Shown here in pieces: positions 1 through 64,000 of a stretch of 64,000 bases of DNA. The stretch lies in assembly GCA_964392345.1 (NCBI GenBank), contig CAYMPQ010000001.1:5114-69113 (forward strand), in the 5' to 3' direction. Origin of the DNA: an uncultured Actinomycetota bacterium. Lineage in GTDB: Bacteria > Actinomycetota > Humimicrobiia > Humimicrobiales > Humimicrobiaceae. The notes beneath the pieces were generated by a model. That model saw nothing but the letters and a program-made list of their open reading frames with translations. It was not told where the DNA came from and made no database searches. A program made the position numbers and the translations under genes. Position 1 is the stretch's first letter, and the number at the start of each line of letters is the position of its first letter.

Positions 1-182
1 TTATGTTTCTTGCAATGCTGCTCCTGATAGCTTATGTAGTGTGTGAAAATAAAATAGCTGGCACCAAAATTATTATTAATGATGAATAAATTATTTTTTA
101 AAAACAGCAAAAAGCCCTGTTGCTCATATAAAAATCTAAACGAAAGCTTGACAGAAAATAAAATTATTAGTACCATAATGCT

Positions 183-211
183 ATTGACTGTTAGCGGTAT
201 CATAATCATAA
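183..211 (+). promoter_or_regulatory. Candidate sigma70-like promoter for the LacI-family regulator gene: TTGACT, 17 nt spacer, CATAAT. A second similar TTGACA...CATAAT copy lies about 35 bp upstream.
   Basis: Hexamers read directly in the sequence upstream of the 232 start; the motif CATAATGCT is duplicated at ~174 and ~206. Confidence 0.3.
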
Positions 212-231
212 TGCTCGAATAAAATAAAGTT

Positions 232-1239
232 ATGAAAGCAAGAGCGACAATTAGAGATGTTGCAAAAAAGTCAAATGTTTCTTTGATGACGGTTTCCCGG
301 GTAGTTAACAAAAAAGGCAATATTTCAAAAGCAACTGCAGCCAAAGTTTTAAAAGCAATTAGAGAATTAAATTATAGGCCCAATATAACAGCAAGAAGCC
401 TGGCTGCTAAAAAGAGTGACTTTATTGCAATAATAGTACCTGATATTTCTAACCCATTTTTTTCTGAAATGATAAAAGGTGCCGAAGATTTTGCAAGAGA
501 AAATGGGTATAATATTTTTCTTGGTGATACCGAAGGTAGAGTAGAGCTGGAGAAGGAATATATTGATGCAGCTATCAATAGAATGGCTGACGGCATTATA
601 CTTGTTGCTCCCCGTTTAGAAAATAGTCTTATTTGTGAAATAAATGATAATATACCTTTAGTAATAGTAGATCGGTCTATAAATAAAAATAATATTCCGC
701 AGGTATACATTGATAATTTAAAAGGGGCCATATCAGCTGTGGAGCATTTAATTAATCTTAATCACAAACACATAGCATTTTTATCTGGACCTAAAGATGT
801 TCAGGATAGCTTACAGAGGGAAAAGGGATATATTATGGCACTGAAAAAACATAATATACCTGTTAATCCTAAATTAATGTTAACCGGTGATTTTAGCTTT
901 GAAGGCGGCAGAGATGCTTTTGAAAAATTTTTCAGTAATTATCATAAACCAACAGCAATTTTTGCTTCCAATGATATAATGGCATTTGGGTTGATTCAAC
1001 GCGCACATGAAATGAATGTAAAAGTTCCCAAAGATGTGTCAATTGTTGGATTTGATGATATTTCATTGTCTTCCCTGATTAATCCACCTCTTACCACGGT
1101 TCGCCATCCCATGTTAAAAATGGGAATCAAAGCAGTTGAACTACTTATAAATAAATTAAATAATAAGCTGGATACTAAAATTAGCTTTAACTTAGAAAAT
1201 ACATTAATAGTTAGAAAGTCTACAAGAGAAATTAAATAA
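232..1239 (+). CDS. LacI/GalR-family transcriptional regulator (N-terminal HTH, periplasmic-binding-protein-like sugar-binding core)
   Basis: N-terminus ATIRDVAKKSNVSLMTVSRVVNKKGNISKATAAKVLKAIRELNYRPN is the classic LacI HTH; 335 aa is the typical length; C-terminal FASNDIMAFG and VSIVGFDD are typical LacI core motifs. Confidence 0.85.
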   Translation: MKARATIRDVAKKSNVSLMTVSRVVNKKGNISKATAAKVLKAIRELNYRPNITARSLAAKKSDFIAIIVPDISNPFFSEMIKGAEDFARENGYNIFLGDTEGRVELEKEYIDAAINRMADGIILVAPRLENSLICEINDNIPLVIVDRSINKNNIPQVYIDNLKGAISAVEHLINLNHKHIAFLSGPKDVQDSLQREKGYIMALKKHNIPVNPKLMLTGDFSFEGGRDAFEKFFSNYHKPTAIFASNDIMAFGLIQRAHEMNVKVPKDVSIVGFDDISLSSLINPPLTTVRHPMLKMGIKAVELLINKLNNKLDTKISFNLENTLIVRKSTREIK

Positions 1240-1434
1240 GAATGGTTTAAAAACTTTATTGTTCTTTGACAATTTAATTAAAGGCTTAAGAATATTCTTG
1301 AGACTAGTTTTATAAGAAGGTTATAAGAACCAGTTATAAAATTGACTTGACAAACTAATTTATTTCACTTACACTATTTCATAGTACCCCTGAGGTCATT
1401 TGTAATTTTATAAATTTTTATAAAACTAACTGGA

Positions 1435-2649
1435 ATGACTACTTTAAGAAAACGAAAAGCAGTTAAGCAAATCAATAGAAAAGTAATTTTAAATATCCTT
1501 CGCAATTCAGGTGAAATATCGATAGCAGAACTTTCAAAAAAGGTAGATTTAAGCAAGACAACGCTCATGAAAATAATGAATTATTATATTGGCAAAGGGC
1601 TTGTTGCTGTCACAGGTAAAGGGAAATCTACTGAAGAAGGCGGCAAAAAGCCAAATATTTTTAAGTTTAATGCAGATGGAGGATACGCTGTTGGAATAGT
1701 GATTTTTGCGAACAAACTGCTATCAGTAATTACTAATCTTAGAGGAGAAATACTCAAGAAAATTTCAGTTGAATTACAAACTAACGAGAAATTTAATATT
1801 GTTTTAAAAAAGTTAGTCAATTCTTATGAACAACTTATAAATGATACAGGTATTGATAGAAAAAAGATCACAGGCCTTGCGGTGGGTACTTATGGTGTAA
1901 CAAATTTTGATAAGGGTGTGGTAATATTTTCCCCACATTTTCCTTCGTGGGGCGAAAATGTTGAACTGAAGAAAAATATATCTGAACAAATACCTGACAA
2001 AATACCTATCTATGTTGATAACGGCAACAGGTTTCAGGCTTTTGCTGAAAAAACCGTGGGCATTGCAAGACATGAAAAGAATATTGTTACCTTAATAGCA
2101 GGCAAAGGACTGGGTTCCGGGATAATAATGGAGAATGAAATAAAAAGGGGCGGACATTTCCTGGTTGGAGAAGTAGGACATATGATTATAAATCCTATAA
2201 GCGAAGAAATATGTGCATGCGGAGGAAAGGGCTGTTTTGAAGCTATGGTGTCAACCGCAAGAATAATCCGAATGGCTAAAGAAAAATATGATAGATACCC
2301 TGGTTCATTGGTTTTTAATGGAGGAAATCCTGGTGAAATAAATATATATAATATATTTAATGCATCAGCTAAATATGATGAACTTGCATTAGAACTTATA
2401 GATGATGTAATTAATTGGTTTGCTATTGGGATATCTAACATAATTCTTTTGTATGACCCTCAAATAATAATAATACAGGGAATATTTGCAAAAGCTGGAA
2501 AATATTTCTTAGATAATCTTAGAAAAAGGGTTAATGAAATTTCTCTGCCAAAGATAAAAAAAGAGACTAAAATTAAATATTCTGAACTTGGTGATAAGGC
2601 GGGTGTGCTGGGAGCAGTATCTTATGCTATTTCTAAATATTTTGAATAA
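1435..2649 (+). CDS. ROK-family transcriptional regulator (NagC/XylR-like): N-terminal winged HTH plus ROK sugar-kinase-like domain with a Zn-binding Cys cluster
   Basis: N-terminal HTH (INRKVILNILRNSGEISIAELSKKVDLSKTTLMKIM), 404 aa, ROK zinc motif HxxxxxEEICACGGKGCFEA, glycine-rich loops. Confidence 0.8.
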   Translation: MTTLRKRKAVKQINRKVILNILRNSGEISIAELSKKVDLSKTTLMKIMNYYIGKGLVAVTGKGKSTEEGGKKPNIFKFNADGGYAVGIVIFANKLLSVITNLRGEILKKISVELQTNEKFNIVLKKLVNSYEQLINDTGIDRKKITGLAVGTYGVTNFDKGVVIFSPHFPSWGENVELKKNISEQIPDKIPIYVDNGNRFQAFAEKTVGIARHEKNIVTLIAGKGLGSGIIMENEIKRGGHFLVGEVGHMIINPISEEICACGGKGCFEAMVSTARIIRMAKEKYDRYPGSLVFNGGNPGEINIYNIFNASAKYDELALELIDDVINWFAIGISNIILLYDPQIIIIQGIFAKAGKYFLDNLRKRVNEISLPKIKKETKIKYSELGDKAGVLGAVSYAISKYFE

Positions 2650-2767
2650 TATAATGGCAATACTGATGAGGATTTATATTAAAATATAAGTTTATTATAA
2701 GGGCAATATTAAAGAAATTTAAGGGGGTGGTTAAGGAGAAATATTAATCAAATTGTCAATTGTTTGT

Positions 2768-2784
2768 TGTAATCAAAATTTACA
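2768..2784. promoter_or_regulatory. Possible operator dyad TGTAA-N7-TTACA immediately upstream of the substrate-binding-protein RBS
   Basis: tgtaatcaaaatttaca read directly; cre/LacI-like half-sites; sits between a putative -10 and the RBS aaaggagggg. Confidence 0.2.
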
Positions 2785-2796
2785 AAAGGAGGGGAA

Positions 2797-4212
2797 ATGA
2801 AAAAAACATTATTGTGGATTGTTGTCTTAGTGATAAGCATATCGATGGTAATAGGCTTTTCACTCAGTGGCTGCAAAGAAGAAGCAGCACCTGCTGAAGA
2901 AGCACCTGCTGAAGAGGCACCTGCTGAAGAGGCACCTGCTGAAGAAGCACCTGCAGGTGAGCAGTTCATAACTATTCACTGGGCGCAATGGCAGCCGGCT
3001 GATGCTCTTGAAGAACTTTCTAAAGGCTTTACTGCTGAAACAGGTATTGGTGTAATTGTTGAGCAGACTCCATGGGAAACATTTGTTCAAAAGTATAATA
3101 CAGAGATGATTGCCCGTAGTGATGCCTGGGATATTATAGTTGGTGATAGCCAGGATATTGGTAATATGGCAGTAAACGGACATTATGTAGATTTAACCGA
3201 CTGGGTAATAGAGCATGGAGTTGATAAGAGCTTTACTCCTGCCTCTTTAACTTATTATGCAGAATATCCCAAGGGAGCTGGAAAATATTATGCAGTTCCA
3301 TGTGAAGGAGATGCACTTGGCTGGGCATACCGTAAAGACTTATTTGAAGATCCTGACAATATGGCTGCTTTTGAAGCAAAATATGGGTATGCACTTGGAG
3401 TTCCAGAATCATGGGATGCTCTAAAAGACATAGCTGAATTTTTCCATGACCCAGACAATGATTTCTACGGCGTTGCAATTTATGGGGATAATGGATACGA
3501 TTCACTTGCTATGTTTGCTGAGCAGGTTATCTGGGTTTACGGCGGAGAACTTGGTGATTATGCAACAATGCAGGTTGATGGCCTGTTAAATAGCGAGGGC
3601 GCTATTAAAGGACTAGAATATTACCGGGAACTCTTCCAATTTGTTCCTCCAGGGTTTGGGAATGCATTCTATGTTGCTACAAATGATGCGTTTACAGCTG
3701 GCATAGTTCCAATGGCTACTAATTATTTTGCATTTTTCCCGGCTCTTGCAAATCCTGCGACCAATCCATATGCTGATGTAACAGGTTATTTTGCTTGCCC
3801 GCCGCAGGTAGGTGTAGACGGTGTAGAAAGACAGTTCTCAGCTCTTGGCGGCCAGGGAGCTTCAATGGTAACTTATTCAAAGAAGCAGGATCTGGCATAT
3901 CAGTGGCTGGAATGGTTTGTAAGAGAAGATGTACAGATGGAATGGGTTAAATTAGGTGGCTACACTTGTCATGCAGGAGTTCTAGAGTCTGAAGAATTTC
4001 TTAATGCGGCACCTTATAATCCTGCATTTAAAGTAACCATGGAAATCTTTAAAGACTGGTGGGCATGTCCGGAATATGACATTCTTCTGAGGACATTTAG
4101 TGAGGAGATTGCCAGGTATGTTATTGCAGGAGAAGGAACTGCTGAAGAGACATTAAACAATCTTACAGAAATATGGACAGATATTTTCCAAGAAGCAGGA
4201 TATTATGATTAA
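2797..4212 (+). CDS. ABC transporter substrate-binding lipoprotein, CUT1 (family 1 extracellular solute-binding protein), carbohydrate-type
   Basis: Signal peptide plus lipobox LSGC; 471 aa; aromatic-rich fold typical of sugar SBPs; followed by two MalF/MalG-like permeases; strong RBS. Confidence 0.85.
   Translation: MKKTLLWIVVLVISISMVIGFSLSGCKEEAAPAEEAPAEEAPAEEAPAEEAPAGEQFITIHWAQWQPADALEELSKGFTAETGIGVIVEQTPWETFVQKYNTEMIARSDAWDIIVGDSQDIGNMAVNGHYVDLTDWVIEHGVDKSFTPASLTYYAEYPKGAGKYYAVPCEGDALGWAYRKDLFEDPDNMAAFEAKYGYALGVPESWDALKDIAEFFHDPDNDFYGVAIYGDNGYDSLAMFAEQVIWVYGGELGDYATMQVDGLLNSEGAIKGLEYYRELFQFVPPGFGNAFYVATNDAFTAGIVPMATNYFAFFPALANPATNPYADVTGYFACPPQVGVDGVERQFSALGGQGASMVTYSKKQDLAYQWLEWFVREDVQMEWVKLGGYTCHAGVLESEEFLNAAPYNPAFKVTMEIFKDWWACPEYDILLRTFSEEIARYVIAGEGTAEETLNNLTEIWTDIFQEAGYYD
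2878..2955 (+). repeat. Five tandem in-frame copies of a 15-18 bp unit (gaagaRgcacctgct) encoding (EEAPA)n, a flexible linker just after the lipoprotein Cys
   Basis: Direct tandem repeat visible in DNA; gives EEAAPAEEAPAEEAPAEEAPAEEAPAGE in the SBP and the mirrored SAGASS run in the antisense ORF 2748..2969. Confidence 0.8.
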
Positions 4213-4243
4213 TGCTGTCCTATAATGTTACCCTATGAAAATG

Positions 4244-4270
4244 CTTCCCCCGGGTTCTTCCCGGGGGAAG
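4244..4270 (+). terminator. GC-rich hairpin (cttcccccggg / ttctt / cccgggggaag) between the SBP gene and the permease genes: candidate partial terminator or attenuator giving SBP over-expression
   Basis: Perfect 11-bp inverted repeat read in the sequence; followed by an A-rich rather than U-rich tract, so probably only partial termination. Confidence 0.4.
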
Positions 4271-4302
4271 AAGAAAAATAAGTAGTTTTAGAAGGAATAA
4301 AT

Positions 4303-5223
4303 ATGTTTAAAAGATCAAGAGAAAATCAATTTAATGGCAATCAATTGTTACATCGCAGTATGCGTGATACTACGTTGGTGCGATTATTTATCTTACCAAC
4401 AATTATTTTGTTAATAGCGATAAATATATTTCCTCTGTTTTGGTCTTTGTTTTTAAGTTTCTCTTCTTATTCAGCTAAGGGGGCAACTGAGTGGGGAAAG
4501 AATCCCGAAATGATAGGGGGATTAAATTATTCCCGTATCTTAACCGATCCGAGGATATGGACAAAATTTATAACTACAGCCAAGTATGTAGTTATGTCTG
4601 TGGGTGGAGAAATGATTCTTGGTTTTGGACTTGCTCTTCTCCTCCAATTAAAATTTAAAGGTAAAGGTTTTATAACCACTCTTCTCATATTACCGATGAC
4701 CATGTCTCCTGTAATAGTCGGACTTATGTGGAGATTGTTTTATAACCCAAATTGGGGTATGTTTAATTATTTATTAGGTCTCGGCAAGATAGACTGGATT
4801 TCCGATCCAGCCAGGAATCTTTATTCTATTGTACTTGTAGATATATGGATGTGGACACCTTTTGTCATGCTTCTTTCAATTGCAGGGCTTTCAGCTATTC
4901 CAAAATATTTATATGAAGCTGCAGAAATAGACAGGGCTTCCTGGTGGTTCAAATTTACCCGTATAACTCTACCAATGGTATATCCGCTTCTTTTGGTAGC
5001 TTTAATATTTAGAACCATGGAAGCATTTAAAATATTTGATCTGCCAATGGGAATTACTGGAAGAGGAGCCATGGCGCCACCGCTATTGTCTATGTATCTG
5101 TATAATACTGCATTTGTTACCTGGAAAACAAGTTTTGGCGCCTCGCTTGGTTATATAATGCTAATAATGATTATAGCCATTACAAGCCTCTTTATTAAAT
5201 ATCTTAATAAAGCAAAGACATAG
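4303..5223 (+). CDS. ABC transporter permease, MalF/UgpA-like (CUT1)
   Basis: Six predicted TM segments; EAA loop EAAEIDRASWWFKFTRITLPMV; adjacent to SBP and MalG-like permease. Confidence 0.85.
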   Translation: MFKRSRENQFNGNQLLHRSMRDTTLVRLFILPTIILLIAINIFPLFWSLFLSFSSYSAKGATEWGKNPEMIGGLNYSRILTDPRIWTKFITTAKYVVMSVGGEMILGFGLALLLQLKFKGKGFITTLLILPMTMSPVIVGLMWRLFYNPNWGMFNYLLGLGKIDWISDPARNLYSIVLVDIWMWTPFVMLLSIAGLSAIPKYLYEAAEIDRASWWFKFTRITLPMVYPLLLVALIFRTMEAFKIFDLPMGITGRGAMAPPLLSMYLYNTAFVTWKTSFGASLGYIMLIMIIAITSLFIKYLNKAKT

Positions 5224-5247
5224 CATATTTAACCCGAAAGGAAATTT

Positions 5248-6195
5248 ATGGCAGGGATAGTTAAAAAGAAAAAAAATATTAGCAGGTTTTTTATAATATT
5301 TATACTAATTGTAATTACATTTGTTTATCTCATACCACTTCTGTATGTAGTAAATACATCTTTTAGGCCATGGATTGATATTAAGGAATACCCACCGAAA
5401 ATTATGTTTAAACCGTCAATCAGCAGTTATATAAGGATATTTACATCCAGAGCTGTTTATGCTCCCGGGAAAGAACCCACAGAGGAAGAGTTTGCTAATA
5501 TGAAATGGTATGAACGCATAGTTTATGAAGAGACTAATGAAAAGATAATCCGTATTGGTGATTTACCAAAGAGGTACTTAAATAGTATTATAATTGGTTC
5601 AATAAGTACCGCACTGACAATAATTCTTGGAACGTGTGCAGCATATGGGTTTTCCAGGTTTAAAGTAAGGGGCAAGGATGACCTTTTGTTTTTTATACTT
5701 TCTACTAGAATGCTCCCGCCTGTAGTTGTGGTCATACCAGTTTTTCTTATGTTCAGGTTTCTCGGCCTAAATGATACTCATTTAGGCCTTATACTTTTAT
5801 ACACTGCTTTTAATGTGTCATTTGCTGTCTGGGTGCTTAAAGGATTTATTGATGAGATTCCTATTGAATATGAGGAAGCAGCAATGGTTGACGGCTATAG
5901 CCGTTTACAGGTATTTAGAAAAATAGTTATTCCCCAGGCTTCAACAGGTATTGCTGCAACAGCGGTGTTTTGTTTTGTTTTTGCCTGGAATGAATATGCA
6001 TTTGCCTTTCTTCTTTCAAGGACAGTTGCGCAAACTGTACCTGCGTGGCTGCCTTACCAGATGGGCGTGCTCGGGTATGATTGGGGAGCTGCTGCTGCAG
6101 GAACAGCTGTTTTTCTGCTGCCAGCAATGATATTTACCATTATTTTGAGAAAACACCTGGTGAGAGGTATAACTTTTGGGGCAATAAGAAAATAG
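5248..6195 (+). CDS. ABC transporter permease, MalG/UgpE-like (CUT1) with a long periplasmic loop after TM1
   Basis: EAA motif EAAMVDGYSRLQVFRKIVIPQA; TM topology; operon position. Confidence 0.85.
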   Translation: MAGIVKKKKNISRFFIIFILIVITFVYLIPLLYVVNTSFRPWIDIKEYPPKIMFKPSISSYIRIFTSRAVYAPGKEPTEEEFANMKWYERIVYEETNEKIIRIGDLPKRYLNSIIIGSISTALTIILGTCAAYGFSRFKVRGKDDLLFFILSTRMLPPVVVVIPVFLMFRFLGLNDTHLGLILLYTAFNVSFAVWVLKGFIDEIPIEYEEAAMVDGYSRLQVFRKIVIPQASTGIAATAVFCFVFAWNEYAFAFLLSRTVAQTVPAWLPYQMGVLGYDWGAAAAGTAVFLLPAMIFTIILRKHLVRGITFGAIRK

Positions 6196-6204
6196 GAGAA
6201 AGAC

Positions 6205-6429
6205 ATGATTTCATTTTTTGTTGGCATAGGTTTCTATATCTTAATCGGCTTAATTTTTTGGAAATTTAAAATATTGAAGAGAAAATATTTGGAGCCAGTT
6301 TTTGTGTGGATTATGGTATTTGGAATATTTGCTCTTTGCCAGCCTTTGGTATTTGCTCTATATCATTATGGCTTTGCGATCCTTTTAACTGGGACGCTGG
6401 GATATATTTTTTCAATTCACTTAAAATGA
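6205..6429 (+). CDS. Small two-TM membrane protein (74 aa) immediately after the second permease gene
   Basis: ATG preceded by aggag RBS 9 nt after the permease stop; two clear hydrophobic helices; no recognisable family. Confidence 0.4.
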   Translation: MISFFVGIGFYILIGLIFWKFKILKRKYLEPVFVWIMVFGIFALCQPLVFALYHYGFAILLTGTLGYIFSIHLK

Positions 6430-6537
6430 TTCAAAACCAGAATAATAAACACTTCGGTTTTAATAGCTAGTTGTGTAAATTATTTAAATATTTAAAAACT
6501 ACATAAATAGTACAAATTATTAAATAGGAGGGTTAAG

Positions 6538-7503
6538 ATGAAGTTAGGCGTAATGGCAAATTGTTTTGGTGATAAATCATGGGAAGATGCATGCAAAGCT
6601 GCAAGTGATGCTGGCCTTAGAGCAATTGAACCTGGTTGCGGAGGGTTTGTTGGGAAAGCGCACTGTAATCCTGCCGAGTTATTGAAAGACAAAAATGCTA
6701 TAAAAAAATTCATGGAAGCAGCTGAGAAAAATGGACTGGAAATAAGTGCCCTGTCCTGTCACGGAAATGCAATCCATCCTCAAAAAAGCATTTCAGATGA
6801 GCATACCGCTGATCTGGTAGCATCAATTGAACTTGCTTCAAAAATTGGCGTAAAAGTAATAAACGATTTTGCAGGGTGCCCTGGTGCAGGAGAAGATGCC
6901 AAGTATCCAAACTGGATTACCTGTCCATGGCCGCCATATTTTGGGGATGCTGTCAAATGGCAGTGGGAAAAGAAGGTAGTCCCATTCTGGAAAGAAATGG
7001 TTGAAAAGGCTAAAAAGGCAGGAGTCAAATTTGCTTTTGAGATGCATCCCGGAGATGTAGTTTACAATACTGAAGCTTTGCTGAAGCTGAGAGAAGAAGT
7101 TGGAGCTGAAGAAATTTCCTGCAACTTTGATCCAAGCCACTTATTCTGGCAGGGTATGGACCCAATTGTGTGCATAAAAAAATTGGGCGATGCCATAGTT
7201 CATGTCCATGCAAAAGACAGTAAAGTTGACAGGTCAGTTGTTGATTTTAGAGGAGTAAATGACTGGAAACACTATGGAGATTTAGCTAAAAGGGCATGGA
7301 CATTCAGGACTGTAGGATATGGCCATGGTGTAGAGTTCTGGAATGACTTTGTGTCTGCTCTCAGGCTGGTTGGGTATGATGGGGTTATAAGTATTGAGCA
7401 CGAAGACCCGTTGATGTCTGCAAATGAGGGTTTGAGCAAAGCTATTGAATTTCTAAACAAGGTGCTTCTTTATGAAAAAGTTGGTGAAATGTGGTGGGCA
7501 TAG
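6538..7503 (+). CDS. Sugar phosphate isomerase/epimerase (xylose-isomerase-like TIM barrel, AP_endonuc_2 fold)
   Basis: 321 aa; E/D/H metal-ligand pattern (AIEPG, EMHPGD, HVHAKD) typical of the IolE/IolI/LgdB-type TIM-barrel family. Confidence 0.7.
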   Translation: MKLGVMANCFGDKSWEDACKAASDAGLRAIEPGCGGFVGKAHCNPAELLKDKNAIKKFMEAAEKNGLEISALSCHGNAIHPQKSISDEHTADLVASIELASKIGVKVINDFAGCPGAGEDAKYPNWITCPWPPYFGDAVKWQWEKKVVPFWKEMVEKAKKAGVKFAFEMHPGDVVYNTEALLKLREEVGAEEISCNFDPSHLFWQGMDPIVCIKKLGDAIVHVHAKDSKVDRSVVDFRGVNDWKHYGDLAKRAWTFRTVGYGHGVEFWNDFVSALRLVGYDGVISIEHEDPLMSANEGLSKAIEFLNKVLLYEKVGEMWWA

Positions 7504-7617
7504 ATTAAAGCCTGCTCCAAGTCCAGGTTTTATTTGATTTAAATTTGATAAGTTAAACAATTAAATATGGTTTATAAAATTTTAAAATTAATAAGTTTAA
7601 GGCAGGTGAGGTAATTT

Positions 7618-8817
7618 ATGGCAGAGAAAAAAGTAGGCTTTATAGGGATGGCTGCAGAAAAGAAAGCAGGCAAGATTCCAGAAATTGGGGTTGGGATGCT
7701 TGGCTACTCTTTTATGGGGAAGGCCCATTCTAATGGGTACAAGAAAATGCCTTACATCTTCTGGCCTCCTCCAGCAAAGCCAAAACTAATAAAAATGTGT
7801 GGAAGAACTGAAGAAAAGGTAGCCGAGGAAGCAAAGCGGTATAGATACCTCGAGTATTGTACAGATTGGCACGAGCTTATAAATGATGACAGGATTGATA
7901 TTTTTGTTAATGTTGGACCAAACAATATTCATGCTGAACCATGCATAGAAGCTGCAAAAGCTGGAAAAAACATTGTATGCGAAAAGCCTCTTGCCAGAAA
8001 TTCCGGGGAAGCAAAAGAAATGCTGGAAGCAGCAAAAAAAGCAGGAGTAAAACACCTGTGTAACTTCAATTATAGAATGGTTCCAGCTCTTGTACTTGCA
8101 AAAAATCTAATTTCGGATGGGAAGATTGGAAAAATATTTCACTTTAGAGCAAAGTACCTGCAGGAATGGATAGTAAATCCTAATTTTCCACTAATATGGA
8201 GGCTTGACAAAAAAGTTTGCGGCAGTGGAGCTATGGGTGATTTAGGGGCACATATAGTAGATCTTGCCAGATGGCTGTGCGGGGAGCCAGAAAGTGTTAT
8301 GGCTATGACCAAAACCTTTGTTACCGAAAGGCCTCTTCCGGATAATCCATCAAAGAAAGAAAAAGTAGAGGTTGATGATGCCTTTGTTTCTACTGTTGAA
8401 TTTAGAAATGGTGCAATTGGAGTATTGGAAGCCTCCAGGTTTTGCCCTGGCCGTAAAAATTACGAAACTATTGAAATTAATGGTGAAAAAGGAAGCATCT
8501 GGTGGGATCTTGAGAATATGAATAATCTTCATGTTTACTGGGCAGATGAAGAACCTGCTGATACAAGAGGATTTCACTGTATAAATGTTACTGAGTCATA
8601 TCACCCTTATTATGACAAGTGGTGGCCCCATGGCCATATAATTGGATGGGAGAATACATTCGTACATACTGCATACAATATGGTGAATGCAGTTGTAAAT
8701 GATGCCAAATTAGAACCTATGGTGGCAACTTTTGAAGATGGCTACAGGACAGCTGTAATCTGTGATGCAATGCTGAGGTCTGCAGAGTCAGGGAGAAAAG
8801 AGGAGATATCCTATTAA
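7618..8817 (+). CDS. Gfo/Idh/MocA-family NAD(P)-dependent oxidoreductase
   Basis: N-terminal Rossmann (IGVGMLGYSFMGKAHS), EKPLA motif, 399 aa; family typical of inositol/glycoside/levoglucosan 3-dehydrogenases. Confidence 0.8.
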   Translation: MAEKKVGFIGMAAEKKAGKIPEIGVGMLGYSFMGKAHSNGYKKMPYIFWPPPAKPKLIKMCGRTEEKVAEEAKRYRYLEYCTDWHELINDDRIDIFVNVGPNNIHAEPCIEAAKAGKNIVCEKPLARNSGEAKEMLEAAKKAGVKHLCNFNYRMVPALVLAKNLISDGKIGKIFHFRAKYLQEWIVNPNFPLIWRLDKKVCGSGAMGDLGAHIVDLARWLCGEPESVMAMTKTFVTERPLPDNPSKKEKVEVDDAFVSTVEFRNGAIGVLEASRFCPGRKNYETIEINGEKGSIWWDLENMNNLHVYWADEEPADTRGFHCINVTESYHPYYDKWWPHGHIIGWENTFVHTAYNMVNAVVNDAKLEPMVATFEDGYRTAVICDAMLRSAESGRKEEISY

Positions 8818-8879
8818 ATCCTATTAAAAGGTTAAGGCTTGAAGAGATAAATTGTTATATGTACTACTGGAGGGAATAA

Positions 8880-9731
8880 ATGAAATTTGGAATAAATACA
8901 CTATTGTTTACTGGTAACTATACAGACGAACATGTGAAAAGCTTGACTGGAAAATTTAAGGAATTAGGTTTTGATGGAGTGGAAATCGCACTTGGGAAAA
9001 AAGGTGATATTGATTACAAAAAAACACTGGGGGTATTTAAAGATAACGGGCTTGTATGCTCTTCAGTGTGCGGGCTTTTTGGAGAAGACAGGGATATCAG
9101 AGGACCAAAAAAAGAATATATTGAAGGCGGGCTTGCTTATATAAGAGATTGTCTTGAGGCATGTACAGATCTTGGCTGCAATGTTTTTGTGGGCCCTGTT
9201 TATTCTGCTGTTGGCCGTGCAGGCATGGTCCCGGAAAACGAGCGAAAGGTCCAATGGGATACAGTTGTTGAAAATTTAGGCAAAGCTTGTGAGTGGGCTG
9301 AAAAATATGGGGTATTTATAGCAATAGAGCCATTAAACAGATTTGAGACAGATTTTATCAATATCTGCAAGGACGCCGTAAAAATGGTCAAAGATGTTGG
9401 AAGCAAAATGTTAAAGGTTCATCTTGACACATTCCATATGAATATTGAGGAAAAGAATTCTGCAATGGCAGTTTTAGATGCCGGCGATTTGCTTTATTTA
9501 CTTCATGCGAGCGAAAATGACAGAGGTGCTGCAGGTACGGGGCAGGTTAACTGGAAAGCTATTGCAGATGCACTGCGAAGGATTAATTATGACAGATGGG
9601 TGGTAGTAGAATCATTTACACCTGAAAATAAAGTTATAGCAAAAGCTGCCTCAATTTGGAGACAAACCGAAAAAAGTGATTTTGTGCTTGCTGAAAAAAG
9701 TTTAAAGTTCCTGAAAGGGCTTTTAAGTTAG
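8880..9731 (+). CDS. Ketose 3-epimerase-like protein (D-tagatose/D-psicose/L-ribulose 3-epimerase family, xylose-isomerase-like TIM barrel)
   Basis: MKFGINTLLF start, IEPLNRFE and HLDTFHMNIEE motifs match the DTE/DPE consensus (IEVLNRFE, MLDTFHMNIEE) recalled from characterised enzymes; 283 aa. Confidence 0.65.
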   Translation: MKFGINTLLFTGNYTDEHVKSLTGKFKELGFDGVEIALGKKGDIDYKKTLGVFKDNGLVCSSVCGLFGEDRDIRGPKKEYIEGGLAYIRDCLEACTDLGCNVFVGPVYSAVGRAGMVPENERKVQWDTVVENLGKACEWAEKYGVFIAIEPLNRFETDFINICKDAVKMVKDVGSKMLKVHLDTFHMNIEEKNSAMAVLDAGDLLYLLHASENDRGAAGTGQVNWKAIADALRRINYDRWVVVESFTPENKVIAKAASIWRQTEKSDFVLAEKSLKFLKGLLS

Positions 9732-9772
9732 CTTAATATTTGTATTAAAAGAATAGATTGGAGATTTGGTAG

Positions 9773-10870
9773 ATGGCAGAAATAATTTTAAAACACATTT
9801 TTAAGAGATTTGACGACCTTGTTGCAATTAATGATTTAAGCCTGGACATCAAAGAGAGGGAATTCTTGGTCCTTCTTGGGCCATCAGGCTGTGGGAAAAC
9901 GACAACTCTTAGATGCATCTCTGGATTGGAAGTGCCGGATGAGGGGGAAATTTTAATAGGCGGAGAAGATGTTACAAATAAGAGAGCATCACAAAGGGAT
10001 ATAGCATTTGTTTTTCAGCTGTATGCCTTATATCCCCATCTGACAGTTTACGGTAATATAGCTTTTCCCTTGTTGACACAAAGAACTGATAAAAAAAAGA
10101 TAGAGCAGGAAGTAAATAGAGCTGCAGAAATTTTACAGATAAAACACATATTGAACAAAAAACCAAAAGAACTTTCAGGCGGGGATATGCAAAGAGTTGC
10201 TCTTGGAAGGGCAATTGTTAGAAGGCCAAAAGCTTTTTTACTTGATGAGCCGATAGGAACTCTGGATGCAAAATTTAGAGAAGAAATGCGAACCGAACTC
10301 AAGAGACTCCATGTTGACATAGGCGCTACTACAGTATATGTAACTCATGACCAGAGCGAAGCAATGGCTATGGGGGACATTGTTGCAATAATGAATCTTG
10401 GGGTTCTGCAACAAGCTGGGACACCTTATGAAATATACACCAATCCAAAAAATTTATTTGTAGCAAATTTTATTGGGACCCCTGGCATGAATTTTATAAA
10501 TTGTAAACCGGAAAGAGATTCAAATGGTAAGCTTGTGTTAAGGCTATCATTGATTGATGCCTGTATAGCAATATCTGATGAAATTCAAAAAATAATTTTA
10601 GATAGGAAAGAAGAAGAGCTAGTTTTAGGAATTAGGCCAGAAAATGTAGCGTTGAGCCTGAAGAAAGAGTGGAATTATATTAAATCAGAAGTTTTTGTTG
10701 TTGAAGCGACAGGCTCCTATAATATTATAGATGTAAGGTTAGGCAGCGATATTGTTAGAGTCCGAACACTGCCAACTGTGGCACCAAAAATTGGAGAAAC
10801 TGTGTATATCGGTATTGATATGGGAAGAATAAGCATCTTTAATAAAAAAGATGGGAATTCGATAATGTAA
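9773..10870 (+). CDS. ABC transporter ATP-binding protein, MalK/UgpC-like (NBD plus C-terminal regulatory TOBE-like domain)
   Basis: Walker A GPSGCGKTT, signature LSGGDMQRVALGRA, Walker B FLLDEP, H-loop; 365 aa. Confidence 0.9.
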   Translation: MAEIILKHIFKRFDDLVAINDLSLDIKEREFLVLLGPSGCGKTTTLRCISGLEVPDEGEILIGGEDVTNKRASQRDIAFVFQLYALYPHLTVYGNIAFPLLTQRTDKKKIEQEVNRAAEILQIKHILNKKPKELSGGDMQRVALGRAIVRRPKAFLLDEPIGTLDAKFREEMRTELKRLHVDIGATTVYVTHDQSEAMAMGDIVAIMNLGVLQQAGTPYEIYTNPKNLFVANFIGTPGMNFINCKPERDSNGKLVLRLSLIDACIAISDEIQKIILDRKEEELVLGIRPENVALSLKKEWNYIKSEVFVVEATGSYNIIDVRLGSDIVRVRTLPTVAPKIGETVYIGIDMGRISIFNKKDGNSIM

Positions 10871-10898
10871 TAATAAAATAAGTTGGGAGAATATGTAA

Positions 10899-11990
10899 AT
10901 GGCAGAGGTAAAATTAAATTCACTTACAAAGACTTTTGGTGATGTAGCTGCTGTGGATAATATGAATCTGGAAATTAAGGATAAAGAGTTTTTTGTTCTA
11001 CTCGGGCCAACAGGAGCCGGGAAAACTACGACATTAAGATTAATAGCTGGGTTAGAGAAAGCAGATAAGGGAGAAGTTTATATAGATAATATCTGTGTAA
11101 ATGGTCTTAGCCCAGCTGTAAGAGATGTTGCATTTGTGTTTCAGTATTACACTCTTTATCCCAATTATACTGTAAAACAAAATTTGGAATTTCCATTGAG
11201 GTCCAATCTTAGGAAAATGCCCCAGGCAGCAATTGATAAAAAGGTTTCCGAGGTTGCAGAGGTTTTGCACGTCGAGCATTTAATGAACAGGGAGACTGTA
11301 AATCTAAGCGGTGGTGAAATGCAGAGAGTGGCAATAGGCAGAGCCATAGTAAGAGCGCCAAAAGTTTTTCTGATGGATGAACCGCTGTCAAATTTGGATG
11401 CAAAACTAAGAGAAGAGATGAGAGCAGAGCTTGCAAGGCTTCACTTAGATATGGGATCTACTTTTTTTTATGTAACACATGACCAGATTGAAGCAATGAC
11501 AATGGGCGATAGGATAGCAGTACTTAATGAGGGCAAAATACTTCAAATTGGTACTCCTAATGAAATATATAATTCACCCAAAGATGTTTTTGTTGCTAAA
11601 TTTGTTGGAAGTCCTGCAATAAATTTATTTGATGCATCTATTGACGGAAATAATTTAATAATTGGCAAAGGGGCAATGATTTGCAGTGTTGTCGGGAAGC
11701 AATCAAGCTTGCTCAAGGGTTATAATAAGAAGAATGCAATTTTAGGAATAAGACCTGAAGATATTGAAATGTCGAGGGAAAAGAAAGGGGCCAATTCCAT
11801 TAAATGTTCTGTATATTTTAAACAGAGCATGGGCGTGGAAGATATTCTAAATTTAAAAATTGACAAAATTTTCTTTAAAGCGGTTGCTCCTGTAAAGTTT
11901 ATGGCTAAAGTTGGTGAAGTAGTTTATGCAAATATCAATATGGATAGAACCCACCTGTTTGATGCTGAAACAGAAACTTGCATAGTATAG
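10899..11990 (+). CDS. Second, distinct MalK/UgpC-like ABC ATP-binding protein
   Basis: Walker A GPTGAGKTT, signature LSGGEMQRVAIGRA, Walker B FLMDEP; 363 aa; clearly paralogous to but not identical with the preceding gene. Confidence 0.9.
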   Translation: MAEVKLNSLTKTFGDVAAVDNMNLEIKDKEFFVLLGPTGAGKTTTLRLIAGLEKADKGEVYIDNICVNGLSPAVRDVAFVFQYYTLYPNYTVKQNLEFPLRSNLRKMPQAAIDKKVSEVAEVLHVEHLMNRETVNLSGGEMQRVAIGRAIVRAPKVFLMDEPLSNLDAKLREEMRAELARLHLDMGSTFFYVTHDQIEAMTMGDRIAVLNEGKILQIGTPNEIYNSPKDVFVAKFVGSPAINLFDASIDGNNLIIGKGAMICSVVGKQSSLLKGYNKKNAILGIRPEDIEMSREKKGANSIKCSVYFKQSMGVEDILNLKIDKIFFKAVAPVKFMAKVGEVVYANINMDRTHLFDAETETCIV

Positions 11991-12079
11991 CTGGAAAGAA
12001 AAAATATTTTTAGAGGCTAAATTTTTATTATATAATCTATAAAATTTATTGACAGTTAGTCTGAAAGGATTTTCTGGTT

Positions 12080-13273
12080 ATGAAAAAAAGAGCTGCAGTC
12101 GAAAAAGCACTGGAGAGGAGCAATGGTATTTTAAATCTTAAGCCTGCGTGGGTAGCACGCGATTTTCTTCCTCCAGGCAGAAGGCTGGGGCTAAAAGAAA
12201 ATGAATACGAAGCAGGAAAGCGCGGCTGGATATCAGAGAGGTGGCTGGCATCCGTTACAAAGGCCGATAATGCAGTTGGCCCCCAGGATGAAGGACTTAG
12301 TTATTTAGCCATGGACGGCAACGAGAAAATAACTTTAAAGGAGGCAGTAGAAGTTGCAGGAGACCTGATAATGGGAAGACAGTATGCAAAGACCCATACC
12401 GGGTTAGGGAGGCTTGCAAAAATATATGATTTTGATGCCAGGATACCTTATCATATCCACCAGATGAAAAAAGATGCAGCTCTTGTTGGAAGAAATCCAA
12501 AAGATGAAGCTTATTATTTTCCCGAAGATGTAGATGCGGGCCCTCACCCTGAAACTTTTTTTGGCGTACATCCTTATATTGCAGAACAAAAAAAATATGA
12601 AATACTGCTTCCGTATCTGGAGGATTGGAACAGTGATTTAATATTAAAACATTCCAGAGCATACCTCAATGTTGCCGGAGAAGGTTTTTTCCTGCCTTCA
12701 GGAGCGCTCCATGGGCCGGGGACAGCACTAACAATAGAGCTTCAAGAAAATTCTGATGTTTTTGCTATGCTTCAGGCGCTAAATGCGGGAAAGATTATTT
12801 CAAAAGAGCTGCTGTTTAAAGATGTTCGCAGGGAAGACAGGGGAAAATATGGTGAAAGAGTGATCCTCGGTCAAATAGACTGGGAAACTAATGGGGATCC
12901 ATATTTCTATGAAAATCATCATCTTGAACCAAAACTGGTTGAAGAAACCAATCAGGAAGGCGGACAGGAGCACTGGATATATTATAATACAAGTAAGTTC
13001 AGTGGAAAGAAATTAACAGTAAAACCCGGGTGCACCTTTACCAGCACGGATAGAGGAGTTTACAACATACTTGTATGGAAAGGCAGCGGCAAATTTGACG
13101 GGCATGCAATAGAGGCCGATAATTTTAATTGTGATGAACTTTTAATTTCATTTGACAGAGCAGTAAAACCGCTAAATGTAGAAAATACTGGGACAGAAGA
13201 GTTGCAAATAATAAAGTTTTTTGGCCCCGACATAAATACCAATGTCCCAGTGATCAAACAGTATAGAAGTTGA
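12080..13273 (+). CDS. Cupin-fold protein resembling class I mannose-6-phosphate isomerase (PMI-like sugar isomerase)
   Basis: LAKIYDFDARIPYHIHQ and FFLPSGALHGPGTALTIELQENSD resemble the PMI type I motifs (LLDVKEDTSIKVHPDD, YYVPSGTLHA...LETQQNSD) from memory; 397 aa. Confidence 0.45.
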   Translation: MKKRAAVEKALERSNGILNLKPAWVARDFLPPGRRLGLKENEYEAGKRGWISERWLASVTKADNAVGPQDEGLSYLAMDGNEKITLKEAVEVAGDLIMGRQYAKTHTGLGRLAKIYDFDARIPYHIHQMKKDAALVGRNPKDEAYYFPEDVDAGPHPETFFGVHPYIAEQKKYEILLPYLEDWNSDLILKHSRAYLNVAGEGFFLPSGALHGPGTALTIELQENSDVFAMLQALNAGKIISKELLFKDVRREDRGKYGERVILGQIDWETNGDPYFYENHHLEPKLVEETNQEGGQEHWIYYNTSKFSGKKLTVKPGCTFTSTDRGVYNILVWKGSGKFDGHAIEADNFNCDELLISFDRAVKPLNVENTGTEELQIIKFFGPDINTNVPVIKQYRS

Positions 13274-13355
13274 TGGATCAGTTCTGGTACTATTTTGTTA
13301 AATTTTTTTCAGATAGTAATAGAAAAATTTTAAATTAAATTAATGGAGGTTTGTT

Positions 13356-14240
13356 ATGACGAAAAAAACATCAATTGGAGGATGGGCGTATATATGGGGC
13401 GGCTACGAGGAAAGCCCTATCCCTTTTAAAGATGTTGTTGAAAGGCTTTCTGTCCTTGGATTTGACGGTATTGAAATGGCTGCATTTCCTCCGCACCTGG
13501 AACCTAATACAAAAGAGAAGCGCAAAGAAATTAAGAAAATGCTGGATGATTATAAGTTAGGCGTGTCCGGCCTGGCTGCACCATTTCCATCACCGGCAAC
13601 ATCAAAGAAGAGTGATTATCTGGATGCGGTTAAAGCAAATCTTGAAATATGCAGCGACCTTGATATTCCCAAGCTCAGGGTTGACACTGTTGACCCGCCA
13701 ACTGGAATACCGGGCGGCATGGATTACGAGACCTGTTTTTCTAAAGTAGCCGAAGTCTGGAATGATGCTTCTGAAATATGTATGAAAAATAATGTGAAAC
13801 TTATATGGGAATTTGAGCCTGGTTTTTTATTTAACAAGCCAGGTGAAGTAGTCAGGATGGTTTACAAAGTGGAACACTCAAACTTTTCAATATTGTACGA
13901 TTCCTGTCATGCGCATATGTGTTCAGTAGTGGGTGCGCGGCAGTTAGGCAAAAAGGAGACGCTTCCAGGAGGCGTGGTTCAATTTACATATATGTTAACA
14001 GGGAAAATTGGACATATCCATTTAATTGATTCAGATGAGACTTTGCATGATGGTGATACAAGCACACATGCTCCTCTTGGAACAGGGGTACTGGATTTTG
14101 ACAAGATTATTCCAGCAATACTGGAAGCCGGATATACTGATGAGTGGTGGACAATTGACCTGTGCTTCTGGCCAAAAGCTTTGGATGTAACTGAAGACAA
14201 TAAAAAGTATCTTGACAAATTGATTAAAAAATTTGGATAA
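13356..14240 (+). CDS. Sugar phosphate isomerase/epimerase (xylose-isomerase-like TIM barrel)
   Basis: 294 aa; LGFDGIEMAA, WEFEPG, DSCHAHM and IHLIDSD pattern of AP_endonuc_2 TIM barrels. Confidence 0.7.
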   Translation: MTKKTSIGGWAYIWGGYEESPIPFKDVVERLSVLGFDGIEMAAFPPHLEPNTKEKRKEIKKMLDDYKLGVSGLAAPFPSPATSKKSDYLDAVKANLEICSDLDIPKLRVDTVDPPTGIPGGMDYETCFSKVAEVWNDASEICMKNNVKLIWEFEPGFLFNKPGEVVRMVYKVEHSNFSILYDSCHAHMCSVVGARQLGKKETLPGGVVQFTYMLTGKIGHIHLIDSDETLHDGDTSTHAPLGTGVLDFDKIIPAILEAGYTDEWWTIDLCFWPKALDVTEDNKKYLDKLIKKFG

Positions 14241-14308
14241 ATAAAAAGAAGCTGAAAGTTATTATAGCCGGGTTGGATGTTTGCTGTAATTTAAATTAAA
14301 AAGGAGGA

Positions 14309-15391
14309 ATGAAAGTGGCTGAGAAAATGAAAGCCCAGGTTTTTTATGAAGCTGAAAAGATGAAGCTTGAAGAGATACCAATTCCAGAGATTACAGATAT
14401 AGATATGCTGGTAAGAGTAAAAAATGTTGGAATATGCGGATCTGATATATCCTACTACTATGGCCTTAGTCCTCTTGGCACAGCTACAGGAAAAGGACCG
14501 CTGGTTTTAGGTCATGAATTTACCGGGGAAGTTGCAAAAGTTGGGAAAGTACCAGCAGGTATGGGACTTTTTAAAGAAGGGGACAGGGTTGTAGTTAATC
14601 CAGTTCAGCACTGCAATGCTTGTTATGCGTGTGCTTCTGGCCAAACTCATCTATGTGAAAATTCAAGTGTCCCGGGAGTTACCGTTAACGGTGGTTTTGC
14701 AGAATACTGTGTATCAAAATATACAGGTTTGTTTAAGCTTCCCGATGGTATGAGTTATGCTGCAGGTGCCTTTACAGAACCATTTGCCTGCGCTGTAAAT
14801 GGCATGAAGAAGTTAGAGATCGAGCCTGGCCAGTTTGTAGCAGTGTTTGGGCCAGGTGCAATTGGACTCATGATGGTACAGCTGGCAAAATCAATTGGTG
14901 CAGGAAAGGTTGCATTAATTGGAACCAGGGATTACCGTCTGGAAATGGGCAAAGAAAATGGAGCAGATTATATATTTAATACCAGAAATAAAGACTCAAA
15001 ATACTATGCAGCTGATCTTAAAAAAGCTATATCAGACTTAACAAATGGAAAATTAGCTGACAGGGCAATAGTTCCGACAAGCTCAAACGATGCTTTTGAG
15101 CAGGCTATTGATGTAACTGGAAATTGTGCAATTTTAGTACACTTTGGCTTGCCCAATGAAGGTGATGTCATACATGTCCCTGCACTTAGTTTTCACACTA
15201 TGGATAAACAAATAAGAGCAGCCTGGCTGGCGCCGCTGTCCTGGCCCACCACAATTCGATGTATGGCAGAAGGGCTTGTGAATGTTGAGGCATTGCTAAC
15301 GCACAGATATCCTTTAGAGGATACAGAAAAGGCAATAATAAATCTAAAAAACAGGGTTGGAAATCCAATGAAAGTTCAAATTGTGCTGTAA
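14309..15391 (+). CDS. Zn-dependent medium-chain alcohol/polyol dehydrogenase (sorbitol/xylitol/L-iditol dehydrogenase-like)
   Basis: GICGSD and GHEFTGEV zinc motifs, structural-Zn Cys cluster (CNACYACASGQTHLC), Rossmann GPGAIGL; 360 aa. Confidence 0.85.
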   Translation: MKVAEKMKAQVFYEAEKMKLEEIPIPEITDIDMLVRVKNVGICGSDISYYYGLSPLGTATGKGPLVLGHEFTGEVAKVGKVPAGMGLFKEGDRVVVNPVQHCNACYACASGQTHLCENSSVPGVTVNGGFAEYCVSKYTGLFKLPDGMSYAAGAFTEPFACAVNGMKKLEIEPGQFVAVFGPGAIGLMMVQLAKSIGAGKVALIGTRDYRLEMGKENGADYIFNTRNKDSKYYAADLKKAISDLTNGKLADRAIVPTSSNDAFEQAIDVTGNCAILVHFGLPNEGDVIHVPALSFHTMDKQIRAAWLAPLSWPTTIRCMAEGLVNVEALLTHRYPLEDTEKAIINLKNRVGNPMKVQIVL

Positions 15392-15451
15392 TACCTGTTT
15401 TGTTAAAAATTAATAAGTTTTGTTGATGTAAATATAATAGTATAAATTTAT

Positions 15452-16579
15452 TTGGTGGAGGGAGCAGACATGGATGAAATTATCAACACAAAATATCAGA
15501 AGATACAAAGAGATAAGGGTGAGCTCATAGAGCACATGAGCACTTTCAACCTAAAGGTAATGCCCTCTGTGGGAATATGGTATTTTACGCCTGGTGGCGG
15601 AAGATTTCATGACTCATTTGTCTCGCCAAAAGATATACCAGAAAAAATAGAAATGGCTGCTGAAATGGCAAAGTATGGTGTAAAAGCAATAGAGGCCCAT
15701 TATCCTTCTGAGGTAAACGAAGAAAATTACCACCTGTATCAAAAATTGGAGAAAGAAACAGGCATAAAGCTTATTAGCTGCTACCCGGCAATTTTTTTCC
15801 CAAAAGAATATGAATTTGGTTCACTGTCAAATCCATATAAAAAATATAGGGACAAGGCAGTAGAAACTCTTATAGGCTGTTTAAAGTTTGCAAAGGATAA
15901 TGGCCTGCATCATGCAGGCATATGGCCAGGGAGCGATGGCTACCTTTACTCACTTGGAACTGTTTTTTATAAGATGTGGGATATGTTTGAAGACGCAGTA
16001 GCTTATGCAATGGATGAAGTCCCGGGAGTAGCAGTTGCAATCGAACCAAAACCATATGAACCTGCACCAAACAATATATACAGGACAACAGCAGACGGAT
16101 TGTTAGCGTGCCGCGACATAGAGTTAAGACTTAAATCAGAACAAAACAGGAATCTTCTTTCCGAAGGGCGTGCTTTGCTGGGCATGCAGCCTGAGATAGG
16201 GCACATAAGAATGGGGTATGAAGATACGCCATATGCATTTTGCAGGGCAATGAGACAGGGCAGGTTGTTTCATACCCATTGGAATAGTCAGCCTCTGGGA
16301 AACTATGACCAGGATTTAAATGTGGGAGTTGTTGAATGGCAGCAGGCCGAGGCTGCTATGTATGTTTTAAAGATGCATGGCTACAGAGAATATTATGGAA
16401 TTGATATTAATCCTGAGAGGATGCCTGCTGAAAAGGCTGTTGAGATAAACTGTCTTGCATTAAATATTATAAATGACAAAATTAACAACCTTCCCCATGA
16501 AGAAATAATAGAATCATATTTTGACCCTGAAAACCACAGGGGAGATATAGAGCTGATACTTGCAAAGGCAATGAAATAG
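15452..16579 (+). CDS. Divergent xylose-isomerase-family protein (class I XylA-like), with an altered second-metal-site motif
   Basis: AIEPKPYEP, QPEIGHIRM and LFHTHWNSQPLGNYDQDLNVG parallel the class I XylA motifs (AIEPKPNEP, NPEVGHEQM, LFHIDLNGQ..KYDQDLRFG) recalled from Streptomyces XI; 375 aa. Confidence 0.6.
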   Translation: MVEGADMDEIINTKYQKIQRDKGELIEHMSTFNLKVMPSVGIWYFTPGGGRFHDSFVSPKDIPEKIEMAAEMAKYGVKAIEAHYPSEVNEENYHLYQKLEKETGIKLISCYPAIFFPKEYEFGSLSNPYKKYRDKAVETLIGCLKFAKDNGLHHAGIWPGSDGYLYSLGTVFYKMWDMFEDAVAYAMDEVPGVAVAIEPKPYEPAPNNIYRTTADGLLACRDIELRLKSEQNRNLLSEGRALLGMQPEIGHIRMGYEDTPYAFCRAMRQGRLFHTHWNSQPLGNYDQDLNVGVVEWQQAEAAMYVLKMHGYREYYGIDINPERMPAEKAVEINCLALNIINDKINNLPHEEIIESYFDPENHRGDIELILAKAMK

Positions 16580-16621
16580 CGTATATTTAATTGTTTTAAT
16601 AAGCTTGATTGGAGGTAGCGA

Positions 16622-17740
16622 ATGTCTGGTAACAAAATAAAGGTTGCAGTAATTGGCCTTGGCTTTGGTGCAGACTTTATCCCAATTTATCAAAACCATC
16701 CTGATTGTGAGTTGTATGCAATATGCAGAAGAAATAAGGAAAAGTTAAATGAATGCGGTGATAAATATGGCATTGAGCGAAGGTTCACTGACTACAGGGA
16801 TATTTTAGAAATAGATGAGGTTGATGCAATCCATATCGTAACACCAGTAAAAAGTCATGCCGAGTTAGCTATCAATTCGCTTAATGCAGGTAAACATGTT
16901 GCCTGCACGGTTCCAATGGCTACCACAGCTGAGGAATGCATGGAGATAGTTAAGGCAAGAAGAAAAGCAGGAAAAGTTTATATGATGATGGAAACTTCTG
17001 TTTATACTAAAGAATTTCTATACGTTAAAGATCTTGTTGATAGCGGCAAATTAGGGAAAATTCAGTTTTTGCGCGGCTCGCATCAGCAGGATATGGAAGA
17101 TTGGGGCGGGGCATGGCCCGGCTTTCCTCCCATGCATTATGCTACGCATGCTGTCAGCCCCTGTGCTGCTCTTGCCAGAGCTGATGTAGAATCTGTATTT
17201 TGCTTTGGATCAGGGAAAATACGCGAAGAATATATAAAAAAATATAACTCTCCTTTTGCGATTGAAACAACTCTTATAAAGTTTAAGAATTCCGATCTGG
17301 CAGCTGAGGTTACAAGGTCTCTTTATGATACTGTCCGCCAGTATATTGAAAGTTTTGATGTTTATGGAGGCAAACTCTCATTTGAATGGAACAGGTTAAG
17401 CGATGAAGACCCTACTCTGTTTACAGGAAAAGAAGATGCTGTAAGGGTAGAAGTACCTGATACAGGTAATATGCTGCCGAAGGAAATTGCCAGGTTCACA
17501 AGAGCTGAAGATGTGTTGGATGATGAAGAAAAAAAACATCTTTCTTTTGTACAGGGATCTGGACATGGGGGTTCTCACCCACATATGGTACATGAGTTTA
17601 TAAGGGCAATTGTTGAGAAAAGAGACTCAGCAATAGATGTTGAGACTGCAGCAAACTGGACATGTACTGGTATATGCGCCCACGAGTCAGCTATGAGCGG
17701 AGGGGAAAGAGTATATTTGCCAGATTTTTACAATATTTAA
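16622..17740 (+). CDS. Gfo/Idh/MocA-family oxidoreductase (second copy)
   Basis: N-terminal Rossmann KVAVIGLGFGADFIP, 372 aa, family-typical layout. Confidence 0.8.
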   Translation: MSGNKIKVAVIGLGFGADFIPIYQNHPDCELYAICRRNKEKLNECGDKYGIERRFTDYRDILEIDEVDAIHIVTPVKSHAELAINSLNAGKHVACTVPMATTAEECMEIVKARRKAGKVYMMMETSVYTKEFLYVKDLVDSGKLGKIQFLRGSHQQDMEDWGGAWPGFPPMHYATHAVSPCAALARADVESVFCFGSGKIREEYIKKYNSPFAIETTLIKFKNSDLAAEVTRSLYDTVRQYIESFDVYGGKLSFEWNRLSDEDPTLFTGKEDAVRVEVPDTGNMLPKEIARFTRAEDVLDDEEKKHLSFVQGSGHGGSHPHMVHEFIRAIVEKRDSAIDVETAANWTCTGICAHESAMSGGERVYLPDFYNI

Positions 17741-17775
17741 TGACAGAAATTAAGTTTTTAGCAGTGACTGTCAAT

Positions 17776-17814
17776 CTATCCCAAATGACTTGTACTGTAA
17801 GTTATTCGGGATAG
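17776..17814 (+). promoter_or_regulatory. Hairpin (ctatccc ... gggatag, 7-bp perfect arms) enclosing an imperfect dyad acttgtactgtaagt, between the oxidoreductase and FGGY kinase genes
   Basis: Inverted repeats read directly; could be a weak terminator or an operator for one of the locus regulators. Confidence 0.25.
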
Positions 17815-17840
17815 TATTATTTTATGGAGTTTTTTTAAAT

Positions 17841-19358
17841 ATGAGTTTGCTTGGGATAGACATAGGAACAACAGGATGCAAGGCAGTTATATTTAACAGA
17901 TATGGGGAAATACTGTCAGCAGAATACAGAGAGCACCCGCTGATCCATCCAAGAGAAGGGTGGGTGGAAATTGACCCCGGCCTTATCTGGAACAATGTAA
18001 AAGATCTTGTCAGAGATGCAAGCCAGAAGATAAAAAAAGACAAGATTAAAGCATTTAGCGTATCCTGCCAGGGAGAGACTACGGTTCCGGTAAGCAGGGA
18101 TGGAAGTGCTCTATACAATGCAATAGTTACATTTGACAGCAGAACAGAGAGCCAGTACAGGTTCTGGAAGAGAAGACTGGGAGAAAAAAAGATATTTAAA
18201 ATTACCGGAATGCCACTTCACCCAATGTATTCTGTAAATAAAATAATGTGGATAAGGGAAAACCTAAAAGATGTTTACAAGAGAGCATATAAGTTTTTAT
18301 GTTTTGAAGATTACATATTTTCAAAGTTTGGTCTCACCCCAACCATAGATTATACCCTTGCTGCAAGGACAATGGCATTTGATATTAAAAGCAAGAATTG
18401 GTCTGAAGAAATACTTAAAGAAGCAAAAATAAACGTAGATATGCTCTCAGAAGTTAAACCATCAGCAGAAATTGTTGGAGAGATAAATTCAAAAATTTTA
18501 TGTGATATTGGAATTGATGGAAACGTGTTTGGGGTAACAGGCGGCCACGATCAGGCATGCGGAGCATTTGGGGCCGGTATTACTGAAGAGGGCACTGCAA
18601 TGAATGCAACAGGTACATCAGATGTGATAACCCCGATTTTAAATAAAATTTACACAACTGATAGCATGCTGGGCAACAATTACCCCTGCTATCCATATGT
18701 GGTTAAGGATAAATATATGACAATAACATTTAATCTAACAGGCGGTCTTCTTCTCAGGTGGTACCGGGATAATTTTTGTTATGAAGAAAGGGCAGCTGCA
18801 GAAAGAGAAGGCAGGGATGCTTATGATGTGATAACCAGCAAGATGCACTCCAGTCCTGCTAACATATTTATACTTCCCCATTTTGTAGGAAGCGGGACTC
18901 CTTATCTTGATTCAAAATCCAGGGGTGCTGTTTTGGGACTTGACTTGGAAACAAACAAAGCAAAAATAGCAAGAGCAATACTGGAAAGCAATACTTATGA
19001 TTTAAGGCTAAACTTAGAAAAATTGGAAGAGTCAGGAATTACTGTAGACAAGATAATTGCAATAGGCGGGGGAGCAAAATCACACGAATGGTTAAAAATA
19101 AAATCAGATATATTAAATAGAAAGATACTGACTCTAAAGAATCCGGAGGCCGCAAGTCTTGGAGCAGCAATGCTTGCCGGGCTAGCGGTTGGAGAATATA
19201 GCTCTTACAAAAATGCAGTGGAAAATACTGTAAAAGAAGATAAAATGTATTGTCCTGATAGTAACCACAGCAAGCAATATGACATAAGATACTCAATATA
19301 TAAGGACATATACAGCAAAAATAAAAATTTACTGCATAGAATTAGTAAATTGGATTAG
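17841..19358 (+). CDS. FGGY-family carbohydrate kinase (xylulokinase/ribulokinase-like). Probable start MSLLGIDIGTT; the track ORF begins 51 nt earlier at 17790.
   Basis: FGGY N-terminal GIDIGTTGCKAV motif, C-terminal IGGGAKS; RBS ggag 8 nt before the 17841 ATG. Confidence 0.8.
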   Translation: MSLLGIDIGTTGCKAVIFNRYGEILSAEYREHPLIHPREGWVEIDPGLIWNNVKDLVRDASQKIKKDKIKAFSVSCQGETTVPVSRDGSALYNAIVTFDSRTESQYRFWKRRLGEKKIFKITGMPLHPMYSVNKIMWIRENLKDVYKRAYKFLCFEDYIFSKFGLTPTIDYTLAARTMAFDIKSKNWSEEILKEAKINVDMLSEVKPSAEIVGEINSKILCDIGIDGNVFGVTGGHDQACGAFGAGITEEGTAMNATGTSDVITPILNKIYTTDSMLGNNYPCYPYVVKDKYMTITFNLTGGLLLRWYRDNFCYEERAAAEREGRDAYDVITSKMHSSPANIFILPHFVGSGTPYLDSKSRGAVLGLDLETNKAKIARAILESNTYDLRLNLEKLEESGITVDKIIAIGGGAKSHEWLKIKSDILNRKILTLKNPEAASLGAAMLAGLAVGEYSSYKNAVENTVKEDKMYCPDSNHSKQYDIRYSIYKDIYSKNKNLLHRISKLD

Positions 19359-19487
19359 TAAAAAGAGAATACTAAAATTACCATGAAGTATTTTGGCAGG
19401 ATCAATGATTTTATTTGCTCAGGCAGGTAAGATGTAATTGAGATATTTAATCTTATTTTTTAAAATAATTAATAAAAGAGAGGCAAA

Positions 19488-21011
19488 ATGAAATATATAC
19501 TGAGTCTTGACATTGGAACAACTTCAACAAGAGCAATAATAATTGATGAGGATGGAGCCCTTATATCATCAAGCACCAAAGATTACGAGCTTTACACGCC
19601 TAAGCCGGGATGGGCGGAACAGGACCCAATTGATTGGTGGGGTGCATCTGTGTTTACCATAAAAGAAGCAATTAAAAGTTCAAATATTTCTCCAAAGGAT
19701 ATCTCTGCCATAGGGCTCTCGGGGCAGATGCACGGGAGTGTCTTTTTAGACAGAAATGGAGAAGTAATTAGGCCTGCAATACTCTGGTGTGATCAGAGGA
19801 CAAATGATCAATGCAATAAGATTTACAAAATATTTGGCAGGCAAAATTTTATAAAATTATCATACAACAAAGCTCTCCCGGGGTTTACAGCACCCAAGAT
19901 ATTGTGGCTGGAAGAGAAAGAACCTCAAAACTACAAAAAGGTATCAAAAATACTCCTTCCAAAGGATTATATAAGGTACAGACTATCAGGAAAGTATGTA
20001 ACTGAAGTGTCAGATGCATCTGGAACAATACTTATGGACATTGCCAAAAGGTGCTGGTCACATGAAATATTGGATGGACTGGATATAGACAGAGATTTGC
20101 TTCCAGATGTATACGAGTCAACAGAAATAACATCATATGTAAGTAAATCGGCTTCATCAGCAACCGGTCTTACAGAAGGCACGCCCATTGCCGGAGGAGC
20201 AAGTGACAATGCAGCAGGAGCAGTTGGCTCAGGTATTATAAGGGAAGGTCTCCTGTCGGATTCTATAGGAACAAGTGGTGTCGTGTTTGCCTACAGCAAA
20301 AAACCATTATATGACAGTCAGGGAAGGGTACACTCATTCTGTCATGCTGTGCCGGGCAGGTGGCACCTTACAGGAGTAACACTGTCTGCAGCAGGGTCCC
20401 TAAAATGGTATTATGAAAATTTTGGCCCAAGCAGGAAAATTGAAGACATGTATCCGAAAATAAAAGGCTACAACCTGCTAAACAAAGAAGCGGAAAGCAT
20501 TCCTGTTGGCTCAGACGGACTTATATTTTTACCATATCTGTCAGGCGAGAGAACTCCTCATGCTGATCCTTATGCCAGAGGTGTATTTTTTGGACTGTCT
20601 TATTTGCACACCCAGAATCATTTTGTACGCTCAGTTATGGAAGGTGTGGCATTTAGCCAGCTTGATTGTCTTTCTCTTATGAGAAAGCTAAATATTGTAT
20701 CAGACAAAATAGTCCTTTTTGGCGGTGGAGCAAAAAGCAAAGTATGGAAACAGATTATTTCAGATGTAATGAATGCAAAAATTGTAACACTGAATGTCGA
20801 AGAAGGGCCGGCTTACGGGGCAGCTCTTATTGCCGGGGTTGGATGCGGAATATACAGCAGCGTAGAAGAAGCAGCCGACAAGACAATAAAGGAAGCAAGC
20901 CAGATTGATCCCATAAGGGAAAATGTAAAAAAATATGAAAAGTTATATGGAATATACGGGTCTCTTTACGCAGACTTAAAAGATGATTTTGAGAAGTTAG
21001 GCCACATTTAA
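19488..21011 (+). CDS. xylB: Xylulokinase-like FGGY carbohydrate kinase
   Basis: LSLDIGTTSTRAIII, GWAEQDP...WW and FGGGAKS are typical of XylB; 507 aa. The symbol is tentative (family-level similarity). Confidence 0.7.
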   Translation: MKYILSLDIGTTSTRAIIIDEDGALISSSTKDYELYTPKPGWAEQDPIDWWGASVFTIKEAIKSSNISPKDISAIGLSGQMHGSVFLDRNGEVIRPAILWCDQRTNDQCNKIYKIFGRQNFIKLSYNKALPGFTAPKILWLEEKEPQNYKKVSKILLPKDYIRYRLSGKYVTEVSDASGTILMDIAKRCWSHEILDGLDIDRDLLPDVYESTEITSYVSKSASSATGLTEGTPIAGGASDNAAGAVGSGIIREGLLSDSIGTSGVVFAYSKKPLYDSQGRVHSFCHAVPGRWHLTGVTLSAAGSLKWYYENFGPSRKIEDMYPKIKGYNLLNKEAESIPVGSDGLIFLPYLSGERTPHADPYARGVFFGLSYLHTQNHFVRSVMEGVAFSQLDCLSLMRKLNIVSDKIVLFGGGAKSKVWKQIISDVMNAKIVTLNVEEGPAYGAALIAGVGCGIYSSVEEAADKTIKEASQIDPIRENVKKYEKLYGIYGSLYADLKDDFEKLGHI

Positions 21012-21047
21012 TAGCGATTATCACACCAATTATAAAATACTAAATAA

Positions 21048-21109
21048 TTAACTATAGTTAAAAAATATTTTGTTTGACTAAAAGACTTTTTTTATATAAT
21101 ATAGTCAAA
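21048..21109 (+). promoter_or_regulatory. Promoter/operator region: 14-bp perfect palindrome ttaactatagttaa, then an 8-bp inverted repeat (tttgacta ... tagtcaaa) bracketing a TTGACT-N15-TATAAT promoter-like element upstream of the SorC-family regulator gene
   Basis: Palindromes and hexamers read directly from the sequence. Confidence 0.35.
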
Positions 21110-21149
21110 TGTTCATAGAGTAAACAAATGTGCAATATTAAGAAATAAT

Positions 21150-22094
21150 ATGGCCTGGACTGAAAAAAAGAAACTTATATCTAAAATATCAAGACTCTAC
21201 TATATCAGCAACTTAACCCAGCAAGAAATTGCAAATAAACTAAATTTATCAAGAACAAAAGTCTCGAGATATTTGGATATGGCGAGAAAAGAAAGAATAG
21301 TTGAGGTAAAAATTAATTCGCCCGATGAAAGCTATGAAGAGTTAGAGTGTGCAGTAGAAAAAAAATATAAGATAAAAGAATGTGCTATTGTCCCTTCTTG
21401 CGAAAGCAAAGAAGAAACTTTAAAAGAGATTGCTAAAAAGTTAAGCAATATATTTGATAGGATATTAAAGGATGGGGATTATTTAGGAATTGGCTGGGGG
21501 ACTTCATTAAAAGGCATAGCAGATTATCTTGACGTCAGCAGAAATATAAGCATAAAAGTAATTCCTATAATTGGGGGGCTTGGGAAAGTTGGCACAGGAG
21601 TTCATACAAATTCAGTTGCAAGGGCTGTAGCTGATAAAATTGGAGGGGTTAGCTATATGATTAATGCTCCTGCAGTTTTGGATAGCAAAAAAGCAAGAGA
21701 AGTCATTGAAAATGAGGGCAGCACCAGAGAAATAATAAATATGGCAGATCAAATTAATACAGCCATGGTAGGAATGGGCGATATCAGTTCTGAATCTACA
21801 CTGGTTAAGACTGGAAATTTTAGTGCAGAAGAATTTAATTACTTGAGCAGTTTGGGAGTAGTCGGAGATGTAAATTTAATTTTTATAAATGAAGATGGAG
21901 AACACATAAAAAGCAAGACAGACGATAGAATTATCAGAATTTCAGCAAGTAAAATTAAGAAGATTAAAAATAAAATAGGAGTTGGCTTTGGGGACAAAAA
22001 AGTAAAAGTTATAGAAGGAGCTCTAAAGGGCAAATTCATAAATATTTTATTAACTGATGAAGATACAGCAAAAAGTATAACCAGAGGGGATTAA
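21150..22094 (+). CDS. SorC/DeoR-family (CggR-like) sugar-phosphate-binding transcriptional regulator
   Basis: N-terminal HTH (ISNLTQQEIANKLNLSRTKVSRYLDMARKE), 314 aa, C-terminal sugar-binding domain with the GIGWGTS motif typical of SorC/CggR. Confidence 0.8.
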   Translation: MAWTEKKKLISKISRLYYISNLTQQEIANKLNLSRTKVSRYLDMARKERIVEVKINSPDESYEELECAVEKKYKIKECAIVPSCESKEETLKEIAKKLSNIFDRILKDGDYLGIGWGTSLKGIADYLDVSRNISIKVIPIIGGLGKVGTGVHTNSVARAVADKIGGVSYMINAPAVLDSKKAREVIENEGSTREIINMADQINTAMVGMGDISSESTLVKTGNFSAEEFNYLSSLGVVGDVNLIFINEDGEHIKSKTDDRIIRISASKIKKIKNKIGVGFGDKKVKVIEGALKGKFINILLTDEDTAKSITRGD

Positions 22095-23123
22095 ATGGGG
22101 AAGATTTTAAATAAAAAAAGCAAATACATAAATATTGATGGCTACAGGATAGAAGATAAATTCTCCAACTTGGAAGATGCTGTAAAGATAGAAATGCTAA
22201 AAAAAATGTATCAGATAAGGCATTTTGAGAATGAAACCGAGCAATTCATTATAAGGGGTGCAATCCACGGTACATGCCATCTTTATACTGGTGAGGAGGC
22301 AACTGCTGTAGGTGCAAATTATGCTCTGGATAGCGGTGATTATATTACTTCAACCCATAGGGGTCATGGCCATTGCATCGCAAAAGGGGCAGACATGAAT
22401 ATTATGATGGCAGAGCTATTGGGCAAGAAGACAGGATATTGTAAGGGTAAAGGTGGGTCAATGCACATAGCTGATGTTGGCTCAGGAAACCTTGGCGCAA
22501 ATGGAATAGTTGGGGGAAGCATTGGCATTGCTACAGGAGCAGCACTTACCTGTAAGATGAAGAAGAATGGGAAGATTGTAGTATGTTTCTTCGGAGATGG
22601 TGCAGCCAATCGTGGAATATTTCATAGCTCCATTAATATGGCTTCTATATGGGGGCTTCCTATAGTTTACCTTTGTGAAAATAATGTCTATGGAATGTCA
22701 ACACCGGTAAAGGAAGCATTTAATATAGAAAAGATATCAGATAGAAAATTTGCTTACGGAATTGACGGGCTTACAATTGATGGCAATAATCTGGTTGAGG
22801 TATTTAATACAGTTTCACATTTTGTAAGAGAGTGCAGGGCTGGAAGAGGTCCAGTTTTGATTGAATGCCTAACTTACAGGTGGAAGGGCCATTCTAAAAG
22901 TGATGCTCAGGTTTATAGAACAAAGGAAGAAGTAAAGCAGTGGATTGACAAAGACCCTATCAAAAGATATAAGAAAGTTCTAATTGACCGAAAGATACTA
23001 ACTGAAAAAGAAGATAGAGATTTAGAAAAAGAAGTTGTAGGCCAATTAGAGAAAGCAACTAAATTTGCCAAGGAAAGCCCCTTTCCGGAACCTTCAGAAG
23101 TTGAAGAGGATGTTTATGCATGA
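22095..23123 (+). CDS. TPP-dependent 2-oxoacid (acetoin/pyruvate-type) dehydrogenase E1 component, alpha subunit
   Basis: TPP motif GDGAANRG...N, HxxGHG motifs; 342 aa; start codon directly abuts the regulator stop (TAAATG). Confidence 0.85.
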   Translation: MGKILNKKSKYINIDGYRIEDKFSNLEDAVKIEMLKKMYQIRHFENETEQFIIRGAIHGTCHLYTGEEATAVGANYALDSGDYITSTHRGHGHCIAKGADMNIMMAELLGKKTGYCKGKGGSMHIADVGSGNLGANGIVGGSIGIATGAALTCKMKKNGKIVVCFFGDGAANRGIFHSSINMASIWGLPIVYLCENNVYGMSTPVKEAFNIEKISDRKFAYGIDGLTIDGNNLVEVFNTVSHFVRECRAGRGPVLIECLTYRWKGHSKSDAQVYRTKEEVKQWIDKDPIKRYKKVLIDRKILTEKEDRDLEKEVVGQLEKATKFAKESPFPEPSEVEEDVYA

Positions 23124-23171
23124 AAAATAGTATTATTACAATTTATAATTTGTGGAGGAATTTTTACTAGG

Positions 23172-24164
23172 ATGAGAGAATTAACATACCTTGAAGCAAT
23201 AAGAGAAGCAATGCAGCAGAAGATGAGGGAAGACAGTAGTGTATATCTTATAGGAGAAGACATAGCAGAATATGGGGGAGCATTTGGTGTGACTGTAGGG
23301 ATGCTTTCTGAATTTGGGAAAGAAAGGGTAAGAAATACTCCAATTTCTGAAGCAGCCATAATAGGAGTTGCCACTGGAAGTGCTGTTACAGGGATGAGGC
23401 CAATAGCTGAGATAATGTTTTCAGATTTTGTAACTATAGCTATGGATCAAATTGCAAACCAGGCTGCAAAAATAAGGTATATGTTTGGAGGAAAAGCTAA
23501 AGTGCCCCTGGTAATCAGAACAGCAGGAGGTGGTGGGACAGGTGCGGCTGGCCAGCATTCACAGAGTCTTGAAGCACTGGTTGCTCATATTCCAGGTTTA
23601 AAGGTTGTTATGCCTTCTTGTCCATATGATGCAAAAGGACTGTTAGTTGCATCAATTAATGACAATAATCCGGTTGTATTTATAGAGCATAAAATGCTTT
23701 ATAAAAATAAAAAGTGTATCCAACATGTACCTGAGGAAATGTATGAAATTCCACTGGGCAGCGCAGATACAAAAAGGCAGGGAAGCGATATCAGCATAGT
23801 TGCTACTTCTTTCATGGTTCAAAAGTCAATTGAGGCAGCACAAGTACTGGCAGAAGAAGAAAACATAGAATGTGAAATAATAGATTTGAGAACATTGCGG
23901 CCGCTTGATATAGACACTGTACTGGATTCAGTTAAAAAAACCGGGAGGCTCCTGTGCGTAGAAGAAGCATGCAGTTTCGGAGGTTTTATGGGAGAGGTAG
24001 CAGCAGAGGTGGTAGAAAAAGGGTTTGATTACCTCGATGCTCCTATATGCAGAGTGGCGGGAAGAAACTGTCCGGTTCCATATAGTCTTGTTTTAGAACA
24101 GGAAATGATCCCAGGTGTTGACAGAATTAAAAAAGGCGTACTTGATATTCTGCATAAGGTTTAA
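23172..24164 (+). CDS. 2-oxoacid dehydrogenase E1 component, beta subunit (transketolase-like)
   Basis: E1-beta transketolase-like pyrimidine-binding domain ([17 protein letters not shown], dimer core); 330 aa. Confidence 0.85.
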
Positions 24165-24308
24165 TTGATGTTGCAGCGCATATTATACAGATTGGGCACA
24201 ATTTTAATTAATGCGCAATTTTAATTGATAACTCTGTTAATTAATTATAATATAAGTCCACGAGTTTTATTTTTTGGTTTTAAGTTTATTTGTTAGGAGG
24301 ATAAAGTA

Positions 24309-25511
24309 ATGCATGAAGTAATAATGCCTAAGTTAGGTCTGACCATGGAAACAGGGACGATTGAGAAATGGCATAAGAAAGAAGGAGACAAGATAGAGCA
24401 GGGAGATATACTCTTTGAAGTAATGACTGATAAAGTATCCCTGGAAGTAGAAGCATATAATTCCGGTGTTTTAAGAAAAATATTAAGAGGCGAAGGCGAA
24501 GAGGTTCCAGTAACAGAAATAGTAGCTTATATTGGCGAGAAGGATGAGGAGATTCCGTCTGGAGCCGGGAAGGCTGCTCCTGAAAAAGAGCAGGTAGCTG
24601 AAAAGAGTGAAAAAAAAGAAGCAGTTGAAGAAAAAGTTAAAGAAACTGCTGTTTCCAAAGAAAAAAGAGTTAAAATATCGCCTATTGCTAGAAAAATTGC
24701 CGAGAGCAAAAATATAGATATATCCAAAATTACAGGGTCCGGCCCCGGAGGAAGAATTGTAAAAGAAGATGTAATGGCTTTTTCAGAGACAGCTTCTGCT
24801 ATGCCAAAAGGAGAGATTGCAGTAAAATCTTCAACTCCGCTTAAAGGAATGAGAAAAGTAATAGCAGAGCGTATGAGCTATTCCAAGACCAACATTCCCC
24901 ATACTGTACTGAATGCTGTAGCCGATGCTACAGCCCTTGTGAACTTGAGGGAAAGAATAAAAGATAAAATATCATCTGTGTATGATGTAAAAATTACTTA
25001 TACAGATTTCTTGCTAAAGGCTTGCAGTGCAGCCCTAAGGGAGAGTATAGAAGTAAATTCATCTCTTCAAAATGAAAACCATATTATATATGATAATGTG
25101 AATATTGGACTTGCAATGTCTGTCAGCGGAGGGCTTATTGTTCCAACTATTTACGATTGCGATAAGATGAGCTTGATTGAAATTGCAAGGGAAAGAATAA
25201 AGTTAGTAGAGAAGGCAAAAAAAGGCGAGTTGAAGCTTGAAGAGATAACAAACGGTACCTTTACCCTGACTAATTTGGGCATGTTCGGAATAAGATCTTT
25301 TTCAGCAATAATCAATCCTCCTCAGGCAGCTATACTTGCAGTAGGTGAAATTTATGAAACACCTGCAGTAGTCAATGGAAAGATTGAAGCAGGATCAGCC
25401 TTAGAACTATCTCTTGCATGTGACCACAGGATTGTAGATGGAGCTGTTGGAGCTAAATTTTTACAGAAAGTTGTAGAATTGATTGAAAGACCTGAAATCC
25501 TTGTAATTTAA
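24309..25511 (+). CDS. Dihydrolipoamide acyltransferase E2 component (lipoyl domain, peripheral-subunit-binding domain, catalytic domain with DHRIVDGA)
   Basis: Lipoyl-lysine context EVMTDKVSLEVEA, PSBD ISPIARKIA, catalytic DHRxxDG; 400 aa. Confidence 0.9.
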   Translation: MHEVIMPKLGLTMETGTIEKWHKKEGDKIEQGDILFEVMTDKVSLEVEAYNSGVLRKILRGEGEEVPVTEIVAYIGEKDEEIPSGAGKAAPEKEQVAEKSEKKEAVEEKVKETAVSKEKRVKISPIARKIAESKNIDISKITGSGPGGRIVKEDVMAFSETASAMPKGEIAVKSSTPLKGMRKVIAERMSYSKTNIPHTVLNAVADATALVNLRERIKDKISSVYDVKITYTDFLLKACSAALRESIEVNSSLQNENHIIYDNVNIGLAMSVSGGLIVPTIYDCDKMSLIEIARERIKLVEKAKKGELKLEEITNGTFTLTNLGMFGIRSFSAIINPPQAAILAVGEIYETPAVVNGKIEAGSALELSLACDHRIVDGAVGAKFLQKVVELIERPEILVI

Positions 25512-25570
25512 AGTTGAGCTATAGCCATTGCTTTTTACGGGTGTTTTATAGTTAAATTAATAAAGATTGT

Positions 25571-25981
25571 TTGTTCATTAACATTAATTGTAAAATGAAA
25601 GACGAAGAATCAAAAATAATACTGTATTGCATAAACTGCGATGAAGAAGTAGCCCACTCTGTGTATTATACCGGCAGTTATTTGCGAAGCGTAAAATGTG
25701 ACAGGTGCGGCAAGAAAATAGAAATAGACAGACGCCACCTCAGGGCTGTTTTTGCTGAAGATTTTATAGACAGAATTTTAACAAAGCCTCACAGGATGAC
25801 TGAAGATGCGAAAAAAGCACTTGCAATTCTTGTGCCATTTTTTCCAAAGAGATTGATTAAAGAGCCTCTTGCAGTAATTAAAGATATTTGTGAAATTTTA
25901 AAAAGAGATAATGGAAGAAAGCAAGAGCGCAGAGGTAAAAAAATACATAAGGCAAAAAGTAAAAAAGAAAACAGCAGCTAA
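25571..25981 (+). CDS. Hypothetical zinc-ribbon protein with a strongly basic C-terminal tail (likely true start MKDEESK at ~25595)
   Basis: CxxC(x17)CxxC (CINCDEE...CDRCGKK) followed by K/R-rich tail RKQERRGKKIHKAKSKKENSS; no family recognised. Confidence 0.4.
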   Translation: MFININCKMKDEESKIILYCINCDEEVAHSVYYTGSYLRSVKCDRCGKKIEIDRRHLRAVFAEDFIDRILTKPHRMTEDAKKALAILVPFFPKRLIKEPLAVIKDICEILKRDNGRKQERRGKKIHKAKSKKENSS

Positions 25982-25985
25982 GATT

Positions 25986-26714
25986 TTATTTTAATACAGG
26001 AAGGCCAAATACCTCATTAAATTTTATCAGTATTTGTTCTTTGACATCGTTTATTGGAATATCTTTATTTAATATTTTTTGCATAGAAGTCTGGCTGTAT
26101 TTTTTTAATCCACAGGCTATTATGTTATCAAAGTAGCTTAAATCAACATCAACATTCAGGGAAAAACCATGCATCGTGATCCATCTTTTGATACGCACAC
26201 CGATGGAAGCAATTTTATAGTTTTCAACAAACACACCTCTATGCTTGTCAATTCTTGTGCCGCATATACCATAATGGTTTAATACTTCAATTATAAGCTG
26301 TTCAAGATTATAAACATATAAAGACAAATCTTTTTTTACATAAGATAGGTTTAAAATTGGATAACAGACAATTTGGCCGGGACCATGAAACGTTATATCA
26401 CCGCCGCGGTTGGATTGCACGAGCTCTATGTTTTGCTCTTTAAGCTTGGTATTGCTTACCAGTAAGCTATCTAATTTTTTATTATTTCCTATGGTTATAA
26501 CTGGTATATGTTCCAGGAGCAGGATTACTCCGCAGCAGTTACTGAGCTTGACTTGATCAAAAAAATATGTTTGCAGGTTATATGCATCATTGTAAGGTAT
26601 TATGCCTAAGTCCAGGTATAATATTTTACTGCTGTTTGCCTGCAGTCTGTTGATTATTTTTTTATCTTTAATAATATTATTTACGACTGAGTTATTTTGT
26701 TTTAAAATTTGCAT
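25986..26714 (-). CDS. lipB: Lipoyl(octanoyl) transferase LipB
   Basis: RGGDITFHGPGQIVCYP matches the LipB RGGxxTxHGPGQ motif; 242 aa; convergent with the E2 operon and adjacent to lpd. Confidence 0.75.
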   Translation of the reverse strand: MQILKQNNSVVNNIIKDKKIINRLQANSSKILYLDLGIIPYNDAYNLQTYFFDQVKLSNCCGVILLLEHIPVITIGNNKKLDSLLVSNTKLKEQNIELVQSNRGGDITFHGPGQIVCYPILNLSYVKKDLSLYVYNLEQLIIEVLNHYGICGTRIDKHRGVFVENYKIASIGVRIKRWITMHGFSLNVDVDLSYFDNIIACGLKKYSQTSMQKILNKDIPINDVKEQILIKFNEVFGLPVLK

Positions 26715-26787
26715 GATTCTACATATTATACTATAGATACATAATTTACTAATGCACTAATGCTGTATGGAAGGGAGATATTGGGTA

Positions 26788-28179
26788 ATGGAAATAAAAA
26801 GAGTAGATTTGGCAATAATTGGGGCTGGGCCCGGAGGATATGTGGCAGCTATAAGGGCGGCTAAGCTGGGAATAAAATCAGTGGTTATTGAAAAAGAACA
26901 CATAGGCGGAGTTTGCCTTAATTGGGGATGCATGCCTACTAAAGCGCTTACTACCGTCGCACATTTAGTAGAGAACATTGAAGGAGCCAATCAGTTTGGT
27001 ATTGGCGTTTCAGATTATGGTATTGACTTTAAAAAGGTAATGCAGAGAAAGGACAAGCTGATAAGCTCGTTAAGAGGGGGCCTGCAGTCTCATTTTAGCA
27101 AAAATAAAATAGAGCTTATAAAAGGAAAAGGAAAATTAACCGACACGGATAAAATACTAGTTGAATGCGAGAATGGTGACAATATTGAGGTTATTTCCAA
27201 AAATATTATCGTAGCTACCGGTTCTTCTCCAAGCCAGATCCCACCATTTGATTTTAAAGAAGAAGGTGTGCTGAACAATAGGGGGATACTATCACTTAAA
27301 GAAATACCGAAGGAGCTTCTAATTGTAGGCGGAGGAGTAGTAGGGTGCGAATTTGCAAGTATTTTTAATACTTTTGGCAGCAGTGTAACAATAATTGAAG
27401 TTCTTCCCAGGATACTCTCTACTGAAGATGAGGATATATCAAAGTTGGTAAAAGAAAATTTTGAAAAAAACGGAATAAAAATACTGACAAACTGCAGCAT
27501 AGATGAAATTAAAAAAGTAGAAGGCAGGTATAACTGTAAGGCAAATAATGGTGAAAGTATAACTGTGGATAATATTTTGGTTTCAGTGGGAAGGAGGCCA
27601 AATTCAACAGATATCGGAATTGAAGAAGCAGGAATTAAAACAGAAAGAGGATATATAAAAGTCGACTCTCACCTAAAAACAAGCATTGATAATATATATG
27701 CTATTGGAGATGTGATAGGCGGATATCAATTAGCTCATGTTGCATCGAAAGAAGGAAAGATAGCAGTAGAAAATATATCAGGGAAAGAGAGTAAAATGAA
27801 CTATAGAGTTGTTCCATGGGCCATCTTTACCTCTCCTGAAATTGGAGCAGTCGGGCTTACTGAAAATCAGGCTAAAGAGAAAAATATTCAGGTTAACTGT
27901 GGCCGGTTCCCGTTTTCTGCAAGCGGAAAAGCTTTTGTTATGGGGGAGGCAAGCGGCTTTGCAAAAATTGTAACCGACAAGGAAACAGGAGAGGTGCTCG
28001 GAGCTCAGATAATTGGTCCTCGTGCTTCTGATCTTATACACGAGGTTGCTGTAGCTATGAATGGAGAGCTGTCTGTAGATTATATTGCCGATACCATACA
28101 TTCCCATCCAACATTATCAGAGGCTGTTATGGAAGCAGCAGAAGACTGCTTTGGGATAGCAACTCATGCCAGCAAATAG
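26788..28179 (+). CDS. lpdA: Dihydrolipoyl dehydrogenase (E3). Probable start MEIKRVD; the track ORF starts 21 nt earlier.
   Basis: FAD motif IIGAGPGGY, redox-active disulfide GGVCLNWGCMPTK, NAD motif IVGGGVVGCE, C-terminal HAHPTLSE; RBS ggaaggga. Confidence 0.9.
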   Translation: MEIKRVDLAIIGAGPGGYVAAIRAAKLGIKSVVIEKEHIGGVCLNWGCMPTKALTTVAHLVENIEGANQFGIGVSDYGIDFKKVMQRKDKLISSLRGGLQSHFSKNKIELIKGKGKLTDTDKILVECENGDNIEVISKNIIVATGSSPSQIPPFDFKEEGVLNNRGILSLKEIPKELLIVGGGVVGCEFASIFNTFGSSVTIIEVLPRILSTEDEDISKLVKENFEKNGIKILTNCSIDEIKKVEGRYNCKANNGESITVDNILVSVGRRPNSTDIGIEEAGIKTERGYIKVDSHLKTSIDNIYAIGDVIGGYQLAHVASKEGKIAVENISGKESKMNYRVVPWAIFTSPEIGAVGLTENQAKEKNIQVNCGRFPFSASGKAFVMGEASGFAKIVTDKETGEVLGAQIIGPRASDLIHEVAVAMNGELSVDYIADTIHSHPTLSEAVMEAAEDCFGIATHASK

Positions 28180-28194
28180 TTAAAAAGGATTCTT

Positions 28195-28980
28195 ATGATA
28201 AAACTAATAGTCACGGATGTTGACGGCACGCTTCTTGATGGCGATTCAAATCTTCCCGAATTAAACAAAAAAGCTATTCTTGCATGCCTTGATGAGGGGA
28301 TAGGGGTGATTTTGGCAACTGGCAAATCAATTGATTCAGTATTTCCAATCATTAAATTTTTAAATTTAAAGCTTCCCCAGATAACTATGAACGGAGCAGT
28401 TGTAGTTAATAAAGATTTAAAGATAATAAATTCTGTAAAAATAAGACCAGATGACTACTTTGATGTGATAAGATCAATAAAAGAAAAAGGGTACTCGCCA
28501 CTTGCAGCGCTGGCAGGAGGAGGTATTTTTTATGAAAAATATCATCCTGACATGAAATATATTGAGAGAATCGGGGAGAGATTAATTAAAATTGATAGTA
28601 TTGAAACTGCTTATTTTTCAAAAAATTCAGTTGACATAAATGTTCCCATAAAGGAGGACGATCCTCTTGATTGCTACCTCAGGAAAAAGTTTTCAAGTAA
28701 ACTGGAAATTGTAAGGGCAGGTAAATATTTTTTTGATATTTTAAATTTGAATGCTACCAAAGGCAATGCGCTGTGCAGTATTGCCGAAATTTTAAATATT
28801 AAAAGAGAGGAGATAGCTGCATTTGGTGACAGCTATAACGACCTGAGCATGTTCAAAGAAGCTGGGCTTAAGATTGCAGTGAAGAATTCTAACAGCAAAG
28901 TACTTGAAGCGGCAAATATAATAACAGACGAGAATTATAAATCTGGTTTTGGCAAGGCGATATACGAGCACATATTGTAA
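28195..28980 (+). CDS. HAD-superfamily hydrolase, Cof-type (IIB) sugar phosphatase-like
   Basis: Motif I IVTDVDGTLLD, Cof-type cap, C-terminal FGDSYNDLSMF motif; 261 aa. Confidence 0.8.
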   Translation: MIKLIVTDVDGTLLDGDSNLPELNKKAILACLDEGIGVILATGKSIDSVFPIIKFLNLKLPQITMNGAVVVNKDLKIINSVKIRPDDYFDVIRSIKEKGYSPLAALAGGGIFYEKYHPDMKYIERIGERLIKIDSIETAYFSKNSVDINVPIKEDDPLDCYLRKKFSSKLEIVRAGKYFFDILNLNATKGNALCSIAEILNIKREEIAAFGDSYNDLSMFKEAGLKIAVKNSNSKVLEAANIITDENYKSGFGKAIYEHIL

Positions 28981-29098
28981 TAGATACATTAATATAATTT
29001 ATCAAAACTTTGAGGTATTGTAGTTTAAAATTAATTTGTGCTAAAATAGAGCTCTCTGAGTTTATAATATTTTATTATAGATTTTTTATAAAAGTCAT

Positions 29099-29467
29099 AT
29101 GGCTGCAAATAATTCAATAGCTCTAACCAGAAAAGTAGTTATTACTTCTGAAAAAACTATAGCTAAAGAAGATTTCATCAAAAAGATATTAGAAATCACT
29201 GATGGCATACTTCTTTATCTTAAAAACAATGGCTGCAAGAAGTTAGGTCATTTAAAATTAATATCTACTACTAATGGTGAAGACTATCTCCAGATCAGCG
29301 TAGTTGACACAGCCAAAAAACCGGCAATAAAGGGCATGCTAAAAAAAACTTTTGCAAAGATCAAACTTACTTTAAATATTATAGAATTTGGTGTTAGCAA
29401 AGAGGATATTGTTAATAAAATTGATGAAGAACTGAAAAATATACAGGATTATTTTAATAGCGTGTAA
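29099..29467 (+). CDS. Hypothetical protein (122 aa), no recognisable domain
   Basis: ORF only; moderately K/E-rich; no motif recognised. Confidence 0.35.
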   Translation: MAANNSIALTRKVVITSEKTIAKEDFIKKILEITDGILLYLKNNGCKKLGHLKLISTTNGEDYLQISVVDTAKKPAIKGMLKKTFAKIKLTLNIIEFGVSKEDIVNKIDEELKNIQDYFNSV

Positions 29468-29480
29468 ATTAGGAAATCTA

Positions 29481-30068
29481 TTAGTTGCTATAGTAAATCC
29501 TAAAATCAGAAGGTAAATATTTTAAATGTATAAATTTTGAAATACTGCTGTAATCTATGGCCAGCATATCTTCCGGGTCAATATATTTTCCATCATATAT
29601 TATTCCAAAGTGCAAATGATATGAAGAGCTGGATGGGTCATCCATGGCACCAATAGATGCAATAGCTTCTCCTTGCTGAACAGAAGTTCCTACTGGAACA
29701 TATATTTGCAGTAAATTTAGGTAAGTAGTTCTTATATTTTTATTATGCTTTATCACCAAAGTCTTTCCTCCTGTTGGAGAAAAACCAATGTAGCTGACCA
29801 CGCCATTTGCTGCTGCGATAACTTTTTGCCCGTATCTTCCCTCTATATCAATTCCTGTGTGTCTTCTGCTGGTTTCTTTTTTGTAATCCCAGTAAACTTG
29901 TCTGAATTTAACTACAATACTGCCATTAAGCGGCATAATAAAAGGAGACTTACAGTAGGAATATAGCGGTACTGGCTGGCAGATTAATATTAAAAATGAA
30001 AAGAGAAAGAAAAGAAATATCCCGGTTACACATTTTTTATGTATGCAAATTAAATTAACAAAAAACAT
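29481..30068 (-). CDS. M23-family metallopeptidase (LytM/lysostaphin-like), N-terminal membrane anchor
   Basis: HTGIDIEGRYGQKV...ANG and HLHFGIIYDGKYIDP are M23 HxxxD / HxH zinc motifs; N-terminal hydrophobic segment. Confidence 0.8.
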   Translation of the reverse strand: MFFVNLICIHKKCVTGIFLFFLFSFLILICQPVPLYSYCKSPFIMPLNGSIVVKFRQVYWDYKKETSRRHTGIDIEGRYGQKVIAAANGVVSYIGFSPTGGKTLVIKHNKNIRTTYLNLLQIYVPVGTSVQQGEAIASIGAMDDPSSSSYHLHFGIIYDGKYIDPEDMLAIDYSSISKFIHLKYLPSDFRIYYSN

Positions 30069-30266
30069 TTCTTAAAAATATTTATTATAAAATTTACAAT
30101 TTCAATTGTTTTAAGACGGGTTAATTATATAACAATAAAGTATTTGTGTAAATAGCAATTTAGGTAAATACATAAATATTGACTAAGCTGTTTTACTAAT
30201 TATGGATTAACTTTTATAATCATCTAATAAATAAGCATGGGAACTTACTGATGAAATAATACAGTT

Positions 30267-31058
30267 TTGCAGGAGGTAGCCTTGGGAGATAAAATTTTAA
30301 CGATGCCAATTATTTTCGGAGCTCTAAAATTTGAGATATCAGGGCTCATTAAGATGATGAAGGTGGAGCGCATTGACAGGAAGGGCAATATTACTATGTA
30401 CAGGGGCAGCATAAGTGGCAGGGAAGTACTCTTAGTTAAAACTGGAATGGGCAAGCACAATGCACAAAAAGCAGCAAGGCTAATTGTGAAAAATTATTCA
30501 GGCGACAGCAGTATAAGTAAAAGAATGTTGGCAATCGGATTCTGTGGCGCAACCAGCGGAAATCTACAAATTGGAGATGTAGTTTTGTATAAAACTATAA
30601 AAAATTTAGAAAATATTGATTTTTCTAAAGCTTGCAATAACATAAATTTTTATGGCAGCAAAGATATTAATTGTAGTGTATACATAAAAAATAGCTGCAA
30701 AATACTTAAGGTAAATGGAGGTACTGTTTCTAATGTAATTGCTGATTCTGAATTGAAAAAAAACATTGGTGCTAAATTTGATGTTCAGGCTGTTGATATG
30801 GAAACCTATTGGATAGGAAAGACAATGATTGAGAATAATTTGCCTTTTTATTGCATAAGAGCTGTTTCTGATAGTGTTGATGAAAATATCCCTGATTTTC
30901 TGTTAACCCTCTTTGGAAAAAGTATATTTGCCAATATTTTTAATTTACTGTTTTTAGCAATTAAGTCGCCCAAAAAAATATTCCAAATCACCAGGGCAGT
31001 AAGAAATATGAAGAAGGCAAAAGGCAGTTTAACTGCTGCAGTAATGGAAATGATCTAA
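30267..31058 (+). CDS. PNP_UDP_1-family nucleosidase (MTA/SAH nucleosidase or futalosine-hydrolase-like). True start may be TTG at ~30281 after an aggagg RBS.
   Basis: AVDMETYWIG...FYCIRAVSDSVDE parallels MtnN AVEMEATAIA...VVVRAISDVAD; 263 aa. Confidence 0.65.
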   Translation: MQEVALGDKILTMPIIFGALKFEISGLIKMMKVERIDRKGNITMYRGSISGREVLLVKTGMGKHNAQKAARLIVKNYSGDSSISKRMLAIGFCGATSGNLQIGDVVLYKTIKNLENIDFSKACNNINFYGSKDINCSVYIKNSCKILKVNGGTVSNVIADSELKKNIGAKFDVQAVDMETYWIGKTMIENNLPFYCIRAVSDSVDENIPDFLLTLFGKSIFANIFNLLFLAIKSPKKIFQITRAVRNMKKAKGSLTAAVMEMI

Positions 31059-31067
31059 AAATTACTT

Positions 31068-32162
31068 TTAACCAATTGGCTTTATATTAAAAGGAACGCC
31101 AGTATTGGCACAGTCCTTTTTGATATCATCTATTACTTTTGCAAGGATCGGGACACCATGCTTTTCATTATACTCCGCATTTTCAAATTCTTTTTCCCCG
31201 GCTATGTAGATTCGGTCATGGCCCTTAACTTTTGGAGAGTTTTTTAATATATCAACAGCATAGTCCAATTGTTTTTTAAAATCAGCAACGGGCCTGAACG
31301 CATCAATTTTAATTACTGCAAAAAAGTGGCTTACATCTGACTCTTTTGAATAATCATGAGGAAAACCAATGTCTGTAAGATTTGAGCCGCCCGATAATGT
31401 TCCGCAAAGAATATCCACCATAAGCGCTAGACCATATCCTTTGTACCCTCTCATAATATCTGTTCCTCCCAACGGCATAAGAGCACCGGGTCCGCCGCTT
31501 CTAACCTTTTTTGGGTCATCAGTCATGTTCCCATCATCGTCAATGCCCCAGCCAAGTGGAATTTTTTCGTTCTTTTTCTCATAAACTTTAATCCGTCCTA
31601 TGGGAACTGTACTTGTTGCCATATCAAGAAGATATGGATATTTTTTATGTGATGGGGCAGCAAAACTAATTGGATTTGTGCCAAGCACAGGAGTTTTTCC
31701 ATAAGTTGGAGCAACCAGAGGCTGGGAATTTGTGAGGCTTATGCCAATCATATCATGCTTTAGCGCCATCATGGAATAATATCCGGCAATGCCATAATGA
31801 TTGCTGTGCCGCACAGTTGCTATGGCCACATTAGATTTTTTTGCTTTTTCAATGCATTTTTGCATTACTTTATAAGAAACAACCTGTCCAAGACCATTGC
31901 CGCCATCTACTAACATAGTTGTATCAGTTTCTGAAACTATTTTTATCGGAGTAAGTGGATTGATCATTTTTTCAGACAGCCTGTTTCCGTAATATGTATT
32001 TAGCCTGATTAAACCATGGGAGTCTGTCCCCCTGATGTCTGCTGTAATTAATACGTCTGCAACAATTTTTGCATCTCCTTCTGGAACACCAAACTTTTTC
32101 ATAAAACTAACTGCATAACCAGCAAGATCCTCTTTTTTAAAGCGTAATAACTTTTCCATTTC
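31068..32162 (-). CDS. Ldh_2-family (malate/L-lactate dehydrogenase family 2) NAD(P)-dependent oxidoreductase, e.g. sulfolactate/ureidoglycolate-dehydrogenase-like. Start MEKLLRF chosen for its ggaggagg RBS; the track ORF extends 33 nt further.
   Basis: IRGTDSHGLIRLNTY and HSNHYGIAGYY motifs typical of Ldh_2; 364 aa. Confidence 0.75.
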   Translation of the reverse strand, partial: EMEKLLRFKKEDLAGYAVSFMKKFGVPEGDAKIVADVLITADIRGTDSHGLIRLNTYYGNRLSEKMINPLTPIKIVSETDTTMLVDGGNGLGQVVSYKVMQKCIEKAKKSNVAIATVRHSNHYGIAGYYSMMALKHDMIGISLTNSQPLVAPTYGKTPVLGTNPISFAAPSHKKYPYLLDMATSTVPIGRIKVYEKKNEKIPLGWGIDDDGNMTDDPKKVRSGGPGALMPLGGTDIMRGYKGYGLALMVDILCGTLSGGSNLTDIGFPHDYSKESDVSHFFAVIKIDAFRPVADFKKQLDYAVDILKNSPKVKGHDRIYIAGEKEFENAEYNEKHGVPILAKVIDDIKKDCANTGVPFNIKPIG

Positions 32163-32464
32163 AAACCTCCTCCGTGCTAAAATTTGATTATACAAAAAAT
32201 TACTGCTTCCAGTAGCAGCAAAAATTTATTTATTTGTTATTTGCCATATTATAACATAGTAATAGCAAATTGTTTTACTAAAAAAACTTGTCGGCCAAAT
32301 AAAAATTTTTTTTGGAAAAACATGGAAAGTATAGTATAATCAGCCGTAATATCTAAACTTGTGTTTAGATATTTATTAAAATTAAACTTAGATATATCAT
32401 TAAGGAATTAATATAAAGTAAAGCATAAGACAATTTTTGTAAAAAATAGTGAAAGGAAGTGAAG

Positions 32465-32737
32465 ATGAACAAGACAGAGCTGGTAGAAAAGGTTAGCAGT
32501 AAGGCAGGACTTACAAAGAAAGATGCTGCTTGTGCTATCGACACATTAGTAGATGTTATCACTACTACAATTAAGAAGGGCGACAAGGTTGCATTAGTAG
32601 GTTTTGGTACTTTCCAGGCAGTGCAAAGAAAAGCAAGAACAGGATTAAACCCTCAGACAGGAAAAACTATCCAGATTCCAGCAAGAAAAGTTCCCAAGTT
32701 TAAACCGGGCAAGGTACTAAAGGAAGCAGTTAACTAA
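32465..32737 (+). CDS. hup: HU-family nucleoid-associated DNA-binding protein
   Basis: MNKTELVEKV...GFGTFQAVQRKARTGLNPQTGKTIQIPARKVPKFKPGK is near-canonical HU; RBS aaggaag. Confidence 0.9.
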   Translation: MNKTELVEKVSSKAGLTKKDAACAIDTLVDVITTTIKKGDKVALVGFGTFQAVQRKARTGLNPQTGKTIQIPARKVPKFKPGKVLKEAVN

Positions 32738-32765
32738 GAATAAATATTTATGATTGATTAATTAT

Positions 32766-32795
32766 AAGAGGGCCAATCAAATGATTGGTCCTCTT
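32766..32795 (+). terminator. Hairpin downstream of hup (aagagggccaatc / aaat / gattggtcctctt) followed by a T-containing tract
   Basis: 13-bp inverted repeat with one G.U position read directly. Confidence 0.45.
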
Positions 32796-32984
32796 ATCTT
32801 TACAAGCAGGCCTCCTTGCGCAGGCAGTATTGTAGCTATTATGCAAATTTTTAGTCGTATTCATGAAAAAATCAGCAAATATTAGACAAATATTTTTAAA
32901 TATGTTAGCATTCAATACTAATCATACATAGATTGTGATTGATGTTTTTTGAAAATTAAATATAACTATAAAGCCTGCGATCAG

Positions 32985-33297
32985 AAATAGTAAGCACTAA
33001 GCAGCATACAGAGAGCCGCTGATGGTGAGAATGCGGCTGCAAGGCTGGTGACCGAATGGCTCTGTGAGGCTTCTGGCTCAAATCATATACCCGAAAAGTA
33101 AGCAGGAGAGAGTAAGCCAGAACGGGTTCCTCCGTTACCAAGGGATAGGATATTATAGTGTATCCGAGATAGTATGAGTGCACAGCGAATACAAGCGTTA
33201 CTGAATTTGCTGTGAAATAGAGTGGCACCGCGGAGTTTAACCTCTCGTCTCTATATAAATTATTTTATGTAGGGATTATGAGAGGTTTTTTGTTTTA
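32985..33297 (+). promoter_or_regulatory. T-box riboswitch leader with apparent Trp (UGG) specifier, antiterminator T-box sequence and terminator plus U-tract
   Basis: aaatAGAGTGGCACCGCGGag matches the T-box consensus AGGGUGGNACCGCG (1 mismatch); GA-rich stem I; candidate specifier loop GAAUGGC; terminator cctctc...gagagg followed by ttttttgtttt; downstream gene is a Trp synthase beta homolog. Confidence 0.6.
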
Positions 33298-33472
33298 TAT
33301 GGGTTAATACGCGTGGGAGCGGGCAGCCAATATATAATTTTTTAATAAGGAGGTGGTACAAAAATAATTACATTTACATATAGTCAAAGAAATGCCAGAA
33401 ATGGCTAAGAACAGATGAAGAGAAATTAAAAATGCTTTTCTAAACAAGAAAGCTAAGAGAAAGGAAAATAAA

Positions 33473-34834
33473 ATGGACAAAAGAACAAAGTTTGTGCTGG
33501 ATGAGGAGGAGATGCCAAAGCAGTGGTACAATATCCAGGCAGATTTGCCAGAGCCTCTGCCGCCAGTGCTGCATCCGGCTACAGGGAAACCAATAACTCC
33601 GGATGATCTTGCTCCACTGTTTCCCATGGAACTTATTAAGCAGGAAGTGAGTACCGAACGATGGATTGAAATTCCTGAAGAGGTAAGAGATATTTACAGG
33701 CTATGGAGGCCTACTACTTTGTTCAGGGCGCATAGATTAGAAAAAGCGCTTGATACTCCGGCTAAGATTTTCTATAAGTATGAAGGATCAAGCCCTCCCG
33801 GGAGCCATAAGCCCAATACTGCTGTAGCTCAGGCTTATTACAATAAAAAAGAGGGCATCACTCGTATAACTACAGAAACCGGGGCTGGACAATGGGGAAG
33901 TGCCCTGGCATTTGGAGGTGCTTGTTTTGGTATAGAAATCAAAGTTTATATGGTATCAATTAGTTATCAGCAGAAACCTTACAGGCGTGTGATGATGGAA
34001 GTATGGGGTGCAAAATGTGTCCCAAGCCCAAGCAAGGATACAAAAGCAGGGCGAGCTATGCTGGCAGAAGACCCTAATTGCCCCGGCAGTCTGGGCCTTG
34101 CCATCAGCGAGGCTGTAGAAGATGCAGTTTCCCGTGATGATACTCATTATTCACTGGGTAGCGTGCTTAACCATGTTTTGCTGCATCAGACAGTAAATGG
34201 CCTGGAAACAAAGGAATTAATGGAAAAGGCAGATGTTTACCCGGATATTATTGTCGGCTGTGTTGGCGGAGGTTCAAACTTTGCAGGACTCTTTCTGCCT
34301 TTTGTTAAGGACAAAATTGATGGGGCAAAACCTAACTTGCGTATAATCAATGTAGAGCCTATGTCTGCACCAACTTTAACCAAAGGACCTTATGCCTATG
34401 ATTTTGGTGATAAAGCAGGGCTGACACCGCTGATTAAGATGTTTACCCTGGGGCATGATTTTATGCCACCACCAATTCACGCAGGAGGCCTTCGCTATCA
34501 TGGAATGGCGCCTATTATCTGCCATCTGGCTAATCTGGGCTTTGTTGAAGCAAGAGCCGAGCACCAGCTTGGAACTTTTGAAGCCGGGATAACTTTTGCC
34601 CGAAGTGAAGGTATTATAAGTGCGCCTGAAACAGATCATGCAATAAAGGCTGGTATTGATGAGGCTTTAAAGTGCAAGGAGACAGGAGAGGCAAAGATTA
34701 TTCTTATAGCTCATAGCGGGCATGGGCATGTTGACATGGCTGCCTATGATGCATATTTGGCAGGCAAACTAAAAGATTATGAGTATCCTGAGGAGAAAGT
34801 TAAGGAAGCATTAGAAAAGCTGCCGAAAGTTTAG
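33473..34834 (+). CDS. trpB2: Tryptophan synthase beta chain homolog, TrpB2 type (long, stand-alone PLP enzyme)
   Basis: 453 aa (TrpB2 length); PLP-binding GSHK lysine context; glycine loop GGGSNFAG; no trpA nearby. Confidence 0.8.
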
Positions 34835-34859
34835 CTGCTAAATAAGTTTGAATTATGTT

Positions 34860-34898
34860 GAGTGGCCTGCAAATAAGTTATTTATTTGCAGGCCACTC
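34860..34898 (+). terminator. Strong 17-bp perfect hairpin (gagtggcctgcaaataa / gtta / ttatttgcaggccactc) just after the trpB2 stop; no U-tract
   Basis: Perfect inverted repeat read directly; may be a terminator, RNA stability element or processing site. Confidence 0.4.
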
Positions 34899-35386
34899 GT
34901 GCTGGACAACATTAGGCAGAAATTAATCACCCTAAATAAATCTTCTAAAAAATACCACTATGTAAGCACACTGGAAGTTTTGCTTGATTTTTTTTAAATT
35001 AGCATATATCATAAACCATATAATTTTTTATTTTTTATAATTAATGTAATGGTGAGTTTTTCTTCTTGTTATCCATGTTCCAAATTCTTTAAAGAAATGG
35101 TGATATAGTTAATTGCTTTATATAAATTTGCTCAGAGTTAATAAACCCAAAAATATCTAAAAATCCTTATAATTTTTTTACTTGAAGGCCATATACAACT
35201 TACCCAAAAGTTTATTTTAATAAAAATTTTATAGCTATGTATTTTTAGATAGATATGTCGAGGGATATGAAATTATTTGTATGTATGGCTAACCTAAAAC
35301 ATGTGGAAAACAAAAGGATCGAGCAGCCGGAGAGTGTTGGGCTGGCCAGCGTTAATTAAGCTTTAGTATAAAGGGAGGAGAAATAG

Positions 35387-36841
35387 TTGGTTGAAGAAAT
35401 TAAAAATATAAACGAAGCGAATCTTAAAAAAAAGTTATTGCCGGAACTGCGTGAAATTGCCAGGCAGTTAAATATTTCTGGAGTGCCAAGATTTAAAAAG
35501 GAAGATTTAATAAAAAGGATATTAGAGGTGTTATCAATGAGAGGTGTAAAAGAGACAGCGGGTAGTGAGGTTATAGATAGAGAGGAAACGAAAGAAGAAA
35601 TAGAGGAAGTGAAAGAAGAAATAGAGGAAGAGGTAGAAGCGGAAGAGGCGAAGGGAGCAATAAAAGCTAGAAAAAAACCACCTGGCATGAGGGAGGAGCA
35701 CGAAGAGAAAAGGAAAGGGATACTGGATATACTGGCAGATGGCTATGGTTTTTTAAGGACAAATGGATATTTGCCGGGACCAAACGATATATATGTATCT
35801 CAATCTCAAATAAGGAGATTCCATCTGAGGCAGGGAGATGAAGTGTATGGCCAGGTTAGGTCTCCAAAGGATAATGAAAAATACAATGCTTTGCTTAGAA
35901 TTGAAAAGGTAAATGATTCTGATCCGGAATCTATAAGGAAAAGAAAGCCTTTTCCGACGCTGACTCCTATTTATCCTATAGAGAGGTTAAGGCTTGAGAC
36001 AAAGCAGGGATGTATTTCGACGCGAGTAATAGATTTAATTGCCCCAATAGGGAAAGGGCAAAGAGGTCTTATAGTGTCTCCGCCTAAAGCAGGCAAGACT
36101 ACCATACTAAAAGATTTAGCTAATAGCATCACTGCCAATAATCCTGAAGTATACATAATGGTGCTGCTTGTTGATGAAAGGCCTGAGGAAGTAACTGATA
36201 TTGAAAGATCGGTAAAAGGTGAAGTAATAAGTTCCACGTTTGATCAACCTTCAGATAATCATATCAAAGTTGCAGAATTGGTGCTGCAAAGAGCAAAGAG
36301 ACTTGTGGAACATGGAAGGGACGTTCTAATTCTTTTAGATAGCGTAACCCGCCTCGCCCGTGCATATAATTTATCTATTCCTGCCAGTGGCAGGGTTCTG
36401 TCAGGCGGAGTAGACTCAACTGCGCTGTTCCCGCCAAAGCGGTTCTTTGGAGCAGCTCGAAACATAGAAGATGGCGGTAGTCTTACGATCCTTGCTACAG
36501 CATTAGTTGAAACAGGAAGCAGGATGGACGATGTAATATTTGAAGAGTTTAAGGGTACCGGGAACATGGAACTTAAGTTGGACAGAAAATTAGCAGATAA
36601 GAGAATATTTCCTGCAGTAGATATAACAACGTCTGGAACAAGAAAAGAAGAGCTTTTGATGGATAAGGAAGAGGCAGAATCGGTATGGAAATTAAGGAGA
36701 ATTATATATGAGAAAGAACCGCAGGTAGCTTTAGAGCAATTAATTGATTATGTCAAAAAAACCAAAACCAATAGGGACTTCTTAAATGCAATAAAAGTTA
36801 GCTTGCAGAATGCAAATTCTTCTTTAAACTCCAAAATATAA
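35387..36841 (+). CDS. rho: Transcription termination factor Rho, with an acidic low-complexity insertion in the N-terminal domain; TTG start
   Basis: Rho N-terminal motif [27 protein letters not shown]; RNA-binding OB; Walker A; 484 aa; preceded by a ~500-nt leader. Confidence 0.9.
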
Positions 36842-36980
36842 ACAAGCTTCCCAAGCTTCCCGGGGACTTTTTTAAATAGAGTTTTGAAATTTAATCTGCC
36901 TTGTTTACCGATTTATATATTTATGCTAACATATGGGCTTTAAAATAAAAAAGATAATAATTTAATGAGGGTAAAAAATT

Positions 36981-37187
36981 ATGAAGAAAGACATACATCC
37001 AAAATATTATGATTGCACTGTTACATGCTCTTGCGGTGCTACTTTTAAAACTGGATCTACAGAGAAAGAGCTAAGGGTAGAAATATGCTCAAACTGCCAC
37101 CCATTTTATACAGGGAAGCAGAAGTTTATAGACTCAGGCGGAAGAGTGGAAAGATTCCAGAAAAGGCTTAAAAAAACTAAAAAATAA
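36981..37187 (+). CDS. rpmE: 50S ribosomal protein L31
   Basis: [10 protein letters not shown]...CSCG...[13 protein letters not shown] is canonical L31 (Zn-binding form). Confidence 0.9.
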
Positions 37188-37202
37188 GTAAGGGGCATGC
37201 AC

Positions 37203-37352
37203 ATGAAAATTAAATTGCTGAGATATGCAGAGAAATCAACAAATATGCTGAAACCTGTAAAAAAGATAAGCCCTGCAATCTTTGAAAAGGCAGGCAGGTA
37301 TCATGGAAGCAATCTTAAGTGTGGCAGCATGCAAAAAGTGAGTTGGCTTTGA
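37203..37352 (+). CDS. Small ORF (49 aa, basic) whose TGA stop overlaps the ATG of the downstream DUF1385 gene (TGATG)
   Basis: ATG at 37203 preceded by aagggg RBS; stop 37350-37352 overlapping the start at 37352; below the 60-aa track cutoff, so found by manual reading. Confidence 0.25.
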   Translation: MKIKLLRYAEKSTNMLKPVKKISPAIFEKAGRYHGSNLKCGSMQKVSWL

Positions 37353-38278
37353 TGACTGAAGGTAAAAATTTCCAGATAGGCGGCCAGGCAGTAATTGAAG
37401 GGGTTATGATGAAGAGCAAAAACTTCTGGTCTCTTGCAGTAAGACAGCCTGACAATAACATTTCAACAAAACTTTACAAGGGTGCTTCCATAATAAAAAA
37501 ATATCCAGTATTGGGACTTGCTTTTATAAGAGGGATAGTAATATTAATGGAAACTATGGTGATTGGATTTAAGGCACTTAGCTACTCTGTTAACGAGGCT
37601 ACTGAAGAAGAAATAAAATTTTCAAAAAAGGAGATGGCTGTTTCAATAATAATAGCAGTCTTATTTTCGGTCGGTGTTTTTTTTGTTCTTCCTACTTTGA
37701 TTGGCAGGAGCTTTAGCCACTTTTTCGCAAATTCTGTTGTATATAATTTTGTGGAAGGCCTGATAAGGATTAGCTTTTTTTTAGCGTACGTATTGCTAAT
37801 TTCGTTATTGAAAGATGTAAAAAGGCTCTTTCAATATCATGGAGCAGAGCATAAAACTATACAGGCTTATGAAAGTGGTGAAGACTTAAAGCCTGAAAAT
37901 GTTAAAAAATACAGCAGGCTTCATATGAGATGCGGGACAAGTTTTTTGCTTATCGTGATGGTTGTGTCAATTCTTGTTTTTGCGCTGCTTGGCAAACAGA
38001 CAATCATGTTGAGAATTGTGTCTCGGATACTTTTAATCCCTGTAGTTGCAGGGATATCTTATGAATTAATTAAAATTGCTGGAAAGTTCAGCAAATATAA
38101 AATTGTAAATATTATATTTTATCCCGGTCTCCTGCTGCAAAAAATTACTACAAGGGAGCCTGATGATTCTCAAATCGAGGTAGGAATTAAAGCATTTAAC
38201 AAAGTGCTTGAGGCAGAGGGAAGGTTAGCAGCAGAAAAGGATGAAACAGACGAAAATCTAAAGGCAGGGGAAAACTAA
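37352..38278 (+). CDS. DUF1385-family membrane protein (the conserved gene found between rpmE and prfA in many Firmicutes)
   Basis: MTEGKNFQIGGQAVIEGVMM N-terminus typical of DUF1385; several TM helices; conserved genomic context. Confidence 0.7.
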   Translation: MTEGKNFQIGGQAVIEGVMMKSKNFWSLAVRQPDNNISTKLYKGASIIKKYPVLGLAFIRGIVILMETMVIGFKALSYSVNEATEEEIKFSKKEMAVSIIIAVLFSVGVFFVLPTLIGRSFSHFFANSVVYNFVEGLIRISFFLAYVLLISLLKDVKRLFQYHGAEHKTIQAYESGEDLKPENVKKYSRLHMRCGTSFLLIVMVVSILVFALLGKQTIMLRIVSRILLIPVVAGISYELIKIAGKFSKYKIVNIIFYPGLLLQKITTREPDDSQIEVGIKAFNKVLEAEGRLAAEKDETDENLKAGEN

Positions 38279-38282
38279 GATA

Positions 38283-39362
38283 ATGGCAGAGATATTGGAA
38301 AAGTTAAAAATTTATGAAAATAATTATAAAAAGTTAGTGAAAGAACTTACCAGTCCTGAAGTTTCTTCCAATCCTTTAAAAATAAAGGAGTATGGCAAAA
38401 AAATTTCTGATCTTGAGGAGATAGTAAGAATTTCTGAAAAATATAGAGAGGTTATTTCTTCAATTCATGAAGCAGAGGGAATGTTAGAAATTGAAGAAGA
38501 TGAAGAAATGAAGAAATTTCTTAAAGAGGAATTGGATAAAAATATAAAGGAAAAACAATGCTTGGAAAAGAAGATAAAAATAGCCTTAACACCCAAAGAT
38601 CCAGATGACAAAAAAAATGTTATAGTGGAGATAAGAGCGGGCGCAGGAGGTGATGAAGCTGCGATATTTGCTAAAGATTTGTACAGGCTTTATACAAAAT
38701 TTGCGGAAAGCAAAAACTGGCACCACAAAGTACTTAGCTCAAGTTCCATTGGCGCAGGAGGATTTAAGGAAATTATATTTGAAATTGAGGGAACAGATGT
38801 TTACGGAATAATGAAATATGAATCTGGGGTACACAGGGTTCAGAGGGTTCCCGCAACAGAATCGCAGGGCAGGATCCATACTTCTACTGCCACTATAGCA
38901 GTGCTGCCGGAAGCAAAAGAAGTTGAGATAAAAATAGATCCAGCAGACTTAAGAGTGGATGTGTTTAGATCAAGCGGTCCGGGTGGCCAATCTGTAAATA
39001 CTACAGATTCTGCTGTAAGAGTGACGCATGTTCCAACTGGAATAGGCGTAAGCTGCCAGGACGAGAAATCACAATTACAAAATAAAGAGAGAGCATTTAA
39101 AATCTTAAGGGCGAGGCTTAAAAAAAAAGAAGAACAGAAACAGATGGAAAAGCAGGCAAAAGATAGAAAAATGCAGATAGGAAGCGGAGATAGAAGTGAG
39201 AAAATAAGGACTTATAACTTTCCGCAGGGCAGAGTGACTGATCATAGAATTAATCTAACTTTATACAAACTTGATGAAATCATGGAAGGTAATCTGGAAG
39301 AATTGCTGGAGTCTCTGAGAAGAGCAGACGAGGAAAAGAAAATGGAAAAGATAGGAGTTTAA
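38283..39362 (+). CDS. prfA: Peptide chain release factor 1
   Basis: GGQ motif SGPGGQSVNTT, PxT-type region, 359 aa; followed by prmC. Confidence 0.95.
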   Translation: MAEILEKLKIYENNYKKLVKELTSPEVSSNPLKIKEYGKKISDLEEIVRISEKYREVISSIHEAEGMLEIEEDEEMKKFLKEELDKNIKEKQCLEKKIKIALTPKDPDDKKNVIVEIRAGAGGDEAAIFAKDLYRLYTKFAESKNWHHKVLSSSSIGAGGFKEIIFEIEGTDVYGIMKYESGVHRVQRVPATESQGRIHTSTATIAVLPEAKEVEIKIDPADLRVDVFRSSGPGGQSVNTTDSAVRVTHVPTGIGVSCQDEKSQLQNKERAFKILRARLKKKEEQKQMEKQAKDRKMQIGSGDRSEKIRTYNFPQGRVTDHRINLTLYKLDEIMEGNLEELLESLRRADEEKKMEKIGV

Positions 39363-39368
39363 TTATAT

Positions 39369-40298
39369 TTGCAAGTCTGGAACGTAAAAAAAATTTTAGA
39401 TTGGACCATAAATTTTTTTAAAGCTAAGAATATACCCCAGCCACGATTATCATCAGAACTTCTGCTTAGCGCAGTTCTTAATCTTTCGCGGATGCAGCTT
39501 TACCTAAAATATGATTATGTTTTAACCCAGCAAGAACTAAAAGAATATAAAAAATTTATCATTAGAAGACTTGAGTTTGTCCCAATTCAGTACATCTTGG
39601 GAGAAGCATATTTTAGAAATATAAAATTATATGTAGATAAAAATGTACTGATACCGCGCCCTGAAACTGAATTATTGGTTGACAGGGCCCTGTGCTGCAT
39701 TAAAGAAATTCACAGTGATAAAAAGTTTGTTAATGTTTTAGAAATTGGAGTTGGAAGCGGGGCAATTTCCATAAGCATGGCTTCTGAAATTGATACTATA
39801 CTGGAAGATAGCGAGGGAGACCTATCCTGGCATTTAGTAGCAACAGACAAAAGCAGCAGCGCCCTCAAGGTGGCAATGGAAAATGCAAAAAATATTCTTG
39901 GCAGCAATAAGTTGGATAATATAAAATTTATAGAGTGCGACATAATTCCAGAAAATGATGCGGAATTTCTCAAAAAGTATAAAAAAAACATAAATCTAAT
40001 AATTTCAAATCCTCCTTATATCAAAGAAAAAGATTACCAGAAACTTCCAAGAGAGATAATAGAATATGAACCAAGAGTTTCTCTTCTTGCCGGGGAAAGC
40101 GGCCTTGAAGTATACGAAAAAATTTTTTCCAAAATAAAACCTTTTATGTCACCTGATTTGTGCTATATCGTATTTGAAACTGATCCTAAAATAAGCAGTT
40201 CTTTAAAAAAGCTTGCGGAGGAGCAGGTTGATGTTAAAAGAATAGAAATAGAAAAAGACTACAATCAAAGAGATCGTGTCCTAACCATAAAAGTGTAA
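39369..40298 (+). CDS. prmC: Release factor glutamine N5-methyltransferase PrmC/HemK
   Basis: SAM motif LEIGVGSGAIS; catalytic NPPY; position immediately after prfA. Confidence 0.85.
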   Translation: MQVWNVKKILDWTINFFKAKNIPQPRLSSELLLSAVLNLSRMQLYLKYDYVLTQQELKEYKKFIIRRLEFVPIQYILGEAYFRNIKLYVDKNVLIPRPETELLVDRALCCIKEIHSDKKFVNVLEIGVGSGAISISMASEIDTILEDSEGDLSWHLVATDKSSSALKVAMENAKNILGSNKLDNIKFIECDIIPENDAEFLKKYKKNINLIISNPPYIKEKDYQKLPREIIEYEPRVSLLAGESGLEVYEKIFSKIKPFMSPDLCYIVFETDPKISSSLKKLAEEQVDVKRIEIEKDYNQRDRVLTIKV

Positions 40299-40439
40299 AA
40301 ACTGCAAAAAGTATTTTTTTAAAAAAGAATTCACCTTCTAAAACAAGCCTTGTGCTGTAATTTATATTTCCACTTTTGTGTGATAGGATATTATCTTATT
40401 AATTTCAATATATTAGAAATTGTTGAAGCAATGAATTAA

Positions 40440-41759
40440 TTGAAGGAGAGTTTTTTGGAGCCTGCTGTTGTAGCTATTGTAATTTTTAGCATAACTTATA
40501 TAGCTATTGCAACCGAAAAGTTAGATAAAACTGTAATTGCAGTTATAGGGTCTCTTTTGCTCATTTTATTTAAAGTATTTACACTGAATGAGGCTGTGGG
40601 ATACATAAGCTGGGAGACCATAGGATTGCTTTTTGGGATGTTTATCATAGTCACAGCTTTATCTGATTCTGGTTTTTTTGCTTATCTCGCACTGCTTATT
40701 GCTAAATGGCTGGATTATTCTCCAAATAAAATATTTATATTTTTCCCTTTAGCAACATTTGTTCTGTCTGCATTTATGGACAGCATAACAGTGATACTTT
40801 TCTTTGCTTCATTAACTTACGAATTGTGCAGGATGTTAAAGATAGATTCTAGGCCTCTTGTAATAACAGAAGTAATCCTGGCAAATATTGGTGGTTCGGC
40901 AACTCTGGTAGGGGATCCGCCAAATGTTATTTTAGGCCTAAAGCTTGGCTATAACTTCAATGACTTTGTGATTCATAATGGGCCCATATCCATTTTAGCA
41001 GGGATTGTAGTTTTATTTTACTGCTATATGGTCAGCAGGAAATCATTGGTTCCTGAAGGAAAAATATCAATAAAAGAGCTCGAACAAATGGACCCTGTCG
41101 AAGCTATTGAAGACAAAAGAGAGTTTAAGATTGCACTGGGTGCCTTAGGAGCAGCAATTTTTCTTCTGATTACGCATACTTTTATAGAAAGATATTTGTA
41201 TTTTTCTCTCACAGTACCGCTTGCCACAATGATTCCTGCTTTTATAATGCTTATGCTTTTAAGAGAGAGAACAGAAGACATCATATCAAAAGTGGACTTT
41301 AAGATAATTTTATTCTTTGCGGGTTTATTTATAGTGGTAGGCGGACTTGAGCACACAGGTATCATCAATAAAATTGCCAGCTCGATTACAGATCTATTTA
41401 AGAATAACCACATTGGATTGCTTGGCACGCTCTTGTGGGGCTCTGGCTTTGCAAGCGGTGTCATAGACAATGTTCCTTTTGCGCTTTCCATGGCGTATGT
41501 TCTCGAAAATATGGTAAAGTTTGCAGGAGTGCCAGCTTTATCTATTATGGTCTGGGCAGTTTCGCTGGGCGCAGATATAGGTGGGAACTTTACCCCAATA
41601 GGCGCATCTGCGAATGTAGTGGCCTGTGCTTCCATGGAAAAAAGAGGGAACTCTATTGGATGGGGAATGTGGCTTAAGCTTGCTGTCCCTGCGAGCATAA
41701 TCGCTCTTATAATTTCCAACATAGGAATTTTTATAAAATATATTATAGGCTTTTATTAG
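40440..41759 (+). CDS. ArsB/NhaD-superfamily (CitMHS/DASS-like) ion or organic anion permease; alternative TTG start at 40455 after an aaggagag RBS
   Basis: About 12 TM segments with the internal repeat architecture typical of the ArsB/NhaD permease fold; 439 aa. Confidence 0.65.
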   Translation: MKESFLEPAVVAIVIFSITYIAIATEKLDKTVIAVIGSLLLILFKVFTLNEAVGYISWETIGLLFGMFIIVTALSDSGFFAYLALLIAKWLDYSPNKIFIFFPLATFVLSAFMDSITVILFFASLTYELCRMLKIDSRPLVITEVILANIGGSATLVGDPPNVILGLKLGYNFNDFVIHNGPISILAGIVVLFYCYMVSRKSLVPEGKISIKELEQMDPVEAIEDKREFKIALGALGAAIFLLITHTFIERYLYFSLTVPLATMIPAFIMLMLLRERTEDIISKVDFKIILFFAGLFIVVGGLEHTGIINKIASSITDLFKNNHIGLLGTLLWGSGFASGVIDNVPFALSMAYVLENMVKFAGVPALSIMVWAVSLGADIGGNFTPIGASANVVACASMEKRGNSIGWGMWLKLAVPASIIALIISNIGIFIKYIIGFY

Positions 41760-41780
41760 GGACAAAAGGCTACAAGCTGA

Positions 41781-43058
41781 TCAAATGTCAGTATAAACCG
41801 GGAAGTCACTTACAAGTTTCTTGACTTTTTTGCGTACATCATCTAGTTTTGTCTTATTTTCCCTGTTTTTTAGTGTGTAAGAAATTAACTCTCCAATTTT
41901 ATACATTTCTTCTGTTCCCATACCCTGAGTAGTAACCGCAGGTGTTCCTATTCTTATTCCACTTGTTAGATCCGGGTTAAGCTTGTCGTATGGAATAACA
42001 TTTTTATTCAGTATTATTCCCACAGACGACAAAACATTTTGAGCTTCCATGCCAGTTATACCCAACTCCGTGAGGTCAATTAAAAAAAGATGGTTGTCTG
42101 TATCGCCTGAAACAATTCTAAACCCTTCGTCTTTTAAGAATGAGCACATAGCTTTTGAATTTTCTATTATTCTCCTGCTGTATTCCTTAAAGGAATCTTT
42201 CATTGCCTCCCTGAATGCGACAGCTTTTGCAGCAATTATATGCATGAGCGGACCGCCCTGGATTCCCGGGAATACAGACTTGTTTACCAGCCCGGAATAT
42301 TTTTTATCTGCTAAAATTAATCCGCCTCTTGGCCCTCTTATGGTCTTGTGTGTGGTAGCAGTTGTAAAATCCGCAACTCCAACAGAAGTGGGATGGCAGC
42401 CGCCTACTATAAGGCCCGCAATATGTGCAATATCAGCCATAAGGTATGCTCCAACTTCATCAGCTATTTCCCTGAATTTGTTAAAATCAATTATTCTTGA
42501 ATAAGAACTTGCACCGGCAATTATAAGTTTTGGCTGAACACGTTTTGCTAATTTTCTTACATTTTCATAATCAATTTGTTCAGTTTCAGGATCCACATTG
42601 TAGGTATGAATTTCAAAATATTTACCGGAGAGGTTTTGCACGTGCCCGTGGGACAGGTGTCCTCCATCTCTAAGGTTCATGCTGAGTACCCTGTCGTGAG
42701 GGTTTAACACTGCCAAAAAAATAGCTGTATTTGCCTGAACACCGCTGTGCGGCTGAACATTGCTGTAATTTGAACCAAATAATTTATTGGCTCTATTTAT
42801 AGCAAGTTCTTCAATTTCATCAATATGCTCACAACCCCCATAATATCTGTTGCCCGGATAACCTTCAGCATATTTATTTGTCAGCACCGACCCCATAGTT
42901 TTTATTACTTCTTTTGATGTAAAATTCTCAGAGGCTATCAGCACTAACTGGCTTTTCTGTCTTGCAAGCTCTTTTTCTATGATATTTCTTACCTCGGTAT
43001 CGGTGTTTTTGCTTAAAGTATGATTTTCATGTTTCTTTTTGTTATTATCTTTTTTCAC
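41781..43058 (-). CDS. glyA: Serine hydroxymethyltransferase
   Basis: PLP lysine context TTTTHKTIRGPRGG, 425 aa, canonical SHMT N-terminal region. Confidence 0.95.
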   Translation of the reverse strand: MKKDNNKKKHENHTLSKNTDTEVRNIIEKELARQKSQLVLIASENFTSKEVIKTMGSVLTNKYAEGYPGNRYYGGCEHIDEIEELAINRANKLFGSNYSNVQPHSGVQANTAIFLAVLNPHDRVLSMNLRDGGHLSHGHVQNLSGKYFEIHTYNVDPETEQIDYENVRKLAKRVQPKLIIAGASSYSRIIDFNKFREIADEVGAYLMADIAHIAGLIVGGCHPTSVGVADFTTATTHKTIRGPRGGLILADKKYSGLVNKSVFPGIQGGPLMHIIAAKAVAFREAMKDSFKEYSRRIIENSKAMCSFLKDEGFRIVSGDTDNHLFLIDLTELGITGMEAQNVLSSVGIILNKNVIPYDKLNPDLTSGIRIGTPAVTTQGMGTEEMYKIGELISYTLKNRENKTKLDDVRKKVKKLVSDFPVYTDI

Positions 43059-43509
43059 AGGTTTTGTTCCTTTCTTCTATAGCCATTATTTTTTTAACTC
43101 TTCTCACGTGGCGTTTCTCACTGCTTTCAGGAGTACGGATAAAGACTTTTACTATTTTAATACATTCTTCTTCGGATAAAAATCTTGCGCCAAGGCACAG
43201 TACATTTGCATGATTATGCTGGCGGGCCAAAAAGGCAGCTTCTGTATTCCAGCAAACGGCAGCTCTAATTCCCCTGATCTTGTTTGCTGCAAGGCTTATG
43301 CCTATTCCGGTTCCACAGATGAGTATTGCCATATCAGCTTTCTTACAGGCAACTAATTGTGCACCCTTTTCTCCATAATCTGGATAGTCAACGCTTTTTG
43401 TGCTGTTTGTCCCGACATCTATTGCAGTATGCCCAAGGGAGCTAACTAACTCAATTATTTTGGATTTGTGGTTATATCCTGCATGGTCCGATCCTACCGA
43501 TATTTTCAA
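43045..43509 (-). CDS. rpiB: Ribose-5-phosphate isomerase B (RpiB/LacAB family)
   Basis: MKISVGSDHAGY start and CGTGIG motif; 154 aa. Confidence 0.85.
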   Translation of the reverse strand: MKISVGSDHAGYNHKSKIIELVSSLGHTAIDVGTNSTKSVDYPDYGEKGAQLVACKKADMAILICGTGIGISLAANKIRGIRAAVCWNTEAAFLARQHNHANVLCLGARFLSEEECIKIVKVFIRTPESSEKRHVRRVKKIMAIEERNKTCEKR

Positions 43510-43660
43510 ACTTGCCTTCCTTTGAAGATGTAATGATTATTCTATTTTTATATCTTCAGTATTATATTCTAATTAAAAAGATAGTCAAAGATAATAACTA
43601 TATTTTTTAGAAATAACTATGTCAATATTCAGCGATCATGTCACCTGAGAGGTGATAGTT

Positions 43661-44329
43661 TTATTCATGGGAAATGTCACCTTTTATATTTAAAATTTCC
43701 TGTATCTTGCTGTGCTTTATTTTACCTTCCCTGATAATAACAGGATTTATGCCTGTAGTATCAATAATTGTGGACTCAGTTCCTGCAAGCACATTCTGGC
43801 AGCTAACTATTAAATCAGCATTTGTTCTAATCTTAACGGGGATGCCATCAATTGTTACAGGGTCTGCGCCCTGCCCTGAAATACTAGCGCTTGTTGAAAT
43901 AATTGGGCCGCTTATGTCTATAACCTGCCTTATAAATTTTAGGCCCGCCCTCCTTATGGCAATTTTTGTGCTCCTGCTTGTGATAAATGAATTTAAAGAT
44001 TTATTTTTTTCAAAAATTATCGTAAGAGGGGACGGATTTTCTGTATCCCAGTAACAGTCAATCAAGGTTTTTGCTTGCGGGCTTATATTTTCTACCAGGC
44101 TATTTAAAGTTGAAAGTTTTGAAATCAAGACAATAAAAGGGAGGCTTGCATCCCTTTTTTTAATTTCATATACTTTTTGAAGAGCTTTTTTATTATTGTA
44201 TGCACAGCTTATTCCATAGATTGTTGCTGTTGGCAGGATAACTATCTTTCCATTTAATATAGCTGAAGCTATATCTTCTATAGTTTTTAAATTGACTTTA
44301 TCCGGATTGTTAATTTTTATTGTTTTCAT
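43661..44329 (-). CDS. tsaC: L-threonylcarbamoyladenylate synthase (TsaC/YrdC/Sua5 family, YrdC-domain only)
   Basis: YrdC motifs ILPTATIYGISC, KKRDASLPF and IISTSASISG; conserved position upstream of rpiB-glyA as in Bacillus ywlC. Confidence 0.8.
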   Translation of the reverse strand: MKTIKINNPDKVNLKTIEDIASAILNGKIVILPTATIYGISCAYNNKKALQKVYEIKKRDASLPFIVLISKLSTLNSLVENISPQAKTLIDCYWDTENPSPLTIIFEKNKSLNSFITSRSTKIAIRRAGLKFIRQVIDISGPIISTSASISGQGADPVTIDGIPVKIRTNADLIVSCQNVLAGTESTIIDTTGINPVIIREGKIKHSKIQEILNIKGDISHE

Positions 44330-44645
44330 GAAAAAGTAAAGGTAATGCTTGGGAAAAATTTCGGTATTTTGTCTTGTATAGATAATTTTATCATAATTAA
44401 ATTTTAACTATTCGTTAGTTAAATTGCAAAGAGCGTGTTCAAAAGGACTATTGCAAGCGCAAGCAGAAATATTTTTTGCTTCAGAATAAAATTATTGATA
44501 ATATTAAACCATCTTTACTTACAGGTTTTGGAAAAGTTGGAAGATTATGAAGCGGTTGTTAAATTGGGAGTAGTAAAAAATAGATGGGATTTATGATTTA
44601 GATAAAAACTGTGGCTGGCTTTAATTGTAATACATATAAATTTTA

Positions 44646-45107
44646 ATGGTTATGAAGGATAAACGCCCTACCTGGGATGAATATTTTGCAGCTATAGCAA
44701 GGCAGGTCTCTACCCGTGCAACCTGTCTGAGGAGAAAAGTCGGGGCGGTAATCGTAAAGGATAAAAGAATACTTGCCACAGGCTATAATGGCGCTCCTAT
44801 GGGGGTAAGAAGCTGCCTGGAAAGGGGAAGCTGTCTTAGAGAAAAACTTGGCGTTCCATCCGGGGAGAGGCAGGAGATTTGCCGGGGAATGCATGCAGAA
44901 CAGAATGCTATAATTCAAGCTGCCTACCATGGGGTCCGGATAAGAGATAGTGTTATCTATGTTACAAATCAGCCATGTATTCTTTGCGCAAAAATGATTA
45001 TAAATAGTGGAATTAGAAAAATATATTACCTGGAAGAATACCCTGACCCTCTGGCGGTAGAGATACTTGATGAAGGAAAGGTAGAGTTAGTCAAACTAAA
45101 TTTTTAA
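44646..45107 (+). CDS. dCMP/CMP deaminase (ComEB-like zinc deaminase)
   Basis: HAEQNAI and PCILCAKMI zinc-binding motifs; 153 aa. Confidence 0.8.
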
Positions 45108-45115
45108 AAGAAACC

Positions 45116-45736
45116 TTAGTGGCCCCTTATAATATCTTTGATTTTCATCAACCTTACAATACTTGAACGCTCTGTTTCATCAAGTTTCATTGTGATATAT
45201 TTTATGGATTCTGTCAGGTTTGGAATAAGCTTGTATTCAAGGGAATTAACTCTTCTTCTTGTCTCTTCAATTTCATCAGCCATTAACTGAACGGATTTTT
45301 CCTTTTCGGCAAGATTAAAAAGGGATTCAATAAATTTGTCAAATTTAATCAGGGCAGCGTCCATTCCACTGGAAGTATTAAGATATCCATAAGGAATGAT
45401 ATTCCCTTCCACCTCTTTTTCAAACAGGGGAACACGCACACTCATAAGATTTTTCTTCTTTACTGAAACAGAGATTTTTTTTGTTGGCAGCAGCAGCGCT
45501 TCTTCGGCCTGAGACGGCCCCATTTTGGCACTGGCAAGAATGAATTCAAAAAGTATTGACTGGAACTTTCTTTCAATGGAAAGTCTTAAGTTTTTTACCT
45601 CGTCAATAATTGCCAGAAGCTGGCTCATCAATTCATCCTGTTTGTCTTTTAAAAGTTTGTGTCCTCTCTGTGCAAGCTTTAGCCTCCGTTTTAACCGGAG
45701 TAGCTCCATCCTTGTTGCGCTAATATTTTCTATCAT
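45116..45736 (-). CDS. atpD: V/A-type ATP synthase subunit D
   Basis: 206 aa coiled-coil protein, position after subunit B; typical V-type D N-terminus. Confidence 0.85.
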
Positions 45737-47139
45737 TTAACAGCTGCGTCCTCTTTCTTTTTTTTGTATTGTTCCATATATTTGTCAAGATATTCGTCCC
45801 TGATTCTCTTTAGTTCTTCTCTTGGGAACACTGATATCAATTTCCACCCAAGATCCAGAGTTTCACCGATGGTTCTATTTTCATATTCATTCTGAGATAT
45901 ATATTCCTTTTCAAAATTTTCAGCAAATTTAAAATAAATTTTATCCATATCTGACAGCGCAGCTTCGCCTAAGATAACCGCAAGTTCCTGCACTTCTTTG
46001 CCCTTCGCATATGCAGCATAAAGCTGGTTAAACATATCGGCATGGTCCTCTCTTGTTTTTCCCTCTCCAATACCCTTATCCTTTAGCCTTGAAAGCGAGG
46101 GAAGAGCATCCACTGGAGGAGATATTTTCTTTTTGTAGAGAGATCTTGAGAGCATTATCTGCCCTTCTGTTATATATCCAGTAAGATCAGGAATTGGGTG
46201 AGTCTTATCATCCTCAGGCATTGTAAGTATTGGTATAAGCGTAATTGAACCTTTTTTTCCTTTTATCTTTCCGGCTCTTTCGTATATTGTAGAGAGGTCT
46301 GTATATAAATAACCAGGATAGCCTCTTCTTCCCGGGACTTCCTTCCGTGCAGCAGAAATCTCTTTTAATGCCTCACAATAATTGGTCATATCTGTAAGAA
46401 TTACAAGAACATGCATATCTTTTTCAAACGCAAGGTATTCTGCACAGGTCAGCCCAACTCTTGGGGTAGCAATTCTTTCAATTGCAGGGTCATCTGCAAG
46501 ATTTAATATAAGTACCGATCTGCTTAATGCTCCTGTTTTTTTCAAATCATTTATAAAATACTGCGATTCGTCAAATGTTATGCCCATTGCAATAAACACA
46601 ACTGCAAATTCTTCCTTCTCTCCCAAAACGGTTGATTGTCTTGCAATCTGTGCTGCCAATTTATTGTGGGGAAGCCCTGACCCTGAAAATATTGGAAGTT
46701 TCTGGCCGCGGACCAATGTATTTAAACCGTCTATTACCGATATTCCTGTTTGAATAAATTCATCAGGATAATCTCTTGCAAATGGATTTATTGGGGCACC
46801 ATTTATGTCAGCTCCCTTTTCAGGTATTATTCTATCGTTTTCTGTTTTTGGTTTTCCAAGTCCTGTAAAAACTTTTCCTAATATGTCAGGTGAAAGGTAC
46901 ATGTGGATTCCTTTGCCAAGAAACCTGACTTTTGTATTTTCAGCATCAATCCCGGCTGTTCCCTCAAAAACCTGAACAAGGGCTTTGTCTTTATGAACTT
47001 CAAGCACCTTCCCATTTCGCCTGCTGCCATCGGTAAGCATAATTTCAACAAGTTCCTCATACTTAACACCTTCAACACCTTCTATGAGCATCAGGGGCCC
47101 TGTAATATTTGCGATACCCTTGTATTCTTTTAACATCAT
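45733..47139 (-). CDS. atpB: V/A-type ATP synthase subunit B (regulatory, non-catalytic)
   Basis: 468 aa; A/B fold without a complete P-loop; canonical V-type B N-terminus. Confidence 0.9.
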
Positions 47140-48900
47140 TTACTCCTCTATTAATGATGAGATTTCTTTATTGATGTCTTCTTTGATTTCATCAATTTTA
47201 TCTATCTCTGTATTCTTAATGTATCTCATTCTTGCTATCTTATTTTTTACTTTCATGGTTTCAATCAAATTAATATCTGCTCCCATCTGGATGTATTCTT
47301 TAGCCTGATTATAGAAATAATTAATTATACTTATTATCTTATACTGTTTTTCAATTGGCGAATAAGTATCTATCTCGTGGAATGCATTTTGATGAAGAAA
47401 ATCTTCTCTTATCATTCTGGCAACAAGAAGCACCAGTCTGTCAGAGCCTGACAGAGCATCAATACCAACAAGACGGACTATTTCTTCAAGCTCTGATTCT
47501 TCCTGAAGCAGTCTCATTGCTTCTGCCTGAAGGTCAAAATAATCATCTGCAATATTTTTTTTCACATATTCTTTTATATTCTCATTGTAAAGAGAGTATG
47601 AATTTAGCCATGATATCGCCGGGAAATGCCTGCTGTATGCCAGATTTGCCTCAAGCGACCAAAACACTTTTACAACTCTTAGTGTTGCCTGTACAACAGG
47701 GTCCGAGAGGTCCCCGCCCGGAGGTGATACTGCACCAATAACAGAAAGTGCGCCAAACCGGTCTTTTTTTTGTGACAGGCATCTGACTCTGCCGGATCTC
47801 TCATAAAATGACGCTATTTTTGAACCTAAGTATGCAGGGTACCCTTCCTCGCCCGGCATTTCTTCAAGTCTGCCGGAAATTTCTCTCATTGCTTCGGCCC
47901 ATCTTGAAGTTGAATCTGCCATTAGCGCTACAGAGTAGCCCATGTCCCTGAAGTACTCTGCTATTGTTATCCCTGTGTAAACAGATGCCTCTCTGGCTGC
48001 AACCGGCATATTTGATGTGTTGGCAATTAAGACTGTTCTTTCCATTAGAGGCTTGCCTGATTTTGGGTCAATAAGCTTTGGAAATTCAAGAAGTACATCT
48101 GTCATTTCATTTCCTCGCTCCCCACATCCTATGTAGACAACAATCTCAGCGTTTGCCCATTTTGCCAACTGATGCTGTATGACTGTTTTGCCTGAACCAA
48201 ATGGACCCGGAACGCAAGCTGTTCCGCCATTTGCAATTGGGAAGAACATATCAATAACTCTTTGTCCTGTGATAAGCGGTTCATTGGGAGTAATCTTTTC
48301 AAGAAACGGTCTCGGCTTTCTTACGGGCCATTTCTGCATCATTGTGATACCTGTATCGCCATTTTTAGTTTTTATTACGGCAATAGTTTCTTCTAAAGTA
48401 AAGTTTCCATCTTTTATTGTCTGTATCTCGCCGCTTAATCTAGGAGGTACCATTATGTAATGTTTTATGATACTTGTTTCAGCAACAACCCCAAGATAAT
48501 CACCGCTTTCCACTAAATCACCTTTTTTAGCAATTGGTTCAAATTTCCATTTTTTTTCTCTATCAAGCGCTGACACATGCACGCCTCTTGTGATAAAGTT
48601 TCCTGTTTTGCCATATATTATGTCAAGGGGCCTTTGTGTCCCATCATAGATTGATTCAATAAGTCCGGGGCCCAGCTCAACAGTAAGAGGTTCGTTTGTT
48701 ACATATACCGGTTCCCCGACTCCTACGCCTGCAGTCTCTTCGTAAACCTGTACGGAAGCAATGCTGCCATTTAATTCAATGATTTCACCCATAAGCCTTT
48801 TTTCAGATACGTAAACTACATCAAACATTCTTGACCCTGCCATATTCTCAGCTGCCACAAGCGGGCCTGCCACTTTAATGATTTTACCGATTTTTTCCAT
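47140..48900 (-). CDS. atpA: V/A-type ATP synthase catalytic subunit A
   Basis: 586 aa with Walker [10 protein letters not shown] and the non-homologous insert typical of V/A-type A subunits. Confidence 0.9.
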
Positions 48901-48913
48901 ATATTTTCTCCTA

Positions 48914-49234
48914 TTATTGCTCAGTTATAACATCCACGCCGACAGCTTTTATTATCGCATGCCTGAGTCTCTGTATTGCATAATCATTTCTTTTGCCCAG
49001 ACCGGGGATAACTACTATCGAAGGCAGAAATTTATCTGAATATTCTTTAATAATAAAGTCAAGTTTGACTGCAATCGTCTCTGTTACAAAAATAATGCCA
49101 TATTCTTCTGCTGCAAGATGTTTTATCTTTACTGCTGCTTCCTCTGCTTCACTGACTGGAAAAACATCAACTCCAATTGCCTTGAATATGAGCATAATAT
49201 CATTTTCACCAATTGCTGCGATTTTTGTCTTCAT
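48914..49234 (-). CDS. atpF: V/A-type ATP synthase subunit F
   Basis: 106 aa, [25 protein letters not shown] typical; operon position. Confidence 0.8.
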
Positions 49235-50261
49235 CTAACAATAAAACCTCGTGTCTTATTTTACTTCTGTCAATATCATACAGGATGCCTGTAAATACAA
49301 TACTTAAGTTTTTTAACTCTATCCTTTTTTTAATGAAAAAATCAACAATTTTTTCAAGATTTGATACAGTATATTTTACTGGATCAAAAAAATAAATGTA
49401 AAACAGTTCCTCACTTTTTTCAAAGGAATAAACTTCATCTGTAGCCTCATGCGGCAGTCCGGGCGCTTGCTTTACCAGCGGAGCATATCTTGTTTTGCTT
49501 ATCTGCTGTATAAAATATTCAAGGTTCTCATTCTCAAAATTTTTTAAAAATTTTATATCCAAAAACCCATTTTTATGCAGAAACAGGTCAAAATCAATTT
49601 TCTCGCCGGAAAACTTATTTCTGTAGATGTTTTTTATATTGAACATATCTATTATATGCTTTAAAAAGTCTTTTACCATGCTGCTCTTTATGGCAGCAAT
49701 TAAGCTGTACAACTTTTCCAAAAAAAATAATTCAAGTTTCAACTCTGCAGTTCTATGGTTTTTTTCCGTGATGCCGAGCATTGCTGCATACTGCAAAATA
49801 CTGCCGGTGTATAAATCAATATTTTCATGGCTCCCAGGATCCATAGCCCTTTTTAGTTGATTGTAGGAGTAAGAGACAGGGATGAAAAGTTTTTCCATGT
49901 CTCTGCTTAGGAATACAGATTTCATCATAAGCTTTATATTGTGCAGGTCCTCTTTAAGTGTTAGCAAATTAATAATAATCTGGTGTTCTGTTTTTAATCT
50001 ATCCTTTAGAAAACTAACCATGCTTTTTAGTTCAGAGGTTGCAACATTTTCAAAATTATAATTTACACCAGCACCAGTATCGGTAAGGTACTTTGAATAA
50101 TAAGTTTCATGCAGCATTCTAAGGAATTCATTTGCACTCTTTACGCCTACCATCCTTTTAATCTTCTGTTCTTCTATAAATTCTTTTTCTCTTGCTTTTA
50201 GCTCTGCGCATGCAAAAAGGTAGAAACTGTCATCGTTAATTGTGTAATCTGTTAGTGCCAA
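49206..50261 (-). CDS. atpC: V/A-type ATP synthase subunit C (d-like)
   Basis: 351 aa helical protein in the conserved position between E and F. Confidence 0.75.
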   Translation of the reverse strand: MALTDYTINDDSFYLFACAELKAREKEFIEEQKIKRMVGVKSANEFLRMLHETYYSKYLTDTGAGVNYNFENVATSELKSMVSFLKDRLKTEHQIIINLLTLKEDLHNIKLMMKSVFLSRDMEKLFIPVSYSYNQLKRAMDPGSHENIDLYTGSILQYAAMLGITEKNHRTAELKLELFFLEKLYSLIAAIKSSMVKDFLKHIIDMFNIKNIYRNKFSGEKIDFDLFLHKNGFLDIKFLKNFENENLEYFIQQISKTRYAPLVKQAPGLPHEATDEVYSFEKSEELFYIYFFDPVKYTVSNLEKIVDFFIKKRIELKNLSIVFTGILYDIDRSKIRHEVLLLDEDKNRSNW

Positions 50262-50857
50262 CTATCCTCCCTGCCAAAAAGAAAGAAAGCTATTTCCATT
50301 TTAATATCATCAATTTCAGCTTCAACTAATGTCTCAGGAGAAATGCAGTACTGTGCATTTCTGTTAAATATCTTAAGCCCTGTTTCAAACTCATCTCTGC
50401 TGTTTGATTTTTTTAAATGCACTTTCTCTAAAATAGACTGTATTGTTTCATCATCAATGCGTTTTTCATTTCTGCCGATCAGGTATGTTCCTTCCCGGAT
50501 GTCTGAACTGGCGAGACTCTTTTTTATAAATTTTATATAATCTTCTTTTCCCATTTCTGCGAGCTTATTTTTTGCCTTTTCTGTAATCCTGTCAATGACT
50601 TCAAGTTTATAGAGAAGTATTTTTTGCCTGAATTCTGTTTTTGCTTTTAAAATTTCCAGATCGTAAACCTCTCTGTACTTTTCACTGGCTTTTTGCTTCC
50701 CTTCATCAAGAAGTTTCTTTCTTCTGTTTTCTGTTTCTTTCAGCACTGCCAGAGCTCTTTCCCTGCCGCTATTTAAAATTTTTTCCCTTTCCAGGGCTGC
50801 GTCATCTAGAATCTTTTTTGAGACATTGTCTATGCCTGCAATCATATTTTCACCCAT
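50252..50857 (-). CDS. atpE: V/A-type ATP synthase subunit E
   Basis: 201 aa, N-terminal coiled coil rich in K/E/A, operon position. Confidence 0.8.
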   Translation of the reverse strand: MGENMIAGIDNVSKKILDDAALEREKILNSGRERALAVLKETENRRKKLLDEGKQKASEKYREVYDLEILKAKTEFRQKILLYKLEVIDRITEKAKNKLAEMGKEDYIKFIKKSLASSDIREGTYLIGRNEKRIDDETIQSILEKVHLKKSNSRDEFETGLKIFNRNAQYCISPETLVEAEIDDIKMEIAFFLFGREDSWH

Positions 50858-51321
50858 TAAAATTGTATGGAATTAATAAGAAAGAATGTAATAAGAAGTC
50901 CGAGTACCGCATAGGTTTCAACCATTGCAGCAAATATAACTCCCTTCATAACCTGGGTTGCCTGTTTTGCAACAAGGCTCACACCTGCTGCACAAACTTT
51001 TCCCTGATGTATTCCTGATGCCAGACCTGTAAGCGCAATTGGCAGTGCTGCAAAAAATAATTGCAGTCCCTGGTCAAGGCTTGTCACCTGACTAATTTTT
51101 CCAATAATTAAGAAAGCAGCAACAAAACCATAAAACCCCTGTGTTCCCGGAAGCACAACAAGTAGAAACAAGCTGCCGAATTTTGATGGATCCTCAGACA
51201 GCACGCCTGCTGCGGCTCTTCCAGAGTAGCCAATACCTATAATGGAACCAATGCTTGCGAGAGCGACTGCTATGCCTGCGCCAAATATTGCTGTTGCTGC
51301 AGCGAGTGATACGTTATCCAT
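50857..51321 (-). CDS. atpK: V/A-type ATP synthase proteolipid subunit K (c-ring)
   Basis: 154 aa, four hydrophobic helices (duplicated hairpin), G/A-rich helices, conserved carboxylate in the last hairpin. Confidence 0.85.
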   Translation of the reverse strand: MDNVSLAAATAIFGAGIAVALASIGSIIGIGYSGRAAAGVLSEDPSKFGSLFLLVVLPGTQGFYGFVAAFLIIGKISQVTSLDQGLQLFFAALPIALTGLASGIHQGKVCAAGVSLVAKQATQVMKGVIFAAMVETYAVLGLLITFFLINSIQF

Positions 51322-51335
51322 TTTTCCTCCTGTTG

Positions 51336-53321
51336 TTAATCAACTATTGTTATATATTTATAATTATCTTTAAGTAGTTTGAATGGCCTTCCGCCGCCAA
51401 CATAAAATTTTTGAAAAAATTCCACATACTGAAGCCTTAACGTGTGAACAAATCCGCCAAGTATATTAATTGCTATATTCATTATATGGCCAAATACAAG
51501 AATTAAAATCATAATTATAAAGCCGACTGCCGGGAATGAAAGTGCCTGAAATGCTATCTTGTTTATAGCAACACCGATGCCAGCTGTTACCAGCCCCAGC
51601 GCCATTAGCCTGATGTATGAAAGAAAATCACCAAGATATGATGTTAATCCGTTAACTACTGTAAGGTTTAAAACCCCCATAAACAACCTGAACCCCCAGC
51701 TTTTTTCATTTCTTGCAGAGAATAAAATTATGACCAGAGCTGAAGGAAGAATTACCCAGATAAGGTATTTTGACAGGTATGCCGGGAATATAGGGGCATC
51801 CGCAAACTGCATGCTGACTGCGATGCTTGATGAGAGTACGATTACAAGAAGGGAAAGAATAATCAAAATCCATGGGAAAGCGTCAAGGAATGCACCTCCA
51901 TAATCTTTACGTCTCAGCGAGTCAAAGAACCTGATAAACATGCCAAAGATAATCTGGACAGCCCCGACAAACAGTGCAAGCCTGAAGAAGTTCATAGAAC
52001 CTTCACTTGTGTTTATAGGGTCGCCCAGAATAGCAAGTTTTAAGAAAAATTTATCAATACCCATGTAAGCAGGCAGATCACCAAACCATCCGTTAAATAA
52101 TACACCGGAAATTATAGTAAAAACTGCCCCATAAAATATCAGCATCATGAATTTTTTAGCCCCTTTCATCCTGAAAGCAAGAACCAGGGCCAACACTGCA
52201 AGGATAATCCCATAACCTGCATCAGTAAGGCAAAGACCGAAAAAAGCTGCAAAAAATATTGAAACGAGCGGAGTAGGATCAAGCTCAAAATATTTTGGGA
52301 CGCCATAAAGGTCAATAATTATTTCAAAAGGCCTAAATAATGGCTTGTTTTCCAGTATAGTTGGGATTTCTTCGCCTTCATCCGGCTCCACTTCTGTAAC
52401 TTTTGTAAATTTATGTTTTTTGATAATTGAAAAAACTTTATCCATGTCAGTTTCCTTAACCCAGGCAGTATAGAAGGACACAGATTCTGTTGAAAATCCT
52501 GATTCTATGGCATTATTTATTTCAAGATTATTTTCCAGGTAATTAAGGTAAACTATCAGATTTTTCTTATGGTTTTTAGATATTTCTTTTATCTCAGCCA
52601 GTATGGCATTTTTTCTCTTTTCGTGATAGCCAAGCTGCTTTTTTGCGGCGGCAATATTTTCTGTAACAGTTCCGCTGCAGCCTGCTGTCTCAGCTTCTTC
52701 AAAGGATAACTTACTCAAACATTCTTCTGCATCTTTTTTATTTATGTTGTGATAGGCTGCTATAATGCAGGCATGGTCTTTGCCTTGAGATATTTTCTCA
52801 ACCGGGATATTTTTTTTGTTTAACTCTTCTGTGAGGCTGCTAAATTCTTTTTGCCTGCATTTGATTTTTCCTAATTTAATTGTATATAGATCTGTTGTTC
52901 TAATATCTTCAAGTTTACCCCTGTAGGCTGTCCACTTAGCCAGGCTGCCCAGCCGTGATTTAATATCGTTGATTTTTGAAGATGTAATGCTGATTTCCTC
53001 TTTTGCTTTTAATACTTCATTGATTATCTGCTCAAAATCATATTTTTCTAAAATTTCTTCATACTCTTTTCTTTTAAGAACATATTTTCCAGCTTTTGAG
53101 CCAATTTGTTTTTTTTCTTTAAAGCTATCAAGGATATCAATAGCCTTGCTTAAATCTGTTGCGTGCCCTGAAGGTGCGCTTAACTGTATAAAAGCTGCAT
53201 CTATTTTTTCTTTGTAAGGCTTAATTTCCACTACTGCTGCTTTTTGCAGCTCTTTCAGGACATTTTCTTCATCAGATTTGTGGGTAATGATGAGTAATTT
53301 TTTTAATTTTGCTACTGCCAT
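51336..53321 (-). CDS. atpI: V/A-type ATP synthase subunit I (a-like stator)
   Basis: 661 aa: N-terminal soluble coiled-coil half plus C-terminal polytopic membrane half with a conserved Arg-containing helix. Confidence 0.85.
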   Translation of the reverse strand: MAVAKLKKLLIITHKSDEENVLKELQKAAVVEIKPYKEKIDAAFIQLSAPSGHATDLSKAIDILDSFKEKKQIGSKAGKYVLKRKEYEEILEKYDFEQIINEVLKAKEEISITSSKINDIKSRLGSLAKWTAYRGKLEDIRTTDLYTIKLGKIKCRQKEFSSLTEELNKKNIPVEKISQGKDHACIIAAYHNINKKDAEECLSKLSFEEAETAGCSGTVTENIAAAKKQLGYHEKRKNAILAEIKEISKNHKKNLIVYLNYLENNLEINNAIESGFSTESVSFYTAWVKETDMDKVFSIIKKHKFTKVTEVEPDEGEEIPTILENKPLFRPFEIIIDLYGVPKYFELDPTPLVSIFFAAFFGLCLTDAGYGIILAVLALVLAFRMKGAKKFMMLIFYGAVFTIISGVLFNGWFGDLPAYMGIDKFFLKLAILGDPINTSEGSMNFFRLALFVGAVQIIFGMFIRFFDSLRRKDYGGAFLDAFPWILIILSLLVIVLSSSIAVSMQFADAPIFPAYLSKYLIWVILPSALVIILFSARNEKSWGFRLFMGVLNLTVVNGLTSYLGDFLSYIRLMALGLVTAGIGVAINKIAFQALSFPAVGFIIMILILVFGHIMNIAINILGGFVHTLRLQYVEFFQKFYVGGGRPFKLLKDNYKYITIVD

Positions 53322-53632
53322 CAGTTAGAAATCCTCTGGACAATTTTATTTACTGCTTCCTCTTCCTTGTACGAAGCAATTTTTTTTATGTCACTTAATT
53401 CTTTGTCAAAATCTTCTTTAAGTACTTCAATTTCTTTTTTTGCATCAGCTTTTGCTTTAGTTTCGTATTTACTGATCATATTGCCAATTTCTTTTTTTGT
53501 TTCTTCTAAGATTTCCTTGCTTTTAGAGTAAGCTTTTTCAACAATTTCTGCAGATTCTTTCTTGGAAAGGTTAATTATCTCTTTTGCCTTTTCTTCAGAT
53601 TCTTTAATTTTCTTAATAATGTTGTCAACCAT
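53321..53632 (-). CDS. atpG: V/A-type ATP synthase subunit G/H (peripheral stalk)
   Basis: 103 aa, K/E-rich predicted coiled coil, first gene of the operon. Confidence 0.6.
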   Translation of the reverse strand: MVDNIIKKIKESEEKAKEIINLSKKESAEIVEKAYSKSKEILEETKKEIGNMISKYETKAKADAKKEIEVLKEDFDKELSDIKKIASYKEEEAVNKIVQRISN

Positions 53633-53900
53633 AATTTTACCTGCAAGCTGTAATGATATTATAAAATAGTTTTGAAGGTTTATTATATCAATAGACTTAT
53701 TTGTGTCAATAATTTCAAACTGTCTTAAGAAAAGATATATTTACAGTAAAGCACTTTTCCGTGGGGTGAAAGCAGGTTTGACAGTTAACGCTTTTGTGAT
53801 AAAATTTTATACCCTTACAGGTGTTTAATTTTTATGTTTAGCTGAAGATACTATATAATATTAATATGTGCAGAATAAAAATTCATGCTGTTTGAGGCAT

Positions 53901-55181
53901 ATGGAAAAATTTATAATAAATGGCGGAAAAACTTTGTCAGGAAGGGTAAGAGTAAGCGGAGCAAAAAACTCTGCGCTAAAACTAATTGCTGCGTCTATAA
54001 TGGCTGACAGCAAGGTCACCTTAAAAAATGTTCCTAAAATTGAAGATGTAGCCACCATGGTTGAGGTTATAAAGACGCTTGGCGTAAAAGTTAATGTTGA
54101 TGATAAGAACGGTATTCTGGAAATAGATCCGCGCAATATAAAAAGTTACGAAGCTCCTTATGAACTGGTAAGGAAGATGAGAGCATCTGTACTGGTGGCA
54201 GGGCCGCTGCTAAGTAAGTTTGGCAGTGTAAAATTAGCAATTCCAGGCGGCTGTAATATTGGTTCAAGGGGAATTGATCTCCACCTTAAGGGGTTTGAAG
54301 CTATGGGCGCAGAAAATGTTGTAGAGCACGGGTATATTTACTGCAGGGTAAAGAGTGGTAAAACAGGCAGCAGGTTAATTGGAAGTAATATAAATTTAGA
54401 TTTTCCCTCAAGAGGAGCTACTGAAAATATAATGATGGCTGCAGTTCTTGCAAAGGGTAAAACTGTGATTAACAATGTTGCGCAGGAGCCAGAAATTGTG
54501 GACCTGGCAAATTTTTTAATCTCTATGGGCGCAGAGATCCAGGGCGGAGGAACAAATTGCATAACCATATATGGTGTAAAAAAGCTTCATGGGGCCAGTT
54601 ACAGTGTTATACCTGACAGCATAGAAGCAGGAACTTTTATTGCGGCAGCAAGTTTGTGCGGCGGGACAGTAGAGGTGGAAGATGCAATATGGAAAAACCT
54701 TGAAATGTTTTGTCTCAAGCTGAAAGAAGCAGGTGTAGATATAAATACTATTGGTGAAAATAAAATAGTCGTGAGCAATTCAGGAAATAAGCTAAATCCG
54801 GTATGCATAAGCACTCTTCCTTATCCGGGGTTTCCTACTGATCTGCAGCCTATAGCGGTAGTGCTGCTATCTGTAGTTCCGGGAATATCTGTGGTTACAG
54901 AGAATGTTTTTGAGAACAGGTTTATGTATGTAGATGAATTAAATAGAATGGGGGCTAACATAAAAATTGATGGCCATCATGCAGTAATAAACGGAACAGA
55001 AAAATTATCAGGTGCGCCGATCAGGGCCTTTGATCTTCGTGCAGGAGCTGCCATGGTACTGGCCGGGCTTGCAGCGGAGGGAGTTACGGAGGTAAGTGAT
55101 ATCTACCACGTAAAGAGGGGATATGAAAATTTTGAGGAAAAATTAGCAAGCATTGGAGCTGACATAAAAATAGTTAATTAA
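53901..55181 (+). CDS. murA: UDP-N-acetylglucosamine 1-carboxyvinyltransferase. Start MEKFIINGG; the track ORF begins 33 nt earlier.
   Basis: Canonical MurA N-terminus, active-site Cys loop (GGCNIGSRGID), 427 aa; gagg RBS. Confidence 0.9.
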   Translation: MEKFIINGGKTLSGRVRVSGAKNSALKLIAASIMADSKVTLKNVPKIEDVATMVEVIKTLGVKVNVDDKNGILEIDPRNIKSYEAPYELVRKMRASVLVAGPLLSKFGSVKLAIPGGCNIGSRGIDLHLKGFEAMGAENVVEHGYIYCRVKSGKTGSRLIGSNINLDFPSRGATENIMMAAVLAKGKTVINNVAQEPEIVDLANFLISMGAEIQGGGTNCITIYGVKKLHGASYSVIPDSIEAGTFIAAASLCGGTVEVEDAIWKNLEMFCLKLKEAGVDINTIGENKIVVSNSGNKLNPVCISTLPYPGFPTDLQPIAVVLLSVVPGISVVTENVFENRFMYVDELNRMGANIKIDGHHAVINGTEKLSGAPIRAFDLRAGAAMVLAGLAAEGVTEVSDIYHVKRGYENFEEKLASIGADIKIVN

Positions 55182-55249
55182 AACTAAGATTTATATAAAT
55201 TTGCTGTATTTTTAAATGGTGTTTACCAGATTTTGCAGAACAGTAAAAA

Positions 55250-57349
55250 ATGAAAGGAAAAAGAATTAAAAAAGAAATAATAAATAATAAAAAAAATAAT
55301 AACCCCAGCGCTGCAAAGAGCAGCAAGAATCTAATTATTAAAAAAGAAGGTAAAAAAAGAACAAAATTTGGAAAATTACCAAAATATGCAAGGATAATTA
55401 TAATAACTGTTTTGTCGCTGGCTGTTGTTGTTGGTTTGTGCGCAGTTAGTCTTTTTATTTATATTGGATCAATCAATGACAGCATAAATTCTATTACTAC
55501 TTCTGAAATTGAAAATATCCTTGCTCCTGTAGAATCTCCAAAGGAGCCGGTAACTATCCTCATATTAGGGAGGGACAGCAGGGATAGTGAAAATGAAAAG
55601 GGCCGGGCCGATACTATTATGCTGATGTACCTGGATCCGCAGGAAGGAAGGGGTTCGCTTCTTTCCATACCAAGAGACACCTTTGTTGAAATTCCGGGAT
55701 ACGGAGAAGATAAAATAAATGCAGCTTATACCTATGGCGAAGAAGAGCTTATGATAAAAACCGTCTCTAATCTTTTAGAAGCGGAAATAAATCATTATAT
55801 CACTGTGGACTTTGAGGGATTTGTCAAACTGGTTGATGAGCTTGGCGGAGTGGATGTTGTCATTGAAAGGCCGCTTGTTGATCCAAAGAGCGGCGCTAAT
55901 TTTTCTGCTGGTAATCACCACTTTACAGGTGAACAGGCGCTTTCTTATACAAGGAGCCGGTCTACAGAACTTGGTGACATAGGAAGGATACAACGTCAGC
56001 AGTATCTTGTCAGCCAGCTTTTAGATCAAAAATTAAACATAAAGTACCTGTCTAAAATTTCGTATTATTTTAATATCCTTGTGGAAAATACCAAGACAGA
56101 TCTGGATACTTTGACAATAGCTCAATATGCGAAGGCAGTCCTGTCTTTTAATACAGATAGTTTTAAAACTGCCATTATACCATCCTGCCCTGACTGGACC
56201 AAGAATGGAACCATAAGTGTTCAAATACCTGATGTAGAAGAAGCAAGAGCAATGTGGCAAAGAATACTTAACGGGGAGCCGTCAAGCGAATACAGTGCTT
56301 CATATGGTGATGTTGATGATATTCCTGATAATATGGCTGAAGGTACAGAATATAATTTTAAAGTAATAGTAAAAAACACAGGAGTTCTTACATGGGACAA
56401 GGGTGGAGAAAACCTGGTTTACTTAAGCTATCACTGGATAGATTTTAAAAGTAAAGAAATGATTGTTTTTGATGGCTACAGAAGTGTTCTTCCCCAACAG
56501 CAGGTAAAGCCAGGGGAAAAAGTAATATTTGACATAAAAGTGAAGTCACCTCCCGAGGAGGGAGAGTATGTTCTGCAGATAGATCTGGTCCATGAGCGCA
56601 TCACCTGGTTCTCTTATCAAGGTGTTCAGCCGCTTGAAAAGTATGTAAGTGTAAATATAGCTTATTCTGCAAAGTATGATGATTTTGGAACTACTCCCAA
56701 TTATCTGGATCCGGGGCAGGAATTTGAATCAGAAGTTACAGTTAAAAATAGCGGGTTCCTGTTGTGGGAGCATAGCAAAAGACGTGGAAGAGTGAATTTG
56801 GGAACTCACTGGGTTAATAGAGACACAGGAGAGATTGTAGTGTGGGATGGAGGCAGAGGTTTGCTTGCAGGTGATGTCTCACACGATGAGGAGTCTGTCG
56901 TAAACATGAAAATTAAGGCACCTGATAAACCGGGGAGATACACGCTTCAATATGATATGGTTCATGAAGGGGTCACGTGGTTTTCAGAAAAAGGAGTCAT
57001 ACCTTTAGAGATAGATATAAATGTTGGCGAGACTTTAGATAAGGGAGTAGTTAAAAGCACTTCAGTTAAGATATTTAATGGGAATGGGACCGGCGGATCT
57101 GCCCGTGAATTTGGAGAATATTTAAAGAGCTATGGTTTTAAAGTTTATTCTCTGGCAAACGCAGAAAGTTCTGATTTTGAAGAAAGCATTATAATTTACA
57201 AGGAGAGCGAAAAAGAAAAAGCGCAGCAGTTGGCCCTTGTTCTTAGCAGTTACAGTACTGAAACGTACAGCAGCAAGTGGAGCTATTACGGTACTTCTGC
57301 AGACTTGATTTTAATACTGGGTAAAGATTATAAAGAAAATATGCGCTAA
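55250..57349 (+). CDS. LytR-CpsA-Psr (LCP) family glycopolymer transferase: basic cytoplasmic tail, TM anchor, LCP catalytic domain, two tandem ~100-aa beta-sandwich repeats and a C-terminal LytR_C domain
   Basis: LCP motifs ILILGRDSRD...RADTIMLMYLDP...SIPRDT; internal repeats share VKNTG..W...HW.D...E.VV.DG.R...G......K.P...G.Y.LQ.D.VHE..TWFS..GV.PLE; terminal VKIFNGNGTGGSAREFGEYLKSYGFKV is LytR_C-like. Confidence 0.8.
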   Translation: MKGKRIKKEIINNKKNNNPSAAKSSKNLIIKKEGKKRTKFGKLPKYARIIIITVLSLAVVVGLCAVSLFIYIGSINDSINSITTSEIENILAPVESPKEPVTILILGRDSRDSENEKGRADTIMLMYLDPQEGRGSLLSIPRDTFVEIPGYGEDKINAAYTYGEEELMIKTVSNLLEAEINHYITVDFEGFVKLVDELGGVDVVIERPLVDPKSGANFSAGNHHFTGEQALSYTRSRSTELGDIGRIQRQQYLVSQLLDQKLNIKYLSKISYYFNILVENTKTDLDTLTIAQYAKAVLSFNTDSFKTAIIPSCPDWTKNGTISVQIPDVEEARAMWQRILNGEPSSEYSASYGDVDDIPDNMAEGTEYNFKVIVKNTGVLTWDKGGENLVYLSYHWIDFKSKEMIVFDGYRSVLPQQQVKPGEKVIFDIKVKSPPEEGEYVLQIDLVHERITWFSYQGVQPLEKYVSVNIAYSAKYDDFGTTPNYLDPGQEFESEVTVKNSGFLLWEHSKRRGRVNLGTHWVNRDTGEIVVWDGGRGLLAGDVSHDEESVVNMKIKAPDKPGRYTLQYDMVHEGVTWFSEKGVIPLEIDINVGETLDKGVVKSTSVKIFNGNGTGGSAREFGEYLKSYGFKVYSLANAESSDFEESIIIYKESEKEKAQQLALVLSSYSTETYSSKWSYYGTSADLILILGKDYKENMR

Positions 57350-57391
57350 ATTTGGACCATATGCTCTTCTAATCTATGTTATAATATTTTT

Positions 57392-59296
57392 ATGGATAAA
57401 AGATATTCGTTTAAAATAATAAGGCAAGCTATATTTGATATACTCATAATTTTTTCTTCCTTTGTCATTTCCTTTTTTCTCAGGGGGCAACTTGACTTTG
57501 GTGGAGGCGGAGGGCTCTTCTCCCAGTATTATAACTTTATTGTATGGTATGTCACCGTCATAATCATAGTAAAAGTTCTGATGTTCTGGTTGTTTGGGAT
57601 GTACAGGAGGGTTTGGAAATATGCGTCACTGAAAGATTTGACAGCTATAGTGGAAGCAGTTACCTTAAGCTCAATTATTGTAATAGCAATCTTTTATGCT
57701 ACAAGCCATCCGATATCTGTGTTCGGAGTAAAGATAAATTTTTCTCTTCCTTATTTTCCAAGAAGCATTTTTGTAATTGATTATCTTCTTACCTTAATTT
57801 TGGTAATGGTATCCCGATTTTCTGAAAGATTTTTTAATGAACTTAAGTTTGGCAACCCGGATACCCGAAAGAAAAGAGTGCTTATTGTTGGTGCCGGGGA
57901 TGCAGGAGAGATGATTGTCAGGGAAATGATAAGGCAGAGAAATAGTGAATATATGCCCATAGGCTTTTTAGATGATGATAAATTGAAATTAAAGCAGCAG
58001 ATACATGGAGTCAAAGTTTTGGACACAATACTGAATATGGAAAATGTTATTAAAAAATATTCAGTTGACGAGGTAATAATAGCAATGCCTTCTGCTTCAA
58101 GCAAAGCCAGAAAAGAAGTTGCTTTTAGAGCAAAGGAAGCCGGCGCTAACTGTAAAACACTCCCAAGCTTGTATGAGGTAATTGATGGGAAGGTCTATCT
58201 GTACCAGATAAGGGACATAGAAATAGAAGATATCCTGGGAAGAGAGCCTGTAAAGATAAAAATTCCTGAAGTAGCGTCGGAAATAAAAGATAAAGTAGTT
58301 TTAATAAGCGGCGCCGGCGGTTCTATTGGATCTGAAATATGCAGGCAAATATTAAGGTTTAGTCCGGGGAAAATAATACTGGTTGATCATGCAGAAAATA
58401 ACCTATTTTTAATAGAAGAAGAACTAACCAATAAACTTGCCTTTACAGAAGTAGTTCCAGTAGTTGCCGATATAAGGGACAGGGAAGCTATGAATGGGGT
58501 ATTTGAAAATTACAGGCCATCTATTGTATTCCATGCTGCTGCATATAAGCATGTACCGCTGATGCAGTTAAACCCGGAAGCTGCTGTCAGAAACAATTAT
58601 TTGGGCACTAAAATGCTGGCCAAATTTTCTATAGATTTTGGAGTAAGCAGATTTGTGATGCTGTCTACAGATAAAGCAGTACATCCTGAAAATATAATGG
58701 GGGTTTCAAAGTTACTTTCAGAAAAATACCTCCAGGCTTTATCAAAAGTAAAAAATACAAGGTTTATGATAGTAAGGTTTGGCAATGTTCTTGGAAGCCA
58801 TGGAAGCGTGGTCCCTGTATTTAAAGAGCAAATTCGTTCCGGAGGCCCGCTAAGAGTTACTCATCCTGACATGAAAAGGTATTTTATGACCATACCTGAA
58901 TCAGCACAGCTTGTGATACAGGCATGCATAATGGGAAAAGGCGGAGAGATATATGTTCTGGATATGGGTGAGCCTATAAATATTTTAGATCTTGCAACAA
59001 ACATGATAAAGATATACGGAATGGAACCCGGAAAAGATATTGAAATTATATATACTGGTCCAAGATATGGTGAAAAGATGGACGAGGAACTGGTTGGAGA
59101 AGACGAAAAGCTGGTATCAACTGAACTTGAACAAATATTTGAGGCAAAAAATAAAAATAAGGGAGATAAAGAGAAAAATTTAGATATATTGTTCAATATA
59201 GAAAAAGAAGTTCAACTCCATGATTACAATAATTTATTTAAAGATTTAAAAAAGATAGTGCCTAACTTTGATGAAAAAAAGATGTGGTTTAGATGA
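57392..59296 (+). CDS. Polysaccharide biosynthesis protein CapD/WbpM/PglF-like (membrane-anchored UDP-sugar 4,6-dehydratase)
   Basis: N-terminal four-TM domain, two Rossmann motifs (VLIVGAGDAGE; VLISGAGGSIGSE), SDR YxxxK (YKHVPLM... K); 634 aa. Confidence 0.85.
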   Translation: MDKRYSFKIIRQAIFDILIIFSSFVISFFLRGQLDFGGGGGLFSQYYNFIVWYVTVIIIVKVLMFWLFGMYRRVWKYASLKDLTAIVEAVTLSSIIVIAIFYATSHPISVFGVKINFSLPYFPRSIFVIDYLLTLILVMVSRFSERFFNELKFGNPDTRKKRVLIVGAGDAGEMIVREMIRQRNSEYMPIGFLDDDKLKLKQQIHGVKVLDTILNMENVIKKYSVDEVIIAMPSASSKARKEVAFRAKEAGANCKTLPSLYEVIDGKVYLYQIRDIEIEDILGREPVKIKIPEVASEIKDKVVLISGAGGSIGSEICRQILRFSPGKIILVDHAENNLFLIEEELTNKLAFTEVVPVVADIRDREAMNGVFENYRPSIVFHAAAYKHVPLMQLNPEAAVRNNYLGTKMLAKFSIDFGVSRFVMLSTDKAVHPENIMGVSKLLSEKYLQALSKVKNTRFMIVRFGNVLGSHGSVVPVFKEQIRSGGPLRVTHPDMKRYFMTIPESAQLVIQACIMGKGGEIYVLDMGEPINILDLATNMIKIYGMEPGKDIEIIYTGPRYGEKMDEELVGEDEKLVSTELEQIFEAKNKNKGDKEKNLDILFNIEKEVQLHDYNNLFKDLKKIVPNFDEKKMWFR

Positions 59297-59327
59297 TGAA
59301 AAATTTAGGTTGGCAAATTTATAGTCT

Positions 59328-59900
59328 ATGTTTTATAAAATTTTAAAGCGAAGCTTCGACATAATATTTTCAATCATTCTCCTGATATTATTTATACCTC
59401 TCTGGATAATCATTCCTATTTTAATAAAAATAGATTCTCCCGGGAAAATCATTTTCAGGCAAAAAAGAATTGGCACAGGCAGCAAATATTTTACTATTTA
59501 TAAATTTAGAACAATGAAAGAAGGAACGCCTGATATACCAACTGACAAGCTAAGCGGCCAGAACAGGCTAAATACTAAAACAGGCAGCACGCTCAGAAGG
59601 CTCAGCCTGGATGAAATCCCGCAGCTTATAAATATACTGAAAGGCGATATGAGTTTTGTGGGGCCAAGGCCCGCGCTCCACAACCAGCCTCTGCTTATAA
59701 GGCTTAGAAGGCAGAGAGGCATTGATAAAGTTCGCCCAGGTGTGACAGGACTTGCCCAGATCAGCGGAAGAGACAGTTTGTCCATACCTAAAAAAGTTGA
59801 ATATGATGGTTTGTATATAAAAGATGCCTCAATGCTTCTTGACATAAAAATTATGCTTGTTACCGTAAAAGCAGTTCTAACAGGCAAGGGTGCAAATTAG
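59328..59900 (+). CDS. Undecaprenyl-phosphate sugar phosphotransferase (small PglC/WbaP-C-terminal type bacterial sugar transferase)
   Basis: PRP motif GPRPAL, DE dyad region, re-entrant membrane helix; 190 aa. Confidence 0.85.
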   Translation: MFYKILKRSFDIIFSIILLILFIPLWIIIPILIKIDSPGKIIFRQKRIGTGSKYFTIYKFRTMKEGTPDIPTDKLSGQNRLNTKTGSTLRRLSLDEIPQLINILKGDMSFVGPRPALHNQPLLIRLRRQRGIDKVRPGVTGLAQISGRDSLSIPKKVEYDGLYIKDASMLLDIKIMLVTVKAVLTGKGAN

Positions 59901-59911
59901 CTTAAATATTT

Positions 59912-61027
59912 TTACTTGCTGTTATTTAACTTATACACAAAGCCGCCGCTATCTTTATATTTGTCTACCATAACCAGTTTATCTGAATATAGCTTGTCAC
60001 TTTCTGACAGGGCAATGATGTAGTTGTACCTATTTTGAGATTTGGAATTAACAAGCGCAGCCTCTTCTAAGATTTCACCGGTTTCCTTCTGGCTAATGTT
60101 TATAAATTTTACATCCGCAGGATATAAGTTATATGCTATCTCAGACATTATATATATTGGCTCACCTCTTACCAGAACTATAATATTTTCATCTTCTGGA
60201 ATCCTATCGCCTAACCAGGATATAAATTTCTCAAAATCATAAAAGCCAACATAAGTTTTGCTTAAATTACCGCTTAAAATATATCTTTTGTAAGAATCCC
60301 AGTAGCTTTTCACAGTGCATGCCTCAGATGCCATAAAATTAAAAGAGGCAAATATTAAAATTGATATCAGTATAATTAAGAAGGCTTTGTAAGTTTTAGC
60401 ACTTCTTTTAAATAATAAATTGTTGGCGATATATATTACAAGGAGTACCGCTAAAAAAATATATGCTGGAGTTAAAAATCTATTTATATGCTCAATATTA
60501 AAAATATTTTTGGAAAGATAATTTATGTATGAATCCAGAGAGGGCAGAACTCTTTCTTTTAGAACAATATTGCTTACAGATATTTTAACGCCTGCTACTT
60601 CCGGGACATCTACTTTTATGTGGCTGATCTTATTTTGGGTTTTCCCAGTCCAATATTTATTTTCCCCAATTGGCACGTAGTAATTGTGGCTTATCCCATC
60701 TATAAAAATTTTAAATTTCTGCTGGCTGGTGGTTTCAAATTCATCCTGCCCGGCATATTTCCACCTGACCCGCACACTTCCAGCTGGAAAATCTACAGAA
60801 CCAGTATTTTCAGCTTTTATATTTACTATGAGATAATCTGAGATTTTAGTAGTTTTTGGATTATCTAATTTAAACTCCAGAGGCTCGTATGCAATTTGCG
60901 TTAAACCTGCGTATGATGTATTAAATATTGGAAAGCAAAATGAGATAAAAATAAGCAGGAAAAACACAGAGACAGCTATGGAAATACGCTTTTTATATTT
61001 AAGAGGTATATTTTTTAATTTTGCCAC
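59912..61027 (-). CDS. Hypothetical membrane protein (N-terminal signal/anchor, ~150-aa extracytoplasmic domain, central TM pair, C-terminal alpha/beta domain)
   Basis: Hydrophobic segments at aa 15-35 and ~195-240; no family recognised; sits between the sugar transferase and an SDR epimerase. Confidence 0.5.
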   Translation of the reverse strand: MAKLKNIPLKYKKRISIAVSVFFLLIFISFCFPIFNTSYAGLTQIAYEPLEFKLDNPKTTKISDYLIVNIKAENTGSVDFPAGSVRVRWKYAGQDEFETTSQQKFKIFIDGISHNYYVPIGENKYWTGKTQNKISHIKVDVPEVAGVKISVSNIVLKERVLPSLDSYINYLSKNIFNIEHINRFLTPAYIFLAVLLVIYIANNLLFKRSAKTYKAFLIILISILIFASFNFMASEACTVKSYWDSYKRYILSGNLSKTYVGFYDFEKFISWLGDRIPEDENIIVLVRGEPIYIMSEIAYNLYPADVKFINISQKETGEILEEAALVNSKSQNRYNYIIALSESDKLYSDKLVMVDKYKDSGGFVYKLNNSK

Positions 61028-61059
61028 TTACAGCTGGTCCAATTTTTTTGTTACAGGTT

Positions 61060-61941
61060 CTAATTTAACTCTTTTATTAATTTCTCAATGCCGCTCTCAA
61101 AGCTTATAGGTGAAAAACCAAAATCACGTTTAGCCTCTTCATAAGAATAGCGCTTGTCAATTCCCATTCTTTCTATCTGTTCCGGGGTTAAGGCAGAATT
61201 TTTAGAAATCTTACTGTAGACGGATATTAAGAATTTACTTAAGCCAATTGGAAGTTTTATTACTTTAAATTGTTTGCCCATCTTGCTTTTCACAATTTTT
61301 ATCATATCATTATATTTTAAGGGTTTTTGCCCGGCTAAGTTATATGTTTTTCCGTATGTTTTTTTATTTTCCAAAACGCTGGCTGCAGCACAGGCTACGT
61401 CTCCAATATATATTGGCTGGATTAAATTATTCCCGTTTCCAAAGGTTATAAAGAAACCTCTCTTTTTTATAAATCTAATCATTTTTGAAAAATTAGTGTC
61501 ATTCTGGTAGCCATAAATCATGGAAGGCCTTAAGATTGTGTAATCTAATTTTGATTTTTTTATCAATCTTTCAGAATTTATTTTTTGTTCTTTTATTTTA
61601 TCCTCAGTAGGGATTAGAACAGTGGTAGAGCTAATAAACACAACTCTTTTAGTATCTGTACGATTTACTGCACCTAAGAAATTTTTAAGAAGCTGTGCAT
61701 GCTTTAGATCTACCATGTAAATTATTGCGTCTGCATCCCTAACGGCAGAGATTATTGAATCTCCGCTTTGGAGCGTTCCTGTGCTAAATTTAACTTCCTT
61801 ACCAGGCGACCTTGAAACTTCCTCAAGCCTGGATTTATTGCTATCTGTCCTGACCAGACAGTTAACTTTGTAGTTATTCTCTAATAGTTTACCAAGAACA
61901 TGCGGCCCCAAAAAGCCTGTCGCACCAATCACTAAAACCAT
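61060..61941 (-). CDS. NAD(P)-dependent epimerase/dehydratase family (atypical SDR, NmrA/NAD(P)H-binding type)
   Basis: N-terminal VLVIGATGFLG Rossmann; 293 aa. Confidence 0.75.
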   Translation of the reverse strand: MVLVIGATGFLGPHVLGKLLENNYKVNCLVRTDSNKSRLEEVSRSPGKEVKFSTGTLQSGDSIISAVRDADAIIYMVDLKHAQLLKNFLGAVNRTDTKRVVFISSTTVLIPTEDKIKEQKINSERLIKKSKLDYTILRPSMIYGYQNDTNFSKMIRFIKKRGFFITFGNGNNLIQPIYIGDVACAAASVLENKKTYGKTYNLAGQKPLKYNDMIKIVKSKMGKQFKVIKLPIGLSKFLISVYSKISKNSALTPEQIERMGIDKRYSYEEAKRDFGFSPISFESGIEKLIKELN

Positions 61942-62088
61942 TTCTATCCTTTTATTTGTAGTGGCATATAAGATTTTTGTAATTAAACCGTTATGGCAAA
62001 ATGCTCTGAAAGCAAATCAAAGTGTTTGTTTATATTGTCATAGTGCAATCATATCTTAACCAAAATTCACCCATAACGCTAAAAGTTT

Positions 62089-62499
62089 TTATATTAATAT
62101 GTCAAAAGAATCAAATCCTCTTGGTGCAACCACTTCAAAATGTTTTCTATCCAATGTAAGTATTTTATTAATCTTAAGCCGCTCAGCTATTGCAATAATA
62201 GAAGCATCAACATAACCAATGTTAAGGGTATCATATTTTTTCAATACCTCTATAATACGGAAGATGTCCTCATCTTTTAATATTTCCAGGTGGAAACTTC
62301 TGTTAATTTCTTGGAGGAAAATAAGCTCGATTTTATTTCCAAATCTACTGTTCAACATATAGCATATCTCACCAATGGTAGCAGAAGGTAGAATGTATAC
62401 ATTCTCTTTTTCTGTAAATATTCTTTTTAAATATTTGTGTTTCCCATATTTTTTATCCATCAAACCTATAACAGCACTGGTATCTAAAATAATTTGCAT
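62089..62499 (-). CDS. vapC: PIN-domain ribonuclease toxin (VapC-like)
   Basis: N-terminal ILDTSAVI with conserved Asp; later GYVDASIIAIAE acidic residues; start placed at MQIIL, 1 nt after the upstream gene stop. Confidence 0.75.
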   Translation of the reverse strand: MQIILDTSAVIGLMDKKYGKHKYLKRIFTEKENVYILPSATIGEICYMLNSRFGNKIELIFLQEINRSFHLEILKDEDIFRIIEVLKKYDTLNIGYVDASIIAIAERLKINKILTLDRKHFEVVAPRGFDSFDILI

Positions 62500-62500
62500 T

Positions 62501-62752
62501 TCAGTCCTTTCCAAAGTTTTTCTCTAAATATTCTTCATCATTTTCAGCAAAATGAGGATCACCGCTATCAACAATTCCAACAATATTAGTTTCTTTCTTA
62601 GGAATTTTTTTAACAATATATTCACTAATTGCTTCTCTAATAATAAAGGATGTAGATTTACTAGTAAATTTTGCTATTTTTTTTAGTTTAAACATAACAT
62701 CCTTATCTAAAAGCACAGATGTTCTTTCTCTTTCCATTATATCTAACCCCAT
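62501..62752 (-). CDS. vapB: Antitoxin, probable ribbon-helix-helix (CopG/VapB-like) DNA-binding protein
   Basis: 83 aa; RTSVLLDKDVMFKLKKIA...FIIREAISEYI fits a beta-strand plus two-helix RHH; stop-start adjacency with the PIN gene. Confidence 0.6.
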   Translation of the reverse strand: MGLDIMERERTSVLLDKDVMFKLKKIAKFTSKSTSFIIREAISEYIVKKIPKKETNIVGIVDSGDPHFAENDEEYLEKNFGKD

Positions 62753-62763
62753 CTTTAATTAAT

Positions 62764-62793
62764 ATGCATATTAATATTATGCATATTAATATA
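62764..62793. repeat. Tandem 15-bp direct repeat (atgcatattaatatt x2), each containing the palindrome aatatgcatatt: probable antitoxin operator upstream of vapBC
   Basis: Read directly; lies in the divergent promoter region between vapB and the downstream membrane-protein gene. Confidence 0.4.
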
Positions 62794-62882
62794 TCTGACT
62801 CTTTATGTCAATTATTTTTTGCATTTTTTTGTTTGTTTTATTATTGTAATTAAAACTTATTAATATTTGATTGTCTCTATAA

Positions 62883-64000
62883 ATGTTAGTTTATCTTAAA
62901 TTGATTTTAGCAATACTCTCGCTTTTTTTTATAGGGTATATACCTGTCTATTTTCTGCTGCTTAAAAACAACAGTTCATCTGCAAGATACAATTCTATTT
63001 CCAGAAGATTTTATATATTTTTCATAAGTTTTTATGCAGGCGCGCTCATCATCTCACTTTTTTTCATAGCTGTGTCACTGCTTGAAATAAAGTATAATAT
63101 TTGGCTGGTACTGAGCCTTAGCCTGATTGCTTTTATTTTCTTTTTGTACTGTTATTTTAGCGGAAAACATTTTAATGAAAAAAATAAATTTCCAAAAAAT
63201 TTTGGCCCTGCGAAAACCGAAAAAGCAATATTTATCATCTTTGCCGCACTTATTGCAGTTAATTTTGCCATAGTGCTATTTTTTGCAATGCTGTTTCCAA
63301 TAAGATTCTGGGACGCAGTCTCATGCTGGAGCCTCAAGGGAAAAGCTTTTTTTATAGACGGGAGCATAAATACTTTTTATAGCGAACATCATTACGGCTT
63401 TTCTCATCTGTCATACCCTCTATACCTGCCGCTGATACAGACCTGGATTTATTTCTGGATGGGAGAGATCAATGAAAATCTGGTAAAAATTATCTTCCCA
63501 CTATTTTACTGCTCTTCCTGCTTTATCCTTTATTATTATTTCAGGTTTAAAGTAAGCAGGATTTTATCTATCGTATTTGTATTCATATTTTCCACACTGC
63601 CAATTGTCACCGATCATGGCTATATTGAATATACAAATTTGCTTTTTTCCATAATCCTTGCCATAGGAGTTTTTAACTTCTATTTATCAAGGATAGAAGT
63701 TAAAAGCGCAAGAAAGCATCTTATGATTTCTGCTGTATTTTTTTCCATGCTGGCACTTACCAGAAGCGAGGGACTGCTATATGCATTTATATTTATTTTA
63801 CTAAACCTCATCTTTTTTATAATTAGCTTAAATGGAAGAAAAAATTTTATAAAAAATCTTTTGAATCTGGCAATTCCCACAGGCCTTGCTGCTGCAGTAC
63901 TGCTCCCATGGTTTCTGCTTAAAATTAAACTTAGTCTTCCGCTTGTGAGCATGGAATGGAGTGAACTGCTAAGAGCAAATGCAAATACTGGATTTGGCGC
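62883..64000 (+). CDS. Polytopic membrane protein, 3'-partial (runs off the window); possibly a GT-C-type (ArnT/PMT-like) glycosyltransferase
   Basis: Manually translated open frame from ATG 62883 to the window end (absent from the ORF track because it is incomplete); at least 10 hydrophobic helices. Confidence 0.45.
   Translation, partial: MLVYLKLILAILSLFFIGYIPVYFLLLKNNSSSARYNSISRRFYIFFISFYAGALIISLFFIAVSLLEIKYNIWLVLSLSLIAFIFFLYCYFSGKHFNEKNKFPKNFGPAKTEKAIFIIFAALIAVNFAIVLFFAMLFPIRFWDAVSCWSLKGKAFFIDGSINTFYSEHHYGFSHLSYPLYLPLIQTWIYFWMGEINENLVKIIFPLFYCSSCFILYYYFRFKVSRILSIVFVFIFSTLPIVTDHGYIEYTNLLFSIILAIGVFNFYLSRIEVKSARKHLMISAVFFSMLALTRSEGLLYAFIFILLNLIFFIISLNGRKNFIKNLLNLAIPTGLAAAVLLPWFLLKIKLSLPLVSMEWSELLRANANTGFG

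What the first reader, a model, noticed from the sequence alone, without database searches (positions are those of the whole stretch)
1..21011. 21-kb carbohydrate island combining rare-sugar isomerase/epimerase genes with 3-keto-sugar-type oxidoreductase/TIM-barrel pairs
A single co-directional block encodes regulators (LacI, ROK), a transporter and an unusually rich enzyme set:
- a ketose-3-epimerase-like protein (8880..9731);
- a divergent XylA-like isomerase (15452..16579) and two further xylose-isomerase-fold TIM barrels (6538..7503, 13356..14240);
- two Gfo/Idh/MocA oxidoreductases (7618..8817, 16622..17740), a PMI-like cupin isomerase and a Zn-dependent polyol dehydrogenase;
- two FGGY kinases.
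The Gfo/Idh/MocA plus TIM-barrel pairing is the signature of 3-keto-sugar pathways (levoglucosan LgdA/LgdB, C-glycoside DgpA/DgpBC, 3-ketoglycoside lyases, inosose IolG/IolE). A ketose 3-epimerase plus aldose-ketose isomerases plus a polyol dehydrogenase is the enzyme logic of rare-sugar (psicose/tagatose/pentulose/pentitol) interconversion. No single described operon has this composition, so it may be a new catabolic route converging on xylulose-5-P.
Basis: partly seen in the sequence, partly recalled or inferred. Interest (0 to 1): 0.65.

Follow-up and report, generated by a model that had tools for sequence, protein, structure and literature searches.

The report
Conserved uncharacterised sugar-catabolism operon
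A real 21-kb operon-like gene cluster from an uncultured actinobacterium combines sugar-oxidising, ring-opening, isomerising and phosphorylating enzymes in a combination matching no described pathway I found, and the same set recurs in uncultured bacteria of at least five phyla, so it probably encodes an undescribed sugar or polyol breakdown route whose substrate is still unknown.

Summary

It is not a canonical xylose, inositol or levoglucosan operon. Apart from xylulokinase, no protein reaches an NCBIfam cut-off. ORF7 is only 41-47% identical to true levoglucosan dehydrogenases, which are 70-82% identical to each other. No LgdB1 or LgdC orthologue is present.

The LacI, TIM321 and Gfo399 genes are 46-52% identical to LacI, the LgdB2-position protein and LgdA of a Bacillaceae lgd cluster.

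The whole block is syntenic in four other Actinomycetota MAGs. A core of PMI-fold isomerase, orphan TIM barrel, Zn-dehydrogenase and a TIM barrel with the full ketose-3-epimerase signature recurs in 81-84% of well-flanked related loci from Chloroflexota, Spirochaetota and other phyla. There it sits with different transporters and end enzymes.

Best reading: one functionally coupled, uncharacterised pathway that joins a levoglucosan-type 3-keto module to a free-sugar isomerase/epimerase/dehydrogenase core and FGGY kinases. The substrate is unknown. Convergence on xylulose-5-P holds for this lineage only. I rate it a new variant of a known kind, of moderate interest.

The parts
232..1239 (+). 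LacI-family regulator
   Evidence: Pfam LacI plus Peripla_BP domains. No NCBIfam equivalog is reached. 45.6% identical over 329 aa to the LacI of an Aeribacillus-type levoglucosan cluster.
1435..2649 (+). ROK-family regulator with N-terminal winged helix
   Evidence: Pfam ROK plus HTH_24. NagC/Mlc-like below cut-offs. Orthologue at 66% identity in the syntenic locus L039.
2797..4212 (+). CUT1-type ABC solute-binding protein
   Evidence: SBP_bac_1/8. Best solved relatives are weak: 5iai at 4e-16 and 5ysb at 1e-13. Present at 42-69% identity in about half of related loci.
4244..4270 (.). GC-rich 11-bp-stem hairpin just after the binding-protein gene
   Evidence: Terminator-like scan hit, sequence. 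The T-run is on the minus strand only. It may be an mRNA-stability element (inference).
4303..6195 (+). Two ABC permease genes (4303-5223 and 5248-6195)
   Evidence: BPD_transp_1. MalF/MalG- and UgpA/UgpE-like below cut-offs.
6205..6429 (+). Small 74-aa hydrophobic ORF
   Evidence: Called as a gene on L001 and L002. Conserved at 52-71% in syntenic Actinomycetota loci. No family hit.
6538..7503 (+). TIM321: xylose-isomerase-like TIM barrel, LgdB2-like (candidate 3-keto-sugar eliminase/hydratase)
   Evidence: AP_endonuc_2. PDB 2zds at 1.7e-20 and 8ro4 (2-hydroxy-3-keto-glucal hydratase) at 4.6e-7. 49.8% and 51.5% identical over full length to the TIM322/323 proteins in the LgdB2 position of Metabacillus and Aeribacillus lgd clusters.
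7618..8817 (+). Gfo399: Gfo/Idh/MocA dehydrogenase of the levoglucosan-dehydrogenase subfamily (candidate sugar 3-dehydrogenase)
   Evidence: NCBIfam LevoglcsnDh 389.7 bits against a cut-off of 650. 41% identical to LGDH 6a3f, 44% to 4h3v, 42-47% to plasmid and Bacillaceae LgdAs. 30 LgdA-invariant positions are fixed differently in this group.
8880..9731 (+). T283: TIM barrel with the ketose 3-epimerase signature
   Evidence: NCBIfam D-psicose 3-epimerase 166 bits against a cut-off of 300. PDB D-tagatose and L-ribulose 3-epimerases at 1e-34 to 1e-32. E150, E156, D183, H186, H209, R215, E244 and F246 are all present (residue set from PMC7934257). No similarity to LgdB1. 33% identical to YcjR.
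9773..11990 (+). Two tandem MsiK/UgpC-type ABC ATPase genes (9773-10870 and 10899-11990)
   Evidence: ABC_tran plus OB_MalK. 44% identical to each other. Always paired in related loci.
12080..13273 (+). U397: member of an unannotated family with the class I phosphomannose-isomerase fold (candidate free-sugar aldose-ketose isomerase)
13356..14240 (+). T294: orphan xylose-isomerase-like TIM barrel
   Evidence: AP_endonuc_2. No NCBIfam hit at 1e-5 and no PDB hit. No plasmid homologue. Directly downstream of U397 in 47 of 63 loci.
14309..15391 (+). ZnDH: Zn-dependent MDR dehydrogenase (probable start 14315)
   Evidence: ADH_N plus ADH_zinc_N. Best NCBIfam hit is scyllo-inosose 3-dehydrogenase IolM at 202 bits against a cut-off of 450. 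Catalytic Cys/His-Glu and the four-Cys structural Zn motif are visible in the sequence. Follows T294 in 44 of 63 loci.
15452..16579 (+). T375: divergent XylA-like TIM barrel (probable start 15470)
   Evidence: AP_endonuc_2 at 44 bits. xylA_Arthro 63 bits against a cut-off of 447. PDB xylose isomerases at 1e-16. Found mainly in Actinomycetota versions of the cluster.
16622..17740 (+). Gfo372: second Gfo/Idh/MocA oxidoreductase (candidate keto-sugar reductase)
   Evidence: GFO_IDH_MocA N-domain. Homologues have a weak GH109_C hit on record. Only the Rossmann part resembles DgpA, LgdA, LgdC or YcjS, at 24-36%. Present in 50% of related loci.
17790..19358 (+). K522: FGGY kinase of unknown specificity (probable start 17841)
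   Evidence: FGGY_N/C. XylB model 316.6 bits against a cut-off of 380. Paired with a class II ketose-bisphosphate aldolase in Chloroflexota and Spirochaetota loci.
19488..21011 (+). Xylulokinase XylB
   Evidence: TIGR01312 XylB 580.3 bits against a cut-off of 380. Present at 64-68% identity at the end of the syntenic Actinomycetota blocks.

Best explanation
The block is one functionally coupled catabolic gene cluster, probably one to three transcripts. It belongs to an uncultured Candidatus Humimicrobiaceae-like actinobacterium and encodes a pathway that has not been described.

Proposed working (all steps are inferred; no activity was measured):
1. A small carbohydrate is imported by the CUT1 ABC system under LacI/ROK control. 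Candidates are an anhydrosugar, a glycoside, a rare aldose or ketose, or an alditol.
2. Gfo399, a levoglucosan-dehydrogenase relative, oxidises a ring hydroxyl (probably C3) with NAD+.
3. TIM321, which is LgdB2/hydratase-like, carries out beta-elimination and/or hydration on the keto-sugar. This opens an anhydro or glycosidic bond without a glycoside hydrolase. No glycoside hydrolase is encoded in the block.
4. Gfo372 and/or the Zn-dehydrogenase reduce or re-oxidise keto intermediates.
5. The resulting free sugar is converted by the strongly conserved core. U397 (PMI fold) and the XylA-like T375 act as aldose-ketose isomerases. T283 acts as a ketose 3-epimerase. T294 is a further TIM-barrel isomerase, epimerase or dehydratase. 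ZnDH provides polyol/keto-sugar redox.
6. The ketose products are phosphorylated by the FGGY kinases. In this lineage one of them is a true xylulokinase, so at least part of the carbon enters as xylulose-5-phosphate.
For: Gene content and families.

Operon-like packing: 17 co-directional genes with gaps of 24-147 bp, apart from 342 bp that hold a small ORF. No convincing internal terminators.

Synteny: the same order is kept in L002/L012, L027, L039 and L063 at 58-85% identity.

Co-occurrence across phyla despite reshuffling and transporter swaps, in 32 non-redundant loci with at least 6 kb on both sides:
- T283 81%, T294 81%, ZnDH 84%.
- Gfo399 62%, Gfo372 50%.

Link to the levoglucosan-type module: LacI 45.6%, TIM321 51.5% and Gfo399 47% identical to LacI, the LgdB2-position protein and LgdA of an Aeribacillus-type lgd cluster. 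TIM321 also matches a solved 2-hydroxy-3-keto-glucal hydratase. LgdB2 is reported to do both elimination and hydration (PMC10066097).

U397:
- PMI fold with invariant His/His/Glu/His.
- A distant member replaces RhaA/FucI in an aldolase-isomerase-FGGY triad (L090).
- A 58%-identical member follows a Zn-ADH in a tetritol-type cluster on a plasmid of a cultured Arthrobacter (L093).

T283: complete ketose 3-epimerase residue set in all 60 cluster homologues.

XylB passes its equivalog cut-off.
Against: - No enzyme activity, transcript or growth data exist. The organism is uncultured.
- The order of steps and the substrate are guesses.
- Every enzyme except XylB is below family cut-offs, so specificities may differ from the named relatives.
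- Gfo399, TIM321, T375, K522 and XylB are absent from many related loci. The 'single pathway' may therefore be a core plus interchangeable accessory modules.
- Promoter-like sites occur in several intergenic regions, but not above shuffled expectation. Separate transcripts cannot be excluded.
- PMI-family enzymes normally act on phosphosugars. The apparent loss of the phosphate-binding Arg rests on a low-confidence alignment.
Confidence: 0.55

Rival explanations
1. It is simply a levoglucosan utilisation cluster of the LgdA/LgdB1/LgdB2/LgdC type, and the remaining genes are passengers.
For: - ORF7's best named family is levoglucosan dehydrogenase, and its best characterised PDB relative is LGDH 6a3f.
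- LacI, TIM321 and Gfo399 are 46-52% identical to their counterparts in an Aeribacillus lgd cluster.
- LgdB2 can substitute for LgdB1 in vitro (PMC10066097).
Against: - True LgdAs from three phyla are 70-82% identical to each other and to LGDH, whereas ORF7 is 41-47%.
- ORF7 scores 389.7 bits against a cut-off of 650.
- 30 LgdA-invariant positions are fixed to other residues in the Gfo399 group.
- There is no LgdB1 orthologue, and ORF15 is not LgdC.
- Levoglucosan yields glucose, which would not need the most conserved genes of the cluster (U397, T294, ZnDH, T283).
Confidence: 0.1
2. It is a variant cyclitol (inositol or methyl-inositol) pathway. The roles would be an IolG-like dehydrogenase, IolE-like TIM barrels, an IolM-like Zn-dehydrogenase, an IolO-like epimerase, and the cupin as an IolB-like isomerase.
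For: Sub-threshold NCBIfam hits:
- IolG 110.7 bits and IolE 47.8 bits.
- IolM 202 bits, the best hit of ORF13.
- IolO 124 bits.

Related loci in other phyla add further pieces:
- An IolC-like PfkB kinase and a class II aldolase of the family that contains IolJ.
- MtaA-like methyltransferases with a B12-binding protein.
- A GH4 alpha-galactosidase.

These would fit methyl-inositols and galactosyl-cyclitols (inference).
Against: - All scores are far below their cut-offs of 290-450.
- No ring-cleaving IolD or IolN equivalent was found.
- FGGY kinases, XylB and XylA-like genes do not fit known inositol routes.
Confidence: 0.1
3. The block is a mosaic of independent units that happen to be adjacent: an ABC importer with a 3-keto module, a separate rare-sugar/polyol module, and a housekeeping xylulokinase.
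For: - Accessory genes vary between lineages.
- XylB is preceded by 129 bp containing a promoter-like site at 19438-19466.
- The core occurs with CUT2 or MFS transporters elsewhere.
Against: - The ATPase genes of the importer lie between the 3-keto genes and U397, so the transporter straddles both halves.
- Full 17-gene synteny is kept at 58-85% identity.
- Gfo399 and T283 stay next to the core in other phyla even when the order is shuffled.
- No terminators were detected.
Confidence: 0.15
4. ZnDH, T283 and Gfo372 form a YcjQRS-like module. It would epimerise a glycoside or sugar through 3-keto intermediates (as in guloside to glucoside), and the rest of the cluster only feeds or drains it.
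For: - The family trio is the same as in ycjQRS. In Chloroflexota loci the gene order ZnDH-T283-Gfo372 matches ycjQ-ycjR-ycjS.
- ORF8 is 33% identical to YcjR, and PDB 6wn6 matches at 4e-22.
- The ycj locus also has a CUT1 ABC system and a LacI regulator: YcjW 31%, YcjV 44%.
Against: - ORF13 to YcjQ is only 28% over 211 aa (4e-9). ORF15 to YcjS is 30% over the N-domain only.
- ORF8 keeps Glu156 of ketose 3-epimerases where YcjR has Gln, and it is closer to free-ketose epimerases.
- No phosphorylase like YcjM or YcjT is present.
Confidence: 0.1

Closest known systems
Bacterial levoglucosan pathway (LgdA, LgdB1, LgdB2, LgdC with LacI and an ABC transporter; Bacillus smithii, PMC7676230)
   Same: - A LacI regulator, an ABC importer, a dehydrogenase of the LGDH subfamily and an LgdB2-like TIM barrel at 46-52% identity to Bacillaceae counterparts.
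- The same chemical logic of oxidation, elimination, hydration and reduction is plausible.
   Different: - ORF7 lies outside the tight LgdA orthogroup: 41-47% against 70-82%.
- There is no LgdB1 and no LgdC orthologue.
- The transporter is CUT1 rather than CUT2.
- Eight further enzymes (PMI-fold isomerase, two or three more TIM barrels, Zn-dehydrogenase, two FGGY kinases) have no role in levoglucosan breakdown.
E. coli ycjM-W locus (YcjQ D-guloside 3-dehydrogenase, YcjR 3-dehydro-D-guloside 4-epimerase, YcjS D-glucoside 3-dehydrogenase; RefSeq annotation)
   Same: A Zn-MDR dehydrogenase, a TIM-barrel epimerase and a Gfo/Idh/MocA dehydrogenase sit beside a CUT1 ABC importer and a LacI repressor. 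Related loci keep the same gene order.
   Different: - Similarity is at family level only (28-33%).
- No phosphorylases or phosphoglucomutase are present.
- T283 keeps the free-ketose epimerase residue set.
Ketose 3-epimerases (D-tagatose, D-allulose and L-ribulose 3-epimerases)
   Same: T283 has all metal, catalytic and O1-O3-binding residues at identical positions, and these enzymes are its best PDB matches.
   Different: - It scores below the NCBIfam equivalog cut-off (166 against 300).
- The distal pocket residues appear different.
- Its native context is a multi-enzyme catabolic operon.
Class I phosphomannose isomerase (ManA; PDB 1pmi, 2wfp, 1qwr, 1zx5)
   Different: - 10-17% identity, with no Pfam or NCBIfam membership.
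- The first metal ligand is His instead of Gln.
- The genomic context (FGGY kinase downstream, Zn-ADH partner) points to unphosphorylated sugars.
Isomerase-kinase-aldolase triads (RhaA/RhaB/RhaD, FucI/FucK/FucA) and tetritol pathways of actinobacteria (D-erythrulose kinase of the DhaK family plus RpiB/TpiA-type isomerases; from general knowledge)
   Same: U397 relatives sit in exactly such contexts (L090, L093). In Chloroflexota and Spirochaetota the core is joined to an FGGY kinase and a class II aldolase.
   Different: The isomerase is of a different, unannotated family. The window's version has no aldolase.

Membership tests
Levoglucosan (Lgd) pathway | LgdA orthologue: at least 60-70% identity to characterised LGDHs, and NCBIfam NF052479 at 650 bits or more | tested here: not met
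   ORF7 is 41% identical to 6a3f and 42-47% to three true LgdAs, which are 70-82% identical to each other. It scores 389.7 bits.
Levoglucosan (Lgd) pathway | LgdB1 (3-keto-levoglucosan beta-eliminase, about 275 aa) next to lgdA | tested here: not met
   None of the window's TIM-barrel proteins is an LgdB1 orthologue. ORF8 has no hit at E 1e-4 to 1e-5; the best matches are ORF6 at 22% over 159 aa and ORF12 at 24% over 168 aa. The LgdB1-position proteins compared came from Arthrobacter, Metabacillus and Aeribacillus clusters and are 52-74% identical to each other.
Levoglucosan (Lgd) pathway | LgdB2 (3-ketoglucose dehydratase/hydratase, about 325 aa) | tested here: inconclusive
   ORF6 is 50-52% identical to the 322-323-aa proteins that occupy the LgdB2 position in Bacillaceae lgd clusters. 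The B. smithii sequence itself could not be obtained.
Levoglucosan (Lgd) pathway | LgdC (glucose 3-dehydrogenase) | tested here: not met
   ORF15 matches LgdC-position proteins only over about 150 N-terminal residues, at 24-30%.
Ketose 3-epimerase (DTE/DAE) | Metal ligands E150, D183, H209, E244 and substrate residues E156, H186, R215 | tested here: met
   All are present at these positions in ORF8 and in 60 of 60 cluster homologues. The residue list comes from PMC7934257.
Ketose 3-epimerase (DTE/DAE) | NCBIfam equivalog score (NF051856, 300 bits) | tested here: not met
   166.4 bits.
Ketose 3-epimerase (DTE/DAE) | C3 epimerisation of a free ketose | not testable with these tools
   This needs an enzyme assay.
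Class I phosphomannose isomerase | PMI three-domain cupin fold | tested here: met
Class I phosphomannose isomerase | Sequence-family membership (Pfam PMI_typeI, TIGR00218) | tested here: not met
   No Pfam hit even at E 10. TIGR00218 scores 16.4 bits against a cut-off of 116.
Class I phosphomannose isomerase | Metal site (Gln/His/Glu/His) and phosphate-binding Arg | tested here: inconclusive
   H125, H127 and H211 align to Q97, H99 and H255 of Salmonella PMI and are invariant. The Glu could be E143 or E158. R274 aligns to Q232, but only in a low-confidence alignment.
Canonical xylose operon (XylA/XylB) | XylB equivalog | tested here: met
   ORF17 scores 580.3 bits against a cut-off of 380.25 for TIGR01312.
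Canonical xylose operon (XylA/XylB) | XylA equivalog | tested here: not met
   ORF14 scores 63.4 bits against a cut-off of 447 for TIGR02631.
Inositol catabolism (IolG/IolE or Thermotoga IolG/M/N/O) | Equivalog-level IolG, IolE, IolM and IolO, plus a ring-cleaving hydrolase | tested here: not met
   Scores against cut-offs are 110.7/355, 47.8/290, 202.4/450 and 124.1/300. No IolD- or IolN-like gene lies in the block.
E. coli YcjQRS epimerisation module | Orthologues of YcjQ, YcjR and YcjS | tested here: not met
   28% over 211 aa, 33% over 221 aa and 30% over 149 aa. The family composition and, in other phyla, the gene order are the same.

The most novel reading that the evidence does not exclude
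The cluster encodes a widespread, glycoside-hydrolase-free pathway of uncultured anaerobes (Humimicrobiia, Anaerolineae and other Chloroflexota, Spirochaetota, Armatimonadota).

In this reading a levoglucosan-type 3-keto module opens an anhydrosugar or glycoside other than levoglucosan. Candidates are mannosan or galactosan from biomass burning, or a pentose- or polyol-containing glycoside.

A previously unrecognised family of PMI-fold isomerases, acting on unphosphorylated sugars, would then work with a native ketose 3-epimerase and a Zn-dehydrogenase. Together they would funnel the released rare sugar to a phosphorylated ketose, here xylulose-5-P.

This would give ketose 3-epimerases, so far known mainly as biocatalysts, a defined physiological pathway.
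Probability: 0.25. Interest if true: 0.75.

Novelty: new variant of a known kind. Interest (0 to 1): 0.55.

Why it matters
Three points would matter if the reading is right.

1. **A large gap in annotation.** The PMI-fold protein has no Pfam or NCBIfam family. It nevertheless occurs in 339 species-level genomes and thousands of metagenome proteins at 66-91% identity across phyla.

2. **A broader role for 3-keto-sugar chemistry.** It would extend the chemistry known from levoglucosan, C-glycoside and 3-keto-glycoside pathways to abundant uncultured anaerobes of sediments, peat and digesters.

3. **A physiological context for two enzyme types.** It would place a ketose 3-epimerase and a free-sugar isomerase, both of interest for rare-sugar manufacture, in a natural pathway.

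Identifying the substrate would also suggest a selective carbon source for enriching Humimicrobiia, which have no cultured member in the data seen here.

Tried and rejected
- **First AF2 run.** The model of ORF11 from 44 close homologues (71-91% identity) was unusable (pLDDT 57.9). It was replaced by a diverse alignment.
- **Early profile comparison.** hhalign with the shallow alignment gave only 0.9% probability to ManA.
- **Unavailable resources.** The afdb50 fold library was not available. The LGDH structure paper (PMC6231136) is not held, so levoglucosan-binding residues could not be checked. Group-specific conservation was used instead.
- **B. smithii Lgd sequences.** They could not be retrieved. 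The last protein search, with Metabacillus TIM322, listed no B. smithii entry. An Aeribacillus-type contig with the same architecture was used instead.
- **Promoter and terminator scans.** They gave nothing above shuffled expectation. Intergenic palindromes gave no shared operator.
- **Binding-protein search.** PDB matches to the binding protein were too weak to name a ligand.
- **Plasmid searches.** No homologues of T294 or T375 were found, and only weak ones for Gfo372.
- **Literature searches.** Searches for a corrinoid pinitol demethylase, for clusters combining 3-keto, MocA and FGGY, and for a cupin erythrulose isomerase found nothing relevant. The IolM/N/O search returned mostly ophthalmology papers.
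- **Rejected readings.** A canonical xylose or inositol operon, a true levoglucosan operon, a C-glycoside DgpABC system (no DgpB/C-like proteins, and only N-domain similarity to DgpA), and a mobile island.

Full report
**1. What is in the sequence**

Positions 232-21011 hold 18 ORFs, all on the + strand. Intergenic gaps are 24-147 bp, except for 195 bp between the two regulator genes and 342 bp that contain a conserved 74-aa ORF.

Pfam and NCBIfam give this order:
- LacI regulator.
- ROK regulator with a winged helix.
- CUT1 solute-binding protein and two permeases.
- TIM321 (AP_endonuc_2).
- Gfo399 (Gfo/Idh/MocA).
- T283 (AP_endonuc_2).
- Two MsiK/UgpC-type ATPases.
- U397, with no family.
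- T294 (AP_endonuc_2).
- A Zn-MDR dehydrogenase.
- T375, weakly XylA-like.
- Gfo372.
- The FGGY kinase K522.
- XylB.

Three details need correcting:
- The transporter is split. Its two ATPase genes lie after the first three enzyme genes.
- Two starts are probably 15470 and 17841.
- Nothing marks the block as a horizontally acquired island. GC content matches the surroundings and there is no tRNA. Downstream lie a SorC regulator with a 2-oxoacid dehydrogenase complex, then Rho, RF1 and PrmC.

**2. Not a canonical operon**

Only ORF17 passes a curated equivalog cut-off (XylB, 580 against 380). All others are far below:

| Protein | Model | Score | Cut-off |
|---|---|---|---|
| Gfo399 | levoglucosan dehydrogenase | 389.7 | 650 |
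| T283 | D-psicose 3-epimerase | 166 | 300 |
| ZnDH | IolM | 202 | 450 |
| T375 | XylA | 63 | 447 |
| K522 | XylB | 317 | 380 |
| TIM321 | IolE | 48 | 290 |

T294 and U397 have no hit at all.

**3. The cupin**

U397 has no Pfam, NCBIfam or PDB sequence match. A profile of close homologues found only Salmonella PMI in the PDB, at E 0.21. The manA model gave E 0.004.

A first AF2 model from close homologues failed (pLDDT 57.9). An exhaustive representative search then supplied diverse relatives: 897 clusters, down to 28% identity. With these:
- The alignment showed invariant E53, G72, H125, H127, E143, G162, H211, E220 and G335.
- hhalign to E. coli ManA gave 94% probability and E 1e-7.
- AF2 gave pLDDT 96.1.
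- Foldseek's top 17 PDB hits are all class I phosphomannose isomerases.

At sequence level it is a separate, unannotated family.

**4. Distribution and conservation**

The nearest sequences are metagenome and MAG contigs of Candidatus Humimicrobiaceae, class Humimicrobiia, Actinomycetota.

A scan of one genome per species found 339 species with a U397 relative. The best 80 are all MAGs, at 66-91% identity. They come from Actinomycetota, Anaerolineae and other Chloroflexota, Spirochaetota, Armatimonadota and Planctomycetales.

I called ORFs in all loci and matched them to the window's proteins:
- The complete 17-gene order recurs in four other Actinomycetota MAG species (L002/L012, L027, L039, L063) at 58-85% identity.
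- In 63 loci with enough downstream sequence, T294 follows U397 directly in 47, and ZnDH then follows in 44.
- In 32 non-redundant loci with at least 6 kb on both sides:

| Gene | Present in |
|---|---|
| T283 | 81% |
| T294 | 81% |
| ZnDH | 84% |
| Gfo399 | 62% |
| Gfo372 | 50% |
| CUT1 importer | about 50% |
| K522 | 47% |
| TIM321 | 34% |
| T375 | 28% |
| XylB | 22% |

Other versions use a CUT2 (Rbs-type) or MFS transporter. They also add genes absent from the window:
- A GH4 alpha-galactosidase, above its NCBIfam cut-off.
- MtaA-like methyltransferases, with or without a B12-binding protein.
- Other IolE-like TIM barrels.
- A class II ketose-bisphosphate aldolase next to the K522-type kinase.
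- A PfkB kinase.
- An Arthrobacter-type XylA-like gene.

There is therefore a strongly conserved four-enzyme core (U397, T294, ZnDH, T283). It has frequent partners (Gfo399 with a TIM321/TIM333-type barrel, and Gfo372) and lineage-specific entry and exit modules.

**5. Relation to the levoglucosan pathway**

The pathway is described in PMC7676230 and PMC10066097. I fetched true lgd clusters from three sources:
- An Arthrobacter agilis plasmid and a Metabacillus plasmid.
- An Aeribacillus-type contig whose order, LacI-TIM269-SBP-Gfo-ATPase-permease-Gfo-TIM323, matches the B. smithii cluster.

Their LgdAs are 70-82% identical to each other and to the crystallised LGDH. ORF7 is 41-47% identical to them. 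Of 242 columns invariant in four LgdAs, only 95 are kept in the 26-member Gfo399 group. Thirty are fixed to another residue, mostly shared with the uncharacterised Kribbella protein 4h3v.

Comparison of the other proteins:
- The LgdB1-position proteins are 52-74% identical to each other but have no detectable similarity to ORF8.
- ORF15 resembles the LgdC-position proteins only in the Rossmann domain.
- ORF6 is 50-52% identical over its full length to the LgdB2-position proteins. It also matches a solved 2-hydroxy-3-keto-glucal hydratase.
- ORF1 is 45.6% identical to the lgd-cluster LacI.

LacI, TIM321 and Gfo399 thus look like a diverged relative of the LacI/LgdB2/LgdA part of the Firmicute cluster, probably with a different substrate. 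The cluster as a whole is not an lgd cluster.

**6. The other enzymes**

- **T283.** It carries E150, E156, D183, H186, H209, R215, E244 and F246. This is the full metal, catalytic and O1-O3-binding set of ketose 3-epimerases (residue list from PMC7934257). All 60 homologues in related loci carry it too, including 33 that are below 60% identity. YcjR has Gln at position 156, and the LgdB1 proteins lack the pattern.
- **ZnDH, T283 and Gfo372.** They have the same family composition as E. coli YcjQ, YcjR and YcjS, which RefSeq annotates as D-guloside 3-dehydrogenase, 3-dehydro-D-guloside 4-epimerase and D-glucoside 3-dehydrogenase. In Chloroflexota they also have the same order. Identities are only 28-33%.
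- **ZnDH.** It shows the catalytic and structural zinc motifs and a GxGxxG...D pattern. NAD preference is inferred from this.
- **U397 relatives in informative contexts.** A 33%-identical member sits between a class II aldolase/LysR pair and a rhamnulokinase-like FGGY kinase (L090); this is the classical isomerase-kinase-aldolase arrangement. A 58%-identical member lies on a plasmid of a cultured Arthrobacter. There it follows a Zn-ADH at the end of a cluster with DUF2291, a CUT2 ABC system, a DhaK-family kinase, RpiB and a TpiA-family protein (L093). From general knowledge of actinobacterial and rhizobial erythritol/threitol loci, that is a tetritol-type polyol cluster.

These contexts argue that the family isomerises unphosphorylated aldoses ahead of a kinase. 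A low-confidence alignment adds a hint: the phosphate-binding Arg274 of Salmonella PMI corresponds to an invariant Gln.

**7. Most likely mechanism**

All steps are inferred. A small carbohydrate is imported and oxidised at a ring hydroxyl by Gfo399. TIM321 processes the product by elimination and/or hydration, without any glycoside hydrolase; none is encoded in the block. Gfo372 and/or ZnDH adjust the redox state. U397 and T375 isomerise the product, T283 epimerises it at C3, and T294 acts on it in some further way. K522 and XylB phosphorylate the resulting ketoses.

Shown:
- The families, the PMI fold and the epimerase residue set.
- The synteny and the co-occurrence figures.
- The relationships to Lgd and Ycj proteins.

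Inferred:
- Every catalytic step, the order of steps, the single-operon status and the substrate.

Candidate substrate classes, unranked by evidence, are non-levoglucosan anhydrosugars, glycosides of pentoses or polyols, rare aldoses and ketoses, and alditols.

It is not a conserved feature of the cluster family.

**8. Rivals**

| Rival | Confidence |
|---|---|
| True levoglucosan operon | 0.10 |
| Variant cyclitol pathway | 0.10 |
| Mosaic of independent units | 0.15 |
| YcjQRS-like epimerisation module as the central function | 0.10 |

The evidence for and against each is given in the Rival explanations section.

**9. Novelty and interest**

All folds and reaction types are known. The combination, the conserved core and the PMI-fold family appear undescribed: no characterised orthologue was found in the PDB, NCBIfam, the plasmid collection or the paper library. 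I class it as a new variant of a known kind.

A carbohydrate-metabolism specialist would see a good pathway-discovery target, with a widely distributed unannotated enzyme family, rather than something startling. Interest is 0.55.

Noticed in passing
window 32968-33255 (+): T-box leader (Rfam RF00230, 109.8 bits against a gathering score of 93), upstream of a PLP-dependent enzyme gene at 33473-34834 (Pfam PALP). It is the only Rfam hit in the window.
   Followed up: no
window 9773-11990: Two tandem MsiK/UgpC-type ABC ATPase genes, 44% identical to each other, are separated from their permease genes by three enzyme genes. The pair is kept together in related loci of several phyla. This suggests a heterodimeric ATPase for a CUT1 importer, which is unusual.
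   Followed up: partly
window 6205-6429: A 74-aa hydrophobic ORF lies between the second permease and TIM321. It is conserved at 52-71% in syntenic Actinomycetota loci. A different 142-aa membrane ORF accompanies Gfo399 in Chloroflexota and Spirochaetota loci.
   Followed up: partly
window 4244-4270: A perfect GC-rich 11-bp-stem hairpin lies directly after the binding-protein gene, with no T-run on the coding strand. It may be an intra-operon mRNA-stabilising element.
   Followed up: no
window 21150-28980: A SorC/DeoR-type regulator is followed by E1 alpha, E1 beta, E2, a gene on the opposite strand, E3 and a Cof-type HAD phosphatase. This looks like an acetoin/pyruvate-type 2-oxoacid dehydrogenase locus. 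It is not conserved next to the sugar cluster in related loci.
   Followed up: partly
L004, L046, L058, L069, L079 and others (for example L004 8560-9972 and 15289-17188): In Chloroflexota and Spirochaetota versions of the cluster, a GH4 alpha-galactosidase sits directly upstream of the PMI-fold gene. A B12-binding protein plus an MtaA-like URO-D methyltransferase follow the epimerase-like gene. This hints at galactosylated and/or O-methylated substrates.
   Followed up: partly
L093 (Arthrobacter sp. FW306-07-I plasmid NZ_CP084551.1) 13956-15161: This is the only homologue of the PMI-fold protein found in a cultured organism (58% identity, annotated as hypothetical). It lies at the end of a tetritol-type polyol cluster, next to an integrase gene. 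That makes it an experimentally tractable entry point to the family.
   Followed up: partly
L091 (Metabacillus dongyingensis plasmid pBY2G20) 1-11185: This true lgdA cluster carries two extra Zn-dehydrogenases and several extra TIM barrels. Two of these (TIM274 and TIM255) have the full ketose 3-epimerase signature. Some bona fide levoglucosan loci therefore also combine Lgd genes with epimerase/dehydrogenase genes.
   Followed up: partly
L089 (GCA_041862235.1) 10001-11194: A 47%-identical member of the PMI-fold family occurs in an archaeal contig (eIF-1A, RIO1, Topo VI), beside a bacterial-type PGI/PMI-family gene on the opposite strand. The family therefore extends to archaea.
   Followed up: no
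L094 (Rhodococcus sp. WB1 plasmid pWB1) 8945-11176: A TIM327-Gfo397 pair, 33% and 50% identical to ORF6 and ORF7, lies in a cultured Rhodococcus next to SDR, enolase-superfamily and Zn-ADH genes. It is another uncharacterised relative of the LgdB2/LgdA-like pair.
   Followed up: no

Follow-up and report, generated by a model that had tools for sequence, protein, structure and literature searches.

The locus described here raises the question of what a gene of the ketose 3-epimerase family does inside a sugar-transporter cluster, and on which compound its product acts. The window, a 64,000-nucleotide stretch of DNA from an uncultured Actinomycetota bacterium, carries this gene (hereafter the target) on the forward strand at positions 8880–9731. 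The reading frame starts with ATG, stops with TAG (9729–9731) and encodes a protein of 283 amino acids, which its PF01261 match, PDB matches and fold matches place among the TIM-barrel proteins of the ketose 3-epimerase family. A ribosome-binding site, GGAGGG, is visible on the same strand at 8869–8874, 5 nt from the start codon. The neighbouring genes lie 62 nt upstream and 41 nt downstream, and a scan of these two gaps found no terminator-like sites. Promoter and terminator scans returned counts indistinguishable from those of shuffled sequence, and an Rfam search of the cluster gave no matches. Homologues of the target protein at 65–95% identity reach E = 1e-183, and the identical protein is found on five metagenome contigs. 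The target is a genuine gene, well above chance expectation.

To which family the protein belongs was answered consistently by profile, sequence and structure comparisons. It matches PF01261 with 142.6 bits. The best NCBIfam model is that of D-psicose 3-epimerase (PsicseEpim, NF051856; 166.4 bits, curated cutoff 300), and the runner-up is IolO (NF041099; 124.1 bits, cutoff 300). The models for Hyi, IolE and UlaE all score at most 67 bits. The best PDB sequence matches are all DTE, DAE or LRE enzymes (E = 3e-34 to 5e-25), led by the D-tagatose 3-epimerase of P. cichorii (PcDTE; 33% identity, E = 3e-34, 121 bits); TM0416 follows at E = 2e-23. Identity to the A. globiformis KEase (AgKEase) is 30%, and PcDTE and AgKEase are themselves 33% identical. 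An AF2 model of the target (pLDDT 81, pTM 0.84) contains eight strand/helix repeats, and the top 50 Foldseek matches to this model in the PDB are all ketose 3-epimerases of the LRE, DPE, DAE or DTE type (TM 0.81–0.87). Against the solved members of the family, which comprised PcDTE (2ou4), the LREs of M. loti, A. globiformis and Methylomonas (3vyl, 5zfs and 7cj4) and the DPEs of A. tumefaciens and C. cellulolyticum (2hk0 and 3vni), the target has the same (beta/alpha)8 fold and an identity of 30–33%, which is about the identity that these enzymes share among themselves. The agreement of the PDB, NCBIfam and Foldseek matches bears out the family assignment made in the first-pass annotation, and we predict that the target is a sugar epimerase that depends on a metal and belongs to the D-tagatose/D-psicose/L-ribulose 3-epimerase family. 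Its profile scores exclude it from the equivalogs of characterised enzymes, since 166 bits falls short of the D-psicose 3-epimerase cutoff of 300. Homologues already bear the JGI name 'D-psicose/D-tagatose/L-ribulose 3-epimerase'; the family-level annotation is sound, has already been made by public pipelines and does not describe a new kind of system.

Consistent with this assignment, we found that the active site is retained. The two motifs that had been singled out as mirroring those of DTE and DPE enzymes, IEPLNRFE (residues 149–156) and HLDTFHMNIEE (residues 181–191), do so: in the HMMER alignment they match 'alevvnrfe' and 'qldtfhmniee' of the P. cichorii enzyme. The metal-binding and catalytic tetrad E150, D183, H209 and E244, which includes the catalytic Glu pair, is complete, as are the O1–O3-binding residues E156, H186 and R215. 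Together with F246, these residues occupy the positions listed as metal-binding, catalytic or substrate-binding in DAEs (PMC7934257, PMC10094494), and they stand at identical residue numbers in the DPEs of A. tumefaciens and C. cellulolyticum. Among close homologues the whole tetrad is invariant (E150 and D183 in 13/13), and across 139 family representatives E150 is kept in all 139, D183 in 138, E244 in 136 and H209 in 121. An inosose dehydratase or AP endonuclease lacking the Glu pair had been named as the alternative placement; the IolE model scores 24.7 bits on the target, and both glutamates are present.

The distal part of the substrate pocket differs. In DAEs, a hydrophobic pocket for C4–C6 is formed by Tyr6, Trp14, Ile66, Thr107, Trp112 and Phe246 (PMC7934257). 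Five of these six residues are changed in the target (Y6 to N, W14 to Y, I66 to L, T107 to V and W112 to G), F246 alone is kept, and V111 and R113 flank G112. Because of these replacements, the substrate may not be a common ketohexose. The same pocket reads F7/W15/C66/L108/W113 in PcDTE and so varies among accepted members, which indicates that it marks specificity rather than family membership. By contrast, the long lid after beta-8 is common to the target and the ketose 3-epimerases. In the AF2 model, 24 residues separate E244 from the helix at 269–282, although this stretch is modelled with low confidence (pLDDT below 50 at 248–263 in the lid, and also at 214–220 in the loop of R215). The target lid aligns without gaps to PcDTE and AgKEase, and lids of 24–25 residues are described for LREs and DAEs, as against 7 residues in TM0416 (PMC8167858). 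The short C-terminal helix of 14 residues in the AF2 model resembles that of the dimeric type represented by PcDTE and MetLRE (PMC8167858). Three motifs, DRDIRG, YSAVGRA and SFTPxxKVIAKAASIWR, are invariant and specific to the clade of the target.

In a neighbour-joining tree of 139 leaves, the target falls in a separate clade of 18, PcDTE and AgKEase fall in another of 9, and the common ancestor of the two clades spans 88 of the 139 leaves; this tree carries no bootstrap values, has just two characterised KEases in it, both as partial sequences, and is indicative only. It suggests that the target clade is a separate branch with no characterised member, and the literature searched yielded no characterised enzyme inside it, with the Planctomycete DAE and LguG sequences lying outside the comparison. 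A sister clade at about 50% identity adjoins PF06439 '3-keto-disaccharide hydrolase' genes. Comparison with characterised DPE, DTE and LRE enzymes, the check that had been proposed for this gene, thus upheld the family and did not equate the protein with any one of them (30–33% identity, 166 against 300 bits, a separate clade and a different pocket). The view that such enzymes are uncommon did not hold. Among the 8,000 best-matching candidates scored, relatives of the target with E ≤ 1e-10 make up at least 7,586 clusters at 90% identity; at 50% identity there are 2,154 such clusters, and more than 540 stretches of GTDB species genomes encode a relative.

We next consider the cluster in which the target lies, all of it on the forward strand. 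At its head is a LacI-family regulator (232–1239), followed by a ROK-family protein with an N-terminal wHTH (1435–2649; NagC/Mlc-type regulator), both recognised by Pfam and NCBIfam; the ROK-family gene is kept upstream of the solute-binding protein gene in four related loci (L001, L004, L012 and L013). The solute-binding protein (SBP; 2797–4212) is of the CUT1 type (Pfam SBP_bac_1). Its best solved relative, at a weak match, is 5iai (E = 3.8e-16), whose ligand is ribitol (PMC8468352), and the next-best match binds beta-1,2-gluco-oligosaccharides. Two ABC permease genes follow (4303–5223 and 5248–6195; BPD_transp_1), then a 321-residue TIM barrel (TIM_A; 6538–7503) that resembles 2zds and, weakly, 8ro4, a 2-hydroxy-3-keto-glucal hydratase. 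Directly upstream of the target is a Gfo/Idh/MocA oxidoreductase, Gfo1 (7618–8817), which is levoglucosan dehydrogenase (LGDH)-like (PDB 4h3v, E = 1e-96; 6a3f, E = 4e-90) and scores 390 bits against a cutoff of 650 on NF052479. Homologues of TIM_A and Gfo1 are paired on the Rhodococcus plasmid pWB1. Downstream of the target are two tandem MalK/UgpC-like ABC ATPase genes (9773–10870 and 10899–11990; Pfam/NCBIfam), and the placement of the gene between a Gfo/Idh/MocA gene and these ATPase genes was as the first-pass annotation had described it.

The cluster continues with a conserved 397-residue protein, Unk397 (12080–13273), which is recognised by its conservation with the target and has no Pfam, NCBIfam or PDB match. 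Its AF2 model, from a shallow alignment, has a pLDDT of 44, and an hhalign comparison with E. coli ManA (E = 0.052) gave a suggestive motif alignment, an unproven hint that Unk397 may be PMI/cupin-like. Then come a 294-residue PF01261 TIM barrel for which we found no solved or curated relative (TIM_C; 13356–14240) and a Zn-dependent dehydrogenase of the polyol (sorbitol/iditol/xylitol/arabinitol) dehydrogenase type (Zn-ADH; 14309–15391; ADH_N and ADH_zinc_N). The best solved relatives of this dehydrogenase are polyol 2-dehydrogenases and ketose reductases (ketose reductase, 2.4e-42; sorbitol dehydrogenase, 2e-38), and among the NCBIfam models it scores highest on IolM (202 bits, cutoff 450), with IdnD at 126 bits. 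The remaining genes encode a 375-residue TIM barrel distantly related to xylose isomerase and rhamnose isomerase by profile and PDB matches (TIM_D; 15452–16579), a second Gfo/Idh/MocA oxidoreductase (Gfo2; 16622–17740; Pfam/NCBIfam), an FGGY-family sugar kinase (FGGY1; 17790–19358; Pfam/NCBIfam) whose PDB matches favour none of glycerol, gluconate and xylulose kinases over the others, and the xylulokinase XylB (19488–21011), which scores 580 bits on TIGR01312, above the cutoff of 380.

To determine which of these genes accompany the target elsewhere, we compared 28 loci from Actinomycetota and Spirochaete MAGs that encode target homologues 54–86% identical to it; the counts below refer to subsets of these 28, with 13 being the loci that have enough upstream sequence. 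Zn-ADH was the most constant partner (14/16), followed by TIM_C (12/16), Gfo2 (11/16), Unk397 (11/16, often as the first gene after the target) and TIM_D (9/16). The CUT1 SBP and permeases were present with the target in 9/13 loci, both ATPase genes were kept straight after it in many loci, and the order Perm2–target–ATPase1 recurred in L017–L022 and L024. An FGGY kinase stood at the end of the cluster in nine related loci, and L016 had the order target–ATPases–TIM_D–XylB; linkage to XylB at 40% identity or above was limited to the window and one of 16 loci. The Gfo/Idh/MocA neighbour that had been stressed at first is present here and is not a general partner: Gfo1 was found in 9 of the 13 loci and was missing from 4, and the SBP and target occurred together without Gfo1 or TIM_A in L017–L020, L022 and L024. 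Gfo1 and TIM_A are an optional module. All nine loci that have both flanks nevertheless contained at least one Gfo/Idh/MocA gene.

That Zn-ADH is the most conserved partner and that a Gfo/Idh/MocA gene is always present together point to a keto intermediate that is made in the cytoplasm. The earlier suggestion that epimerisation acts on the imported substrate itself is unproven, and the constancy of these dehydrogenases points away from it. On balance, we lean towards the view that the target is a keto-sugar C3 epimerase acting in the middle of a route for the catabolism of an imported polyol or rare sugar, by way of a cytoplasmic 2-keto sugar. The ABC transporter would bring in the polyol or rare sugar; Zn-ADH, a Gfo/Idh/MocA oxidoreductase or both would oxidise it to the 2-keto sugar; the target would turn this into its C3 epimer; and the isomerase-like proteins and the FGGY kinase would process the product. 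From the family we infer a divalent metal of the Mn2+/Co2+ type, held by E150, D183, H209 and E244, that would bind O2 and O3 of a substrate whose head is CH2OH–C(=O)–CHOH–; its O1 and O2 would be held by E156, H186 and R215. A cis-enediolate would form when either E150 or E244 takes the C3 proton; the other glutamate of the pair would then reprotonate it from the opposite face, leaving C3 inverted. The leading guess for the substrate is a ketopentose that would lead to D-xylulose 5-phosphate, because the last gene of the cluster encodes a bona fide xylulokinase. Counter to the main reading are the weakness of the SBP match to a ribitol binder and the rarity of the XylB linkage.

Other readings account for parts of the same evidence. 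It is unlikely, in our judgement, that the target is a classical free-ketose 3-epimerase for D-psicose, D-tagatose or L-ribulose that acts directly on the sugar imported by the ABC transporter. The family evidence from NCBIfam, the PDB and Foldseek fits such an enzyme equally, the JGI name of the homologues says as much, and in many genomes the gene sits between permease and ATPase genes (as in L017–L022 and L024). However, an imported ketose as substrate would make the kept dehydrogenases superfluous, yet the target keeps a polyol-type Zn dehydrogenase and one or more Gfo/Idh/MocA genes with it; moreover, the C4–C6 pocket for fructose or psicose is not conserved and the score lies below the D-psicose 3-epimerase equivalog cutoff. 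A rather more specialised role, which we consider quite unlikely, is suggested by E. coli YcjR, a 3-keto-D-glucoside (3-dehydro-D-guloside) 4-epimerase of the same superfamily with the same metal site (33% identity, E = 3e-26). The LGDH-like Gfo1 would then make a 3-keto-pyranoside or 3-keto-sugar, the target would epimerise the carbon beside its carbonyl, and a second dehydrogenase would reduce the product, for a net inversion of one hydroxyl. The grouping of a Zn-ADH, a TIM-barrel epimerase and Gfo/Idh/MocA dehydrogenases by a CUT1 ABC transporter mirrors ycjNOP–ycjQRS, Gfo1 is adjacent in 9/13 loci and TIM_A is weakly like the 2-hydroxy-3-keto-glucal hydratase. Both the PF06439 genes beside the sister clade and the abutment of the target on an LGDH-like gene favour 3-keto-sugar chemistry and run counter to the main reading. 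But YcjR scores 82 bits against 121 for DTE, which with LRE is clearly above it, has Gln where the target has E156 and is without the long lid segments, and the Gfo1/TIM_A module is dispensable (L017–L020, L022 and L024). The window Zn-ADH and Gfo proteins are only 28–30% identical to YcjQ and YcjS over partial lengths. Equivalence to YcjQRS was rejected on these grounds of weakly related partners and the differences at E156 and in the lid, and is left as a minor rival.

The IolO of T. maritima (TM0416) and the LguG of Luteolibacter, both 5-keto-L-gluconate 4-epimerases, are DTE-related TIM barrels that act after a dehydrogenase in a catabolic pathway, and their chemistry is the same inversion beside a 2-keto group as that proposed for the target. 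LguG is annotated as a D-tagatose 3-epimerase, and its 5-keto-L-gluconate 4-epimerase activity is experimental (PMC12632266). By analogy, the target could be a 5-keto-aldonate 4-epimerase (for example, interconverting 5-keto-L-gluconate with D-tagaturonate) working on the product of Zn-ADH as an aldonate 5-dehydrogenase, with the same C3 inversion in a 6-carboxy ketose. Zn-ADHs of this type do include aldonate 5-dehydrogenases, an observation that counts against the main reading; IolO is the second-best NCBIfam model, TM0416 matches at E = 2e-23, and the best model for Zn-ADH is IolM, with a further match to IdnD. In addition, FGGY1 is about as similar to gluconate kinase as to other kinases, and there are charged or polar replacements near the pocket region (R113 and N6). 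We nonetheless think this distinctly unlikely. On the IolO model the target reaches 124 of the 300 bits required, the TM0416 lid has 7 residues against about 24 in the target (PMC8167858), and the cluster contains neither a lactonase nor an altronate/mannonate dehydratase, KDG kinase or aldolase, and no downstream genes of a uronate pathway. The usual cargo of CUT1 SBPs is neutral sugars. Equivalence to T. maritima IolM/N/O was likewise set aside as a minor rival, with scores below cutoff and no IolN-like match. Finally, it is very improbable that the target is a non-epimerase, whether a 3-keto-sugar beta-eliminase or hydratase like LgdB1/LgdB2 or some other type of PF01261 enzyme (hydroxypyruvate isomerase or inosose dehydratase, for example). 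LgdB1, the 3-keto-levoglucosan beta-eliminase, belongs to PF01261, has about 275 residues and is found beside LgdA in 253 of 265 genomes (PMC10066097). The target, with 283 residues, is of similar length, and it too has an LGDH-like Gfo/Idh/MocA gene next to it, as well as an ABC transporter. However, Gfo1 lies below the LGDH equivalog cutoff, the Hyi, IolE and UlaE models reach at most 67 bits, and the catalytic Glu pair and ketose O1-binding residues are kept. A tblastn search with Gfo1 led to a K. pneumoniae plasmid with an lgd-like cluster, in which a 271-residue PF01261 protein is a candidate LgdB1 by synteny only; the target is 23% identical to this candidate (E = 5e-6), and its identification as LgdB1 was rejected.

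For the main reading, in which the target inverts C3 of a 2-keto sugar formed in the cytoplasm, the neighbourhood matters as much as the enzyme. Enzymes of the ketose 3-epimerase family serve in the production of D-allulose and other rare sugars, and research has treated them almost entirely as catalysts; for few of them is a natural substrate or pathway known. To our knowledge, the characterised members are not known for a conserved operon context such as this one. Since the distal pocket is different in the branch of the target, its substrate range could differ too, and a cluster conserved across two phyla provides a testable physiological context. We suggest, tentatively, that the target and its partners (Zn-ADH, the Gfo/Idh/MocA oxidoreductases, two more PF01261 proteins, a xylose-isomerase-like protein, Unk397, an FGGY kinase and the CUT1 transporter, which has two ATPase genes) may make up a pathway, not described before, by which uncultured anaerobic Actinomycetota (Humimicrobiaceae-like) and Spirochaetes break down a polyol or rare sugar. 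If so, Unk397 would represent a family that gains a function, and the target would be a ketose 3-epimerase with a defined physiological job, in a family for which few natural roles are known.

The gene at 8880–9731 (+ strand) is real, because homologues at 65–95% identity occur in many metagenomes (E values down to 1e-183) and five further public contigs encode an identical protein; where the source of a homologue is named, it is a MAG of 'Candidatus Humimicrobiaceae' or of another member of the Actinomycetota. Its intact reading frame runs for 283 codons from an ATG, 5 nt 3' of a GGAGGG Shine–Dalgarno sequence, to a TAG stop, and the reverse strand across it carries many stop codons. Both peptides quoted by the first-pass annotation are present (IEPLNRFE, residues 149–156; HLDTFHMNIEE, residues 181–191), and HMMER aligned them with 'alevvnrfe' and 'qldtfhmniee' in PcDTE, the D-tagatose 3-epimerase from Pseudomonas cichorii. 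Annotation of the window also bore out the reported placement between a Gfo/Idh/MocA gene and transporter ATPase genes. The Gfo/Idh/MocA oxidoreductase gene (Gfo1, 7618–8817) ends 62 nt upstream, and the first of two MalK/UgpC-like ATPase genes (9773–10870 and 10899–11990) begins 41 nt downstream. Every gene within 232–21011 lies on the + strand. A terminator scan found no terminator-like sites between the gene and its neighbours, and promoter and terminator scans of the window, which has a G+C content of 37%, gave the same result as shuffled sequence.

The encoded protein belongs to the ketose 3-epimerase family, as had been proposed, and the corresponding activity is predicted. Pfam returned nothing beyond the broad PF01261 xylose-isomerase-like TIM barrel. 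The top NCBIfam model was D-psicose 3-epimerase (166 bits), followed by 5-keto-L-gluconate epimerase IolO (124 bits), both below the curated cutoff of 300; models for hydroxypyruvate isomerase, fructoselysine 3-epimerase, L-ribulose-5-P 3-epimerase and IolE reached at most 67 bits. Among PDB sequences, each of the top 22 matches (E=3e-34 to 5e-25) was a D-tagatose, D-allulose or L-ribulose 3-epimerase, with TM0416 (2e-23) and then E. coli YcjR (4e-22) ranked next. Identity to PcDTE is 33% and to the Arthrobacter globiformis enzyme 30%; these two share 33%. An AlphaFold2 model (pLDDT 81, pTM 0.84) retrieved exclusively ketose 3-epimerases as its first 50 Foldseek matches (TM 0.81–0.87).

In this family, Glu150, Asp183, His209 and Glu244 bind the metal, Glu150 and Glu244 are the catalytic bases, and Glu156, His186 and Arg215 bind O1–O3 of the ketose, with Phe246 also listed (PMC7934257; PMC10094494). 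All of these residues are kept, with the same numbering as in the Agrobacterium and Clostridium enzymes. As in L-ribulose and D-allulose 3-epimerases, 24 residues follow β8, compared with 7 in TM0416 (PMC8167858), and YcjR has deletions in this stretch. The outcome that would have spoken against the annotation, namely a best match among non-epimerase TIM barrels and loss of the glutamate pair, was therefore not observed.

The protein nevertheless differs from characterised enzymes. Of the six-residue pocket that surrounds C4–C6 of fructose or psicose in D-allulose 3-epimerases, it shares Phe246 only; Tyr6, Trp14, Ile66, Thr107 and Trp112 are replaced by Asn6, Tyr14, Leu66, Val107 and Gly112. 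Three invariant motifs (GxDRD[IL]RG, YSAVGRA and ESFTPxxKVIAKAASIWR) are particular to its clade. A rough neighbour-joining tree built from 139 sequences, with YcjR as outgroup and without bootstrap support, placed it in an 18-leaf clade with approximately 50% identical homologues of Verrucomicrobia, Akkermansia, Bifidobacteriaceae, Acidobacteriota and Chitinophagaceae, and PcDTE and the Arthrobacter enzyme in another clade of 9 leaves. Neither the tree nor the literature yielded a characterised enzyme within the 18-leaf clade. The protein is thus a member of an uncharacterised clade but of a familiar type, already so annotated by automatic pipelines (JGI, 'D-psicose/D-tagatose/L-ribulose 3-epimerase'; one NCBI MAG copy, 'D-tagatose 3-epimerase'). 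Nor are such enzymes uncommon, as had been claimed: among 1.84 billion cluster representatives, relatives formed 191 clusters at E<=1e-30 and 2154 at E<=1e-10.

The surrounding + strand cluster begins with a LacI and then a ROK regulator, followed by a CUT1-type solute-binding protein and two permeases (2797–6195). The closest solved relative of the binding protein is 5iai (E=4e-16), whose crystal contained ribitol (PMC8468352); its second-ranked match binds beta-1,2-gluco-oligosaccharides. A TIM barrel, TIM_A (6538–7503), resembles 2zds and, weakly, the 2-hydroxy-3-keto-glucal hydratase 8ro4. Gfo1 scored 390 bits against a levoglucosan dehydrogenase model (cutoff 650) and matched 4h3v (1e-96) and levoglucosan dehydrogenase 6a3f (4e-90). 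The two ATPase genes directly 3' of the epimerase gene belong to one CUT1-type sugar ABC operon, and the pair is kept in many related loci. CUT1 systems usually have a single ATPase gene whereas two stand in tandem here, so a heterodimeric ATPase is possible. Beyond a 397-residue protein, Unk397 (12080–13273), lie a third PF01261 TIM barrel of 294 residues, TIM_C (13356–14240), for which no solved or curated relative was found; a Zn-dependent alcohol dehydrogenase, Zn-ADH (14309–15391), whose top solved relatives are ketose reductase and sorbitol, L-iditol, xylitol and L-arabinitol dehydrogenases; TIM_D (15452–16579), a distant relative of xylose or rhamnose isomerase; a second Gfo/Idh/MocA gene, Gfo2 (16622–17740); an FGGY kinase (17790–19358); and the xylulokinase XylB (19488–21011), which passed its equivalog cutoff (580 versus 380 bits). 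Immediately downstream, 21150–28179 encodes a SorC-type regulator and then a 2-oxoacid (acetoin/pyruvate-type) dehydrogenase complex (E1 alpha, E1 beta, E2 and E3), with a lipoate-protein ligase gene (25986–26714) on the opposite strand. A T-box leader (32968–33255, +; Rfam RF00230, 109.8 bits) lies 5' of a 453-residue ORF (33473–34834).

We took 80 loci from a GTDB scan of one genome per species and mapped all window proteins onto them by tblastn. The cluster was kept in 28 loci of Humimicrobiaceae-like Actinomycetota and Spirochaetes, whose epimerase homologues are 54–86% identical. The usual order was binding protein, two permeases, [TIM_A–Gfo1], epimerase, two ATPases, [Unk397], [TIM_C], Zn-ADH, [TIM_D], Gfo2 and [FGGY kinase]; an FGGY kinase closed the cluster in nine loci. 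Among loci with sufficient flanking sequence, the epimerase homologue was accompanied by Zn-ADH in 14/16, TIM_C in 12/16, Unk397 and Gfo2 in 11/16 each, the binding protein and permeases in 9/13, Gfo1 in 9/13 and TIM_A in 5/13; some Gfo/Idh/MocA gene was present in all nine loci with both flanks. Another transporter accompanied the enzyme genes in four loci (L002, L003, L008 and L015), and one (L016) read epimerase–ATPases–TIM_D–XylB.

The levoglucosan dehydrogenase-like Gfo1 is an optional insertion, because in six loci (L017–L020, L022 and L024) permease 2, the epimerase gene and the ATPases are contiguous without TIM_A or Gfo1. In the window, the insertion is preceded by a gap of 342 nt. 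The Gfo/Idh/MocA neighbour stressed by the first-pass annotation does adjoin the epimerase gene, but it is dispensable. TIM_A and Gfo1 (6538–8817, +) form a two-gene module that comes and goes independently of the remaining cluster; their homologues also adjoin each other on Rhodococcus plasmid pWB1 (L083:7945-10176; 33% and 50% identity), and the pair may process 3-keto-sugars or anhydrosugars.

Relatives at approximately 50% identity (L029–L080, for example L030:10001-10843) lacked the entire cluster and stood in a wholly different context. A homologous secreted protein lay within four genes downstream in 28/36 of these loci, and the sequence examined carried PF06439 ('3-keto-disaccharide hydrolase'). 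Of three recurring upstream neighbours examined, one had a ThuA domain; this protein occurred in 3 loci (one sequence examined).

Family knowledge suggests how the protein, whose gene, family, fold, active-site residues and conserved neighbourhood are established here, would act. A Mn2+/Co2+-type ion held by E150, D183, H209 and E244 would bind O2 and O3 of a 2-keto sugar, with E156, H186 and R215 holding O1 and O2, and E150 and E244, on opposite faces, would take and give back the C3 proton via a cis-enediolate. From its context, the substrate may be a keto sugar that the polyol-type Zn-ADH, a Gfo/Idh/MocA enzyme or both make in the cytoplasm out of an imported compound, and the C3 epimer would pass to the isomerase-like proteins and the FGGY kinase. 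We favour this pathway by a small measure. C3 epimerisation taken alone is considerably more probable, because an imported ketose or a 5-keto-aldonate substrate would involve the same chemistry. The annotated idea that epimerisation acts directly on what is imported is probably wrong, as the frequencies of Zn-ADH and Gfo/Idh/MocA genes point to a keto sugar made in the cell; we consider an imported ketose an unlikely substrate.

The family name does not settle the physiological substrate, as Luteolibacter LguG, annotated as a D-tagatose 3-epimerase, proved by experiment to be a 5-keto-L-gluconate 4-epimerase (PMC12632266). Its reaction would be the same inversion beside a CH2OH-CO- head, so the conserved O1–O3 residues are compatible with an IolO/LguG-like role, but the cluster lacks uronate-pathway genes and the lid is unlike that of TM0416, making this role more doubtful still. 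E. coli ycjQRS has a strikingly similar layout (Zn-ADH, epimerase, Gfo/Idh/MocA and CUT1 transporter). YcjR is also 33% identical, but it scores below the D-tagatose 3-epimerases and has Gln at position 156 and no lid, where our protein has Glu156 and a lid, and the dehydrogenases of the window are related only distantly to YcjQ and YcjS. LgdB1, a PF01261 protein of approximately 275 residues nearly always next to LgdA (PMC7676230, PMC10066097), was for that reason a candidate identity; an lgd-like cluster is located on a K. pneumoniae plasmid, and its 271-residue PF01261 protein, a candidate LgdB1 by synteny, is only 23% identical (E=5e-6), which led us to reject it. For the favoured pathway of intracellular keto-sugar formation and epimerisation, our leading guess, from weak indicators, is a pair of ketopentoses (D-ribulose/D-xylulose or L-xylulose/L-ribulose) on a route that ends at XylB, because XylB and FGGY kinases are present, a relative of the solute-binding protein binds ribitol, and L-ribulose 3-epimerases rank among the best structural matches.

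Unk397 (+ strand, between the ATPases and TIM_C) had no matches in Pfam, NCBIfam or PDB sequences. It has more than 3400 homologues in all; the more than 100 that were listed, from Actinomycetota, Anaerolineae and Spirochaete MAGs, were 72–99% identical, and in related loci the gene frequently lies directly 3' of the epimerase gene. It may be a cupin-type sugar isomerase, given a weak likeness, at the level of motifs, to phosphomannose isomerase of class I (hhalign E=0.052); its AlphaFold2 model, from a shallow alignment, had a pLDDT of 44. The conserved cluster around the epimerase gene, with Unk397, poses a more interesting question than the epimerase itself.

Follow-up and report, generated by a model that had tools for sequence, protein, structure and literature searches.

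The pairing of a SorC-type regulator with a thiamine-diphosphate (TPP)/lipoyl 2-oxoacid-dehydrogenase-type complex described here is real and conserved, and a counterpart in Clostridioides difficile has been studied before. The window, that is, the whole 64,000-nt stretch of DNA that we analysed, comes from an uncultured, low-G+C, Humimicrobiia-like member of the Actinomycetota, and it probably carries an autoregulated operon resembling acoRABCL of C. difficile. The features of the locus are the following, with the basis of each call in brackets.

21074–21079, plus strand: TTGACT, the -35 box of the promoter predicted for the operon (promoter scan)
21095–21102, plus strand: predicted -10 region, either TATAAT at 21095–21100 or TAATAT at 21097–21102 (17-nt spacer)
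21106–21137, plus strand: predicted conserved operator of 32 nt, CAAATGTTCATAGAGTAAACAAATGTGCAATA (fixed-register alignment across loci)
21150–22094, plus strand: SorC/DeoR(B. subtilis)-type transcriptional regulator, 314 aa (PF04198 and helix-turn-helix)
22083–22089, plus strand: Shine-Dalgarno sequence AGAGGGG of E1-alpha, within the 3' end of the regulator gene (direct sequence reading)
22095–23123, plus strand: E1-alpha, TPP-binding, Aco-like, of the SorC-linked clade (PF00676, identity gradient, tree)
23172–24164, plus strand: E1-beta (PF02779 and PF02780)
24225–24253, plus strand: promoter-like site TTGATA-17-TAATAT, a possible internal promoter (consensus match only)
24309–25511, plus strand: E2 dihydrolipoamide acyltransferase (one lipoyl, E3-binding and catalytic domains)
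25595–25981, plus strand: 'bh protein', a small zinc-ribbon protein travelling with the operon (synteny across related loci)
25986–26714, minus strand: LipB octanoyl/lipoyl transferase, divergent from E3 (PF21948; TIGR00214, 165 bits, above the cut-off of 83.55)
26767–28179, plus strand: dihydrolipoyl dehydrogenase (E3), preceded by an upstream region of its own (TIGR01350, 569 bits, above the cut-off of 408.8)
28195–28980, plus strand: Cof-type HAD-IIB phosphatase, starting 15 nt past E3 (same place in about 14 related loci)

As the sequence-only reading had stated, the stop codon of the regulator (22092–22094) directly abuts the ATG of E1-alpha, the 0-nt junction being read GAT TAA ATG, and E1-alpha, E1-beta and E2 follow on one strand. 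The unit extends beyond positions 21048–25511, as the bh protein, lipB, E3 and HAD phosphatase genes also belong to it. A terminator scan revealed no intrinsic terminators between the operon genes, and no Rfam elements were found in this part of the window or in the related loci with longer regulator–E1 spacers. E1-beta and E2 are separated by an AT-rich spacer of 144 nt, and spacers of roughly 80–190 nt occur at this place in most related loci. The regulator gene is not preceded by a good Shine-Dalgarno sequence. Directly upstream of it are two FGGY kinase genes (17790–19358 and 19488–21011), again as had been described; the second clears the XylB equivalog cut-off and lies on the same strand, 138 nt before the regulator.

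The regulator combines an N-terminal helix-turn-helix with a PF04198 sugar-binding domain (E 4.9e-59); among solved structures, it is closest to B. subtilis DeoR, Klebsiella SorC and LsrR. DeoR, which controls the dra-nupC-pdp operon, is the best-scoring characterised relative (NF053881, 217 bits; PDB 8r7y, E 5.7e-40), but the window regulator remains below the 420-bit equivalog cut-off and the target genes are unrelated. In B. subtilis DeoR, the lysine of the QLKGG motif forms a Schiff base with deoxyribose-5-phosphate; at this position the window regulator has isoleucine (PIIGG, as in SorC). CggR is a SorC-family repressor encoded by the first gene of its own central-carbon (gapA) operon; it binds direct-repeat operators and is released by a sugar phosphate. 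The window regulator is likewise encoded first in the operon it would control, and its homology to B. subtilis CggR is weak but significant (PDB 2okg, E 4e-11), although the sequences are distant and CggR targets glycolytic genes rather than a 2-oxoacid-dehydrogenase-type complex. The autoinducer-2 system LsrR/LsrK also places a SorC-family regulator beside FGGY kinases, and at loci L008–L010 an Rbs/Lsr-like ABC transporter is present as well. However, our regulator scores 157 bits against the LsrR cut-off of 486, the window kinases are xylulokinase-like (214–240 bits with the AI-2 kinase model versus a cut-off of 528), and LsrF and LsrG are not present at the window.

Among uncultured Humimicrobiia-like Actinomycetota, the regulator is linked to E1 in all 42 informative loci. 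The two genes overlap or lie within 3 nt of each other in 25 of these, while in 10 an AT-rich spacer of 60–170 nt separates them, and thus tight coupling is not universal. The order regulator, E1-alpha, E1-beta, E2, bh, lipB (minus strand), E3 and, in part, HAD phosphatase is kept at 51–76% regulator identity, and in Priestia and Brevibacillus, too, bh protein homologues are encoded beside the SorC-linked E1 operons. The sugar island with xylB, on the other hand, neighbours the module only in near-identical contigs of this organism; in most relatives, PTS EIIC-GAT and DUF3786 genes take its place. It had been proposed that the complex performs the terminal step of the island pathway. Since the island does not travel with the module and contains no operator site, we find this proposal unsupported. 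The same evidence bears on the idea that the regulator serves the xylulokinase and the island, its contact with E1-alpha being incidental. Here, the regulator's position close behind xylB on the same strand is outweighed by the synteny: the genes upstream vary from locus to locus, but the regulator accompanies E1 in all related loci, and the island encodes its own LacI- and ROK-type regulators. Such an arrangement is thus highly improbable, being effectively refuted by synteny.

The predicted operator has the architecture AATGTTCA-N7-TGCACAATTGTGCA. In the window, it consists of half-site AAATGTTCA (21107–21115), a 5-nt spacer (21116–21120) and a second element, TAAACAAATGTGCA (21121–21134), whose family consensus is the palindrome TGCACAATTGTGCA; two TGT(T/G)CA motifs lie 19 nt apart within the operator (direct repeat D1). 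The DeoR operator has a similar architecture, in which a palindrome is combined, near the promoter, with a direct repeat of one of its halves. The predicted operator of the window starts within about 5 nt of the sigma70-like promoter and covers the expected start of transcription, with 12 nt between its end and the regulator ATG. In related loci, TTGACT or TTGAAA is found at an equal distance from the operator, and TATAAT is kept 4–8 nt upstream of it. With a position weight matrix, the site scores 31.8 bits, or 28.6 bits when left out of training, while no other independent site in the 64 kb exceeds 8.3 bits and the maximum over 20 shuffles is 14.3. It is the sole site of its type in the window, with none in the upstream sugar island and none ahead of E3. 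In 42 of the 47 loci, a site of at least 20 bits lies no farther than 120 nt ahead of the regulator, and L019 may be added to these (about 43 of 47).

The sequence-only reading had pointed to two other palindromes upstream of the regulator. Both exist, namely TTAACTATAGTTAA at 21048–21061 and an inverted repeat with the arms TTTGACTA (21073–21080) and TAGTCAAA (21102–21109), but a role as operators is not supported for them. Markov simulations of the 138-nt spacer (19% G+C) produced a perfect 14-mer palindrome in 7% of trials and an inverted repeat with 8-nt arms in 33%, so that both are near chance expectation, and neither is kept at orthologous loci, even where the regulators are 66–76% identical. 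The -35 box TTGACT, which is conserved, lies within TTTGACTA, and TAGTCAAA does no more than overlap the beginning of the conserved operator.

The closest precedent is the acoRABCL locus of C. difficile (CD0035–CD0039), described by Wetzel et al. (2023, bioRxiv 10.1101/2023.07.28.551048), in which CD0035 was found by RT-PCR to be co-transcribed with acoABCL. There, as in the window, a PF04198 SorC/DeoR-type regulator comes first, on the same strand and directly upstream of E1-alpha, E1-beta and E2, and a sigma54 element is absent. Full-length identity to the window protein is 32% for the regulator (AcoR/CD0035), and E1-alpha is 54% identical. The pairing of such an operon with a SorC-type regulator, which had been regarded as out of the ordinary, is therefore not unprecedented. 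The two loci differ in that C. difficile acoL (E3) comes right after E2, whereas in the window the bh protein gene and the divergent lipB intervene; the regulator–E1 gap is 37 nt in C. difficile versus 0 nt here; a scan of the C. difficile locus with the Humimicrobiia operator matrix gives no site; and the hosts differ in phylum and ecology.

In our tree, E1-alpha falls into a clade with 97% support together with E1s from C. difficile, Priestia, Brevibacillus and rhizobia, each member of which adjoins a SorC-type regulator, sugar/polyol transporters or both. The sister group of this clade is the classical, sigma54-controlled AcoA. E1-alpha is 48–56% identical to members of the SorC-linked clade, 41–47% to AcoA linked with sigma54 regulators and butanediol dehydrogenase (an E. 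faecium plasmid, Paracoccus); in the same alignment, the identities to pyruvate dehydrogenase are 38% for an alphaproteobacterial pdhA and 27% for Bacillus PdhA. The question raised earlier of whether it clusters with standard pyruvate dehydrogenase can thus be answered: judged by its sequence, E1-alpha is not a standard pyruvate dehydrogenase but belongs to a distinct clade tied to SorC-type regulators and sugar transport. For E1-beta, identity is 57–63% to Bacillota SorC-linked homologues and 46% to classical Aco.

It is nevertheless possible, if rather doubtful, that the complex is a housekeeping pyruvate dehydrogenase, with the SorC-type protein matching acetyl-CoA formation to sugar flux in a CggR-like manner through a glycolytic or pentose-phosphate intermediate. 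IMG names both E1 proteins pyruvate dehydrogenase (E1 alpha and beta); E1-beta passes the pyruvate dehydrogenase E1-beta subfamily model NF006667 (382 bits, cut-off 321); the closest solved relative is human pyruvate dehydrogenase E1-alpha; and the locus lies within core synteny conserved across the lineage. The promoter of C. difficile responds to pyruvate, and in L045 a second operator-like site precedes a PFL-like glycyl-radical cluster, another possible route from pyruvate to acetyl-CoA. Yet E1-alpha is closer to AcoA and to the SorC-linked clade than to PdhA, and it misses the TIGR03182 cut-off of 393.85, if by just 28 bits (366 bits). Moreover, E2 falls short of all pyruvate and 2-oxoglutarate dehydrogenase E2 equivalog cut-offs, and several genomes hold extra SorC–E1-alpha/beta cassettes without E2, which look like substrate diversification.

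A genuine acetoin (or diacetyl) dehydrogenase using a SorC-type instead of a sigma54-type regulator appears unlikely to us. The sister-group position of the classical systems speaks for it, as does the C. difficile orthologue, annotated and studied as acoABCL, with its acetoin-responsive promoter. Classical acoABCL/acoXABC operons have the same four-component TPP/lipoyl architecture, but they rely on a separate sigma54-dependent activator, AcoR; the window likely encodes a repressor within the operon. Among the Pfam-scanned ORFs, covering almost the whole window, there was no butanediol dehydrogenase, acetolactate synthase/decarboxylase or AcoX, and no sigma54 activator or PdhR-type gene either, which bears out the earlier expectation of a different type of control. 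In C. difficile, an acoA mutant showed unchanged acetoin consumption. Finally, the neighbours of the clade in three phyla are sugar/polyol transporters, not butanediol genes.

These neighbours make it tempting to suppose that SorC-linked E1s cleave a sugar-derived alpha-hydroxyketone phosphate (candidates being a 1-deoxy-ketose phosphate, such as 1-deoxy-D-xylulose-5-phosphate, or a pentulose-5-phosphate) into acyl-CoA and a triose or aldose phosphate, the substrate or its precursor being the effector. The clade recurs beside glucitol-type PTS and GutM (Priestia, R. rhododendri, Nitratireductor), other PTS genes (Brevibacillus, most Humimicrobiia) and sugar ABC transporters with kinases (S. 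americanum, L008–L010, the window). FGGY kinases, Dak, split transketolase and rpe-like genes (the last in L008, L009, L066 and L045) also adjoin it. A DXR-like (PF21135) oxidoreductase, from a family with two uncharacterised branches, DLO1 and DLO2, is encoded directly upstream of E1-alpha in all three rhizobial loci and near the L064 and L049 modules, and the HAD phosphatase after E3 would also fit, as would the sugar phosphates that are the typical effectors of the regulator family. Against this, the basis is entirely gene neighbourhood, most Humimicrobiia loci have no adjacent kinase or DXR-like gene, the transport genes form separate transcription units, and the literature searched offers no biochemical example of an E1 acting on a substrate of this kind. 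We therefore regard this scenario, too, as improbable.

Returning to an autoregulated operon of the acoRABCL type, we assume from the operator position that the regulator is a repressor rather than an activator; CitI, of the same family, is a citrate-responsive activator. An oligomer of the regulator would bind the repeated half-sites and block RNA polymerase in the manner of B. subtilis DeoR and CggR, until released by a small metabolite. Speaking against this reading, acetoin and pyruvate repressed rather than induced the aco promoter in C. difficile (Wetzel et al. 2023). A phosphorylated sugar intermediate would be the most likely effector here. A pentulose-5-phosphate, e.g., xylulose-5-phosphate, is the leading but weak candidate, and as such a guess, hinted at by the upstream xylB, the rpe-like neighbours, a 29-bit operator site in front of rpe in L066 and weaker sites (14.6–22 bits) ahead of an Rbs-like ABC/SDR/FGGY operon in L007–L010. 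A single transcript would yield little regulator, given its poor ribosome-binding site, and much E1 from the strong AGAGGGG, unless an internal promoter in the regulator gene drives E1, as may be the case. A further, internal promoter may serve E2, and E3 with the HAD phosphatase may have a promoter of their own. The complex itself would oxidatively cleave pyruvate or an acetoin-like alpha-hydroxyketone, as candidate substrates, and pass the product through acyl-lipoyl-E2 to acyl-CoA.

The region between 21 and 29 kb of the window is occupied by the following genes:

21150-22094 (+), regulator of 314 aa (HTH at the N-terminus, PF04198 'sugar-binding' domain)
22095-23123 (+), E1-alpha
23172-24164 (+), E1-beta
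24309-25511 (+), E2 (domains: one lipoyl, E3-binding, catalytic)
25595-25981 (+), 'bh protein' (the NCBI name), a zinc-ribbon protein of 128 aa
25986-26714 (minus), lipB
26767-28179 (+), E3
28195-28980 (+), Cof-type HAD phosphatase

Inspection of the ORFs and their domains bore out the gene calls of the sequence-only reading together with its TAAATG junction: the TAA of the regulator gene directly abuts the ATG of E1-alpha (GAT TAA ATG; a 0-nt junction). A strong ribosome-binding site for E1-alpha, AGAGGGG, lies within the final codons of the regulator gene, which has no good ribosome-binding site of its own. No terminator or known RNA element was found in the module region of the window; likewise, Rfam gave no riboswitch or other RNA match either in this region or in the longer regulator-E1 spacers of related loci. 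That the genes abut and no terminator intervenes suggests co-transcription of the regulator with E1 and E2. The AT-rich spacer of 144 nt between E1-beta and E2 (24165-24308) includes a promoter-like match at 24225-24253, and the start of E2 is preceded by a strong AGGAGG; most related loci have a spacer of ~80-190 nt at this place. The only Rfam match in the window, unrelated to the module, is a T-box leader (RF00230, 109.8 bits, 32968-33255, +) located 5' of a gene for a PLP-dependent enzyme (33473-34834, PF00291). On the 3' side of the operon there are a 122-aa ORF without a family match (29099-29467, +) and a divergent M23 peptidase gene (29481-30068, -), with synteny kept across the lineage. 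Sugar island aside, the remainder of the window is of a housekeeping nature (rho, prfA, SHMT, V/A-ATPase).

The regulator has the HTH plus PF04198 architecture of SorC and B. subtilis DeoR-type regulators, with PF04198 matched at residues 64-310 (E 4.9e-59) and HTH matches at residues 15-53, and it aligns over its full length with the structures of DeoR, SorC and LsrR. Its GWGT(S/T) loop is invariant across the family alignment, and, judging from the CggR and DeoR structures, this loop may bind phosphate. It is also important to note that CitI, another PF04198 family member, senses citrate, so the family is not limited to sugar phosphates. As for deoxyribose-5-phosphate, the protein did not qualify as a DeoR equivalog (NF053881, 217 bits vs. 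a cut-off of 420). Its PIIGG motif is as in SorC, with isoleucine aligned to the lysine that forms the Schiff base with deoxyribose-5-phosphate in DeoR; because of this substitution, a deoxyribose-5-phosphate mechanism is unlikely. An LsrR-like response to AI-2 was rejected as well: the regulator reached 157 bits vs. 486 for NF011947, and the adjacent FGGY kinases scored 214-240 bits vs. 528 in the AI-2 kinase model.

Upstream of the regulator gene, two palindromes had been proposed as control elements. Both exist, but they arise close to chance level (in 7% and 33% of simulations for a 138-nt spacer at 19% G+C), and neither was conserved in any of 47 related loci or three closer metagenomic relatives; on both counts they were rejected as operators. 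The 47 loci came from GTDB genomes, all of uncultured Actinomycetota (Candidatus Hydromicrobium, Humimicrobiaceae and similar). What these loci do conserve, in a fixed register, is TTGACT or TTGAAA as the -35 box, together with TATAAT; 4-8 nt further comes a half-site, A(A/T)TGTTCA, then a spacer that is short and variable, and finally the palindromic element TGCACA(A/T)TTGTGCA, the right half of which repeats the first half-site 19 nt downstream. The copy in the window is the candidate operator:

21106-21137, candidate operator, CAAATGTTCATAGAGTAAACAAATGTGCAATA

The second of the two palindromes takes its left arm from the -35 box, and its right arm runs into the first bases of this operator. 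With a weight matrix built without the window site, the operator scored 28.6 bits, the next independent site in the 64 kb scored 8.3 bits, and the maximum in shuffled windows was 14.3 bits. Of the 47 loci, 42 have a site of at least 20 bits no more than 120 nt ahead of the regulator gene, with a median distance of 18 nt to the start codon; a further one of these comparison loci, L019, has the site as well. The weight-matrix scan gave no further operator sites in the window, including the sugar island and the E3 promoter. Exact matches to the operator pattern in metagenome contigs numbered five, none of them from a related locus. Half-sites that recur in this way at or across the promoter are what might be expected of an operator for a SorC/DeoR-type regulator. 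In Bacillota and rhizobial loci no Humimicrobiia operator rose above background, the lone 17-bit match in Brevibacillus falling into a PTS IIC/PRD-regulator intergenic region rather than beside the E1 operon.

Several other sites deserve a comment. Weaker operator-like sites (TGCACATTTGTTCA, 14.6-22 bits) occur upstream of the regulator in four comparison loci: L007 (6967-6998), L008 (2468-2499), L009 (2214-2245) and L010 (23-54). Those of L008-L010 precede, ~7 kb upstream, an operon for an Rbs/Lsr-like binding protein, an ABC ATPase, a permease, an SDR and an FGGY kinase. The L007 site lies ~3 kb upstream of the regulator, just before two Zn-dependent alcohol dehydrogenase genes, for which a butanediol dehydrogenase identity was rejected (no equivalog match). 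The acoR promoter of C. difficile (locus L054, 4920-5021) consists of TTGACT-17-TATAAT and then two ATTGAA motifs ~20 nt apart (GATTGAACAAATGT...TAATTGAAAAGC). Its layout resembles the promoter/operator of the window, although the Humimicrobiia weight matrix gives the C. difficile site no score.

E1-alpha and E1-beta come after the regulator in all 42 related loci with enough sequence. The regulator-E1 gap is at most 3 nt, or an overlap, in 25 loci, 4-40 nt in seven and an AT-rich 60-170 nt in ten, with no conserved sequence in the longer spacers. In most loci there follow E2, the gene for the zinc-ribbon protein, lipB on the minus strand, E3, in some cases HAD, and then the conserved 122-aa ORF and the M23 peptidase gene. 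Cassettes of regulator, E1-alpha and E1-beta without a downstream E2 were observed in L007-L009, L019, L023, L049 and L066, which makes the regulator and E1 the tightest unit. Two of them, L019 and L049, belong to one MAG; presumably, several cassettes in one genome share one E2/E3 core.

In most loci the upstream neighbours of the module are an unknown gene, PTS EIIC-GAT in divergent orientation (sometimes with EIIA) and DUF3786. The upstream sugar island of the window, 20 kb long, is composed of LacI- and ROK-type regulators, an ABC transporter, an FGGY kinase, a bona fide xylulokinase, four xylose-isomerase-like TIM barrels, two GFO/IDH/MocA oxidoreductases and a Zn-ADH. Only the window's own, nearly identical contigs have xylulokinase and the island beside the module. 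Thus, the suggestion that E1/E2 performs the terminal step of the island pathway is unsupported, since upstream genes vary among loci, the island does not travel with the module and it has no operator. Within the island (6538-17740, especially 12080-13273), we also observed two MalK-type ATPases and a 397-aa ORF without a Pfam match; the best match of its Zn-ADH was scyllo-inosose 3-dehydrogenase, at a sub-threshold score.

What, then, is the enzyme? IMG labels the E1 proteins as pyruvate dehydrogenase (PDH). Neither E1-alpha nor E2 passes the curated PDH equivalog models: E1-alpha scored 366.2 bits vs. 393.85 for TIGR03182 (mitochondrial/alphaproteobacterial PDH), and E2 scored 332 bits vs. 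445 for TIGR01349 and fell under all PDH E2 equivalogs. E1-beta (NF006667, 382 bits vs. 321) and E3 (TIGR01350, 569 bits vs. 408.8) pass, but these passes do not discriminate, because both models are common to related complexes. A tblastn search of annotated plasmid and chromid records showed graded similarities to E1-alpha.

Identity of comparison proteins to the E1-alpha of the window (multiple alignment)
Priestia, Brevibacillus, C. difficile: 54-56%
Rhizobiaceae / Nitratireductor: 48-49%
E. faecium, Paracoccus and Haladaptatus (classical aco clusters that have sigma54 AcoR plus butanediol dehydrogenase or AcoX): 41-47%
Devosia (alphaproteobacterial pdhA): 38%
Bacillus PdhA (B. velezensis) and BCKDH: 27%

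E1-beta identities followed the same gradient. In a neighbour-joining tree (19 sequences, 320 columns), Humimicrobiia, Bacillota and rhizobial E1-alpha composed one clade in 97 of 100 bootstraps, leaving out classical AcoA, PDH and BCKDH. With 54% identity and a place in the same clade, the window protein is an ortholog of C. difficile AcoA. Clustering with standard PDH, which would have spoken against the sequence-only reading, was not seen: the bona fide PDH E1-alpha of Devosia and B. velezensis fell outside the clade. That the complex is nevertheless a housekeeping PDH under flux control is possible, if on the unlikely side.

We inspected six non-actinobacterial members of this SorC-linked clade. 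All six have sugar-related neighbours, and five have an adjacent 'sugar-binding transcriptional regulator'. PF04198 was directly confirmed for three, namely the regulators of C. difficile, R. rhododendri and S. americanum.

Gene order around E1 in non-actinobacterial clade members
C. difficile: regulator, E1a, E1b, E2, lpdA
Priestia aryabhattai: divergent gutM and glucitol PTS, then pdhA, E1b, E2, lpdA, regulator
Brevibacillus laterosporus: PTS genes and PRD-type regulator, then E1a, E1b, E2, lpdA, regulator
Rhizobium rhododendri: gutM, glucitol PTS, ptsP, regulator, DXR-like oxidoreductase, E1a, E1b, E2
Sinorhizobium americanum: sugar ABC transporter and kinase, then regulator, DXR-like gene, E1a, E1b, E2, lpdA
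Nitratireductor: DXR-like gene, E1a, E1b, E2, HAD hydrolase, glucitol PTS; no SorC-type gene in the 7-kb flanks

Outside the clade, sigma54 activators and butanediol dehydrogenases are encoded in the loci of E. faecium and Paracoccus, and a TrmB-type regulator in that of Thermus. The earlier remark that a SorC-type regulator is unusual for this enzyme class holds. The window regulator shares ~25-32% identity with the E1-linked regulators of other phyla (32% over the full length with CD0035 of C. difficile), no better than with DeoR or SorC. Identity at this level does not demonstrate common descent of the regulator-enzyme pair across phyla, and E1 operons in different phyla may have recruited SorC-family regulators independently.

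The arrangement itself is not unprecedented. Our literature search on SorC with acetoin or pyruvate dehydrogenase, on Humimicrobiia metabolism and on DXR-like proteins with acetoin returned only one directly relevant work, a preprint on C. difficile acoRABCL, which has the same regulator-first order. There, CD0035 (assigned to the DeoR family) was co-transcribed with acoABCL by RT-PCR; expression was pH-dependent and fell with acetoin and pyruvate, there was no evident control by sigma54 or CcpA, and an acoA mutant consumed acetoin as the wild type did (Wetzel et al. 2023). In both organisms a SorC-type regulator comes first, on the same strand and directly 5' of E1-alpha. Unlike in C. difficile, E3 of the window is located 1.25 kb past E2, beyond the bh-protein gene and the divergent lipB. 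Overall, the window operon is a C. difficile-type, SorC-regulated aco-like operon, of a known but poorly characterised kind. In the plasmid collection, about a dozen C. difficile records of ~100 kb (L054, H3-H14) include acoRABCL (CD0035-CD0039), a region whose normal place is the chromosome. These records, several of which are labelled 'single cell', may be misassigned chromosomal fragments.

The missing acetoin phenotype of the C. difficile acoA mutant argues against a true acetoin dehydrogenase, as does the fact that no sigma54-dependent AcoR, butanediol dehydrogenase or AcoX was found among the Pfam-scanned ORFs, which cover nearly the whole window. We consider an acetoin dehydrogenase unlikely.

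We would also like to comment on the accessory genes that recur around such modules:

Window 25595-25981 (+), 'bh protein'
L055 2503-2832 (-), 'bh protein'
L056 11915-12265 (+), 'bh protein'
L057 6613-7938, DXR-like gene (rhizobial locus)
L058 6682-8007, DXR-like gene (rhizobial locus)
L061 5525-6844, DXR-like gene (rhizobial locus)
L064 2557-3828, DXR-like gene
L049 7343-8566, DXR-like gene
L008 9030-9644 (-), rpe-like gene
L009 8925-9566 (-), rpe-like gene
L066 6500-7117 (-), rpe-like gene
L045 2233-2835 (+), rpe-like gene

In nearly all Humimicrobiia loci, the 'bh protein' gene separates E2 from lipB, and both Priestia and Brevibacillus have homologues with 33-36% identity next to their SorC-linked E1 operons. 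The protein displays CxxC...CxxC and then an invariant RRHLR..FAEDFIDRIL..KPHR, without a Pfam or NCBIfam match; its AlphaFold model (pLDDT 55) was too poor for a fold search. It may be an accessory factor of the complex. A DXR-like oxidoreductase (PF21135, DRL_cat) is encoded directly 5' of E1-alpha in all three rhizobial loci, and a 38% identical homologue near the regulator-E1 module in two Humimicrobiia loci; branches DLO1 and DLO2 of this family are uncharacterised (PMC3847144). Four sublineages have genes of the ribulose-phosphate-3-epimerase (rpe) family alongside the module. The rpe gene of L066 is directly preceded by a 29-bit operator (7144-7175), and the regulator's own promoter site there is degenerate. 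In L064, the closest relative, a split transketolase gene and the DXR-like gene adjoin the module. In L045, E1-alpha is cut to a 164-aa remnant (1736-2230), and a second operator-like site (20 bits, 4755-4786) precedes genes for a radical-SAM activase, DUF362 and a PFL-like glycyl-radical enzyme, the latter split into two ORFs (4844-10076). The last case suggests that the regulon can include another C3-to-C2 enzyme.

Some of these contexts hint at pentulose phosphates: xylB upstream in the window, the rpe-like genes, the L066 operator before rpe, the weaker sites of L007-L010, and the split transketolase and DXR-like genes of L064. The L045 locus, with its truncated E1-alpha and second operator-like site before the activase and PFL-like cluster, hints at the pyruvate node. 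Cleavage of a sugar-derived ketose phosphate by the complex is in our opinion improbable. A more specific speculation, and admittedly a long shot, extends to the whole SorC-linked E1 clade (the window, 'Aco' of C. difficile, Priestia, Brevibacillus and rhizobial plasmids). Its members would be neither pyruvate nor acetoin dehydrogenases but an unrecognised lipoate-dependent 'ketose-phosphate dehydrogenase', splitting a sugar- or polyol-derived alpha-hydroxyketone phosphate oxidatively to acyl-CoA and an aldose or triose phosphate. The candidate substrate would be 1-deoxy-D-xylulose-5-phosphate, supplied by a kinase or PTS together with the DXR-like oxidoreductase; the same metabolite or its precursor would release the SorC-type repressor, and the 'bh protein' would serve as an accessory factor.

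For the mechanism of repression, the family members DeoR and CggR serve as analogues. By this analogy, an oligomer of the regulator would sit on the repeated half-sites overlapping the transcription start and repress its own operon until a metabolite lifts the repression. A single transcript would then yield a low level of regulator and a high output of E1. E2 might be served by the promoter-like match (24225-24253) in the 144-nt spacer preceding it, and E3-HAD by their own upstream region.

Taken alone, the window adds an actinobacterial case of a regulator-plus-enzyme arrangement previously examined only in C. difficile, along with a candidate operator that is precisely defined, something missing from the work on C. 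difficile. The comparative pattern is of wider value: an E1 clade of its own across Actinomycetota, Bacillota and Alphaproteobacteria, found in the company of sugar/polyol uptake genes, DXR-like oxidoreductases and the conserved 'bh protein'. This pattern leads to a testable and potentially more novel hypothesis on an E1 clade operating in sugar/polyol contexts. Since its sole genetically studied member, that of C. difficile, does not act like an acetoin dehydrogenase, the question can be tested with a few purified proteins, and the outcome would bear on how thousands of 'pyruvate/acetoin dehydrogenase' annotations are read.
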